DNA of 64,000 nt, from the NCBI GenBank assembly GCA_965287045.1, contig OZ336875.1, forward strand, positions 49,910,001 to 49,974,000. The letters run 5' to 3'. The DNA comes from Carcharhinus amblyrhynchos (taxonomy: Eukaryota). The position numbers were made by a program, and so were the translations under genes. Of the stretch, positions 1 through 64,000 are shown in pieces; within the stretch, counting starts at the first letter, position 1, and each line of letters opens with the position of its first letter. The notes beneath the pieces are model-generated. The model was not told the origin of the DNA. It made no database searches and was given only the letters and a program-made list of their open reading frames with translations.

Positions 1-173
1 TCATCCGGATGCATTTAAATGGCCATTGCATCCGTTTCAGGTGCAATCCTGATCGTGGCCATTTTCAGGCCTTGATAAAGGGGTGTGAAAGTGGTGTGGA
101 TCACACTGCTCACCTCGCACCCGTCTTTACCAAGTTTCGTGCCTGAAAGTGGACGCAATGTAAAATTGGGCCC
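1..173. mobile_element. Right end of a MITE-like element of the same family as 26608-28504
   Basis: Aligns by eye with 27235-27307 plus 28396-28504; ends GTAAAATTGGGCCC. Confidence 0.7.
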
Positions 174-1836
174 AGTGTGCAGGTGGCTGAAAAGTGCCTC
201 CCCTACTGTCAGGTCGCATTTTCTCAACTTCCAAATGTTCCTGGGTGGACAATGAAAACTCTACAAAGACATGCTGGAACTCTCCATGAAGCATTGCCAT
301 TAGACGGTGAGAACCTCAAAATGGCAATGACTTGGCCATCGAGCTGCACTGACCTTCGGTTCACAGCACCTTAATGATGAGGCAGAGCAATGGCAGAGAC
401 GGACAGGAAAGGAAGCAAATCCCATGCTCCACAGCCCATTACCTCATGGAACGTCTTATCCCATCTGCCCAAAGATCTGTGGGCCAAGGGCTTAGCCTGT
501 TCAGTCACCTGAAGACCTGTGGCAGAAGCTCACGCCCCTGAGCCGATGCCAACCTCAAATCCAGAGACACCGACGGTGAACTGCAAACTTCCATTGCCGG
601 CCGTGAGGCCAACTCAATTCATGAGAGAATTGTGGCGATCAGCCAATACATTGCACGGCACCATTACATTTGGAATTCATTTCTTGTCACTCTGTGCCAT
701 ACGGTTTGTAACATATTCAAGTGTTGACTTGTCTGGGAGTCCTGATATAAATATTTCGAGCCAATTTTGTGACTAACTAGTTATTAGGGTCTCTTTTGAG
801 TTTGACTTCTCCAATGAATGTTACATGCCATCGCCATTGAAGAGATTTTTCAAGGTGGTGATTAGTTGGCATTGATCTCTGCTTCAGGAATGCACAGTGC
901 TGCCCTGTAGCAGGGTTAATGTATGTGATTCAGCACAAACTGTGTTCCTGAAATCACAAGGAGGGATTTTTAATTCCCTCTGCCTGATGCAAAGTGGAAT
1001 GAACCTGCAAGCTGTTCTTTTACCGCCGCACACCCATTTTAATGCTCGATTGTGTTGTGTACACCCCCACTCAGACAACCTAATTAATAAATATAAATCA
1101 GATTCCTATGACACAGACAACACTGCAAAGCCACTGGGTTATGTCAAAGATGTCTTGCTGAGTTAAACCTGATGTAGAGGAATTGATGACCTTAACGCTT
1201 AAGCGTCAGTTGTATTTTTGTGAGAGCAAGGGGAACAGGAATGCTCTGCCTGGTCTAAAAGGACATTTTAGGCCCCTGCTGCTTCATTTTGCAAATTCCG
1301 TTATGGTCCCTCTTCACCAATATCACTGAATGCTAGCAGGTGGACTCTGGGCAAGCTGCCTGTTATTGATCAGTCCTCATCCCCAGAAAAGCCACCTCTG
1401 GACAGCCATTGTGGGCAGGCTATTTGTTACACAGGCCAAGTTATCAAAGTGATCTGTTCATAGTATCTTTCAGAAGATTGGCCCCAAAGTCTCCATTACT
1501 GACTGACTAACCAGTCCTCTAATCCTCTCCATCCAATGACCCCCACACTCCTACATTACGCACCCCCCCAAAAAAACACACACTTGGCATCATAGGATGT
1601 TACTGATTCACCATCAAGCCTGGTTTTAAATCTGGCGTGTGACTGGTTAAATATTTTTTAATTCGATGTGTGATAATGTGATTTAAGCTGGTGTGTGGCT
1701 GGTTTGGTGAGAGTTATCTTGGTGAGTGACTGAAGTTTAACCTGGTGTCTGGTGCCTTTCTTGAGTTTTTTAAAAATCTGATGTGATTGTCAGTTACTGT
1801 GTTTTCTAGCCTCTTTGTTTGTTCTTCTTTCCATAG

Positions 1837-1919
1837 TGTGTCTCTATGATGGTCAGATTCTGGAAGATGGAGGATATTATATTTCAGCAGCTGACCCCTG
1901 TGTGGTCTGCCTCTGTACG
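1837..1919 (+). CDS. Exon: first half of VWC domain ([27 protein letters not shown])
   Basis: ttccatag acceptor, gtaggt donor, 83 nt, phase 1 to 0, DPCxxCxC motif. Confidence 0.9.
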
Positions 1920-4900
1920 GTAGGTGCTATCACAGTCAATGCAGACAGGCTTTTTTTCTTCAGCCGTCAGTGCACAATTTGAAGACAGAGTTTCAAAGTT
2001 CCACAGCAAAATTTTCTCAGAAAAATTCTAACTGTTGAATGGGTGTGAAAACAGGTTTTCTTGCCTGTTTTTCCAGCAAGGGAGGTTACGCAAGTTTACG
2101 GCACTCTGTGCAACACAGAGGTTATAATCTGATCCCTGCCAGTAGGGGGAATGGGCAGAGCCTATTCACACCTGGAAACCAGCTACAGACAGCTAGGAGC
2201 ACTATTGTGCATGTGCCCTGATCTCCCAGTATACTGTATACAAGTGTACACAGTTTACTGGGAGATCTGTCACTCCCTCCACACTCCCGTGGACATCAGC
2301 CTCGTTCTCCCCCTGTGAGTGTAAGCCTCCTGATTGTTTGCCCCAATCCCTGAGTGCTGGCACCAACCTCTGATCCCTGGTCCCTCCAACAAGCCCCCAC
2401 CTCCCCAAGGCAGAACTCCCTGCTTTGCTCCCCAGCTCTCCTGTCTGTCTCTGTCCCTGTCAGATCCCGCCCCCTTGCCACTGCTGGTACCTCGTGGTCA
2501 GTGCAAGGTGCAAGGCAGGCACTGCTAGTGTTCACTAATGATACTAAAATAAATATTTAAGTCAACCTCATGTCCACTGACAGAACAGGGCCAGCAATAC
2601 CAGGAGAGGTGACAAGCCTGATCTTTGCATTGCCTTTTGCTGATATTTCCTGCCCTGCTATGCTACTCAACCAGTGCAGTGCAGCAAAAAAATCCCGCCC
2701 CCAATCTTTTTGTGATACAGACAATAGAAGGAACTCTATCTCTCCAGGATGATAGTCCTGCAGAAAAACTGACAGGAAAAGCAGTTGTAACTGAAACAAT
2801 TAACATAGATTAAAAAAATAGCTGGTTGAATACCCAGCAGAGATTAGGATTAGTACTGACGATCAGTATTGACAATGTAGATCAAATACTCCTAAGCACT
2901 TGGTAGTTCCTACACTATTGCTTGGGGCTGAACTGTGGGATTGTGAAGATGGATAAAGCAGCTTTGCTTTTAGTTTCAGAATTAAGGATAATTTAGACAG
3001 AAGGTTTTAGCCTCCAGCGTCAGGACAGAGTTCATGATAGGTGGTCTGTGGAGCAGAAGGTTTATTGGGGCAAACGCCACTTTTCATTTCTTGGTTTCTC
3101 AGAATCTTCCACAACATGGGCACCATGTGTTGGATCACAGTGGTTTAAGGAGATGGAAAGTGCTGAATAGTGAGTCCAGGTACCCAGAGAACATTGAAGA
3201 ACTGGAAACATTAACTTTGTTTCTCTCTCCACAGATGCTGCCAGACTAGCTGGATTTTTAGAGCATTTTCTATTTTTATTTACACAAAGGTCTTGCTTCC
3301 CATCATCCCCTCCTTTAGTGAGCTGGGTGCAGTTCAATGGTTGTTTCAGATCAGCCCACTAAGTTCTGCAGCTCTGGTTTGTCTGGCGTGTCGCAGGCTG
3401 CGTACGGCTGAAGTGTGACTCCATGAAGCACGTTCGATTACGAGGCTGCCTCATTCTCCGCCTGCAGGAAAGAAACCGACCATCAGTGATGTGCATACAT
3501 GGCAAATGTTCTCCCAGGCCAGCTGCAGGCAAGAGGGAGGCCATCATCAGCAATCATAGGAGGAGTCGAATTTAATAAAACACCTGAAGCTATTCTGGCC
3601 TCAGTCCTATCACTGAAAAAAAACCTGGGAATTGGGGAGGCCCAAACTTGGAAGCAGAACCATGAAGAAAACAATTATAAAAGGAAAGAAAAAAAAAACA
3701 GCAGGTCTGCCAACATCTATCAGGGGAGAAACAGAGTTAATGTTTTGAGTTCGTAGACTCTGTCAGAATGTTCCAGAAGATTCCAGCATCCCCAGTATTT
3801 TGCTTATCATTGGCTGGTCTTTACTCTAGAATGAGCCTTTATCTTGCTTATAGTTAGAAAGTCAGAGGGTTATTGCTACTTCTGGTAATTATTCATAACA
3901 GCAATCAAACTTAATGAATGTTCAGCCTTTCATTCATCCCTAATAAATAAGGTGAGTATTGGCTCTTGAGGCTCAGACATAGTTATGTAGGTCAGCTCCC
4001 ATTCTGAGAAATCTTTGTCAAGGGAAAGTTAATTTTAAATACATCACTCTGGATCCTTGAGAAAATATGGTGAGAAATGATGTTTCATGTGGTGGGTTTG
4101 ACAGAGTGCCTGTCAGCACTTGTCAGCAAAAACCAATGCCCCACTGGATACCAAGTTTACAGACTAAGTTTCCTTTAAGTGCATTCTTTCTTTATAATTC
4201 CCATGGAGGGGAGCATGTCACAATGTCATGTGTCCCCTCTATAACTCCAAATTTAATTGGGGTTTGATCAGGCTACGTATCGGGATAACTTCCACTGCAA
4301 ATTTGGAAGATCAGAAATCCCACTTGGTGGCAGCAAGGTTGGTGGTGGGCAGGGTGGGGGAGGTGGAATGGAATGGAGGTACCCAGCGTGCAGTCTGGGA
4401 GTTCACACATCAGATGCTAAGTCATAACTTAATGCCTAACATCAGTTCAGTGCCATTGCTTTTGTGAGACGGAGATAATGTTGCATTAAGGTGATTCTCT
4501 TTCTCTCCCCAGGAAGGCAATGTGGAGTGTGATTGGAAAGGAGACAGCTGCACAGAGCCGGAGTGTGAGGAGCCTTTGCTTCATGTCCCTGGCAGCTGCT
4601 GCCCCATGTGCCCTCACTGTAAGTACCTTAAGGCTGCACAGGGACTGGCTTTGAAAATCATTAGCTTCATCTATAACTAGAATGGGAATTTTACCAGGGG
4701 GAACACAGGAGACTTAAAAAGTCAATTTACCTATGGAATAATCTATCTAACTCTTGGATTACTTCCTCATTGATTGAGATAGGATCTTACCAGAGGTATC
4801 TGAGATCCATTGGAAACATAATCCAGAGCCTCACTTCAAGGTCGTAACTGTGAGATAGTGAAATTCCTTGGCTCTGCTCCCCATCCATTAGTGATACTTC

Positions 4901-7900
4901 TCTGGAAGTGTAGCCGGAAATTTATCGAACTGCGTACGGAAAATTTGCATGTGTATCCTGGGGTATTCATCCACTGATGAAACAGGAGCAACTCTGGGGA
5001 AATTCCTAGCCTTAGTATAAGCTGCAACTCCAGCAGTAATGCCAGGAAGAACTTTCTCACCCAAACAAAAACTCAGTTACTTCATCTTAGAACACTACAG
5101 ACAAAAATGCTGGAATCATTCTAGAGATCGTTAGATTCTATGATGGTGAAATCATGATTTTGAAGAAAAGGAATATCTGGATGAGGGAATGATTCCCCTC
5201 ATCTTTAATATTATCTTTGTGGAGTTGCCGATGTTGGACTGGGGTAAGCTCAGTAAGAAGTCTCATAACATCAGATTAAAGTCTTAACAGGTTTATTTGG
5301 TATCACAAGCTTTCAGAGTGCTGCTCCTTCATCAGGTGAGTGACATCAAGTGGTCACTCATCTGATGGAGTAGCACTCTGAAAGCTTGTGATACCAAATA
5401 AACCTGTTGGACTTTAACCTGGTGTTGTGAGACTTCTTATATTTCTTTGTCTTTTGTCAGTAAAAAATGCTTAATGTTTGGACCATGGTTCTAATTCATA
5501 AAGTTCCCCTTGTTTTTTTCCAGTACCACTGATTTCACCTGCTACTGAGAGCTCAGTGCTGTACCCACCCATCACAGACAACATGATCCCTGAGAAACCA
5601 GCACCTACACGGTTCCCCCGAGGCCCACGGAGGGCAACTGTTCAACCTCTTCCCTCTGATCCCAAAGTCAGGCTGATGTTATTGTCTCCTTCAGCCTGGC
5701 CAGCATCCAGGAAGTCCATCCTGCAGAGGATTTTGCCCTGGAGTATCAGGAACAAATTCGCACAGAGTTTAACTGCATCACCTGAGAGTCAAGGGATTGT
5801 CACTACAGAACAACAGATGGCGGGACCTCCTGCAGAAACAGACACCAGCACAAACCGTATCCCCCAGGACAGCTCCCAGCTACAAACTGTGCTTCCCTCT
5901 CCACCGACAGCCACTTTGCTAGACATTGTCAGGATTAAAGGCAAGATTACCCAGGAAGATTTAAGTAAGTTCACAGGGAGACTATCAAAGGAAGATTTCC
6001 AGGTTTAGTGGCACATGACCAATGACCTGATTGAAGTCAGATAGGCAGAAAGTCAAAGGCTACTGTAAACCTGCCAATGCTGTTAGTGTCCTGTGAGGTG
6101 TGTATAAAATAAAGTTAGCAAGTGAATTAGAACATAGATTTTCAATTTATTGAACTGCAGCAAATTAGGATCATAATTGCATTCCCAATCAATTCATAAA
6201 TCTGATTTTATATTTTAACTGGTGATAAGATCAGGGAATTGGTGATTCCATTGATCTGTACTGCACTTATTCTACCCATTGGGTTGTTGCAGAGCTCATT
6301 GCGGCTAATAGTACAGCAGCCTTATTAGAACATCGCACTGCTGCAGGACGTGGCATACAAGACAGAGGGAGAACAAAATTGGAAACCAAAGTAATCGATT
6401 TTTTTTAAAAAAACACATGCAGGGAAGATGAACACTAAAATTGGCTAAGCGACACACTCTGAGAGACTCGTACTTCCTGAATAACGCTGCCCTGCAGAGA
6501 TATAGGCACTTGTTCAAATTATATTCTCTCAGAATCTCATTGGCAACTTGTCACAGTTGCTTCTCCACTGCGCAATATCGTATCCCCAGCACCCCTTGGT
6601 GTTGTGATCTCTCCAGGCAGCCTAAATCATCTGCTTCTTGGCACTATTTTCTTTTGATATCACTTCCTGTCTACCTGTTGATGCTGAATCTTACATATTT
6701 GATGCCAATACTTCTATTTTTCTGTTATCTGTTTCTTCAGGCTGCGTTGATGAAAATGGAGTTGCGTTTAGCCATGGGGAGGAGGTTCCTAGCAGCGATC
6801 CCTGTACCAGCTGCTTGTGTTTGGTAAGTTCCAAGGTTTGAAGTATATTTGCGTGGAGCGTACAAAGAGGGTGCCATAGATTTGGACCAAAGGGAATGAC
6901 ACCTTTTATACAACCCCAGTTTATCAGCTACAAATTACATTATTCTATTTTGAACTGCTTGGTGAAAGCTATATGTTCGAATGAATCTTTATTTTCTCCC
7001 TCTCCCTTCTCTCTCCGTTACCACGGATGATGGGGCAACTTCAGCAACAATATTCTACCGAGTCTTCGCCAAAACTGCCTTAAGCAATCATGCTGAAGTA
7101 TTTTGAACTCCAATCACTAAGTGCTGAACTATCACTCTAAAAACAGATCGAGTGATCACTATTCTCATTTGCTGTTAGTGGGCTGCCATCAACGTTCCCC
7201 CAGCCGTTCAGGAAAGTGCCATGTAAGGGCGAATAGGCTGTGAACAAGCTGCTATCCCTTTCAGGGGTGCTCTTGTGTAGCTACACCTTCAAGGGAATCA
7301 ACAACAAACAGGCTATATACAATGAAGGGAAATTAGAGACAACATTGGCTGCCATGTTTGCCCAAATAACAATCATGAGGTGACGATGTCGGCATTGGAC
7401 ATAGGGCCGGCACAGTAAGAAGTCCCACAACACCAGGTTAAAATCCAAAAGATTTATTTGGAATGCGAGCTTTCGGAGTGCTGCTCCTTCTTCAGGTGAG
7501 TACAAATAGCAATCGTGAGTAGACTTAAAATTAGCTCATTGTTTTTGAAATATTTTGCGATGTCCTGAGGCTGTGATAGAATCCCTACAGTACAGAAGGA
7601 GACCATTTGGCCCATTGAATCTGTACCGACCACAGTATGTGATGAGGCACTTTATATGTATAAGCTCATTTTCGCTGATTTTTCCTCCTCTTGCTTGAAG
7701 TCTGTGCCTGTCGCCACAACAGAAAATAGAATAAGACCAAGATATTGCAGTGGAGATATGAGAGGAATATGTGGCCATTCCTGACCCTAGCAGAATGAAG
7801 CTGCTAACAGGCAGTAACCATATCACCTCCGAAACGGTATTTGCAAAGGGAAACAAGAACGGATATAGCCAAAAGAGATGGGATAAAGGAAATTCTTTAA

Positions 7901-10900
7901 AGGATTTAAACAGCGATTATAGAAGTCATCTACAAAACCCTGCCCTTAGAGACAGAAAGAATGTTGACCATCTGTCATCACAGGCTCTAATCTAATGATC
8001 TGCTTTTTAAAATTCTTGTACAGGACACAGAGATACACTGCAGTTTCATCAGCTGCTCTACCCAGGGGGAATGTATCAATCCAGTGAAAGTGGAGGGTCA
8101 GTGCTGCCCCCTCTGTCAAGGTAAAAGGCATTAAGCAAAATCATTTTGGAGAGGGACGTTGTGATAGGGAGTGATATCCATATCTGCGCATAATGGGGTG
8201 AGAGCTTAAGATATGTGGTCCATGCTTTGGCAGCCATGAGAACGTGTGACTGTGACAGGAGAGTGAGGCACCTTCTTGCAGACAAGCGGTGATTCAGTGA
8301 ATGTAAAATAAATATATTGTCTAAGGCAACTGTGTGCATTGTGGACAAATAGGCCATCTTTTCATATCCATGAGCTAGATTGAATTCTAGATTCATACAA
8401 TGTGTCCATGTCTGAGTGGCGAGGCCACATGTGTAATGACCAATGGTCCCAATGATGGTACCTGTGTTTCTGTTGGAAACACCCAAAAGGTTGTCAAGAT
8501 ACTTTCCTGGAGAGAGTTAGTATGGCTTCATGTGTACACTGGTCAAGAGGAAATAGAAGGATTGATTGAAAATTCCGAGTTTAAATTCATTATTAATGCC
8601 AAAGTACCTAACATGTCACAAAGCAAGTGACAGTAAAGCAGGCAAATGGTATGCTGGCCTCCATAGTGAGAGGATTTGAATATAGGGATAAGGATGTTTT
8701 GCTGCAATTGCATAGGGCATTAGTGAGGCCACACCTGGAGTATTGTGTGCAACTTTGGTGTCCTTATCTGAGGAAGGATGCCCTTGCTATAGAGGGAGTA
8801 CAGCAAAAGTTTACCAGGCTGATTCCTGGGATGGCAGGTCTGTCATATGAGGAGAAACTAAGTCAGTTAGGATTATATTCACTGGAGTTCAGAAGAGTGA
8901 GAGGGGATCTCATAGAAACTTATAAAATTCTAACAGAATTAAACAGGGTAGATTCAGAAAGCATGTTCCCAACGGTGGGGGAGTCCAAAATTGGGGGATC
9001 ATAGTTTGAGGATAAAGGATAAACCTTTTAGAACTGAGATGAGGAGAAACTTCTTCACCCAAAGTGTGGTGAATGTGTGGAATTCACTACCACAGAAAGT
9101 AGTTGAGGCCAAAACATTGTCTGATTTCAAGAAGAAATTAGATATAGCCCTTGGAGCTAAAGCTTCAAGGGATATGGGAGGAAAGGAGAAAACAGGATAT
9201 TGAATCCAAGGATTAGCTATGATCAAAACGAATGGCGGAGCAGGCTCAAAAGGGCAATTGGCCTACTCCTGCTTCTAGTTTCTATGTTTTTATATTTCTA
9301 TGACATTTATCCCTTGAACAGAACCAAATCACTATACAAAAAAACCCACTTCACTTGACCAGTTTCATGGGATTAACATGGACACTAAACATGATTCCAC
9401 CACTGCACCTCAAACTGGTTCAGGAGGAAGATGAGATTGTTCTTTCAGTAATATTTTAAGGAGTTATTAAATGCTTGCATCCCATTTGTTCTTCATAGGC
9501 TGCATATTTAATGGCGTGAATTACACCAATGGATCTCAGTTCATTCCATACGATAGTCCCTGTCTGCGGTGCCACTGCTTAGTAAGTAGACTTGGTAAGC
9601 TCCCAGCTGATGGGGAACAGATTTTGGAAAGCATTAACGTGCAAACAAAAACATCTCACTAATTCAATAGAACCATTTTCAATGTCTTCATTCACGACAC
9701 CAACTGTAAGCAGCTTTCTCCTTCAAGTGATGACCTTTACCCTGCCCATGGACATAAGATGTATGGCTAAGGTGCTCTATGTTCTGCTCCATTCAGGTTC
9801 TGTGCAATGGGAACAAGTCAGTTTCTAAAGGATCAATGTGAGTGAGAATGGGGATTTTGGGCATGTTCTGATGAAAGGCCATTGATTTGAACTCTGTTTC
9901 TCTCTGTAGATGCTGACCTGCTGAGTATTTCCAGCATTTTTGTGCTTTTATTTCAGATTTCCAGCATTTTTTTGATATTTATTAAGAGCTTCAGAGCATT
10001 CCAGTCAGGAGGGTGACCAGTACAGTGAGTGAGTGTTTGTAATATAATCCAATCATCTGAGAATTAGGGATCAGAAGAGAAATAGCTGGAAATCTAAAGA
10101 AGCAGAAAATGCTGGAGGCACTCGGTCCACATCACCGAGACCTCAGGGTCAGTGGCCACCAGTGATTAGAGATACAGTACTGGCAGCTAGGGGGGTTTGT
10201 GATGTTATACTCCCATCTAATGGTAAGAAGTAGGCACTGCATCAATGCTGTTCATCCCTTTAGCCTGGGATCATTTTGCAGGTTGTAAACTGGAGGAGAT
10301 TGAGTTTGAGGAAGGTGTTTCTGACGGGTTTTTTGAATTGTAAATGAAATAACTTTCATTCAAAAACCAGAGAGGACAATTTTGTTCCAACTCTTGTTTT
10401 GTCTTCTATTTGCAGGAAGGTTCAGTTACGTGCAGGTCACAGAAGGAGGAATGCCCACTCCTGCAGTGCAGTTTATTGCAGCAGGAAACCCCAGAGGGCC
10501 AGTGCTGCCCAGTGTGTGTTGATTCACTGTGCGTGCACCAGGATCAAATACATGAGGTGAAGCTCTCTGACCTTTCCCAAGAGATGTGAGAAACTAATTT
10601 TCCCATCACGTCGCATACCGTTTCCCATTCATTGTAACAGATAACTACAATTTGCCTCTACTATGGTAACAGACTGACTGAAAATGTTGGGAGTGAGCCT
10701 ACACTGGGTGACAGAATGGAGCAATACCTGTCTCTCTGGTGTTAATTTCCACCTGTCATATGAACATAGCAGGAGGCCATTCCGCAGCTTCAGTCTGCTC
10801 TGATCACATTCAGTTAAATAATGGCTGATCTGTCATCATAAAGACAGTGATGGACCCTGCAAAGTGATAATCATTATTCTGGGTTCTTCCCGTGGTGGGA

Positions 10901-13900
10901 GAAGGCTCTGTAGTTGCATTCTTTCCCTCCATTCCATCTGCTCTTCACAGTTTTGTATAGGCTTCAAAGGCCTAACAGGAATCAAAGTTACTTTGTAGAC
11001 CCTTTCACCATCTGGCAGTTTCTCAGTCATCTACAGTGTCACTCAGAAAGTTCCCTCTACATTGTGCATCAGGTCTTCTCTGGTCGTGAGTATCAGATGC
11101 ATGATTCCTGTGGGTTTATTCCTCAACATAAGTCAGTGTGTTTCATAGGTATTACACAAAAAATAAAGTTCAACAGTTCTGAGCTAGCTCATTAAAACCA
11201 GCATCCTGCTGTGTTTGGACACATCGGCCCGAACTCTACCACCTTGCCCGCCCTGGAATTGGCACAGGCGAGGATCCCACAATGGAAATCTTCGTTGACC
11301 TCAGGCAGGCTCTTACAGTCTTGCCAAGTGAGGCCATAAAATTCCACCCATTGTGTTTTACCCATGATTAAAATTTCCTCCTTCCTTGTATGCGTGGATA
11401 CCAGTTTGTTCAGCTGTGGGCCCTAGCCGTATGCCCCCATCTCTGAGGTCCATGGGTCTTTGGTCCTTCAACTGTTGTTTGCTGGGCTGCTGCTGAATTG
11501 ATTACACTGCTGTTCAGTGATGCACACTCTCTCTTTCTCTCTGCTCTGTCTGTGACAGGCTCAGTCCCAGTGGCTACATGGTTGTGATATCTGTCATTGT
11601 AACAGTGGAACTGTGGAGTGTCATCCCAAGCCCTGCTCTCCTCCCACTTCCTGCCCGGCACAGTCCATCTGGTCCCGGCCTGATGGAGAATGCTGTATGA
11701 GCTGTGTGCCCAAACCAAAACCAAGTAAGTCCTTGTCAGATACATCAAACTGATCCTTTGAGGCTGGAATATTGGTGCATTAAATGGGCACAACTCTCAT
11801 TGTACCCAAGTGTTGCTGGTCTGTTTGTTTATTTAGCAAATGCAAATCCCTGCGTCCAAGTTATTGTTTCCTCATTTGCTGAGCTGAAGGTGAATACTCT
11901 GCCATCTAGTCTGCAGGGAGACTCCTTGGTAATGTGCAATGTTCTTTGTGTCTTTCCACAAGTGGGGTTTGTACTGAGGCCCCAGCGACGAAGGTTGGCT
12001 GCACAGTCCGTGACCTGTCCTGAATCTGTTTAGCAAGGACCGCTGTCGCCATGGCAATTCAAAGCCTGCCATTCGACAAAGTCACAAAGAACTTGCCTTC
12101 CTGTGTATCCAATCCTTTGATCCGGAGGATGTCTGCTCTGTATAAGGGACTGAGATGGGGGGGGGGGGTGGGAAATAGGTGGGTTGAACAGGTCATCATG
12201 GAGTGGGTTTTTGCTCAGATAGGGCTGTGGCTCAGGTGGGACTCTACTCTGTGAAGGTGCTGGCCTGCTTTTTGTTTTATTCATTCGAAGGACCTGGGCA
12301 TTACTGACTGGCCAGCATTTGTTGCCCGTGAACTGAGTGGCTTGCTGGGCTTTTTCAGAGGGCATTTGAGAGCCAACCACATTGCTGTGGGTCTGGAGTC
12401 ACATGTAGGCCTCCCTCTGGAGACTACATGTGACTCCAGACCCACAGGACGGCCGATTTCCTTCCCTAAAGACATCAGTGAACCAGATGGTTTTTTTCTG
12501 ACAATCGGCAATGGTTTTATAGCATCAGTAGATTCATAATTCCAGATTTCTTTTACTGAATTCAAATTCCACCATCTGCCGTGGTGGTATTCGAACCTAG
12601 GTCCCCAGAACGTTAGCTGAGTTTCTGGATTAATAGTCTAGTGATAATACCACTAGTCCATCACCTCCCCTCATGGTTGCTGCTCTCATTATTTAAGCTG
12701 TTTGAGTGGTTCAGTAGAATGCTGGGCTCTTGAGGAATTAGCCAGATTCCCTGTGGGTACTGATCTGGTCCTGATGAGGTGCATTGTCCTGCTTCTGTTT
12801 GGATGTAGAATCTAGTTCTTGCTGAGGTCATGAGTTAGTTGTCTTGCAGTGCTGTTTTGTTCTGGTCTGTCGCTGTGTGTGATAGTCTACCTTTTGTTGT
12901 GATAAAGATTCTGGCTCTGTTTGGCGTGGTCCTATTGGGCATTTTTCTGGTTCTGTTTGAGCACCATGTTAGCTCTGTTGGGCAATGGATTAATCCTGTT
13001 GGTAAATGGGCCTTAGTTTGTTGGAGTTTGAGTCTAGTTTTCTTGGTGTGGTGCGTGTATCTGATGCTTGGTAATGTGGACACTAGTATCTGGTACCCAG
13101 ACGTATTGTTTATGACCCTGGCTGTACCTCTAAGATGTGGAGATGCCAGCATTGTACTCTAAGACACATTGGTTGTCCTTTATATGGAGACAGCTGTGTA
13201 TGTCTGTGCGAGTCTGCTCCAGTATCCTTGTCATTGAGTGGAATTTTCAGGGTGAGCAGGTGAGCATTTTCTACAGCTCTATAATTAAAAGAAGTCTGTT
13301 CACAAAGAACAGACACTACAAATAAAAACAGGAAATGCAGGAAAAACTCAGTTTGGCAGCATCTGTTTTGAGTCCAATATGACTCTTCAGAACTACAGTA
13401 AGGGAGAAATATATGGAAAACTGGCTGGGGCTATCTCATGACTTCACAAAGTAAAAATGGGATTGTGCCTGTAGACGAGAAAGTTCATGTAGACAAGGAG
13501 TTAAATGTTGGCTTCAGCACCGCTGATCCAGGGAAGGTTAAAAGCAGCAGGGCTTTCTGCTCCTAATCACTATCCAATGACTCTGCCGGCAATTGCCCAT
13601 CCAGACATTTTTTAAAAGCAGGATTGAGTTTGTATCAGTTCTCCCTATGGGTGAATATCCTACTCGCAGAGGTCCCACCCTGAAGAATGACCACTTAGCA
13701 AGGTTGCTGGTGCTCTATGTATCAACAAAGGCTGACATCCCCAAGAGCAATAGATAAACAGCGATGATTTGATAAATGCTCCATTACCATGAGATGCCGG
13801 TCTAGAGTGCATTCGATACTGATAGAAAGTTGTAGGAGCGTACTGTGATTTCTCCACAAATGTTCCCAGCATTTGAGGCTTCCAGTCAACAGTGAATATC

Positions 13901-16900
13901 CATAAATTTAGTCTTCAGGTTTAACCTAGCTCCGTGGCAGTTCTTCCAGCTGAGTCAGAAATGAATGGTTTGAAGCCCCAGTCCAGACTTGAGTACATAA
14001 TCCAGGCTGTCATTTCCGTGTAGTACTGACAGTGTGATGCACTGTTGTAGTGCCGTCTTTCAAGTGGGATGCTAAACCAGTACCCTGTTTTATGGATGTA
14101 AAAAAGAATCCCATCACTCCAGTGTTCTGGCCAAAATTTGACAAACAAATTAACTGGTCTTCTATCTCATTTGCCTAAGCAAGCACCGTGACTACACCAA
14201 ATATGTAACAGTAAATCATTGGGTGTGAAATTTTCCCTGAAGATACTGTGAAGTGAATAGCATAAATATAAAATTATGCTGTGTGGCACAGGACTTAGCA
14301 CTGCTGCCTCCCAGCTCCAGGGACCTGGGTTCAATTCTTGTCTTGGGTAACTGTCTGTGTGCAGTTTGCACATTCTACCAGTGTCTGCATGGGTTTCCTC
14401 CAGGTTCTCCTCCCATTTTCCAAGGACGTGCAGATCAGGTGGATTGGCTGTGCTAAATTGCCCCTTCGTGTGCCAAGATGTGTAGGTTAGATCAACTATC
14501 CATGATAAATGTGTGGGGATATGGGGATAGGGTGGGGGAGAGGGCCTGGGTAAGATACTCTGTCAGAGAGTCTATGCAGTCTTGATGGGCTGAATGGCCA
14601 CCTTCTGCAATGTAGGTATGCAATTCACTCTGTTTATATAATGTTCCTGAATTGTTCATTGTACTGCTGTCTTCCTGCAGAGGGAGCATCCTGCACTGTG
14701 TTTGGAGAGTCGCACCATGTGACCTTTGATGGGCTTTTCTATGACTTCCGTGGAACCTGTGCCTATCTGTTAGCCCAGGATTGTGAGTCAAATCATTTCG
14801 ATGTAAGTACAGATTTCATGGTGGTTGAGCTGTGTTTTGATTCGGTCAATCTTGAGCTATCCAAGTTGACTGAAGGGGTGGGGAAAACAATCTTCGTTCC
14901 TCTTTGAGCTTACAATGAAGGTGAGGCAACACATTCCAGTAATGAGGGGACTCTGTCATCTGTGGTTGGGTTTAGTACCACAAAATTAGGTGCTGGTGTC
15001 AACAAACCAGCAGAAGACAGATTCCAATGTCACGTCTCGAGAGGGAGAAACAATGTCCTGCATTAGTCCATCATTCACTGGTCAATGAGGGTGAATGAGA
15101 GGGAGAGGCTGTATACCATTCTTGTCAGATATTGGAAATTAGGCTGCGTGTGGATCGCAGACACATCCCTCCTGGCAAGGCATCAGAAAACAGCACAGAT
15201 TTATAAAATCACCCTGAAAATCTTTGAAATTTTCACACAGTGATTTGAAAACTTTTACTTTTATTGGACTAATAATCCAGAAAGCCAGGCTAATGATCTG
15301 CCGACACAGGTGTGGCCTATATGTGATTCCAGACGCACAGCAATGTGGTTGACTCTTAATTGTCCTCTGAAGTAGTCTAGTGAGCAACTGAAATTAAGGG
15401 CTATTAGGGATGGCCTTGCCAGCAATACCCATATCCCATGAAAGAACAAATTTTAAGAATGGACATGGCAGCATCTACAATATCTATCAACAGCGTACCT
15501 ACACATCTCCACCAACCTCCTGGGGGTGTAGTTAATACAGAAGAGAACAGTGAGAAAATGCAGGAAAACATTAGTAAACTTATAAAATATGCATGCAATT
15601 GGCAAATCAATTTAAAGACAAAGTTATATGTCTTGGTTGGAAGATTAAGTAGGCCACACATTCCTTGGAAAATGAGGAACGGAAGGGGTCTGAGAACAGA
15701 GAGATCTAGAGCGCAGGCGCACACATCGATTAAAGTGATAAAATTTTCTTTTAAGAAAGCAAACAAAAATATTGAGATTTACTTCAAGAAGAGTAGAATT
15801 AACAGCAGACAGGATATGCTAACCTTGGTTAGGTTGCCTGGAGTCATGTAAAGAGTTCAAATCTCCATGTTATAATGATACTGTGATAACATTGGAGAAA
15901 GGGCAAGAAAGTTGGCTAGAATGACACCTGAAGTAAGTTGTACCTTTTCTGGTAAGACTGAACAGGTGGACCTCTCTCCTCTAAAGAAAAGACTAGAATG
16001 CATTATTGTTATGAAAAAGACGGAGGGGATAAACGTGGAGAAGATGTTTCCACTTGCATGCAAGGCCAGTAGTAAGAGTCATAAGTATAAAATAGCCACT
16101 AATATCTCCAATGGGGAATTTAGGAGAAATTTTTCACCCAGAGAGTGGTCAGAATTTGGAATTTCCTACCACAGTATGTAGCTGAGGCAAGGAGCATAGA
16201 TGCATTTATACAGGAACACCACAACATGGATAAACGTCAGACGGCAGAAAGGAACAGAAGGATCATGTGGGAAGCATGAAATGAAAAAGAGTGGAAGATG
16301 CTCCTGTCGGACATAAACATGGACCTGCTGGGCTGAATGCCTGTTTACGTGCTTTGAATGCTATGTGACATTATTATAACCTCCAGATGAATCTGCTTGA
16401 CTTCAAATGGAGCTTTTCCCCATATCCATTGTGTTGCCTAACAAATCCTTTCCCCACTGTGGTCAAAATCTTTGTCCAGGCTGGTTCTCCTATCAAGCCC
16501 ACCTCCAGCTTCCACAATGAAAATACATTCAGAATATCATGGCAAACATCCTTTCTGACACAAAGTCCTGAATGCCAATTATCTTTCCTCATCAAGCTTT
16601 ACTAGATGCTGGTGCTCAACTGAATTACTAAACAAAATCCTTATCCTCTTTTCTGGACCCCTCACCCACTTCACAAAACTTTAAGTGATCTTCTCCAGCT
16701 GTGTGAATCCTATCCATGGATCTGAATGCTGCCATTGCTGAAACAAAATGTCAAGGATTAGAGATTTGATTTGGATTTATTTGATTTATTTTTGTCACGT
16801 GTTGGTATATGTGCTAAACAGACAAAGCATATCATTCATAGAGAAGGAAAGGAGAGGGTGCAGAATATCGTGTTACAGTCACAGCTAAGGTGTAGAGAAA

Positions 16901-19900
16901 GGTCAACTTAACATAAGGTAGGTCCATTCAAAAGTTTGATGGCAGCAGGGAAGAAGTTGTTCTCAAGTCGGTCGGTACGTGACCTCAGACTTCTATATGA
17001 CTGGTGTGGCATTGGTTACCCATTATACCCCATTGCAGTCAATGGATTCTAAATCGGGTGGGATGTGGAAGAGCTGGCAAATAAAATATTTCCCTTTTGC
17101 ATTAAGAGCCAAGCTGAATTTCAACTCCAGGTATCTGAAAGTATTTTGTTTGCATTGTGAAAAGTGAGAGCTGAGAATTTGTTGGTTTGATTTGGTCCAG
17201 TACACTAATGCAATCATGAGAAGCAGACTTGAAGTCATCATTAATTATTATTGTCAGGCATCTTTGGACAAGTTGCCCACCTCAAAGACAACATCTCTGT
17301 ACACTGGGCATTGGAGATTGTAATTGGTATAAGGAAGGGATACCCACCTGCTCCAGATCAGAGGCTGCAGTATGGTTGTTTTCTATTAAACCGAAGATAG
17401 TGGAACACTCTGACGCTTGTATGAAGCTATACATTGTGTTTTGGACAGGTGATGTTTGGGCGACGTGGTGACAGTGGTTAGCACTTCTGCCTCACAATGC
17501 CAGGAACCCGGGTTCCATTCCGGCCTCTGGTAATTGCCTGCGTGGAGTTTGCATGTTCTCCCTGTGTCAGTGTGGGTTTCCCCCTGGTGCTCCGGTTTCC
17601 TCCCACAGTCCAAAGATGTGTGGGTCAGGTTGATTGGCCATGCTAAATTGCCCCTAAGTGTCAGGGAGATTAACAGAGTAAAATATGCGGCATTCCAGCT
17701 GGGTGGGATTGTTGTTGGTGCAGGCGCGATGGGCCGAATGACCTCTTCCTGTAATGTAGGGTTTCTGTGATTCTATTCTATGATTGGAACAGTACAGATC
17801 TCTATTGCCATGAGTACAGTTACTTGCTTAGTTGTTACACCTCCAAGAACAGTTCCATTTCAAATTTTTCCAATCCTCTCACCATGAGCCCCTTCACCCA
17901 ACCATACCACCTTCCCTTGGCCAACCTTTCCAGACATGAACCCAGGCCCTAGCTTTGGTTCCACTCCCAATAACTGCATCCACATCCAGCTCAGAGGCCT
18001 GTCCTTGCACCGACCCTTAGTTCCAAGCCACCTTCTTCAAATAGATGGAACAGCCGAAAACTGACTCAGCCCCAGTGCAGAAATAAACCGCTACTTCAGT
18101 TGTCTTCCAGTGATGAGCATACATGCAAATTAAATTTGAGAACCCACACAGAGTAAGTCCTGGTTGAATTCTAATAACAATTTGTTTTCCTCAGGTAGTT
18201 TACCAGAATAACTGGAATGACAATTCCACTGAGCCTGGGACAAAGGCTCTGATTGTACGGATTGAAAATACAACCTTTGAGCTTTCGGATAGGAGCGGAG
18301 TTCGAGTGAACAACACGGATGTGGACCTTCCTTACTTTGATGCTGCAGATATCTCCATTCAGCATTCAGGTATGCAGCTTCCTCAGTGGAGGAATAAGCG
18401 CGGTTAGAGAGGTGGCAGCTCTCAGATATCTCATTCAACTCATTTTAAACCTTATCCAATGCAGTGCGGAAAAGGGGAATTGTCCAAAGATGTGCGGGTT
18501 AGGTTGAATGGCCATGCTAAATTGACCCTAGTGTCAGGGGAATTAGCAGAGTAAATATGTGGAATTACGGGAATAGGGCCTGGACGGGAATGTGGTCGGT
18601 GCAGCCTCAAATGGGCCAAATGGCCTCCTTCTGCACTGTAGGGATTCTATGATGAAATATGAGGTGATGGAATTATGGGGATGGGGTGGCGGGTGGGGAC
18701 TTGTGTAAGATTTTTTTTGTAGAGTCTGTGCAGACACAATGGGCCGAATGGATTCTATGATTCTTCCACCTCCTGCTATGTATCAGTGAGTAACTTCAAT
18801 GTATCAGTTGTGTCACACATTTGGTGGCAGCTGTTGACTTGGTGTGTTAACCAGTCATCTGTTTTAACACATTCTTTTGAATGTAAGCACTGTCGTGGTG
18901 AAGGAAAGCTGACAGCCAATTAGTGGACAGCTCCCACAAAGAGCAATGTGATAACGCTGAGACAACCTGTATTTGTGCTGGTGATTGAGGGATGAATAAT
19001 GACCTAGTCAGTAAGAGGAAACCTTCTGTTGTTAGAAAGAGTGCCATGGGATTATTCACATCCACCAGAGAGGACAGGTGGACCCTTGGTTTAACATCTC
19101 ATTTGAGAGAGAGCACCTCTGACAGTGCAGCCCTCACTCAGTGCTGCACCAAAGTGTCAGCTTTGATTTTTGTGCTCAAAGGGCACGGGGTGGGACTTGA
19201 ACCCAACATTTCCTGACCCAGCAATAAGAGTGCAACCAACTGAGCCAGGGCTTATACGTAGCTCAGGTTCAAATTCTACTCCAGATACTCAGGGACATAA
19301 CCCACGCTAACACTTTAGTACTGAAAGAATGCTGCCAGACAGAAAAGAAAGAATGGTTTACATTTATGTAGTGCCCAGATGTCCCAGAATGCTTTATAAC
19401 GGATCAAGTATTTATGAAGTATAATTACTTTTGATGAAGAATGTGGGTGAGCTTCTGGCACATTGGTAGTCTATCTGACTCCAAGTCAGGAGGTTGCATG
19501 TTCAAACCACATCAGGCTTGCAAAGTTTTTCTTGGTTCTGGTTCCTGGATTTTAACAGTGGCACAGTGGTTAGCACTGCTGTCTCACAGCCCCAGGGACC
19601 CAAGTTCGATTGCAGCCTTGGGTGACTGCCTTTGTGGAGTCTGCACATTCTCCCCATGTCTGCATGGGTTTCCTCTGGGTGCTCCAGTTTCCTCCCACAG
19701 TCTAAAGATGTGCAGGGAAGCAAGGTTACTTGAATAGGATGGTGAGAGTCGGTGCAGACTCGATGGGCCAAATGGCTTCCATCTTCACTGTAGGGATTCT
19801 GTGGTTCTATGGAGATGTTAACTGAGGCCCCATCTGCGCCCTTGTGTATATGAAACATCCCGTGGCATAATTAGATAAAGAGTAGAGGGGTTTCTCTCAA

Positions 19901-22900
19901 TGGTCTGCCCAAAATAAATCCTTCAAACAAACCTAAAACAGATTATCTGCTCATTATTACACTGGATGCTTTCAGTGGGAGCTTTCTGCACTCAAAATGG
20001 CTGCTGTATTTCTTACAGTACAATAATGACTACGTTTCAAATGTACTTCATTGATTTTGAGGCACTTTGGGACTTCCTGGAGAAATGAAAGGTGCTATAT
20101 AAATGCAAGTCTTTGTCCTTTTTCCAGCACCCACTCTGTATTACAATTGTTGATGCTCTAATCCACACTTGCATCACTTAAGGACTGATGTCTCAAGTGC
20201 CTCCTTGCTGGCTTTTCTGGCTCCATGTTGCATGATCTCCTGAATTCATACTCGCAAATCTTCTGTGGAACATCTATCACCTCCATCCTTACTAACCTCT
20301 GCTTCCCTCTGCCCAGCATATTGATTTCTAAGAAAAATTGTCCTAATTTTCAAATGTCTATGCAACCTGACTGTACCCAATTCAAGTGATCTTCACATAT
20401 CCCAGTCTGAGCTCCCAATTCCTCCTCAGATCTCCCATTTATTTTGTGAAGATAACTAAGCTGTATTGATCTTGGTCCTTGACAGATATGTTCACCTAAT
20501 GAATGTGAATAAACAGCACAATTTTCTTTTACATGAACCTCACTGAGTAGAACTATAATGGCTTGTTTGAGAAGCCATTTTCAGCTGTGAACAACCCTGT
20601 ACTAAGCCTCTTATATTTTCTAATAATTTTATCAGTCAGTATCCAGCCCTAAACATTATATTATTTAATCACTAATTTCCATGCTTCTATGCCATCATTT
20701 CTCTGAGCAAAATTAAATCTCACGCAAGTAGTTGGCACATCCACAAAGCAGGGATCTGGATCCTTGCAGGGCTAGTTTGTTGTTGGTGTTGGAGAGGTTT
20801 CCAACTAATTTGGTGGAGTAGGGAAAGCAGGGTGCAGCATTAAATAAGCTGCAAAAAAGGATTGGAAAAGATAGGTAGCACCGAGATACTAAATGGGTGC
20901 TTTGCATGTGTTTTTACCAAGGAAGAATGCGTTGTCAAAGTCATAGTGAAAGAGGAGATATTACAATGACTGACTGTACCTAACATGGATAAGATATCAG
21001 AATCAATTGGAGGATGCTGAGAGCAGTGAGGCTGAAAGTTGCAGTGATACTAGCCATAATCTTCCTGTCTTCCATTGATATATGAGTGATGACAGAAGGC
21101 ATTCAACAAGATGCCGCACAAAAGGTTGCTGCATAACACAAAGGTGCATGGTATTACGGGTAATGTATTAGCATGAATAGGGGATTGGTTAACTAATAGA
21201 AAGCATAGAGTGAGGGTAAATGGGTGTTTTTCTTGTTGGCGATCAGTGATTAGTGGTGTGCCCCAGGGATCAGTGTTAGGACCACAAATTGTTTACGATT
21301 TACATAGGTGCTGTGGAGTTGGGGACCTAGTGTAGTGTGTCAAAATTTGCAGATGACAGCAAAATGAGTGGCAGAGCAAAGTGTGTAGAGGACGCTGCAG
21401 AGGGATACAGATAGTCTAAGTGAGTGGGCAAGGGTCTGGCATTTGGAGTACAGTGTTGGTAAATATGAGGTCATCCAAGTTGTCAGGAATAAGATCAAAA
21501 TGGACTATTATTTAAAGGGTAAAAACTTGCAGCATGCTGCTGTGCAGAGGGATCTCGGTGTCCTTGTGCATAAATCACAAAAAATGATTTGCAAGTGCAG
21601 CAGATAATTAAGAAGGCAAATGGAACTTTGTCCTTCATTTCTAGAGGTACGGGATTTAAAAACGTGGAGGTTACGTTGTAGTTGTGTAAGGGGCTGGTGA
21701 GGCCACACTTGGAGTACTGAGTACAGTTTTGGTCTCCTTACTTGAGAAAGGATGTACAGGTACTGGACGGGGTGCAGAGGAGATTCACAAGGTCGATTCT
21801 GGAGTTGAGAGGGTTGGCTTATGAGCAGAGGCTGAGTAGACAAGGACTATACTCATTGAATTTAGATGAATGAGGGGGGATCTTACAGAAACATATAAAA
21901 TTGTGAAGACAATAGATTGTTTCCACTAGCAGGTAAACTGGAACTAGGGGGCATAGCCTCAAAATAAGGGGGAGTGGATTTAGAACTGAATTGAGGAGGA
22001 ATTTCTTCACACAAAGGGATATGAATCTGGAATTCTCTGCCTAGTGAAGCAGTTGATGGTACCTCATTGAATGTTTTTAAAGTAAAGATAGATTTTTGAA
22101 TAATAAAGGAATTCGGGGTTATGGTGGGCAGAAGGTAAGTGGAGCTGAGTTCACGAAAAGATCAGCCATGAACTTATTGAATGGTAGAGCATGCTCAAGG
22201 GGCTAGCTGGCGTACTCATGCTCCTAGTTCTTATGTTCTTAATAACATATGGGGAGCAGGCAATGGGAAAATGAGGCAAATCAGTCATGATCATATTGAA
22301 TAGTGGAGCAAGCACGAGGGGCCATATGGCCTATTCCTGTTCCTATTTCTTATGTTCCCATTAACTTGACATAGGAAGCATAACCAAGTGTTCCCTGCCT
22401 TTGGAAAGCCCTGCAGATTTGCTATATTTACCAATCCTCTGCTCCCTGCACTGAGAGGGTATACAAGGTGACAGCAATATCCAGCTAAGTTACTCTCGGT
22501 TAATGGTTTCTGGTGTTTCTTTTGAACAGGACTCTATGCAATTCTGAAGTTGCCAGAAGGTCTTAGCATCACCTGGGATGGGAAAGGTTTTGTAGAAATC
22601 AATGTCCCTGAATCGTTGCAATCAAGAATGTGTGGACTTTGTGGCAATTTTAATGGAAACTCGTCAGATGATTTTGTGTAAGTGCTGGAATGCATGTTCA
22701 TGTCTCAGAACAGTGAAGCTGAGACATTTGAACATCTGGGGGAGTGGTGGGGGGTGCTGGGTAATTCTAACCAAATTTGCCTGAACAGAATCCCACAGGA
22801 TCTGTGGAATGCTGGTTTTACATCCCATTCAATATTGCTGTCTGTTGCCATCAATGCAGAGTAATAACAGACTGGGCGGCGTGTTGCTTTTAAACTTAAT

Positions 22901-25900
22901 GTTGTCAGTTCCAGATGGGTGGCTTCGATTGAAATTGTTCTCCCAGTCCCTGGGATAATTCAAGCCTTGTGCCACTTGTTCTCACAACTCCGTCTCTTGC
23001 TGCTGTTGTCTCCTGCTGTAACTTAAGGGAAATGCTTACTTTACATCAGTTGCTTACTTTGATCATCCCAGAGCAGCTCACATTTTTGTTTCATCCATTG
23101 TCAAATTATGTTTGATAATGTAACAGTGGCAGAATGGCTAATTTTCCACGTAAAAAGGTTGTGCTCACTGGACATGTGCTTGGAGTGCCTATTGCTGACC
23201 ATTGTTGCCTTGTACACTGTCTTCCCCACTAGGAATACAGGCTGAGGAACTGGCTCTATAATCTTGTCTAGTCTTCAAACTTAGCTTCAACTTTGCAATC
23301 ATCCAGCTTGTAGGATATCAGTGCTTTGATAAAAGATTTTCCTTCAATTCCATCCAGTGTTGGCATCAGGCATTTCCATCTTAACAATAAAAACTCTCTA
23401 CATTGTCCCATGAAAAGTACTCTGATGTAGAGCAGATTAAATACAAGGTCATAAAAGTTCCTTTGGTTGCAGTCCCAGTGCATTGTGCCAAACAGTTCTC
23501 CAAAGCTGACCCCACTGGAGTTTGTGGGGTCAGTAGGAGACTGCCTTATTTACTTGCAACAGCTCGGCTCATCTCCAGCATCCGCCTACCCATTCTAAGC
23601 AGAAACTCTGGTCATCCTCCCACTGACTCCTGGAGCAAGAGACCTTAAGTACAAAGTTAGCTGGACTCTACCATTGAGGTCCATGTGTGGCCACATGTGG
23701 GAGGCATTGCGCCTCCACTTACTCAGTGCACTGGCCTGCGCCAATACACCAGTATTGGACCTGCCACAATAGAGAGCTCCTACCCAAAGCTGTCCCCACT
23801 GGTCATCATTCACCACCGGGTCTTCTCTCTTTTTTGGGAAAGAAAAGAACTGGCTGTCCAAAGTAAAAAAAAACTAAACATATACTAGCACCCGATCCAG
23901 CAGCGCTGACAGGACAGTGTACAGGGAGCTTTATTCTGCATCGACCTTCTGTTACACTTGACCTGCTACAGCTGGTTTGAAATGAATAAGTGCAATCCAC
24001 TGCCACGTTGCTTTCCTTTTGTAAAAATGTAAAAACTCCCCAAAAGGCAGAACAACCACACAAAGGCAATATTGACGTTCCTTTCACTGGAAACTGGAAT
24101 TTTCATAGCAATTTTTAAATTAAATTACTAGTTTCAGGTCCATACAGTGAAGTTGCATGAGTTAAAGGCCACTAACGATGGATTGCTTCTCTGTGACAGG
24201 TTGCCGGGTGGCGAAGAGGTTTTGTCACCCATTGAGTTTGGAAATAACTGGCTCATCAGAATGAACAAAGACAGCCCGTGCGGTGTCAAAGATACTGAGG
24301 AGCCATGCAATGATACAATACTTGCTGACATCCAATCAGCAAACAGCACTTGCAGCATTATCATGGTAAATGTGGTGAAATTAATTATTATTGTGATTTT
24401 AATACCAGAAGCTTGCTTTAGGAGCTTGGCCTGCCCAAAGCGGAAGGGAATCCGTGCCCAATCTCCCAATACTTGTGAGCTCATTCCTTTTCAACAGCTA
24501 AGCTTGCTAATATTGAGATTGTACCAGAGGGGAGAAGGGGAAGGAAGAGAGAGAGTGTGTGTGTGGGTGTACACATGTGGGTGTGTACATGTATGTACAT
24601 GTGTAGGTGTGTGTGTCTCTTTGTCTCTGAGAGCCAGGAAGAGGCCTTGCTGAGATTGGGGTGCCATTTTTAAAGGTGCCCTGATCAAAACAGAAACCTT
24701 ACTTACGACCTTCCACGATCATGCGCGCCATCCTCATCCCTGCCCATCATCACCATCCCCATCCTTTCATCATCACTGACATTCACATGCCCCTTTATTG
24801 CCTGCTTTCCCCTCTCCACCAGTATAAACAGGAGAGGCTCTCCCAAGGGCCCGTCCCTTGAACTGCCCAACTGCCGTCTGGCATAGGATGGCACTGCCAG
24901 GTTGGCACAAAACTAGTACAGCTAAACTGGCAGTGCTAGCCTTTGCCGGGGGCACTGCCAGGATACTGCCTGGCCATGTTCCTTTTCCCCGGGGGCTATT
25001 CTCACCCTTGCTCCACTGGGAGGGATCCCCTTGACAGGTTCATGTCTAGGTGAACCTGTTGTAAACCTTCCTGATGTGCTGTCATATTGGAGAGATATTT
25101 TAGTGAGGGAGGGATTAATTTGGTAAGGGGAGTGGATAAATAGCTGCTAATTTATTCAAATTATAATGGGCATGAACCTGATTACATCACCGATGAGGGG
25201 GTGGGGAAATCGTTAATTGTGATCGCACTGGCTAGATTTGCAACTTGCAGGTTTTGCTGGATATTGAGAGCACACACTCTCCAGTGATCTCTCAGGCAGG
25301 AGAGTGCAGGCTCAAGGTCCTGGCTGGGGAGTGTCTGCGTATGTGTGCAGGAGAGAATGACAGTTTTGGAGAGTGGCGAGGTGAGGGAGAGTCTGTCTTA
25401 CTGTCAGTCTCAGGTTTCTCGCGTGCTCTCTCTCTCATTGCCACACACCAACACTTAAACACACCCACTCATAGTGGATGAGTGAATGAGTACTCTGAGA
25501 CTGGGAGTGAGCCTGGCGTGCGCACACACACACACACACACACACTGACCCTCTCACACTCTAGTCATTTTTATTAATTACTCTTTTTTTTAAACTTAAC
25601 TATTTATTGCTCTGACATTGCTTTATCATTACTCAGCAATTGTGTATTTTCATGATACCTCAATTTTCAGAAAAATCAGTTTAATGTAGTGCAAAAGCTA
25701 ATATTTCCAAAATTTGCTCTTCAACCCCTTGAATGAGAAACAGAATATCTAAATGTGCCCCTTCACCACAACACTCCCCTTGCAGTGATGTCTCTGTACT
25801 TGGCTCTGAGTCATCAGTTTGACTTAAATGATCTACACTGTACTTGATTAATTATCAAACTAACATAATTGACCACAGAAAAATTGAGAATTGCTCTGCA

Positions 25901-28900
25901 GCTCAAAACAAGGCAATAACCTGCTCACTGACACTAAGTTTGGATTCCACCAAGGTCCCGCAGCTCCTGACCTTATTAAAACCCTGGTCCAAACATAAAG
26001 AAAAGAAATGAATGCAAGAGGTGAGGTGAGAGTGACTGCCCCTGACATAAGGCATTTGACCGAGTATGGCATTAAGGAGAACTCACAAAAAATGGAGACA
26101 ATGGGAATTAGGGGAATATTCTTCACTAGTTGGAGTCATATCTAGCACAAAGGAAGATAGTTTTGATTTTGAAGGTCAATCTTGGGTCAGCTGGTGTGCA
26201 GAAGTTTCTCACGGTAGGATCCTAAGACGAATGATCTTCAATTGCTTCACCAGTGACCTTCCTTCCATGCTATGTGCAGAAGTGAGAATTGTAAAAACTT
26301 CAATGAGGCCATTGAGGGTGGCCTCTTATTGCTTGCCCAATTTGTTGTAGATATAACTGGGAGTGTCAGGTCTCCAGGCACTCCGATTGCTGACTCAAAG
26401 CTTGTAACACTCTGTGAACTTAAATAGAGCTTGCATAATGAAAGAGAATCAGGTGAAAGGATACCAACCTCCGCTGACTTATTTCAAGGATGTTCACAAA
26501 TGATTACACCATGTTCAGCACATTGGTGACTGCTTAGATATTGAAGCAGTCCATGTCTATTCTATCTGATTTCAGACTTGTACTATGACACGTCGAGAGA
26601 AATGGAGGGACCTATTTTACCATTTTGATTAAGTGTTGGGCGGACTTGAAACTGGGAGTGTTTCAGATCTGAGTTTTAGACCCGTTCTGATGCACCCCTG
26701 TATGCACTCTGTCTGAAAAAATATCAGTGATTCCGAATCACACTGCACAAGCCTGTGGGCGGGGCTTAACAGACCCAAAATCCTGCAGCTCTGATCAGAG
26801 TCTTCAACCACGCACCCACAGAAAAAAAACGATAGAATGTGGCTCCCGGTGCCAGATTACTCCTAGGTCAGATAATGCCTCCCCCTGACCCCCACAGACA
26901 TTGCCCCATCCCCACAACATTACTTGACCCCCTTATCCTTCCAGCCCCCTTCCCCGCTTCCCCCTCACTGATCACAGGCAGAGTGGCAGCAGATCCCCCG
27001 GCTCCCTCACTGATCTCAGGCAGCGCGGCAGTGGACCTCTCTCCTCCCTCGCCACCAATCTCAAGCAGAGAGCCGTCGGACACTTGGCACTTACCTCCTC
27101 ACTAACTGGAAGCATTCGACTTTTGTGAAGTATGTCTGTTTCGTGCTAAAACTGGATGGGCGAATGCGGTGATAAAGGGGGATGTGCCGCTGAGGTTGGG
27201 TGTGCAGCCCATTAACTCAATTTAAATGCATGCAAATGCACTTAAATAGCCGTCATGCCTGTTTTGGGCAGGATCCTGATTGCGACGATTTTCGGGCCTT
27301 GGTAAAGAACATGACATAAGAACATAAGAAATAGGAGCAGGAGTAGGCCATCTAGCCCTTCGAGCCTGCCCCGCCATTTAATAAGATCATGGCTGATCTG
27401 TCGCTGCTCAGTTCCACATTCCCGCCCTCTCCCCATAACCCTTAATCCCCTCTCCTATCAAAAACCCATCAACCCGCGTCTTAAAAATATTTAGCGAGGC
27501 AGCCTCCACCACTTCAACGGGCAGAGAATTCCAGAGATTCACCACCCTTTGAGTGAAGAAGTTCCTCCTCAACTCCGTTCTAAACCGCCCCCCCTTTATC
27601 TTGAGGCTGTGCCCTCTAGTCCTACTGTCCTTTCTGAGCGGGAAGAGTCTCTCCACCTCTATCCTATCCATCCCATTCATCATCTTATATGTCTCAATGA
27701 GATCTCCCCTCATTCTTCTAAACTCTAACGAGTACAAGCCTAGTTTATTCAGCCTCTCCTCATAGCTCAACCCCCTCAACTCCGGTATCAGCCTAGTAAA
27801 TCTCCTCTGCACTCCCTCCAAGGCCAAAATATCTTTGCGCAGGTGCGGCGCCCAAAACTGCACACAGTACTCCAGCTGCAGCCTCACCAGTGCCCCATAC
27901 AGCTGCAGCAAGACCTCCCTACTTTTATATTCAATCCCCCTCGCTATGAAGGCCAGCATCCCATTCGCCTTCCTGACCACCTGCTGCACCTGCAAGCTGG
28001 GTTTTTGCGACTCATGCACAAGGACCCCGAGGTCCCTCTGCACCGTCGCCTGCTGCAGTTTTTCGCCCCGTAAGTAATAGTCCTTCCTACCATTCTTCCT
28101 ACCAAAGTGGACCATCTCGCACTTGCCATTTGCCATTTCCTGGCCCATTCGCCCAGCCTATCTAGATCCTTCTGCAGACTCTCCACACCCTCCGCACAAT
28201 TTGCCGTTCCACCAATCTTGGTGTCATCAGCAAATTTCGACACCCTACACTCGGTTCCCTCCTCCAGATCATCTATATAAATGGTAAAAAGCTGAGGCCC
28301 CAGCACCGACCCCTGGGGCACTCCACTAGTCACCATCCGCCAATCCGAATAGCACCCATTGACCCCCACTCTCTGCCTCCTATTTGACAACCAAGGGGGG
28401 AACTGGCGCGGCAGAAGGTGCAAATTGCACTACTCTTCTCACGCCCGACTTTACCAAGTTGTCGTGCCTGAAAATGGGTGCAATGCAATGGTAAAATCAG
28501 GTCCTGAGTGTTCCAATCAATAAAACTAACTCCAAAAACAATTACCAAAAAATAAAATTTAAATGTCATGGCTACTAACCTACCCTGAACCTTTGATAAT
28601 ATTCGTAATTATATAAATTGTACTGTTAGAAATACTCCACTGGTGATCACTCCCTCTGTCCTGTTGTTCTCAGGGTCCATTATTTCAGGCAGCACATGGG
28701 AGCATCGACCCTCAGCCTTATTACCGGGCATGTGTGGCTGAGCTGTGCAGCTGCGTGGAGAAGGTATCGTGTTTGTGCAGCTTACTGTCAGCCTATTCCT
28801 TCCGTGCCCTGAGGAATGGAGTCATCTTAAACTGGAGAAATGAAACACTATGTGGTGAGTGCCAGGGCATCATCCTAAGTTGGCCTGCAGCTGGTCAGAT

Positions 28901-31900
28901 GGAGCTGGTACCTGAGAATGGTCAGTTTTTCTGCGCCATCAACATTTATATCATGCTTTTTAACTTAGAAGCACTTTGAAGGATTATCAAACAAAATATG
29001 ACACTGAGCCTCACATAGAGACATTGGGACAGATGACCAACGGCTTGATCAAAGAGTTAGAATTTAAGAAGTATCCTAATGGAGGAAATGGAAAGTAGGG
29101 AGGCCAAGTTTTGGGTAGAAAATTCCAGAACTGCGGCACAGCCACTGGTAGTCGGCTTGAATTACAGACCAGCTGAGAACTGAACTCTGCCTTATATCAG
29201 AGATTGGAAATGGTGAATCAGTTTTCCAGCAGTAATGTTTTACCCTATTCACCTAACTCTTCTTCAGTTGCTCCTCCTGTCCAATAACAGGGGTGATCTG
29301 CAGCAGCTAATAGGTGGTGCTGATCCGAGGCTGAGGGAACAGGTCTGGAGAAGCTGCAGCAAGTGTGTAGCTGCTGATTTTCTTTCTGAGCTGCACTCAT
29401 CTTTCAGCAGCATGTAGAATTATAGTATCCCTATAGTGCGAAAGGAAGCCATTCAGCCCATCGTGTCTGCACTGACTTTCTGATAGAGCATCTTATTCAG
29501 CCCTACCCCATCCCCGTAATTCCATATATTTATCTTGCTAATCCCCCAAACCTTCACATCTTTGGACACTAAGGGGCAATTTAGCATGGCCAATCCACCT
29601 AACCTGCACATTTTTGGGCTAAGAGGGGAAACTGAAGGAAACCTACGCAGACACGGGGAAGATGTGCAAACTCCACACAGACAGTCACCCAAAGTTGGAA
29701 TTGAACCCAGGTCCCTGGCGCTGTGAGGCAGCAATGCTAAGCACTGTGCCACCATGCCACCCAATGTAGGATCACAATTTTAAATGTTTTGGGAGTTACA
29801 GGTAGCATCCCGCAAACACCCTGCATCAGCATAACGCCTTCGGTGTGAGTTATAATCACCAGTCAACAATAGATAGTCAAGGTGAGGGGTTGAACAGCAT
29901 TTCTGTAAAGCCCTGCCATTTTCTGCTCTTCATTGTCCTTCTCCACAATTACTCATGCACACATTTTTTCTCCTCTTTGTTTCCCACCTTTTAACACAAT
30001 GGATAGATGGAGTTATGATACAATCAGCTATAATCCAACTGAATGGTGGCATAGGGGCTGGAAAGCCCTATTCCTGTCCCATGTCTTCTGAAGCTGTTGA
30101 AACTTGCTGAGATATTTCTACTCCATTAACCAAGTGCCCATTCTTTGTTGCAGATGATGACATTGACAAAGGTCATTCTCCAGGAGGTGGCATTATTGCA
30201 ACTAAGCTCATTCCTTATCTCATCCCATTCCAGTACATGTTTTTTAAGTGAGGCTACTGTTAAGGCTCAAGATCAGGAACTCTGTTTTCTTTTTGTTTAC
30301 TTCCCACTTCCTGACACACACAGGCAAATTGCAACACACCAGTTGGATGTCTTCAGTTAATTAAGTACAGGACTATGATCTTTAGGTCTGTACAGCTCAT
30401 GATCACCATGGCAATGCATTTACCCTCTGAGCCAGTGGAACACCAATTTCAAGAATAATGTTCTGTGATTGTGTGATATTAGAATCTGTCTAAGTCTGTA
30501 TCTAAGAGAGTTTTTCCCCAGGGAACTCTTGCTCAATAAATAATGCTTTCAATTCTGTGTTCTGTTTCTCAGATGTAAGTTGCAATGGTGGCTCGAGTTA
30601 TAGCGAATGCAGCTGCTCTGAGACCTGTTCTACCTCCCAACAGCCAGACACCCAGTGCTTCACTACTGTCTGCGTGCCTGGTTGCCAGTGTCCTGCAGGT
30701 AACAATGGGAAATATACACAATATAAGATCAGTTCCCATGTTCGAATATACATCTACCTATCATAGAATTAAAATCACATCAGAATAACAGAAATATCCT
30801 TAACCTCATCAGATCTCTTTCAATCCCTACCCAACTCTGACTCTGTCCCTCTTCTCTAACTAAACCACAGTTCAATTTTCAACCAATCACCATTATTGCA
30901 TTACGTGGCAGTGCATAGCACCAATCCAGATTTACTGCAGTTGATACCAACAGCCTCAATTCACTGTTAAGAGTCTGAGCCAACTGTCCCCATTCGCTGT
31001 GTTCTGTGGCAGTCTATGACTGATGGATCAAGGGCTGTACCAATGAAATATTCTGTACCCACTGCCACTGCATTGACAGGTGCTCTATACTAATTGAGGG
31101 CTTTTTGGCAGTGCTGGTGGCAAATTAATAGTGACTAAGTATAGGCGGCACATTAGTTAGTATTGCTGCTTCATAGCGCCGGAGACATGGGTTATATTCC
31201 CAGCCTGGGGTGACTGTCTGTGTGAAGTTTGCACATTCTCCCCATGGCTGCATGGGTTTCCTCTGAGTTTTCCGGTTTCTTCTCACAGTCCAAAATCTGC
31301 AGGTTTGGAGGACTGGCCATGCTAGATTGCCCCTTAGTGTCCCAAGATGTGTAGGTTGGATAGATTGGCGTGCTAAATTGATGAGGCTGTAGAATTCCAC
31401 CTTCATACTTCCTTTGGTTAGCAACGATTGATTCCTTGAGGGAAACTTGAGATCCTGGTAAAATATCAAATTTTGCACCCCAACATCTATGGAAAAGTTT
31501 CTCACAGTCAACAGAAGGAAACTTAATAATTCACATTTTGCATTCACTGTGTGAGACTATTTTTAGTTTGCTTTCACTTGTCCTGAATAAGATCTGAATA
31601 TTATCATTTAAGAAACTAATCATAGTACAAAATTGGTTTGAAAACCATATGGGTTAATAAGTTTAATTCTTGGCTTACTAGCCATCAAAAAATGAACGGC
31701 AGCATTGAGTTGCTCCTCCAGTATTATTTTTAAAATGCTTTGCACCTGGTTACCAAAATAATAGGGCAGTAGCTCCAGTAACTCGGGTTAAAAATCACGC
31801 ACGTAGCTCCGTTCCTGCCCACAGTCTCAAAGCTACAACTGGATTCAGTTTAAGATATCAGAATAACTCTCTGTTCAGTTTTGAGATCAACAGAACATGC

Positions 31901-34900
31901 AGGAAGTTGTTCTGCGTTCCCCCACCTCAAGTACAAGTCAAAAGAAACACTCCAAAGCAAAATCTATTGAAACAGGCCTCGACCTGCTTGCATTTCTGGT
32001 GTTAGGCACTTAGTACCAGTGCTTGGGTTAGAGGGAAGAAATTTGAATGTTTAAAGGTATATTTCTTGCTTTCTGTGCAAATCACTGCACATTTTCCCAA
32101 CTGCTTTGTGTGACAGAAAACAACAAATACTTGCATTCATGTAGCATCTTTAACCTAGTTAAACATCCCTAGGTGCATCAGGGACTCAAAGGAGGAGGGG
32201 GAAGAGTAAAATGAAGAAATAAGAATCCAGGTCTTGTATACTTTCAAATGGAATACCAGTAAAATGGCAAAATAAGAATACTCATCTGAATTGTTTTTAT
32301 TTCTGGGGACACGCAGGGGAAAAAATGGATGCTAAGCAGCCGGAGATTAGGAGAGGTAGCCAAAAGCTCAGTCAAAGAGGTAAATTTTAAGGAAGGTCTA
32401 AAAGGAGGGAAGAGATTTAAGAAGGGATTACACAAACTGCGACTGAAAGCATGGCCACCAATGTTGGGGTAAAGGGAGAGAGGTGTTTCACAAAAGGCTG
32501 GAGTCCCGTGGACAAGAATTGAGGCAAGGCTTGTCATGTTGAAGGAGGTTACAGAAACAGGGAATGTGACCACAATAATGTTTCCAGCTTCAGTTAATCT
32601 AAAGTTGGATCTCCTGTCAATATAATGGAGGGAATTTTATGCTCCCCTCAGGTGAGTTCTGTGGTGGGGGATGAGTGTAAAATTGCATAGTTGGGATTTC
32701 CTGTGGGATCCCACCCATCCCGACCCAGGGCTAATTTCATGATGGGATGGGCAGGGCCTTGGTGGGGGGAGGTGGTGGAACTTGCCCTTGATTCTAGTAA
32801 AGACCTTTACTTGGCCACTTTATGTAAGGGCCTTTTCCAATCCAGCCTCAATTTTCAGGCTGGCAGGCATAGGTCGGAGGAAGGTGGGAAACTGAAAAAG
32901 AAACAATTCTCCAAGTGGGCGGGAAGTGGTGGGAGAGTCGCCTCAATCAGCAGACCCCTTTCCTCCAGAACCTGGGTGTGCTCTGGTCTACCTCCTAATG
33001 GCATGACTGAACATAAGAACATAAGAAATAGGAGCAGGAGTAGGCCATCTAGTCCTTCGAGCCTGCCCCGCCATTCAATAAGATCATGGCTGATCTGTCG
33101 TGGCTCAGTTCCACATTCCCGCCCTCTCCCCATAACCCTTAATCCCCTCGCTTATCAAAAACCCATCAACCCACGTCTTAAAAATATTTAGCGAGGCAGC
33201 CTCCACCACTTCAACGGGCAGAGAATTCCAGAGATTCACCACCCTTTGAGTGAAGAAGTTCCTCTTCAACTCCGTTCTAAACCGCGCCCCCCTTTATCTT
33301 GAGGCTGTGCCCCCTAGTCCTACTGTCCTTTCTGAGCGAGAAGAGTCTCTCCACCTCTATCCTATCCATCCCATTCATCATCTTATACGTCTCAATGAGA
33401 TCTCCCCTCATTCTTCTAAACTCTAACGAGTACAAGCCTAGTTTATTCAGCCTCTCCTCACAGCTCAACCCCCTCAACTCCGGTATCAGCCTAGTAAACC
33501 TCCTCTGCACTCCCTCCAAGGCCAAAATATCCTTGCGTAAGTACGGCGACCAAAACTGTGCACAGTACTCCAGCTGCGGCCTCACCAATGCCCTATACAA
33601 TGCCCTATGACTGCCCCTTCCCCAACCCCTACCCCCCAGGGAATCCTTACGCTCCTGCCTCTGGTGGGAACTTGTTATGCACCAACCCTCAGGACGGCAC
33701 GCAAAGATTCTGCCCAAAGTGTAATCTGTTTTAAGAACATAAGAAATAGGAACAGGAGTAGGCCATCTGGCCCTTCAAGCCTGCCCCGCCATTCAATAAG
33801 ATCATGGCTGATCTGTCGTGGCTCAGTTCCACATTCCCGCCCTCTCCCCATAACCCTTAATCCCCTCTCTTATCAAAAACCCATCAACCCGCGCCTTAAA
33901 AATATTTAGCGAGGTAGCCTCCACCACTTCAACGGGCAGAGAATTCCAGAGATTCACCACCCTTTGAGTGAAGAAGTTCTTCCTCAACTCCATTCTAAAC
34001 CGCCCCCCCTTTATCTTGAGGCTGTGCAACTTTTTTGTTTCGGTCTTCACGGAGGAGGACATGAATAATTTGCCGGGTGTTAGAGATGGAAAGGTGGTAG
34101 GACTGGAGGGTCTCGATGACATTACTGTTACTAGAGAGGCGGTGCTCGACAGACTGGAGGGGCTGATTGTGGACAAGTCCCCAGGACTGGATGGAATACA
34201 TCCGAGGGTTCTGAAGGAAATGGCGGAGGCGATAGTGGATGCCTTGGTGGTTATTTTCCAGACGTCGCTGGATTCTGGGGAAGTGCCGGAAGATTGGAAA
34301 GCGGCTAATGTTACGCCGTTGTTTAAGAAGGGTGCCAGGCAAAAGGCAGGGAATTATAGGCCGGTTAGTTTAACGTCTGTTGTAGGTAAAATGTTAGAAT
34401 CCGTCATCAAGGAGGAAATAGCGAGGCATCTTGAGGGGAATTGCTTGATAGAGCAGACGCAGCACGGTTTCGTTAAGGGGAAGTCGTGTCTGACAAATTT
34501 ACTGGAGTTCTATGAGGATGTGTCTAGGGCGGTGGATAGAGGAGAGCCGGTGGATGTGGTCTTTCTTGATTTTCAGAAGGCGTTTGACAAGGTGCCTCAC
34601 AAGAGGTTATTGCAGAAGGTCAGGGGACATGGAGTTGGGGGTAGGGTGTTAGCGTGGATAGAGGACTGGTTGTCAAATAGGAGGCAGAGAGTGGGGGTTA
34701 ATGGGTGCTATTCGGATTGGCGGTTGGTGACTAGTGGAGTGCCTCAGGGGTCGGTGCTGGGGCCTCAGCTATTTACCATTTATATAGATGACCTGGAGGA
34801 GAGAACCGAGTGTATGGTGTCGAAATTTGCTGATGACACCAAGATTGGTGGAACGGCAAATTGCGCGGAGGGTGTGGAGAGTCTGCAGAAGGATCTAGAT

Positions 34901-37900
34901 AGGCTGGGCGAATGGGCCAGGAACTGGCAAATGGAATTTAATGTTGGCAAGTGCGAGGTGGTCCACTTTGGTAGGAATAATGGTAGGAAGGACTATTACT
35001 TACGTGGCGAAAAACTGCAGCAGGCGACGGTGCAGAGGGACCTCAGGGTCCTTGTGCATGAGTCGCAAAAACCCAGCTTGCAGGTGCAGCAGGTGGTCAG
35101 GAAGGCGAATGGGATGCTGGCCTTCATAGCGAGGGGGATTGAATATAAAAGTAGGGAGGTCTTGCTGCGGCTGTATAGGGCATTGGTGAGGCCGCAGCTA
35201 GAGTACTGTGCGCAGTTTTGGGCGCCATACTTACACAAGGATATTTTGGCCTTGGAGGGAGTGCAGAGGAGGTTTACTAGGCTGATACCGGAGTTGAGGG
35301 GGTTGAGCTATGAGGAGAGGCTGAATAAACTGGGCTTGTACTCGTTAGAGTTTAGAAGAATGAGGGGAGATCTCATTGAGGCGTATAAGATGATGAATGA
35401 GATGGACAGGATAGAGGTGCTGTGAGGTGTTTTGGAACATCTTGTGGATGTGAAAGGTGATACATCCTTGTCAATGGTCATTTTTTTGATAATCAAAATG
35501 GTTTATATTAAGTCTGTAGTATCGCGGAAAGGCTTGTGATTCTTTTGCTCTTGAAATTATTAGGCAAACTTAAATTCTCTTCTACTTCAATCTGATTCCA
35601 TTGGTTTCTGCAAAGTTGTGACATTTAGGTTAGATCTTCAGCGAATTATTCATGACCAAGTGTTGTTCCTAGTTCCTCAGACATGTTTCCTAAGTTTTGT
35701 TGAATGAAGTGATGCCAATACTGCTCCTTGTCTCATTGACTCAACTGAAACATCTTTCTTTTGTTGGCTGCACAAGTTTCTTTCAGTTTCCATTTGGTTC
35801 ACTACTACTAGCCATGAAACTGTCTCCTACATTAGAACATCAAAGGAATGTTGTTTATCTCTATCAAAGTATGCGTCACCTTTTATTTCTATAAAAATGC
35901 TTCGAGGTCTTCAGTGTGTTCATTATCATGTGATCTTGCAGCTCATAATTTTACCAGAAGTTGGCAACTGCTGGACAGTAAGGCGATCCTTAAGGTCTTT
36001 CCAGAAACTGTTCTGAAACGTGGATGTTGAAATGTTTTATAATCAACATAAACGGAGTACATAGCAGGCTCGTTAGCCTATTTTATTACCTCCGTATTTT
36101 GGACTTTTTCATTCATTTTAAAATGGATCCCTTGAAACTCATGCCAGTCAAAATCCTGCCAATCCAAAAAGCAAATACACATTCAACTCTTTATTTTCTG
36201 TCTCATAGACACTTCTCTATCTTCGCAGCTATATTCCTTACAGTAACACATACTTTAATTTTTATATCAAACCTCTTTGACAAATGCTTTTTGAAATGTA
36301 TCATATGGATCTTCTAGTGGTGGTGATGTGTTACAGTTCACTCAGGAAATCGGAGTTCCTGTAGTAACATACACCTTCACATGCATGTTGTAGTCTGGAG
36401 TTAGGAATAATGATGGTAGAGGCTCCACCTTTCTTCCCATCCCTTGGCTGACCAGGAATATCTCCCATTGTTATTGCCTGCCGTTGATTTGTGTTGGAAG
36501 GATTTCAACACAGAGGTTGGATAGGCTTGGGTTGTTTTTGTTGGAGCAGAGAAGACTGAGGGGTGACCGGATCGAGCTGCGCAAGATTATGAGGAGCATT
36601 GACAGAATGGATAAGGAGCAGCTGTTTCCCTTGGTTGAAGGGTCAGTCATGAGGGGACATAGATTGAAGATGAGGGGCAGGAAGTTTGGGGGGATGTGAG
36701 GAGAAGCCTTTTTACCCAGTGGGTGGTAATGGTTTGGAATGAGCTGCCTGGGAAGGTGGTAGAGGCGGATTGCCTCACTGGCATGCCATAACATTCAAGA
36801 CAATGAGCCAAGTGCTGATAAACGGGATTAGGTGGGAAGTTAGGTGTTTCTCACGTGTTGCTGCAGACTCAATGGGCCTCTTCTGCATGTTCGATTCTAT
36901 GATTTGTAAGTTGTTACTCAATCTGGTTGGCTGCCTTATGACCACACCTTCCTTGGCGATAAAGTCCTGGGCTAGGAGTTGAACCCAGAGTTTCTGACTC
37001 AGACCCATTGTGCAATATGTCCTGCTCGTGAAATCATCTAGCATCATGCCTAAAATTTTTGAGCTTTGGCAAATTATAACTAACACATCTCCGGTATTCT
37101 CATCTATCCCTTTCGATGTTCTCAGCTGGACGGAAGGTAGAGTGTTTATCTTGCTTTGGTCCACTGTTTTATTCATTACCACTGTCATTTTTGGACTGAA
37201 ATAAATTTCCGATGTTTAACTTTTTCTGTATCTCTGGCATTGTCCAATTTTTCTGACTAAATTCTGTGGTTCCGCTTCCTTATCCTCTAACACTGTCACG
37301 TCTCAATGAGTTTTTAATGGGCGTGTCTGCTGGTCCTTTCAAAGTTAGCTATTGTTTGTGATGCTCTGTCCTCCCCTTTTAGGCTTGACGTTGCAGTTAC
37401 TCACATTATTATTCCCAAAGTAATTATTCCCAAGATAGTCCTTGCTTATCATGTCGCCATTTTCCGGTTTATTACTCGTAACTGTTTTAAAGAAAGATGT
37501 ATATGGAAACCCTGGCATTAGTGGCATTGGGTACAAAAAAATGAAATCAGGCTAAACCTATATGAATGGATGGACAGTCTCAGTTTTATTATTGCGTCCA
37601 ATTGTGTGGGGCAACAAATTAGGAAGGATAACGGTACAGAGGTGATTTTCCAGATTTTGGCGGTATGGGAATTTTAGATTTGTAGAAAACAGCTGGGATT
37701 GTTTGAGAAGGTTAGGAGGTGATTTAGTTAAAAGTTATGAGGGATGCATCCTTTCCTTGCTCAATATCCCCCATGCTCTCACTTCTCAGCAGGGACTAAT
37801 GGGTGCTGGGATCTTGACTTTACACTTGCTAACTCAGAATGCTTTATAGTGTTCCTCTTCCTATTTTCTAGGTCTCTTCATGCATCAGTCAAATTGTTTG

Positions 37901-37969
37901 CCACCTTCACTGTGTCCAGTGGAATCAGTTTACAGCCAGAGAGGGACCTCCTCCCTTCCAAGTTTGTGA
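1837..37969 (+). CDS. Kielin/chordin-like or BMPER-like secreted protein, 5'-partial, 15 exons (VWC x4, PST-rich insert, VWD, C8, TIL)
   Basis: Exons 1837-1919, 4513-4618, 5524-5964, 6741-6823, 8024-8120, 9499-9581, 10416-10556, 11559-11724, 14681-14802, 18195-18369, 22530-22677, 24200-24365, 28674-28854, 30573-30698, 37872-37969. All have AG acceptors, the internal exons have GT donors, and the phases join into one stop-free frame (2216 nt) ending in TGA. Domain motifs: CxxCxC / CCPxC (VWC), TFDG and CGLCGNFNG (VWD), C8, TIL. Confidence 0.9.
4513..4618 (+). CDS. Exon: second half of VWC domain ([35 protein letters not shown])
   Basis: ctccccag acceptor, gtaagt donor, CCPxC motif, phase 0 to 1. 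Confidence 0.92.
5224..5440. mobile_element. Penelope-like element terminal repeat in inverted (hairpin) arrangement, with hammerhead-ribozyme core motif
   Basis: About 95-bp arms around a short loop near 5345-5352; - strand reads TCAC-CTGATGA-AGGAGCAGCACTCT-GAAA-GCTT-GTGA. Confidence 0.75.
5524..5964 (+). CDS. Exon: 147-aa Pro/Ser/Thr-rich, cysteine-free linker
   Basis: ttttttccag acceptor, gtaagt donor, 441 nt, phase 1 to 1, same frame as ORF 5556-6008. Confidence 0.75.
6741..6823 (+). CDS. Exon: first half of VWC domain ([27 protein letters not shown])
   Basis: ttcttcag acceptor, gtaagt donor, 83 nt. Confidence 0.92.
7386..7501 (-). mobile_element. Penelope-like terminal repeat fragment with hammerhead core
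   Basis: - strand CAC-CTGAAGA-AGGAGCAGCACTCC-GAAA-GCTC; homologous to 5224-5340. Confidence 0.7.
8024..8120 (+). CDS. Exon: second half of VWC domain ([32 protein letters not shown])
   Basis: ttgtacag acceptor, gtaaaa donor, 97 nt, QCCPxC motif; not in the ORF track. Confidence 0.9.
8626..9303 (+). mobile_element. CR1 LINE 3' fragment
   Basis: ORFs 8627-9004 and 8991-9203 ([18 protein letters not shown]), TTCTATG tail. Confidence 0.9.
9499..9581 (+). CDS. Exon: first half of VWC domain ([27 protein letters not shown])
   Basis: ttcatag acceptor, gtaagt donor, 83 nt. Confidence 0.92.
10416..10556 (+). CDS. Exon: second half of VWC plus start of next VWC ([18 protein letters not shown]...[20 protein letters not shown])
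   Basis: atttgcag acceptor, gtgaag donor, 141 nt, phase 0 to 0. Confidence 0.9.
11559..11724 (+). CDS. Exon: remainder of last VWC domain ([26 protein letters not shown]...[13 protein letters not shown])
   Basis: pyrimidine tract plus gacag acceptor, gtaagt donor, 166 nt. Confidence 0.9.
11825..13260 (-). mobile_element. Degenerate Ingi/Vingi-type LINE, interrupted by another element at about 12275-12670
   Basis: [22 protein letters not shown] followed, after a frameshift, by [15 protein letters not shown]...HI, resembling the C-terminal zinc-knuckle region of I-group LINEs. Confidence 0.5.
14281..14612 (+). mobile_element. HE1-type SINE
   Basis: Same consensus as 17458-17783. Confidence 0.8.
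14681..14802 (+). CDS. Exon: start of VWD domain ([40 protein letters not shown])
   Basis: cctgcag acceptor, gtaagt donor; CxxxG..H..TFDG..Y.F.G.C.Y.L VWD signature. Confidence 0.93.
15480..16370 (+). mobile_element. Old degenerate CR1 fragment
   Basis: Remnant CR1 ORF2 C-terminal motifs (VEKMFPL, EFRRNF) with many stops. Confidence 0.65.
17458..17783 (+). mobile_element. HE1-type tRNA-derived SINE (representative copy)
   Basis: Pol III A/B boxes (CAGTGGTTAGCAC, GGTTCCATTCC), core GGGTTTCC.CC.GGTGCTCCGGTTTCCTCCCACAGTCCAAAGA, GATTCTAT tail. Confidence 0.85.
18195..18369 (+). CDS. Exon: middle of VWD domain ([48 protein letters not shown]...)
   Basis: ttcctcag acceptor, gtatgc donor, 175 nt, V.VN...V.LPY motif, phases fit both neighbours. 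Confidence 0.85.
18850..19250 (-). mobile_element. Deu-domain SINE (SacSINE1/AmnSINE1-like)
   Basis: tRNA-like head plus conserved core. + strand relatives at about 13950-14170 and 19480-20115, the latter ending AAAGGTGCTATATAAATGCAAGTCTTT. Confidence 0.55.
19557..19810 (+). mobile_element. HE1-type SINE nested in a Deu-domain SINE
   Basis: Same consensus. Confidence 0.8.
20770..22340 (+). mobile_element. Degenerate CR1 ORF2 fragment(s) with 3' tails
   Basis: Frameshifted [10 protein letters not shown] / FADD remnants at 21250-21360; TTCTTATG tails near 22230 and 22350. Confidence 0.85.
22530..22677 (+). CDS. Exon: end of VWD domain (...[39 protein letters not shown])
   Basis: gaacag acceptor, gtaagt donor; WDG and CGLCGNFNG motifs. 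Confidence 0.93.
24200..24365 (+). CDS. Exon: VWD to C8 junction ([17 protein letters not shown]...[21 protein letters not shown])
   Basis: gtgacag acceptor, gtaaat donor, FGNxW motif, phase 2 to 0. Confidence 0.88.
26608..28504. mobile_element. Non-autonomous TIR element (MITE-like) split by a CR1 insertion
   Basis: TIRs GGACCT-ATTTTACCATT and AATGGTAAAATCAGGTCC; the rejoined sequence around the CR1 is homologous to window positions 1-173. Confidence 0.75.
27308..28393 (-). mobile_element. Young 5'-truncated CR1, same subfamily, with a small internal frameshifting deletion
   Basis: ORFs 27408-28148 and 27944-28423 ([15 protein letters not shown]); nearly identical to the 33-35 kb copies. 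Confidence 0.93.
28674..28854 (+). CDS. Exon: C8 domain ([27 protein letters not shown]...[28 protein letters not shown])
   Basis: ttctcag acceptor, gtgagt donor; DP..YY..C...C and WR...LC motifs. Confidence 0.92.
29417..29763 (-). mobile_element. HE1-type SINE
   Basis: Reverse complement of the consensus. Confidence 0.85.
30573..30698 (+). CDS. Exon: TIL domain ([18 protein letters not shown]...[15 protein letters not shown])
   Basis: ttctcag acceptor, gtaaca donor; CVPGCxCP motif. Confidence 0.92.
31144..31380 (+). mobile_element. HE1-type SINE, 3'-truncated
   Basis: Same consensus. Confidence 0.75.
32628..33715. mobile_element. MITE-like element (GGGAATTTT...AAGATTCTGCCC) split by CR1 33010-33606
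   Basis: Imperfect TIRs of the same style. Short relatives at about 11226-11349, 40915-41040, 42207-42328, 60119-60527. Confidence 0.55.
33010..33606 (-). mobile_element. Young 5'-truncated CR1 with 7-bp target-site duplication ATGACTG
   Basis: [13 protein letters not shown]...HSLKIK; ATGACTG at 33003-33009 and 33607-33613. Confidence 0.92.
33733..34027 (-). mobile_element. Young CR1 3' end (ORF2 C-terminus, 3'UTR, TTCTTATG tail)
   Basis: [31 protein letters not shown] on the - strand; tail at left end. Confidence 0.93.
34028..35419 (+). mobile_element. Young CR1 LINE ORF2 fragment with uninterrupted RT domain (inverted 5' part of a twin-primed insertion)
   Basis: ORF 33968-35425: [44 protein letters not shown]. 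Confidence 0.95.
36512..36903 (+). mobile_element. CR1 3' fragment
   Basis: [17 protein letters not shown]...GHRLKMRG. Confidence 0.8.
37872..37969 (+). CDS. Terminal coding exon: end of TIL domain and stop ([31 protein letters not shown])
   Basis: tttctag acceptor, phase matches, supplies the last two TIL cysteines, TGA at 37967-37969. Confidence 0.85.
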
Positions 37970-38377
37970 TGGTGCACAGCAGTGGTCTGCTTATACTCAC
38001 ACGTTGATTAACTTTACTATGAATCCTCATGGTTTGATGATGGGAGGGTTGGTAAGCCTTCACTGAGTGGATTTGGACATATAGCTGGCCTGAAACTGGA
38101 GAACATACACTGGAGGATGGATGACAACTTTTAAGACCTGTGACTTTGTGAAGTACTTTGTTAGATACCAAAACTGTGAACTACTGATCGACAGATTATT
38201 GAACAGAATTTTATTTATTCAGATGGTACAGCTCCCATATTATTACCTCATTAGAATTGAGAACTACTCTGTACAGTATTGTATAAATCATATTATTCCT
38301 TTAATCAAAATCTTTCTATGGAACGTACTATTTGAGTTCTTACTGTTTTTGTACATGAAATGAGAGACTGGATTTAC

Positions 38378-38383
38378 ATTAAA
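38378..38383 (+). terminator. Candidate polyadenylation signal (ATTAAA) for the VWC/VWD gene
   Basis: About 410 nt after the stop, followed by T-rich sequence; hexamer match only. Confidence 0.3.
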
Positions 38384-39021
38384 ATACTGTTATTAGTAAG
38401 AGTTTAAATGATACCAATTGTTCATTCCTTTCTGTCTTTATTCTGTGAAGGATGTCTCTGCTCAGTTGGTGTAGCACCAGTATCTATGTGTTTGTAAAAG
38501 ATTATTTCAGTTCACTATTTCTAATGATATTATGTTGAGGTGAGGTGCCTATCTTAAACCAGGTGGAATTGTTAGAATGAGATGGTGAGGTAGGACTGAT
38601 TTGCAAAAGTAATGCAACCCATTTTACTCATTTCAGTTTAACTGATGCCGTATGATAATCACCCTCCTCAACTTTACCTTTTAGTTTAGTCACTTAATTT
38701 TCTTTTTGATTTGTTTTTGATTTGATTTATTATTGTCACATGTATTAGTATACAGTAAAATGTATTGTTTCTTGCATGCGACACAAAGCTTACCATTCAT
38801 AGAGGAGAAAGTGCAGAATGTAGTGTTCCAGTCATAGCTAGAGTGTAGAGAAAGATCAATTTAATGCGAGGTAGGTCCATTCAAAAGTTTGATGGCAGAA
38901 GGGAAGAAGCTGTCCTTGAGTTGGTTGGTATTCTGGTCTTTCTGCCATCCACTGCATTGCCCAAACCCCTCATCCCAATCAGACAGGGCAAAATGTGGGT
39001 TTCCCATGGTGAGTTCCCCAG

Positions 39022-40459
39022 CATCTTTGCTTCTTAGAAGAACAGAAATGGGAAAAATGAGAAGTTTGGAATGGCCACCCAATGCGACATTCATATCTCA
39101 GAATACCGGCAGAGGTCTGCCAATCTGCATTTCCATCAGTAACATCCTGAAAGGGAGGAAAAACCATTCTTTATTGTGAAGAACGTTTGTGCCACATTGC
39201 ATCGGAGACCTCTTTAATATAACCTCAAGCTGTAGTACTTTATACATTCTAGATTCCTGGTTTGTAAGAGCTGTCTACTGGGAAACTCCTGCAATTATCT
39301 CACCATTCTATTGCCATCATATACACAACCTTCACAATGGTTATCTACACATACAACCTCTAAAAGCCATTTTTATTGGCCCAGAGTTTTGCACCTAATT
39401 CAAGTTCGCAGAGATGGCAGAATTCCTGGCTCCATGAACCTGATCTTTTTTAAAAAAAAAAGTCCACCCAGACATCAGCTTTTCATAGTCATAGAATCCT
39501 ACAGTGCAGGAGACTACCATTTAGCCCATTGAGTCTGCACTGACCACAATCCCAACTAGGCCCTATCCCTGTAACCCCATGCATTTACCCTAGCTAGTCC
39601 CCATGACACAGAGGAAATTTAGCATGGTCAATCCACCTAACCCGCACATCTTTGGACTGTGGGAGGAAACTGGAGCACCCAAAGGAAACCCACGCAGACA
39701 TGGGGACAATGTGCAAACTCCAAACAGTGACCCAAGCCGGGAATCATACTTGGGTCTCTGGTGCTGAGGCAGCAGTGCCAATCACTGTACTGCCCTATCC
39801 AGGGAGACTAGAAAACAGACTCTGAGCAGTTTGATTGATAGCTTCAAGCGGTTGCAGAACATAAAGATTTGTTTTCCAAAGGTGACCTGGGAGCATATCT
39901 AAATGATTACCTTACCTCTCTAAAGGTGTACCACTATCTAAACAGATCCACCAAGTTCAGACCAGCTCTTCCTGGTTGAATCTACGATTCTATGACTATG
40001 AAAAGCTGACGTCTGGCCGGACTTTTTTTTTAAAAAGATCAGGTTCATGGAGCCAGGAATTCTGCCATCTCTGCGAACTTGAATTAGGTGCAAAACTCTG
40101 GGCCAATAAAAATGGCTTTTAGAGGTTGTATGTGTAGATAACCATTGTGAAGGTTGTGTATATGATGGCAATAGAATGGTGAAATAATTGCAGGAGTTTC
40201 CCATTAGACAGCTCTTACAAACCAGGAATCTAGAATGTATAAAGTACTACAGCTTGAGGTTATATTAAAGAGGTCTCCGATGCAATGTGGCACAAACGTT
40301 CTTCACAATAAAGAATGGTTTTTCCTCCCTTTCAGGATGTTACTGATGGAAATGCAGATTGGCAGACCTCTGCCGGTATTCTGAGATATGAATGTTGCGT
40401 GGGTGGCCATTCCAAACTTCTCATTTTTCCCATTTCTTTTCTTCCAAGAAGCAAAGATG
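39022..40459. repeat. Inverted duplication, arms about 475 bp (39022-39498 and 39986-40459)
   Basis: Arms are near-identical reverse complements; mirrored ORFs 38979-39167(-)/40315-40563(+) and 39311-39532(+)/39938-40204(-). Confidence 0.95.
39485..39795 (-). mobile_element. HE1-type SINE in the spacer of the inverted duplication
   Basis: Reverse complement of the consensus. Confidence 0.85.
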
Positions 40460-40659
40460 TATTCATGGGCACAGGAATAGAGTTGGGGAGTGGTTCACAC
40501 ACACACACACGTCTAAGGGTGGGAGCTGGCCACTTAAATCATCAGCTGCCTCTGCTGAAATAGGATTTTTGTACTTCAGGTATGTGAAACCCATACACCC
40601 TTAGACGTGTGTGTGTGTGTGAACCACTCCCCAACTCTATTCCTGTGCCCATGAATACA
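40458..40659. repeat. Perfect 64-bp inverted repeat (40458-40521 and 40596-40659) with a 74-bp loop
   Basis: TGTATTCATGGGCACAGG...(CA)n...GTCTAAGGGTG and its exact reverse complement. Confidence 0.93.
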
Positions 40660-40804
40660 GTGCCGTGTATTGGGGCAGCACTTAGAATTTTTGATCATTT
40701 CTGCTATTTTCACCATGACGATGAGCCTCTTTGTCACCCTGTCTGTCATGGTGAGATTCTGCGTCACGCAGGACTTTTCTATGATAAATATTGTATGTTT
40801 CACT

Positions 40805-41225
40805 ATTTAAAAATAAGGGATCACTCATTTAAGACACAGACGAAAACAAAATTTTTCTCTCAGAGGGGGCATGAGTCTCTGGAACTTTCGCCCTGAAAAG
40901 GCTGTGGAAACAGAGGCTGGAATTTTATCACCTCACCCACCTCAGAATCGGGGCGAGTGAGACTTGCAGAATGGCATTCTCTCACTTGGGCGGGATCTTA
41001 CAAGCTTCGGGCAGGCAAAGCAGGGTGGTAAAATTCCGGCAAGAGTCTTTGAATATTTCTAAGGCAGAGCTAGATAGATTCCTGATTAGCAAGAGAGTGA
41101 AATATTATTGGAAGTTGGCAGGAATGTTGGGTTGAGGTTACAATCAGATCAGCCATGATTTTATTGATTGGTGGGGCAAACTCGTGGAGCCGAGTGGCCT
41201 GATTCTGCTCCTAATTTATATTTTC
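40805..41225 (+). mobile_element. CR1 3' fragment interrupted by a short TIR element (about 40915-41040)
   Basis: CR1 C-terminal and 3'UTR similarity on both sides of GGCTGGAATTTT...AAAATTCCGGC. Confidence 0.7.
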
Positions 41226-42654
41226 AAATGTGTGTGTGTGTTTGTGTGCAAAGAAATTTAAAGGGACTATTATTGAAACAATTGGGATATGCACAATAAC
41301 TAAATTATTGCTTCCCAACCTCCTTTTGGATATTCCTTTGTTGCTCTAAGTCAGAAGGCATTCTACTGACTTCCACATTATAGACAATGCACAAGCAGGC
41401 ATGCCAACTGGAAAAATACCCTCAGTGACGGACACTTTCCTGCATATCAATTCATACAGCTCCAAAATCATACACTGTCTAAATATATAATTGTATTAGC
41501 CTGGTGCTTCTCCTTGCTGCAAGTTTAGGATTTGGGAAGTCTTAAAACTAACTTTGTGTTCTTCCTGTGGGTCAACTCTATGGCCAGAGATTGAGAAATG
41601 GCTGCTTATGCATTCATATGTGAGGCTTCTTGCGAAGTTCCTTGTTTGGTGGTGGTGTGTTGACTCAGGGACTCCATGTTGCTGTGGCAATGTGCACTAT
41701 TACATGCATGTTGTTTTTTGGAGCTATAGATAGTGATAGTAGAGACTCCACCATTCATGGTGCCCTTGTTTAACATCTGCTTAACTCTGGCTTCTGCAAG
41801 ATCTCCCTGTGCCAGGACCTTTATGGCCACATGCACAAGCATTACCTGTGTTCAGGGGATTTATGCAGATCTGTTAAGAGCTGCCATATCCATAACGGTA
41901 CTGCAAATGCAGATAAATAGACTCCGTTACTTCACAATCTGTAGCACACAATCTGCCATAATCCCCAGTCATGTATAGAAACTCAACCTCACCACAAGTA
42001 CAATTCTTTTGAAAGCAGCATCCACGAAGAGTGGAAGACAAGGGAATGGACTATTAGAATCATTGAGGTTAATAGTGCCGGAAAATTAACAGCACTCACT
42101 GTAGAATGTTAACCTGACCTACTGAACAGGTGGCTAGACCATTTAGCTGAAGTCGTCATTAGACCTGACTGCAAATATTATTGATGGCCTGAGCAAGGAA
42201 GCCACTGGCCTGAATTCTCCCATCCTGCCTGCCACTGGAATTCTAGCGGGCAAATCATGTAAATGTCCATTGAAGCCGGACAGGAATCTCCGGTTTTCAG
42301 GCAAGCACAACCAGAGAATTCCGCCCACTGTGTTTTTCACACCAAGAAGAAACAGTGAGAAGAGGAGCCAAGACCAGGTAAGTGACCCAGTGTATAAAAG
42401 GTTTTCAACCTATGTGTTCTTATATCTCTTCCTCCAAGTTAACTAATTCACCAACTGTTTTCCTCCCATTTATTTTCTTAAAAACCTTCAGAATTCTTAT
42501 CATCTCTCTCTCTTTTGCTCCCCTACTCTTATCAATTCTAATGCAAAGTTCCCTGGTTTCTCTGGTATCTCTCTATAACTGAAATATCTCATCATTTCAG
42601 ATGAAATATCTGAAGTAAAATGTCAAAACGACACACAATACCTGGTTTAGATAA

Positions 42655-42945
42655 AGTCATATAAAGCACGGAAACAGTCCCTTCAGCCCAACCTGTCTAT
42701 GCCGATCAGGTTTCCGACACTAAATTAGGCTCACTTTGTTTGGCCCATATCCCTCTATACCTTTCCTGTCCATGTCCTTGTTCAAATTACTTTTAAATGT
42801 TGTAATTGTATCAGCCTCTACCACTTTCTGTGGCAGCTCATTCCATATACACACCACCCTCTGTGTGAAAAAGTTACCCCTCAAGTCCCTTTTAAATCTT
42901 TTCCCCCCTCGCTGTAAACCTATGCCCTCTAGTTTTGGACCTAAT
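42655..42945 (-). mobile_element. CR1 3' fragment
   Basis: Antisense CR1 3' end (cacaccaccctctgtgtgaaaaag). Confidence 0.75.
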
Positions 42946-43423
42946 CAATGAGGTTTGGAATTATCTCTTTGTTTCAGTAGGTTATCCCCCCATTTATAAA
43001 ATCTGTACTTGTATTCTTTAAATTGAACTTATAAATTTGTCTTCCTAATTTTAAAGATTTGAGTATCCAGCTCTTAAATCTATCTTCTCCCTATTCTTTT
43101 TGAGATTTTACAAGTCAGCCCATATTTTGGGACTCACTTCCAGGCTCATTAACATTTTGGAAAGAGGAAAACTGTGTTGTGTCTCCTTTTAAAATGTTAC
43201 ACTCTTTCAAACACATGCAGCAGCATCTTAATTCCCATTAACTGATGAAAAACTTTCTTAACTATGATGAGACCCTGCCTATTTATTGGTAGATGGATAT
43301 AAACCATGATCAGCAATTTTTCTAATTGAAATTTCGTCCAGTTGAAAACACTAGTTTGTTCTGCTGATGGTATAGAGTGAAGTGGTGCAAAATTACATGG
43401 CATTGTGTACACTTGCTGTAATG

Positions 43424-43742
43424 GGTGGCACGGTAGCACAGTAGTTAGCACTGTTGCCTCACAGAGTCAGGGACCCAGGATCAATTCTGGCCTTGGGTCA
43501 CTGACTGTGTGGAGTTTGTATGTTCTCCCTGTGTTTGCATGGGTTTCCTCCGGGTGCTCTGATTTTCTCCCACAGTCACAAAGATGTACGTGTGAGGGAG
43601 ATTGACCATGCTAAATTAACCTTAGTGCCAGGGGAGTAACAGGGTAAATATGTGGGGTTGTGGGAATAGGGCCTGGGTGGGATTGTGGTAGGTGCTGACT
43701 CGATGGGCTAAATAGCCTTCTTCTGCACTGTAGGGATTCTAT
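43424..43742 (+). mobile_element. HE1-type SINE
   Basis: Same consensus. Confidence 0.85.
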
Positions 43743-45159
43743 TCAAGAATGTGTGTATTAATGGAACAGAGCGTGAGGTGTTGGATGTATTGATTGTACT
43801 GTACACTGGGTTTGGGAATGGTATAGTCTATCTAGGATTGTGCCTAATGTATAAAATGGCTCCTCGGTGTTTAAATAATGCAGTTGGTGTGAGGTGACAC
43901 ACTTTGATTGTAATGTCTCTGTGTAAAATGTCATAAAAAGGGGCAATTATTCATTGCATGGTGTGCTCTCATATTCACCACACATTTGCCTTTTATTGTG
44001 GATTTGTCTTGGGACTACTTGGTTTCCCAATCGAGAAGGGAGCCTACTAGAGACAATAGACATTCATACAAAATACCTTTATTTATTTCACTATTTACAA
44101 GGCTGTAGTGCTAAAGGACATAGCTACAGCTTCTTTTTAAGGTGCTTCGCACTCTTCTCTCATTGAGTCATCATTATGATATACATACAAACTCTGTAGC
44201 TACTATTTGAGCTTACGTTCCAACAACCAAAACACCCTCTCCCAGGCCTTCATTCCTGTATTGTGTGCACATCCACCTCCAATTTGCTGAAAGCTTCAGT
44301 TCATAGCAGGCTAACTGATGAAAATTATTTTTTTGATGGGCTCATTCAGAGGACACCTTGATTGCAACAGTGATTTTTTAAAAATTATTCATCCATGGGA
44401 TGTGGGTGTCTCTGGCTATGCCTAATTGCCTCTGAACTGAGTGGCTTGCCAGGTCATTTAAGAGTCAACCACATTGCAGTAGATCTGGTGTGACACATAG
44501 GCCTGACTGGATAAGCATGATAAATTTCTTTCTAAAAGACATAAGTGAACCAGATGAGTTTCCAACCACGGTCGACAATGGTTTCATGGTTTCTTTTAAT
44601 TCCAGATATTTATTGAATACATAATGGGCATTACCCTGGGTCTCTGGATTACCAGTCCAACTACAATACCACCTTGGCATTGCCTTCTCATTGATTGCTG
44701 TCATTAAAATTAAATGTAAGTATACTACAGTTGTGTAGATATAGATAATTAGTCTGTGATGTTTGTGCAAGTGGTTCAGCTTGTCCATGGTTGAGCATTT
44801 TTTATTCATTCATGGCATGTGTGCATTGCTGTTGTTGTTAGTATTTATTACCCATTCATTATTGCCCTTGAGGACTTAATCATAAGAAATTGGAGTAGGC
44901 CACTCAGATCAAATCTGCTCCACCATTCGATAAGGTCATGGCTATCTGATTCTGCCCTTGACTCCATTTTCCTGCCTGTCCCCCATGACCTTAAGTCCTT
45001 TAGTGATTAAAAATATCTCAGCTTTGAATATATTCATTAAGTCAACCTAGGCACCAAGTCAGGACATGTGCTAGCCGCTCTGAGGCCTGGTCTGAACAGC
45101 CCTCCGCTTCAAGGCTCACTTGGGATCGTCTTCCAATGTAGCTATTGTTAGGAGGCCCG

Positions 45160-45470
45160 TAGAATCCATATAGTGCAGAAGGAGGCCATTCGGCTTAATG
45201 AGCTTGAATCGACAACAATCCCTCCCAGGCCGTATCCCCGTAACCCCACATATTTACCCTGCTAATCCCCGACAATAAGGGACAATTTAGTATGGCCAAT
45301 CAACCTAACTCACTCATCTTTGGAGCGTGGGAGAAAACCAGAGCACCCAAAGAAAACCCACGCAGGAACTGAGAGAATATGCAAACTCCACAGAGTCACC
45401 CGAGGCCAGAATTGAATCTGGGTCCCTGGCATTGTGAGGCAGCAGTGCTAACCACTATGCCATGTGCCAC
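45160..45470 (-). mobile_element. HE1-type SINE
   Basis: Reverse complement of the consensus. Confidence 0.8.
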
Positions 45471-45579
45471 CTATAAATCACTCCCACCAGCGACTTCTTT
45501 CTTTTGCTATTTATTATCTTTACTCAAACTGATTCTACATCTTGATGGTCAGAACCAAGATTATTTTTCACTCAGACAA

Positions 45580-46790
45580 TAAGATATAGGAGCAGAATTA
45601 GGCTATTAGGCATATCGAATCTTCTCTGCCATTTGGTCATGATGGATCTATTTCTCAACACCATTCTCTAACCTTTTCTCCGTGACCTTTGATCGCCTTA
45701 CCAGTCAAGAACTTATCTATCTCTGTCTTGAATACATGCAATGACCCTGGCCTCCACGGCTTTCTGCAGCAATAAATTCCATAGATTCGCTGCCTTTTGG
45801 CTTAATCTCAGTTCATAGGATTGTCCCTTTACTCTGAGCTGCATCCTTGGATTCTCGTCTCTCCTACTAATGGAAACATCTTCTCCATGTCCACTTTACC
45901 CAGGCCTTTCAGTGTCCTGTAAGTTTCAATGAGATCCCATCTATCCTTCTACACTCCATCGAGTATGGACCCAGAGTCCTCAAACACTCCTCGTACGTCA
46001 AGCCTTTCATTCCCAGGATCATTCTCGTGAACTTCCTCTGGACCCTCTCCAGGGTGATCCTTAGATACACTGGCCAAAATTGCACACAATATTCCAAATG
46101 TGGCCTTAGAAAGCCTCAGCAGTACGTCCCTGTTTTTGTATTCTATTGTACTGATCTCATCTTTTATTAACAGAGACACCCATGTCCTTTTCCTTTCTTC
46201 CTGTCCTTTCAAAATGTCAAATATTCTGGAATATTCCATTCCCATTTATGGTCACTTAGCAACCATTTCTCAGTAGGGGCTTTCACACCACGCTCCTTTC
46301 TTTCTATTGGTGCTGTCAATTTATCCGCCTTGTTATGAATGCTCTGAATATTCAGACGTAGAGCCTTTAAATCTGTCTTTTTCCCTACTCTGACCTTATT
46401 TGCTGGTGCATTCGTACACTTTGTCCTTTTTTGTTGTGCTTTTGTTAACGTTGCCCACTTTGCTATTCTATAGCCTTGTCCATTCTCTTTAACTTTCCAA
46501 ATCTCCCCCATGTGATTTCTCCCCACTTTTCAGTTTAAAACCTTCCCTACAGTGCTTGTTGTGTGGTTCACCAGTTCACTGGTCTCAGTCGTGTTCAGGT
46601 GAAGCCGATCCGAGGCTCCATCCTTCTCCAAGTACTGGTGCCAGTGCCCCATGAATCAAAACCCATATCCTTCTTTGTGCAGCACATTCAACTCTCCGAT
46701 CTTACTTACCAATTTGCTTGTGGTTGTTACTAAGATTAGTACCTTTTGTGGTTCTGTTTATTGATTTAATACCCACTTGCTCTCACTCCC
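45580..46790 (-). mobile_element. Internally deleted CR1 (3' end joined to ORF2 endonuclease start and upstream sequence)
   Basis: MEYCVQFW / LERVQRKFTRMI; LKALRLNIQSIHNKADKL resembles the start of an APE endonuclease domain. Confidence 0.75.
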
Positions 46791-47074
46791 TTAGCAGAAC
46801 TTGCTTCTTAGTCCTTACCCAGGACATAATCTCGGTAATTTTCAACATTTTCAGTTAGATGCTAGTATCTCAACTTGGCTAGGGATACAACTAGTTCTGA
46901 GGCATGGTTACAGCACTGTAAACTGGGATTTTGTCGGGGTGCATAGTGTACTCAGCCATTCCTTGATATTACTTGGAATGAACTGAATTGGCAGAAGACT
47001 GGCATTTGTGATGGTGGGGACGGCAGGAGCTCGCTGAGATGGATAATTTACTCAGCACTTCTGGCTGAGTATCA

Positions 47075-47920
47075 TTTGATTTGATTTATTATTCTCACAT
47101 GTATTAACATACAATGAAATGTATTGTTTCTTGCGTGCTATACAGACAAAATATACCATTCATGAAGAAGGAAACGAGAATTTGCAGAATGTAGTGTTAC
47201 AGTCATAGCTAGGGTGTAGAGAAAAATCAACTTAATGCAAGGTAAGTCCATTCAAAAATCTGACAAGAGCAGGGAAGAAGCTGTTCTTGAGGCGGTTGGC
47301 ATGTGATCTCAGACTTTTGTATCTTTTTCCTGACAGAAGAAGGTGGAAGAGAGAATGTCCGGGGTGTGTGTGGTCCTTAATTATGCTGCCTGCTTTGCCA
47401 AGGCAGCGGGAAGTGTAAACAGAGTCAATGGATCGGAGGGCAGTTTGCGTGATAGATTAGGCTACATTCATGTGGTCTTGGGCAGAGCAGGAGTCATACC
47501 AAGTTGTGATACAACCAGAAAGCTTTCTGTGGAAGTTGGTGACAGTCAGGCTGACATTCCAAATTTCCTTCGTCTTCTGAGGAAATAGAGACGTTGGTGG
47601 GCTTTCTTAGCTATAGGGTCAGCATTGGCGGACCAGGAGATGTTGTTGGTGGTCTGGACTTGAAGATCTCGACCCTTTCTTCTTGTTCCCTGTTGATGTA
47701 AACAGGGGCAGGTTCTCCTTTATGCTTCCTGAAGTCGATGACAATCTCCTTCGTTTTCTTGACATTGAGGGAGAGATTATTGTTGCCACACCAGTTCACC
47801 AGATTCTCTATCTCATTCCTGTACTCTGTTCGTCATTGTTTGAGATCCGTCCCACTACGGTGGTGTCGTCAGCAAACTTGAAAATTGAGTTGGAGGGGAA
47901 TTTGGCCACACAGTCGTAGG
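47075..47920 (-). mobile_element. Rex1/Babar- or L2-like LINE 3' fragment with (ATCAA)n tail
   Basis: WCGNNNLSLNVKKTKEIVIDFRK RT C-terminal motif. Other copies at about 16765-16998(-), 38705-38935(-), 50020-50155(+). Confidence 0.75.
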
Positions 47921-48534
47921 CGTAATCACGGATACAATCATTTCAACCTTCTCTTTGTACGCACGTGCTGGGCTCCTTCATTGACGGTGGGAATATTCAA
48001 GGAGTCTCTTCCTGTTCATTGTTTAATTGTCCACCACCATTCATGACTGGATGTGGGGGGCTGGCAGAACTTTGTAAGCCATTGATTATGAGATGGTTTA
48101 ACTCTTTGTTCTTTTCTGTCATGCTTTGGTTTTCATTGCCCAATTTGCTACTCTTGTCTTGTCCATTCCCTTTAACTTCCAAATTTCCCTTCATGTGAAC
48201 TTTCCCCACTTTTCAGTTTAAAACTCTTCCCTACAGTCCTTGTTGTGTGGTTCACCAGTTCACTGCAGTATGCTGTGTATCTTATACTATTTTTGACTGG
48301 TAGTGTGCTGTGCATGGCTGATGCATTGATCGTGATTTATATTGAAGTGTTTAGATATTTTTCGGCTGTGTGGGATTAGTTATATTGGTTATAATTCATA
48401 GTCCATGTGCACGGATGGTGCAAACTATAAGGTAGATACTGAATGTGTTTGGATGGTGTTATGCTTTGAGCAACTTAATGTATTGACTGAAATTTATGAG
48501 ACCTAGCAAAACTGAATTCAGTAAGATTTAGATT

Positions 48535-49830
48535 GGAGTTGTGCACAGCACAAAGGAAGATGGTTGTAGTTGTTGGAGGTCAATCATTGTAGCCCAGGAC
48601 ACTAGTGCAGTTCTTCAGGGTAATGTTTGAGGCCCAAACACCTTCAGCTGCTTCATCAATGACCTTTCCTCAAACATGAACTCAGCAGTGAGGATATTTG
48701 TTGATGATTGCCTGTTAAGTAGCATTTGTGATTCCACAAATACTAAAGTTGTTTGTGCCCACATGCAACAAAAGGTGCACAACATTCTGGCAGGCAATGA
48801 CATATCCAACAACAGAGAAAATTATAACCATTCTCACTTGAATGTTCAATGGCATTACCATTATTGAAAGCCTGATAATCAGCATCCAGGGGGTCAACTT
48901 TGACCAGAAACTGAACTGGACCAGCCATGTAAATAAAAGCAAAATGCTGAGGATGCTGGAAACTGAAACAAAAACAGAAAGTGTTGGAAAATCTCAGCAG
49001 GTCTGACAGCCTCTGTGGAGTGAGAATGGAGCCAACGTTTTGGGTCAGGAACACCCTTTGTCAGAGCCATGTAAATACTGCAGCTGCAAGAGCAGGTTGG
49101 GGACTGTGATTTCTTTGACAAGGAACTTGCCTCCTGACTCCCCAAAATCTGTTCACCAGGCACAAGTGAGGACTGTGAATGAATACTCTCCATTTGCCTG
49201 GATGAATCCAACTTCAACATTCAAGAAGCTTGGCACAATCTAGAACAAAACAACCTGCTCAGTATTCCATGCAGCATCTTAACCATTCACTCCCTGTGCC
49301 ACCAACGCACAGTGACTACATCAACTACAGGACACACTGCAGCAATTTGCTAAGCCTTCTTTGACAGCACTTTCCAAATCTGAGACCTCAACCACCTCGA
49401 CGGCAAGGCAGAACATGCATGGGAATGAAAGTCCAAAAGACGTGCTGGTTAGGTGCATTGGCCATGCTAAATTCTTCCTCGGTGTACTTGAACAGGCACC
49501 GGAGTGTGGCAACTATGGGATTTTCACAGTAACTTCATTGCATTGTTAATGTAAGCCTACTTGTAACACTAATAAATGAACTTTAACACCGCCACACGCA
49601 AGTTCTCTTCCAATGTCACAGACCAACCAGACTTGGAACTTTACCCAGCATTCCTTCACTGTCACTACGGCAAAATCTGGGAACTCTTGTCACTGTGGAT
49701 TTACCTATACTGCATGGATTACAGTGGTTCAAGAGGGCAGCATACCACTATCTTCTCAAGGGCAACTAGTGGTGGGCAATAAATGTTGGTCTGGCCAGTG
49801 ATAACTACATCCCATGAAGAAATATATAAA
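48535..49830 (+). mobile_element. Degenerate LINE of a second CR1-clade family, with nested Penelope and SINE fragments
   Basis: QG..LGP..FSCFINDL / FVDD remnants; 3' end aagggcaactag...caataaatg...catcccatga. Related pieces at 25870-26285, 12275-12670, 15290-15445, 44385-44680. Confidence 0.65.
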
Positions 49831-50169
49831 TGTATGGAACATGCATGATGGTGCATGGGCTGTTGGATAATTTGTATTGTTTATAATTTAGTAATCAATA
49901 TATTTGAATATCGGCTTGTATGGAATGGGGTGAATTGACTATAATTGACAATGAATGTTGTGAGGGTGGGTGTAGACTTTTGAATGGATTTATCTCACAT
50001 TAAGTTGATTTTTCTTGATACCCTAGCTATGACAGTAACATTACATCTGCACTCTCTCCACTTTGCTTCGCTATGTACGGTATGCTTTGTCTGTATAGCG
50101 CAAAAATACTACTTTTCACTAATACATGTGACAATAAATCAAGTAAAAATCAAATTGAAACATTTACCT

Positions 50170-51705
50170 GGCCCTGTGCACAGGGAAGGTTTGCACCTTG
50201 TGTAGACAGAATGTTTGGAGAGGGGGAGAGTGGCACAGGGAAGGTTTGGAGGTGGAGAGAGGCAACGGAAGGTGTGGGCCCTGGTACAGGGAAGGTGTGG
50301 GCCAGGTTTGGACCATGTGTTGGGAAGGTTTGGAGAGGGTAAGTGCAGACCCTGTATGTGGAGGGGAAGAGGAGAGCTGCAAACCCTGTATGTGGAGGAA
50401 GAGAGGGAGATGGGAGGTGCAAACCCTGTGTGTTGAGGGGAAGGGGGAAAGGGAGATGCAGACCCTGCATGTGGAGAGAGAGGGGAAGGGCAGACCCTGT
50501 GGAAGGGGTGTGTGTGTGTATGCGGAGAGGGAGAGGGGAGGTGCAGATCTTGCGTGTGAGGGGGGGAGAGGGGAAGGGTAGAATCTGTGTGTGGAGGGGG
50601 AGAAGGGAGGTGCACATCCTGTGGAAGGTGAGGGTGGAAGGTGAGGGGGGAGGGTGAGGGGGGAGGGTGAGGGGGGAGGGTGAGGGGGGAGGGGGAGAGG
50701 GGAGGTGCATACCCTATGTGTGCAGGGGGGGAGGTGCAGACCCTGTGGAAGGTGAGGGTGGAGGGGGAAAAGGGAGGTGTAGACTCTGTGTGTGGAGGGG
50801 GAGAGGGCAGGTGCAGACCCTGTGTGTGGAGGGGGAGAGGGGAGGTGCAGACCCTGTGTGTGGAGGGGGAGAGGGGAGCTGCAGACCCTGTGGGAGGTGA
50901 GTGTGGAGGTGCAGACCCTATGGGAGGTGAGTGTGGAGGTGCAGACCCTGTGGGGGGGAGTGAGTGTGGAGGTGCAGCCCCTGTGGAAGGGGAGTGAGTG
51001 TGGGGGGTGAGTGTGGAGGTGCAGCCCCTGTGGGGGGGGAGTGAGTGTGGAGGTGCAGCCTCTGTGGGAGGGGAGTGAGTGTGGGGGGAGTGAGTGTGGA
51101 GGTGCAGCCCCTGTGGAAGGGGAGTGAGTGTGGGGGGAGTGAGTGTGGAGGTGCAGCCCCTGTGGGAGGTGAGTGAGTGTGGAGGTGCAGCCCCTGTGGA
51201 AGGGGAGTGAGTGTGGAGGTGCAGCCCCTGTGGAAGGGGAGTGAGTGTGGAGGTGCAGCCCCTGTGGGGGGGAGTGAGTGTGGAGGTGCAGCCCCTGTGG
51301 AAGGGGAGTGAGTGTGGGGGGGAGTGAGTGTGGAGGTGCAGCCCCTGTGGAAGGGGAGTGAGTGTGGAGGTGCAGCCCCTGTGGGGGGGGAGTGAGTGTG
51401 GAGGTGCAGCCCCTGTGGAAGGGGAGTGAGTGTGGAGGTGCAGCCCCTGTGGAAGGGGAGTGAGTGTGGGGGGGAGTGAGTGTGGAGGTGCAGCCCCTGT
51501 GGAAGGGGAGTGAGTGTGGGGGGAGTGAGTGTGGAGGTGCAGCCCCTGTGGAAGGGGAGTGAGTGTGGGGGGGAGTGAGTGTGGAGGTGCAGCCCCTGTG
51601 GCAGGGGAGTGAGTGTGGAGGTGCAGCCCCTGTGGGAGGGGAGTGAGTGTGGGGGGGAGTGAGTGTGGAGGTGCAGACCCTGTGGGAGGTGAGTGAGTGT
51701 GGGGG
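50170..51705. repeat. G-rich minisatellite, 34-bp core GGAGGTGCAGCCCCTGTGGAAGGGGAGTGAGTGT with optional GTGAGTGTG(G)n insert; degenerate 50170-50880, homogeneous 50880-51705
   Basis: Tandem periodicity read directly; explains the low-complexity ORFs at 50139-52134. Confidence 0.95.
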
Positions 51706-52140
51706 GAGGCTGCAGTGCGCTGGGCGGTGTGTAGGTGGCGCAGTCACTGCCTGCTGGCAGTGCGGGAGCTGCGGGCTGCAGTGAGGAGCGGGGGGGTGTA
51801 GATGGCGCAGGGCGGTGAGCCGGAGGCTGCAGCTCGGATTGCGGGCACTCCCGGCTGAGTGCACGGGAAGATGGCGGCGGAGGATCGGGAGAGGGACCAG
51901 GCCCGCAGTGATAACGCCAAACACAAGCGCAAGGAGCAGCTGAAGCGCTGGCTGGGCTCCGACACTGACCGGGAGTCCGATCGGCCCCGCACACAACATC
52001 TGCGGGTCAAGTTCGCCGAGGGAGCCGTGTTCCTGGCGGCCTGTTCCAGCGGTGACCGAGATGAGGTGGAGAAGATGCTGCTGAAAGGAGCCGACATCAA
52101 CTACACCAATGTGGATGGACTGACCGCCCTGCACCAGGTA
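51705..52140 (+). promoter_or_regulatory. CpG-rich promoter / 5'UTR / first exon of the PPP1R12 gene
   Basis: Dense CpG and GC boxes (GGGCGG) in an otherwise CpG-depleted window. Confidence 0.65.
51871..52137 (+). CDS. PPP1R12: Protein phosphatase 1 regulatory subunit 12 (MYPT family) coding exon 1; paralogue (12A, 12B or 12C) not resolved
   Basis: MAAEDRERDQARSDNAKHKRKEQLKRWLGS...RVKFAEGAVFLAACSSGDRDEVEKMLLKGADINYTNVDGLTALHQ: MyPhoNE motif (RxxQLKRW), RVxF PP1-docking motif, start of ankyrin repeats. Kozak context aagATGG; donor CAG|gtaaac falls after LHQ. Exon 2 was not found in the window. Confidence 0.93.
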
Positions 52141-52180
52141 AACCCCCAGAGACCGGGGGCACAGAGAGCACTGACAGGCA

Positions 52181-54985
52181 CACTGTCCAGAGAGAGTGAC
52201 CCACTGACCAGGGACCCACTGTCCAGAGAGAGTGACCCACTGACCAGGGACCCACTGTCCAGAGAGAGTGACCCACTGTCCAGAGAGAGTGACCCACTGT
52301 CCAGAGAGAGTGACCCACTGACCAGTGACCCACTGTCCAGAGAGAGTGACCCACTGACCAGGGACCCACTGTCCAGAGAGAGTGACCCACTGTCCAGAGA
52401 GAGTGACCCACTGTCCAGAGAGAGTGACCCACTGACCAGGGACCCGCTGTCCAGAGAGAGTGACCCATTGACCAGGGACCCGCTGTCCAGAGAGAGTGAC
52501 CCATTGACCAGGGACCCGCTGTCCAGAGAGAGTGACCCACTGACCAGGGACCCGCTGTCCAGAGAGAGTGACCCACTGACCAGGGACCCGCTGTCCAGAG
52601 AGAGTGACCCACTGTCCAGAGAGAGTGACCCACTGACCAGGGACCCACTGTCCAGAGAGAGTGACCCACTGTCCAGAGAGAGTGACCCACTGACCAGGGA
52701 CCCACTGTCCAGAGAGAGTGACCCGCTGTCCAGAGAGAGTGACCCACTGTCCAGAGAGAGGGACCCGCTGTCCAGAGAGAGTGACCCATTGACCAGGGAC
52801 CCGCTGTCCAGAGAGAGTGACCCACTGACCAGGGACCCGCTGTCCAGAGAGAGTGACCCACTGACCAGGGACCCGCTGTCCAGAGAGAGTGACCCACTGA
52901 CCAGGGACCCGCTGTCCAGAGAGAGTGACCCACTGTCCAGAGAGAGTGACCCACTGACCAGGGACCCACTGTCCAGAGAGAGTGACCCACTGTCCAGAGA
53001 GAGTGACCCACTGACCAGGGACCCACTGTCCAGAGAGAGTGACCCGCTGTCCAGAGAGAGTGACCCACTGTCCAGAGAGAGTGACCCACTGACCAGGGAC
53101 CCGCTGTCCAGAGAGAGTGACCCGCTGTCCAGAGAGAGTGACCCACTGTCCAGAGAGAGTGACCCACTGACCAGGGACCCGCTGTCCAGAGAGAGTGACC
53201 CACTGTCCAGAGAGAGTGACCCACTGACCAGGGACCCACTGTCCAGAGAGAGTGACCCGCTGTCCAGAGAGAGTGACCCACTGTCCAGAGAGAGTGACCC
53301 ACTGACCAGGGACCCGCTGTCCAGAGAGAGTGACCCACTGTCCAGAGAGAGTGACCCACTGAACAGGGACCCGCTGTCCAGAGAGAGTGACCCGCTGTCC
53401 AGAGAGAGTGACCCACTGACCAGGGACCCACTGTCCAGAGAGAGTGACCCACTGACCAGGGACCCACTGTCCAGAGAGAGTGACCCACTGACCAGGGACC
53501 CACTGTCCAGAGAGAGTGACCCACTGACCAGGGACCCACTGTCCAGAGAGAGTGACCCACTGACCAGGGACCCACTGTCCAGAGAGAGTGACCCACTGAC
53601 CAGGGACCCACTGTCCAGAGAGAGTGACCCACTGACCAGGGACCCACTGTCCAGAGAGAGTGACCCACTGACCAGGGACCCACTGTCCAGAGAGAGTGAC
53701 CCACTGACCAGGGACCCACTGTCCAGAGAGAGTGACCCATTGACCAGGGACCCGCTGTCCAGAGAGAGTGACCCATTGACCAGGGACCCGCTGTCCAGAG
53801 AGAGTGACCCATTGACCAGGGACCCGCTGTCCAGAGAGAGTGACCCATTGACCAGGGACCCGCTGTCCAGAGAGAGTGACCCATTGACCAGTGACCCATT
53901 GACCAGGGACCCGCTGTCCAGAGAGAGTGACCCATTGACCAGGGACCCGCTGTCCAGGGAGAGTGACCCATTGACCAGGGACCCGCTGTCCAGAGAGAGT
54001 GACCCATTGACCAGGGACCCGCTGTCCAGAGAGAGTGACCCATTGACCAGGGACCCGCTGTCCAGAGAGAGTGACCCACTGTCCAGAGAGAGTGACCTAC
54101 TGACCAGGGATCTGCTGTCCAGGGAGAGTGACCCATTGACCAGGGACCCGCGGTCCAGAGAGAGTGACCCATTGACCAGGGACCCGCTGTCCAGAGAGAG
54201 TGACCCATTGACCAGGGACCCGCTGTCCAGTGAGAGTGACCCATTGACCAGGGACCCGCTGTCCAGAGAGAGTGACCTACTGACCAGGGACCTGCTGTCC
54301 AGGGAGAGTGACCCATTGACCAGGGACCTGCGGTCCAGAGAGAGTGACCCATTGACCAGGGACCTGCTGTCCAGAGAGAGTGACCCATTGACCAGGGACC
54401 CGCTGTCCAGGGAGAGTGACCCATTGACTAGGGACCTGCTGTCCAGGGAGAGTGACCCATTGACCAGGGACCCGCTGTCCAGGGAGAGTGACCCATTGAC
54501 CAGGGACCCGCTGTCCAGGGAGAGTGACCCATTGACCAGGGACCCGCTGTCCAGAGAGAGTGACCCATTGACCAGGGACCCGCTGTCCAGAGAGAGTGAC
54601 CCGCTGTCCAGAGAGAGTGACCTACTGACCAGGGACCCGCTGTCCAGGGAGAGTGATCCATTGACCAGGGACCCGCTGTCCAGAGAGAGTGACCCACTGT
54701 CCAGAGAGAGTGACCCACTGACCAGGGACCCGCTGCCCAGAGAGAGTGACCCACTGCCCAGAGAGAGTGACCCACTGCCCAGGGACCCACTGTTCAGAGA
54801 GAGTGACCCACTGCCGAGAGAGAGTGACCCACTGACCAGGGACCCGCTGCCCAGAGAGGGTGACCCGCTGCCCAGAGAGGGTGACCCACTGCCCAGAGTG
54901 ACCCACTGTCCAGAGACCCACTGCCCAGAGAGGGTGACCCGCTGCCCAGAGAGGGTGACCCACTGCCCAGAGTGACCCACTGTCC
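52181..54985. repeat. Compound minisatellite of 21-bp (GACCCACTGTCCAGAGAGAGT) and 15-bp (GACCCACTGACCAGG) units in PPP1R12 intron 1
   Basis: About 2.8 kb of interspersed units, read directly. Confidence 0.97.
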
Positions 54986-55104
54986 TGAGACCCACTGCCC
55001 AGAGATCTGCTGCCCAGAGAGGGTGCCGTGCTGCCCAGAGAGGGTGCTCCGCTGCCAAGAGAGGGTGCCCCGCTGCCCAGAGAGGGCAACCCGCTGCCCA
55101 GAGT

Positions 55105-55300
55105 GACACCCACTGCCCAGAGAGTGAGAGAGAGTGCCCCACTGCCCAGAGAGTGAGAGAGAGTGCCCCACTACCCAGAGAGTGAGAGAGAGTGCCCCAC
55201 TGCCCAGAGAGTGAGAGAGAGTGCCCCACTACCCAGAGAGTGAGAGAGAGTGCCCCACTGCCCAGAGAGTGCCCCACTGCCCAGAGAGTGAGAGAGCCCA
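55105..55300. repeat. 29-bp tandem repeat (GTGCCCCACTGCCCAGAGAGTGAGAGAGA) related to the adjacent array
   Basis: About 6 copies, read directly. Confidence 0.85.
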
Positions 55301-55411
55301 CTAACCAGGGGTGGGGTGGCGGGGACCGCAGAGTGAACTCATTCCCTGACTTGTCAACTCTCAACCTGGGGGAAAACACAGTCAATGAGTAGCTTCCAGT
55401 TAGCCCAGAGA

Positions 55412-55903
55412 GAGAGAGACCCACTCCGCTGCCCAGCGAGAGAGGGAGACCCACTCCGCTGCCCAGCGAGAGAGGGAGACCCACTCCGCTGCCCAGCGAG
55501 AGAGGGAGACCCACTCCGCTGCCCAGCGAGGGAGGGAGACCCACTCAGCTGCCCAGCGAGGGAGGGAGACCCACTCCGCTGCCCAGCGAGAGAGGGAGAC
55601 CCACTCCGCTGCCCCGCGAGGGAGGGAGACCCACTCCGCTGCCCAGCGAGAGAGGGAGACCCACTCCGCTGCCCAGCGAGAGAGGGAGACCCACTCCGCT
55701 GCCCCGCGAGGGAGGGAGACCCACTCCGCTGCCCCGCGAGGGAGGGAGACCCACTCCGCTGCCCCGCGAGGGAGGGAGACCCACTCCGCTGCCCCGCGAG
55801 GGAGGGAGACCCACTCCGCTGCCCCGCGAGGGAGGGAGACCCACTCCGCTGCCCCGCGAGAGAGGGAGACCCACTCCGCTGCCCCACGAGAGAGGGAGAC
55901 CCC
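55412..55903. repeat. 30-bp minisatellite (GAGAGGGAGACCCACTCCGCTGCCCAGCGA), about 16 copies
   Basis: Exact 30-nt periodicity. Confidence 0.95.
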
Positions 55904-57544
55904 TGTCCAGGGATGGGGTGGCAGGGAGTGCGGAGTGAGCTCACTCCCTGACTTGTCAACTCTCACCCTAGGGGGATACTCGGGGAATGAGTAGCTTCCA
56001 GTTAACTCAGAGTCCAGGGAAAACACATTCACAACCTTTATATCAAACGGGAAAGGACCAATGGAAGGAATGGCTGAAGAGTTATTGAGACCATCTCAAA
56101 TGGGAAAGGGACTAGCAACAATTTTCTCCAGCGTTTCTGTGCACTTTTTAAAAGTTACTGGGTCTGAATTGGGCAAAGGATCCTGGGTCTGGCTGTTTGT
56201 TCCTGGTCCCAACTCTAACTCTAGACTTGTGCTTCAGCATCTGGTTCCTGGGTCAAGTTGCTCTGCTGTCCATTCCTGCACTCTGTATGTCTGTCTGTGT
56301 GTTACGTCTGGCCTGAGAGCAGCCTCAGGCCAGAATGCACAGAATGATTTGGAGCCGAATCTAGTGAATGGAAAATGTCCTTTTCAAGGCTCCAATCCAC
56401 ATCCCAAGTCTTGCGGTGATGTGAATGCTGGGGGAGTGAGGCAGCGCTGCTGTCTCGTTACTTCAAATATAGACAGTCACTCCTGGTGAGAGGCAGGTGA
56501 TTTAGAATGGCAGGATAAGGTTTAGAGTTAAGACCCTTGGTCTGATTGTAGCTTCTGTCCTATAGCTGACAGTTATCCGATTTACTGATGTTAACCTTTG
56601 GTAGAGATCAGCATTTCTGTCATTGTCACCCTGGAAGCTGACAGCACAGAAGGATGAAGTTCAGTTGGCACGTATATGCCAACTTCTTGCAACCTAAAAG
56701 TTAACTAGCCCCCTCTGCCAAACGCGCACTTTCTGCTGCGTATCATCACTTACTTCAAATATTTATACACTTATTCTTTAAAAGATGCAATGTTTTCAGC
56801 CTAAACCCAACCACCCCCTAGAGAAAAGTGTTTCAGTCCTCCGCAAATAAAATTATCTGAACAAATTTAAGGAAATCTTGGGAAAACAGGAGTGTTTTTG
56901 TTAGAACAGAGATTATTCAGGTTGATTTGATATCGACGTTTCGAAGTAACGATGCAGTGGGACAAAGTAGGTACAGAGAGGTGGGTTTTGAAGCAGTTGA
57001 GAGGAGAAGAGTTCTACAGTAAGGGGACGCAGTATTTACGTAAAGGATTGTGAGACAGTGGAATGCAACATTGAAGGATAGGTTGAAGAAAAGCGGAATA
57101 AAAGGATATGGTCACATGAGATTGTGGCAGCTGGTATTGTGGCGGATAATCTCCCAACAAGGCCAAGTAACAGATTTCCTTGTAAATTCTATCGGATTCC
57201 ATGTAACTCTCTTGCTTAGTCTTTGAACAGATAAACCTCTTGTCTGATTCTCCAGCACAAGACAACAGATAATAAATCAGCTCAGCTGCCAATTTGCGGA
57301 ATTTCTCAATCAAACTGTTTGTTCGAGCTTGAGAAAGCCACCAGATCTTAAAACTCTGCCATTATGTTAGGAGTGTTCTTTGAGACATGGAAAGATAACA
57401 GACTCTAAAGGTTAGCCTTTGTTGTGTTGTACAGTAAAAGAAAAAGTGATAACTTGCGTCAGTACCATGCCTATAATTATCACAGGACATTTCAAAACAT
57501 TTTACAACCAACTTTTAAAGTCCAGTCATTGATGTGATAAGAAA

Positions 57545-59450
57545 TAGGATCACAAGGATGCCATTTGACAGTTCCAATCTGTTTTGTCATTCAATAAAAT
57601 CATGACTACCTCAATTACACCTTCCCTCACAATCCCCATTTTGCTTAATTCCTTTAGTATCTAGAAATCTATCTTTCTCTGCCTTGCATGTACTCAAAAA
57701 CTGAACATTTCAACCTTTTCGGGAGAGCATTTACAAGTGAAGAGATTTTCCTAATCTCAGTCCGAAAACGGTCAGTGCCTTATTCTGAGACTGAGATGCC
57801 GTGCTCTAGACTTCCCAATCAGAGTAAACATTTTCTTTGCAGCTATCCACTCATATTCCTTAATATTCTTTTCAGAATATTAAGATTTCTTCCAAATTTT
57901 AGGGATCATAGGCCTCGTCTGCTCACTCTCTCATAGAGCAATCTCTAACCCCCATGAACCTTCTTTGCTCTCTCTGTCTCTAAGGCAAGTATACCCTTCC
58001 TTTGGTAATGAAACCAAGACTCGTCAGCACTGCAGGTGTGGTCTCACCAGTGCTCTATATAATTGCAGGAAGACTCCTTTATTCGTATCTCTCCATTCCT
58101 TTTGTAATATAGGTTAACATACCTTTTTCCTGATTTCTTGCTGCACTTGGCTGTTGACTTTCTGTGATTCATGCACAAGAACACCCAGGTCCCTCTGAAT
58201 GTCAACATTTCCCAATCAAATTAACGTTGAAGAAATGTTTTGCTTTTTTTGTCTTAACAAGGTAGATAAGTGCATGCTGCTTCACCTTGTGTGCCATCTG
58301 CTATGTTTTTGCTCACACAATAAACTTGTCTCTACCCCTTTGCATCCACCTCACAGTTTACTTTCATACCTAGCAACTTACCATTAGCAAATTTGGATAC
58401 ATTGCACTTGGTCCCCTTCTGGTAATCACTGATGTAGTTGTAGATAGCTGAGACTCGAGTGTTAATTCTTGCAGTATCTCATATTTACAGCGTGGCAACC
58501 TGACAATAATTTGGTCATTTTGACTCCCTGTTTTCTGTCAATTTATCAATCTTCTATCCATGTTAATATATTACCTCCAATTTCAGAGATTTACAACATG
58601 GAAACAGGCCCTTCAGCCCAACCTGTCCATGCTGCACTTTTTTTTAATGACTAAGCTGGCCTGTGTTTGACCCATGTAACTGTCTAAATACTTTTTAAAA
58701 AACAAAATTGTACCCGCCTTTACTACTACTTCTGGCAGCTTGTTCCAGACACTCACCTCCTCTGTGAAAAAATTGCCCCTCTGGACCTTTTTGTATCTCT
58801 CCCCTCTCATCTTAAATCTATGCCCTGTCATTTTAGATTCCCCTACCTTTGGGAAAAGATATTGACCATCTACCTTGTCTATGCTCATTATTTTGTAGAC
58901 CTCTATAAGATCACCTCTAAGTTTTCTATGCTCCAGAGAAAAATGTCCCAGTCTATCCAGCCTCTCCTTGTATATCAATCTATCAAGTTCTGGTAGCATC
59001 CTCGTAAATATTTTCTGCATGCTTTCTAGTTTAATAATATTCTTTCTATAATAGGGTGACTAGAACTGTACATAATATTCCAAGTGTGGCTTTACCAATG
59101 TCTTGTACAACTTCAACAAAATGTCCCAAGTCCTGTATTCAATGTTCATGAGCCCTAACTTTCTGTCCATTAGCCAATACTGATTTATGCTAATATATTA
59201 TCCTGTTCCCTGAGCCCTAATCTTCTGTAATAAATTTGTTAACAAGCATCTTTTATTGAAAATCCAGATACACTACAACCACTGGATTTCCCCTTACTTT
59301 GCTCTCCAGGCACCATCTCGAAAACATTCTAAACTGACTTGCCAAAAATGATTTTCTTTTCATAAATCCATGTTGATGGCACCCCATCATTATGATTTTT
59401 GAAAGTGCCCTGTTGCTAATCCTCAATAGTAGATTTTAGCATTTTCTCAT
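57545..59450 (-). mobile_element. Old CR1 containing a younger nested CR1 3' fragment (about 58590-59145)
   Basis: ORF 58613-59020 (RLDRLGHFSLEHRKLRGDLIEVYKIM) inside more degenerate antisense CR1 sequence. Confidence 0.75.
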
Positions 59451-59701
59451 TTGACAGTAAGATCTTCAATATCCAGCGTGTGGGGTGAAAAGCAATGCGG
59501 GTTGATCAGAAATATTGGATAACAGCGAGTTTCATTTACCAATGGAAGATGGTGCAGTACTTGTAGTGTGAAATAATATGCGAAGACCAGTATTTTGTTT
59601 TACTTCTAATCTTCAATAGTACATTGAGGCATAGATTAAAGAATGAAATAATACAGTATATAGATGTGGGTTCCAGACAACTTTGGCATTGTTTCCGTTG
59701 G

Positions 59702-59980
59702 TCGGCACGGTGGTACAGTGATTAGCACTGCTGCCTCACAGCGCCAGAGACCTGGTTCAGTTCTAGCCCTGTCATGGTCTGTGTGGAGTCCACACTTTCT
59801 CCCCGTGTCTGCATGGGTTTTCCCTGGGTGCTCTGGTTTCCTCCCACACTCCAAAAATATGAGGGTTACGTTGATTGTCAGGGAGATTAGCAGGTAAATG
59901 TGTGGGATTACAGGAATGGGGCCTGGGTGGGATTGTAGTTAGTACAGACTCGATAGGCTGTACTGCAGGAATCCTATGGT
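59702..59980 (+). mobile_element. HE1-type SINE
   Basis: Same consensus. Confidence 0.8.
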
Positions 59981-60171
59981 GATTTGGGTTAGGGAAAGTC
60001 AGCAATTTCAGTTAGTTCAGAATTCTAGTTGGTAGAGTGCTGGATAACACCAGTGTTTCTGATGTCTGCTTAATTAGCTGATATTTAGATCAGCCCTTCT
60101 ATGTTCTATGTTCTATATGGGCAGGATTTTCCAGCCATGCTTGCTTCAAGAAAATAAATCAGGAGATTGAT

Positions 60172-60441
60172 GTTTAGATCGGAATTGAGGAGGAACTTTT
60201 TCATTCAAAGGGTGGTGAATCTCTGGAATTCTCTGCCCATTGAAGTGGTGGAGGCTACCTCGCTAAATATATTTAAGTCACGGGTAGATAGGTTTTTGAC
60301 AGACAAGGGAATTAAGGGTTATGGGGAGAGAGCGGGAAAGTGGAACTGACCCACTTCAGATCAGCCATGATCTTATTGAATGGCGGGGCAGGCTTGAAGG
60401 GTTAGATGGCCGCCTCCTGCTCCTATTTCTTATGTTCTTAT
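60172..60441 (+). mobile_element. Short CR1 3' end, same or sister young subfamily
   Basis: [22 protein letters not shown], 3'UTR and TTCTTATG tail. Confidence 0.9.
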
Positions 60442-61806
60442 ATTAACTCCCTCATTTTGGATTAGAGTGGTCACAGCTCCCATCTGGTGCCACTTGGACG
60501 GCTGGTAACTGTCTGAGAAATCCTGCTTCCAACCTATTAATGGCCAATTATATAAATTGTTAAATGATAACTGTTAAACGATAGTCTTGGGCAGGCTTCC
60601 CACCGGCTTTAAACTGGGAGGTGGCTGGGGAAGGCTGTTGCAACTGGGGACCACGGTGTCCCATATAATCCAGCCCAGGTTTCTGTCTTGGCTATTAGAT
60701 CAAACCAATCTATACCTGTGCTATTAATTCACATATTTTGTTATTGTGAATTACTTATGATTTTAAGTATAGTGCCTTTAGTTTTTTTTTCCTGACGTCA
60801 ATTTAGTCTCTAATGCTCGATTATCTTAGCGCTCTTACTTTCCTGACCCACTGTGCTTATTTTTACTCGAATAGTTGCTCTGTTTTACACAAGCTTGACA
60901 TCTTTCTTGCTGCTTTTGAATTTACCCTTTCCTGACTCTTCTATCCCAGCTCCTTCATGTGTTTAAAGCCCTCTCTGCAGCTTGAATGATTTAATTTGCC
61001 AGGACATTGTCGGGTAACTGTCCAATAGAACAGTTTGCTCTTTTCCCAGCACTGGTGCCAGAATTAAAACCTCTGCTTCCCACGCAGTGCTTTCAGCCAC
61101 GCACTTAACCTTTAAACTGTTTATCCCAATATCAATTTGCATATGGTTTGGTAACAAGAGATTATTGCCCGTGTTTGGAGGCCTCCTCTAGCTCAGAGGT
61201 TAGAAATGGACCATGATGGCACTGTCTTTTTTTTTACTCTATTTTCTCTTACTGTTCGATTTTCTGTAGATTGCACCGTGATTGGTGCACTCAAGCCAGT
61301 GATACCTAAATTTAAACTCTTTGCTAATTTCAAAACTAATTCCTGTCAGTGTGCTGAGCATTTTATTTTGTTTTATTTTTGGTAGGGCAATGGAATTCGG
61401 GTCTGGTGACAGGGAATTTGATTTAGTGCCTAATGAAAATCTATATTGCTAATGGATTAAACAATCGTACAGTGATACAACACAGATGCAGACCTTTCAG
61501 CTTGTGTTTTTGGCCAGTCTTTTGAATGAGATATTTAATTCGTCTGCTCCCCTGCCCTTTCCTCACAGTCTGGCAAAGTTTTTCCTTTGAATACGTATCC
61601 ACTTTCTTTTTGAAAGTTAATATTGAACCTGCTTCTAATGGTCTTACTGGCAGTACATTCCAGATCACTGCAACTCAAAAAGTGTTACCTTATACTGCCC
61701 CTGGTGCTTTTGCCAATGATCTGACATTGGTGTTCATTGACCCTTCTGCCACAGTTGGTCCTTTGTTACTCTAACAAAATCCCTCATCATTTTGAACATC
61801 AATCAA

Positions 61807-62105
61807 GGCGGCACAGTGGTTAGCACTGCTGCCTCACAGAGTAAGGGACCCGGGTTTGATTCCTAGCTTGTGTCATTGTCTGAGCGGAGTTTGCACATTC
61901 CCTCAGTGCCTGCCTGGGTTCCCACTGGGTGCCCTGTTTCCTCCCACGGTTTGAAAGAAGTGCTGGTTAAGTGCATTGGCCATGCTAAATTCTCCCTCAG
62001 CGTACCCAAACAGGCACCGGAATGTGGCGACTCGGGATTTTTGCAGTAACTTTACTGTCGTGTTAATGTAAGCCTACTTGTAACACTAATAAGTAAATAA
62101 ACTTT
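61807..62105 (+). mobile_element. HE1-related SINE with an alternative 3' tail, inserted in an antisense CR1
   Basis: HE1-like head and core; tail GTAAGCCTACTTGTAACACTAATAA shared with the fragment at 49430-49585. Confidence 0.75.
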
Positions 62106-62714
62106 AATCTCCTTCAGCTTTCTCTGCTGTAAGGTGAATAAACCCACCTTCGCCACATTCCCTGGGACTTTTTTTGTAAATCTTTTGCACTCCTTCCAAG
62201 TCCTTATCCTTTCAAAATGTGGTGCCCAGAATTAGCTGAAGTCTAACCAGACTTGTTTTTACATAAAGGTCTAATGGAACTTTCTTACTTTTGTACTGTA
62301 TGTCCTTTCAATGAAGAATCCTAACATTCAAATCACACTCGACCCAATTTTGTGCCTGTCGAGTAGTGTGCTCTATTCTGGTTCAGAGGACAGTATGCTT
62401 TTATCTACAGTCATTTGCACTGTTATGTCATAAATGAAGTGAATAATTGCACATAGACCCTGAGTCAGGAGTGCAGCTTGTTATAAAAGGAGCTCAGATG
62501 CAAAAAAAAATCCAAAGCAAGAATGTATGGCTTGTTTTTCAAATTGATGTGAATCTGGTAAGCTCTATAAATGGCAGTGTGCCTATGGTCATGTTTCTGC
62601 AGCTGGGTTTGGAGCTGTGATGATAATCGGTTACCCTTTCCATCTCCTCTTCTTGTTTCCTTGGAGAAAGTAAACCACTCGTATGTTTGGAGACAGGGAG
62701 TTGAGAGTTATTAA

Positions 62715-62930
62715 AATAGAAAATGCTGCATAAACTCAGCATCTGTGGAGAGAATTACAGTTAACATTTCAAGGTCTAAATGACACTTCAACAGAGTTAA
62801 TGGCTTGGGTCATTTTGACCCAAAACGTTAACTCTGTTTCTCTCTCCACAGATACTGCCAGACGTGCTGAGTTTTTCCCGCATTTTCTGTTTTTATTGCC
62901 GATTGCCAGCATCTGCAGTATTTTGCTTTT
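62715..62930. mobile_element. Second Penelope-derived family, inverted pair
   Basis: Shared motif AAACGTTAACTCTGTTTCTCTCTCCACAGAT.CTGCCAGAC.TGCTGAG. Other copies at about 3190-3290, 3690-3810, 9866-9975, 13320-13395, 48930-49065. Confidence 0.6.
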
Positions 62931-62939
62931 AGTTGAGAG

Positions 62940-64000
62940 TTATTGTTGGGGAGAACATGATTAGACACAGGATTATTGTGGGTTCATAGCGTAAGTGCGT
63001 GACGGGTCACAGGGTTATTGTGGAGCCAGCATGTTGGGTCAAGGGATTGCAGGTTCGGCATATTGAGCCACAGGGTTATTGCAGGTTTGGCATGTTGAGC
63101 CACAACGGGATCAGCAAGTTGGGTCAAGTAGCTATTGTGGGCTCTACATGTTGGATCAAGGGGTTATTGAGAGGCCCACATGTTGAGTCAGCTGGTTGTT
63201 GCGTGATCAGTATGTTGGGTCAAGGGGCTATCACTGGGCCAGTGTGTTTGATCATACGCATTTTGCAGGGTTAGCAGGTCAGTGTGACAGGCTATGGGGT
63301 TATTCCAGGGTTGGTGTGACGGCCAAGTGTTATTCTGGGGTCAGCATGATAGGTCACTGGGTTCCTGTAGAATCAGCATGTCTGCTCACAGAGTTTTTGG
63401 GAGGTTAGTGTGTTGGATCACGGGGTTACTGAGAGGTCAGTGCATTGGATCATGGGGTTATTGGGAGGTCAGTGCGCTGGATCATGTGGTTATTGGGAGG
63501 TTAGTATGTTGGGTCACGGGGTTATTGGGAGGTCAGTGTGTTGGGTCACGGTTATTGGGACGTCAGTGTATTGGGCCATGGGGCTATTGGAGGTCAGTTG
63601 GATCATGGGGTTAGTGGGAGGTCAGTGTTTTGCCTTATGGGGTTACTGGGGGGTCAGTATGTTGGCTCATGGGGTTATTGGGACGTCACTGTTGGGTCGT
63701 GGGCTTATTGGAAGATCAGTGTGTTGGGTCATGGGGTTATTGGGACATCAGTGTTTTGGGTCATGGGATTATTGGGAGATCAGTGTGGTGGGTCACGGGG
63801 TTATTGGGAGGTCAGTGTGTTGGATCACGGTTATTGGGAGGTCAGTGTGTTGGATCATGGGACCATTGGGAGGTCAGTGTGTTGGATCATGGGGCCATTG
63901 GGAGGTCAGTGTGTTGGATCACGGGGTTATTGGGAGGTCAGTGCGTTGGGTCATGGGGTTATTGGGAGGTTGGTGTGTTGGGTCACGGGGTTATTAGGTG
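62940..64000. repeat. 32-bp minisatellite (GGGGTTATTGGGAGGTCAGTGTGTTGGATCAC), degenerate at left, runs off the window end
   Basis: Tandem periodicity read directly. Confidence 0.9.

Follow-up and report, generated by a model that had tools for sequence, protein, structure and literature searches.

What gene occupies positions 1837 to 37969 of the DNA examined here (hereafter the window, 64,000 nucleotides from the shark Carcharhinus amblyrhynchos)? The original prediction read it as a candidate undescribed paralogue of the BMP modulators BMPER and Kielin/KCP. We are instead highly confident that it is the elasmobranch orthologue of VWCE (URG11), an ancestral long form whose 3' half these exons supply.

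The gene lies on the forward strand. When its 15 exons are spliced by coordinates, all 14 introns (776-7,173 bp) are GT-AG, the phases agree at every one of the 14 junctions, and the product has 737 amino acids, 64 of them cysteine, with its sole stop codon at the end. The exons, and the first coding exon of the neighboring gene, are as follows:

Exon a, 1837..1919, + strand: first half of VWC8 (shark numbering), equal to VWC7 of bichir, sturgeon, lungfish and amphibian VWCE; none in mouse
Exon b, 4513..4618, + strand: second half of VWC8
Exon c, 5524..5964, + strand: Pro/Ser/Thr-rich (PST) linker, 147 codons, phase 1-1
Exon d, 6741..6823, + strand: first half of VWC9
Exon e, 8024..8120, + strand: second half of VWC9
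Exon f, 9499..9581, + strand: first half of VWC10
Exon g, 10416..10556, + strand: second half of VWC10 and start of VWC11
Exon h, 11559..11724, + strand: remainder of VWC11 (VWC 2e-07)
Exon i, 14681..14802, + strand: start of VWD (VWD 2e-11), with GESH where the GDPH autocleavage motif is expected
Exon j, 18195..18369, + strand: middle of VWD
Exon k, 22530..22677, + strand: end of VWD (4e-12), with a CGLCGNFNG...DD motif
Exon l, 24200..24365, + strand: VWD-C8 linker and first C8 cysteines
Exon m, 28674..28854, + strand: C8 (4e-16) lacking one cysteine pair, with Ala at both positions
Exon n, 30573..30698, + strand: first part of TIL
Exon o, 37872..37969, + strand: end of TIL and stop codon
Neighboring gene, PPP1R12/MYPT family, first coding exon, 51871..52137, + strand: match to M130/MYPT1 (1e-30)

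An ATTAAA at position 38378, downstream of exon o, may be a poly(A) signal.

This structure is predicted from genomic sequence. The exons were chosen by eye and with knowledge of the frame, so the phase match is not an independent test of it; collinearity of the spliced product with RefSeq models from other sharks is. Residues 59-737 align with residues 1-679 of Mustelus asterias P0001 at 92.6% identity and with no net gap, and residues 1-737 are 77.9% identical to the catshark protein P0004. The 15 phase-consistent exons originally predicted thus stand, in a single frame and collinear with other shark proteins. So does the predicted domain order of VWC, PST linker, three VWCs, VWD, C8, TIL and stop, on which Pfam, a local HMM and composition agree, as does the placement of the VWD-C8 region on five exons (9-13). 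Exon by exon, Pfam finds VWC-type matches on exons 2, 4, 5, 6, 7 and 8 (exon 8 alone exceeding the curated cut-off), VWD on exons 9, 10 and 11, C8 on exon 13 (4e-16) and TIL on exon 14. Exon 1 alone gave no VWC-type match in Pfam; the local HMM recognizes four VWC repeats in the gene. Exon 3 (exon c) is 35% P/S/T, is skipped in the catshark isoform P0003, and has low pLDDT in the P0001 model. Searching the PDB with a single exon of the gene returned no match. The predicted structure of P0001 (mean pLDDT 66.8) has a disordered linker and a tail modeled as a VWF-type D assembly, whose top predicted fold matches are the D assemblies of VWF and mucins (E 1e-33 to 1e-20).

The identity of the gene emerges from its full-length relatives. 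A search with exon 13 retrieved 14 elasmobranch proteins, of which the full-length ones carry EGF, VWC and VWD domains; they span about 1,700 aa (1,500-1,800) with 9-12 VWCs. Their N-termini, hydrophobic by eye and possibly including a signal peptide, contain a fibrillin-like FUN-EGF followed by about 8-10 calcium-binding EGFs (cbEGFs), and seven further VWCs precede the portion in the window. We infer the N-terminal architecture of the present gene from these orthologues, since its 5' exons lie outside the window. The original prediction had correctly placed those exons upstream; the missing part encodes more than VWC repeats. Among the best 120 of 203 matches, the N-terminal 243 residues of the orthologues match VWCE of bichir, sturgeon, paddlefish and lungfish, and of amphibians, reptiles, birds and mammals. 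Conservation is highest in the VWC core (60-67% identity between sharks and bony vertebrates), and in a tree of its six repeats elasmobranch and bony-vertebrate VWCE unite at 100/100, the topology resembling that of the species. The next branches are amphioxus P0208 and hemichordate P0168, at 99/98 relative to KCP blocks; the KCP rows there are best-matching repeat blocks rather than orthologous repeats, and their branches are long. Exons a and b match shark repeat 8 with a score of 277 (vs 60), and shark repeat 8 matches VWC7 of bichir, sturgeon, paddlefish and lungfish with scores of 159-210 (second best 67-77); repeat 7 is also its counterpart in frog VWCE. The gene is therefore not an undescribed paralogue, but an orthologue of a gene present across jawed vertebrates, as its N-terminus and VWC core attest. 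Pristis P0050, a 48% match that we considered as a second VWCE paralogue, proved to be the same gene in a truncated model with a skipped exon.

The neighborhood of the gene is consistent with this identity. In human, VWCE, DDB1 and TKFC are adjacent, and OTOGL neighbors PPP1R12A; OTOGL itself is ruled out by architecture as the identity of the gene in the window. The PPP1R12/MYPT-family gene, 14 kb downstream, is a synteny marker and not part of the gene. On little skate Leri_18C, Tkfc-2 (25.55 Mb), Vwce (25.75 Mb) and Ppp1r12a (25.97 Mb) fall within 0.45 Mb (PMC10115646). The PPP1R12-type neighbor common to both species indicates that the VWCE neighborhood is conserved. The supplement of that paper also lists Vwce, Kcp and Bmper as separate skate genes, and Hemiscyllium ocellatum possesses both long VWCE and a true KCP of 3,102 aa, the two being 33% identical in the VWD unit and lying on contigs that differ in length. 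Separate BMPER and KCP loci, which the original prediction had proposed looking for, were thus found, with other elasmobranchs standing in for the window species. Its view that the gene is not the BMPER orthologue is likewise upheld by the VWCE N-terminus and VWC core, by the separate skate Bmper, and by a pair of C8 cysteines that BMPER retains (see below).

The tail of the shark protein is absent from the bony-vertebrate orthologues surveyed. All but one of the 17 elasmobranch VWCE rows (16 of 17) have the VWD unit, the odd one out being a truncated model, and none of the 91 other, bony-vertebrate rows has it; this survey covers the best 120 of 203 matches (840-2,676 aa), and the count omits 16 of 124 rows (fibrillins and EGF-only proteins), with 12 VWCE-named rows outside the signature pattern checked separately. 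Of the VWCs that follow the linker, paddlefish keeps three; in sturgeon and several frogs a single repeat is left, partial or degenerate, and the total in most amniote rows is six VWCs. The shark gene lacks the low-complexity end of the bony type and continues into three VWCs, VWD, C8 and TIL. A phmmer search of 1.84 billion representatives retrieved amphioxus P0208 (XP_019630752, Branchiostoma belcheri, 2,766 aa), which combines FUN-EGF, about 20 EGF_CA, 14 VWC, VWD and TIL in one chain; shark repeats 1, 2, 3, 5 and 6 each match best to its repeat of the same number. Outside sharks, the VWD unit itself matches hemichordate and sea-urchin proteins best, better than any KCP; the amphioxus, hemichordate and sea-urchin phyla each also have a true KCP.

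Phylogeny of the VWD unit places the sharks, on a long branch (0.78), in a group with BMPER, KCP and long VWCE (97/92). The VWD-C8-TIL tree that the original prediction had suggested answers part of its question: a position within vertebrate KCP is rejected (p-AU 2.6e-05; the KCP clade, at 100/99, excludes sharks), and a grouping of sharks with BMPER is recovered in neither tree yet is not rejected, with a p-AU of 0.43 that pertains to invertebrate BMPERs, the only kind among the 15 proteins given by the BMPER homologue search. Sharks group with invertebrate deuterostomes at 61/49 in the main tree and with an SH-aLRT of 83 in a quick tree of 57 rows. The main tree omits, for speed and because of long branches, 17 rows of 13 proteins (P0002, P0006, P0016, P0294, P0303, P0302, P0304, P0300, P0135, P0199, P0239, P0195 and P0152), and the groups for the AU test came from the hypotheses of the original prediction but were named after the quick tree had been seen. 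Where the tree leaves this deep split weak, a discrete character fills the gap. Two C8 cysteines, which pair as a disulfide in VWF, are both substituted in all 14 rows of the group of sharks and invertebrate deuterostomes, and are kept in all 43 other units, including all 16 KCP and 5 BMPER rows. Across a larger set of 694 units, 24 lack both cysteines: 21 from the long-VWCE group and 3 from outside it. Since this loss is common to the amphioxus, hemichordate and sea-urchin relatives, the long form appears ancestral and the bony-vertebrate form truncated. The sequences thus show a lineage separate from KCP and BMPER which, with its root inferred, would date to the deuterostome ancestor; in bony vertebrates the VWD tail was apparently lost first and most of the VWCs after the linker later, in an interval only loosely bracketed because teleosts, gar, chimaera and cyclostomes are absent among the VWCE rows. 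The “third family member” of the original prediction therefore survives as a third lineage of the VWC(n)-VWD-C8-TIL type whose long form is retained in cartilaginous fish, but its member here is VWCE and not an unknown gene.

What might the long form do? Long VWCE would be a secreted, heavily disulfide-bonded matrix glycoprotein consisting of a signal peptide, FUN-EGF, about 8-10 cbEGFs, eight VWCs, the PST linker, three VWCs and VWD-C8-TIL. The EGF rod would anchor it in the matrix, and the VWC array would bind ligands of the BMP/TGF-beta family, or partners such as chordin and Tsg, and thereby tune their local availability. Unlike BMPER, the shark protein would remain a single uncut chain and would not be retained at the cell surface by heparan sulfate. 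The first of these expectations follows from the absence of the GDPH autocleavage site, which is found in none of the 16 elasmobranch rows (GESH in the present gene) and is kept in amphioxus and ambulacrarian rows. The second follows from the acidic, N-glycan-rich nature of the VWD unit: its computed pI is 4.4, with seven sequons, and that of five invertebrate BMPER rows is 8.5-9.6. The unit probably serves calcium-dependent folding or self-association. Acidic and asparagine residues are invariant in it at the putative VWD calcium site. Among elasmobranch rows with full domains, VWD, C8 and TIL are 66-96% identical and the linker 39-88%. Of the mechanisms considered, modulation of BMP/TGF-beta in the matrix is the most likely, at roughly even chances, and binding of BMP itself is predicted.

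A general paper on VWC domains reportedly studied chordin, CHL2 and CV2; this is the source cited where PMC7643001 states that VWCE binds BMP. Skate Vwce is transcribed in the embryonic pectoral fin (PMC10115646). In the 6,887-row table, its shift has the same direction as those of Bmper, Kcp, Chrdl1 and Grem1, as do those of thousands of genes, and its sign agrees both with Pax9 and Alx4 (anterior in the text) and with Grem1 and Chrdl1 (posterior in the text). Human VWCE has a predicted signal sequence; against the proposed mechanism, it is reported to have intracellular roles involving mTORC1/KICSTOR and beta-catenin (PMC10733324).

The main rival is that long VWCE is principally structural: a scaffold like fibrillin or mucin that polymerizes through its EGF rod and VWD unit, with the VWCs as spacers that bind no growth factor. 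The N-terminal pair of VWCE is homologous to the FUN-EGF that fibrillin-1 and LTBP have in common (PMC3794157), with a match to 2m74. The CV2-type, BMP-binding VWC1 (2mbk) is absent, with an E-value of 0.31 for the skate-type P0013 and 2e-11 for the BMPER control P0296, and no shark repeat has repeat 1 of Dreissena BMPER as its best match. In VWF and mucins, which gave the top fold matches, VWD-C8-TIL units drive multimerization, and the EGF rod is far longer in the amphioxus form. However, there is only a single VWD unit; conservation peaks in the VWC core, which is also what mammals retain; and, judged by the VWD unit, the protein is closest to the BMP modulators KCP and BMPER. On these grounds we consider a purely structural role unlikely, if a serious contender, and favor, as a reasonably probable overall explanation, an ancestral long-form VWCE orthologue that modulates BMP/TGF-beta signaling.

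Far less plausible is the notion of two adjacent genes, a short VWCE whose last exon is the PST linker and a small kielin-like gene made up of exons d-o, wrongly joined in models. Some models are indeed split, with P0050 stopping after the post-linker repeat and P0001 and P0014 starting near the linker, and the joins in the window species are predicted from genomic sequence. Yet exon c has a canonical donor and no stop, and the next exon follows 776 bp on in matching phase. Further, in at least 13 of the 16 rows with VWD the same chain includes the upstream signature repeat of VWCE (P0001 and P0014 are exceptions), the three post-linker VWCs of paddlefish are still joined, and both the amphioxus protein and an independent skate annotation link EGF to VWD. 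Least probable of all, and largely refuted, is a divergent vertebrate duplicate of KCP or BMPER, for which the identical C-terminal domain order, the RefSeq name “kielin/chordin-like” and the tolerated grouping with BMPER on the VWD unit alone speak, but which the rejected KCP nesting, the separate Kcp and Bmper of skate, the VWCE N-terminus and core, and the lost C8 pair contradict.

The gene is already known: the skate long form is labeled Vwce, with VWD/TIL, in the supplement of PMC10115646. Our literature search, which took in few subscription journals, found no paper linking VWCE to the Kielin/BMPER family or describing its truncation. Since the gene itself is not new, the result advances evolutionary understanding and annotation, and no more than that unless BMP binding is demonstrated. 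Many elasmobranch “kielin/chordin-like” records should be corrected to VWCE, not KCP. Human VWCE has been studied almost solely as a cancer-expression gene, and its location (secreted or cytoplasmic) is disputed; the shark and amphioxus forms set it beside BMPER and KCP and thus suggest a concrete, testable function. They also provide a natural series of domain losses: GDPH is present in amphioxus and absent in shark, VWD is absent in paddlefish, and mouse lacks the last five VWCs. Tentatively, and at somewhat less than even odds, we propose that VWCE is a third, deuterostome-old branch of the Kielin/Crossveinless-2 family, combining a fibrillin-like anchor, BMP-binding VWCs and a VWD tail; elasmobranchs would have lost its self-cleavage, and bony vertebrates the whole tail, step by step. 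On this view the human protein would be secreted and truncated, a modulator of BMP/TGF-beta in the matrix of liver and fin/limb and not a cytoplasmic regulator, and the shark form would be an intact template on which to test this idea.

The shark protein resembles BMPER/Crossveinless-2 in having one C-terminal VWD-C8-TIL after its VWC repeats, but BMPER has five VWCs only, in about 650-700 aa, and the shark orthologues are longer, with EGFs. BMPER is cut at GDPH, binds BMP via VWC1 and binds heparan sulfate via its C-terminal region (PMC6456722 and PMC8377005); the shark gene has no CV2-type VWC1, no GDPH, an acidic rather than basic VWD unit, one C8 disulfide fewer and a long EGF N-terminus. 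With Kielin/KCP, the name that RefSeq often gives it, it has in common a long VWC array and the terminal single VWD-C8-TIL; KCP rows differ in having about 18-37 VWCs, GDPH (15 of 16) and a full C8; those of shark and several invertebrates also have a tyrosinase-like domain. The hemichordate and sea-urchin models lack the N-terminal EGF part and are probably partial; together with amphioxus, these relatives (P0208, P0168, P0220 and P0307) resemble the shark protein in the loss of the C8 cysteine pair, and differ from it in keeping GDPH, in having few N-glycan sequons in the unit and in having no PST linker. With bony-vertebrate VWCE it has in common the FUN-EGF and cbEGF N-terminus, the orthologous VWC core and a PST-rich region after that core, but it has more EGFs, 10-11 VWCs (6 in mouse) and the VWD-C8-TIL tail. 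Amphioxus P0208 has the entire order of FUN-EGF, cbEGF, VWC and VWD-C8-TIL.

The gene models of VWCE orthologues vary by entire exons across the region that matches positions 5524-9581 of the window, which extends from the Pro/Ser/Thr-rich linker exon to the exon in which the tenth VWC repeat begins. The linker exon is skipped in the catshark isoform P0003, VWC9 is missing from three carpet-shark rows (P0006, P0008 and P0009), and the ray rows have a hybrid VWC9/10 repeat. These whole-exon differences represent either alternative splicing or lineage-specific exon loss.

Domain content also varies in KCP, the separate Kielin family protein. True KCP contains a tyrosinase-like domain (PF00264) in shark, amphioxus, crinoid, brachiopod, horseshoe crab, octopus and prawn (protein rows P0162, at residues 748-916, P0139, P0142, P0143, P0145, P0195 and P0291), and the skate Kcp annotation likewise includes it. 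The domain is doubled in two of these rows, and it is poor in histidine in the two rows that we inspected. It is missing from five of the ten KCP rows compared, namely those of milkfish, gecko, bat, sponge and nemertean. In bony vertebrates, this is parallel domain loss. A single passage of PMC11667028 refers to long proteins of this kind.

Several other features lie in or near the shark VWCE gene:

33968-35422, LINE reverse-transcriptase frame of 485 codons in the last VWCE intron (PF00078, 4e-35)
39079-39459 and 40023-40403, inverted repeat with 381-nt arms, 98% complementary, spaced by 563 nt
40458-40659, perfect inverted pair of 64 nt
51871-52137, + strand, coding exon 1 of a gene of the PPP1R12/MYPT family
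50688-51706, 52181-55902 and 63393-63995, extended minisatellites, rich in GC, with repeat periods of 36, 29, 30, 34 and 32

Pieces near-identical to this LINE are found on the opposite strand at ~27,300-28,400 and ~33,020-33,960. The 381-nt inverted repeat, directly downstream of VWCE, may reflect either an inverted duplication of recent origin or a feature of the assembly. The minisatellites, located in PPP1R12 intron 1 and upstream of that gene, produce the spurious 1,000-codon ORFs of the window.

Skate has several PPP1R12-family genes (on Leri_18C, 19C and 24C, plus one “b-3”), and the one adjoining Vwce may be an ohnologue distinct from mammalian PPP1R12A/B/C.
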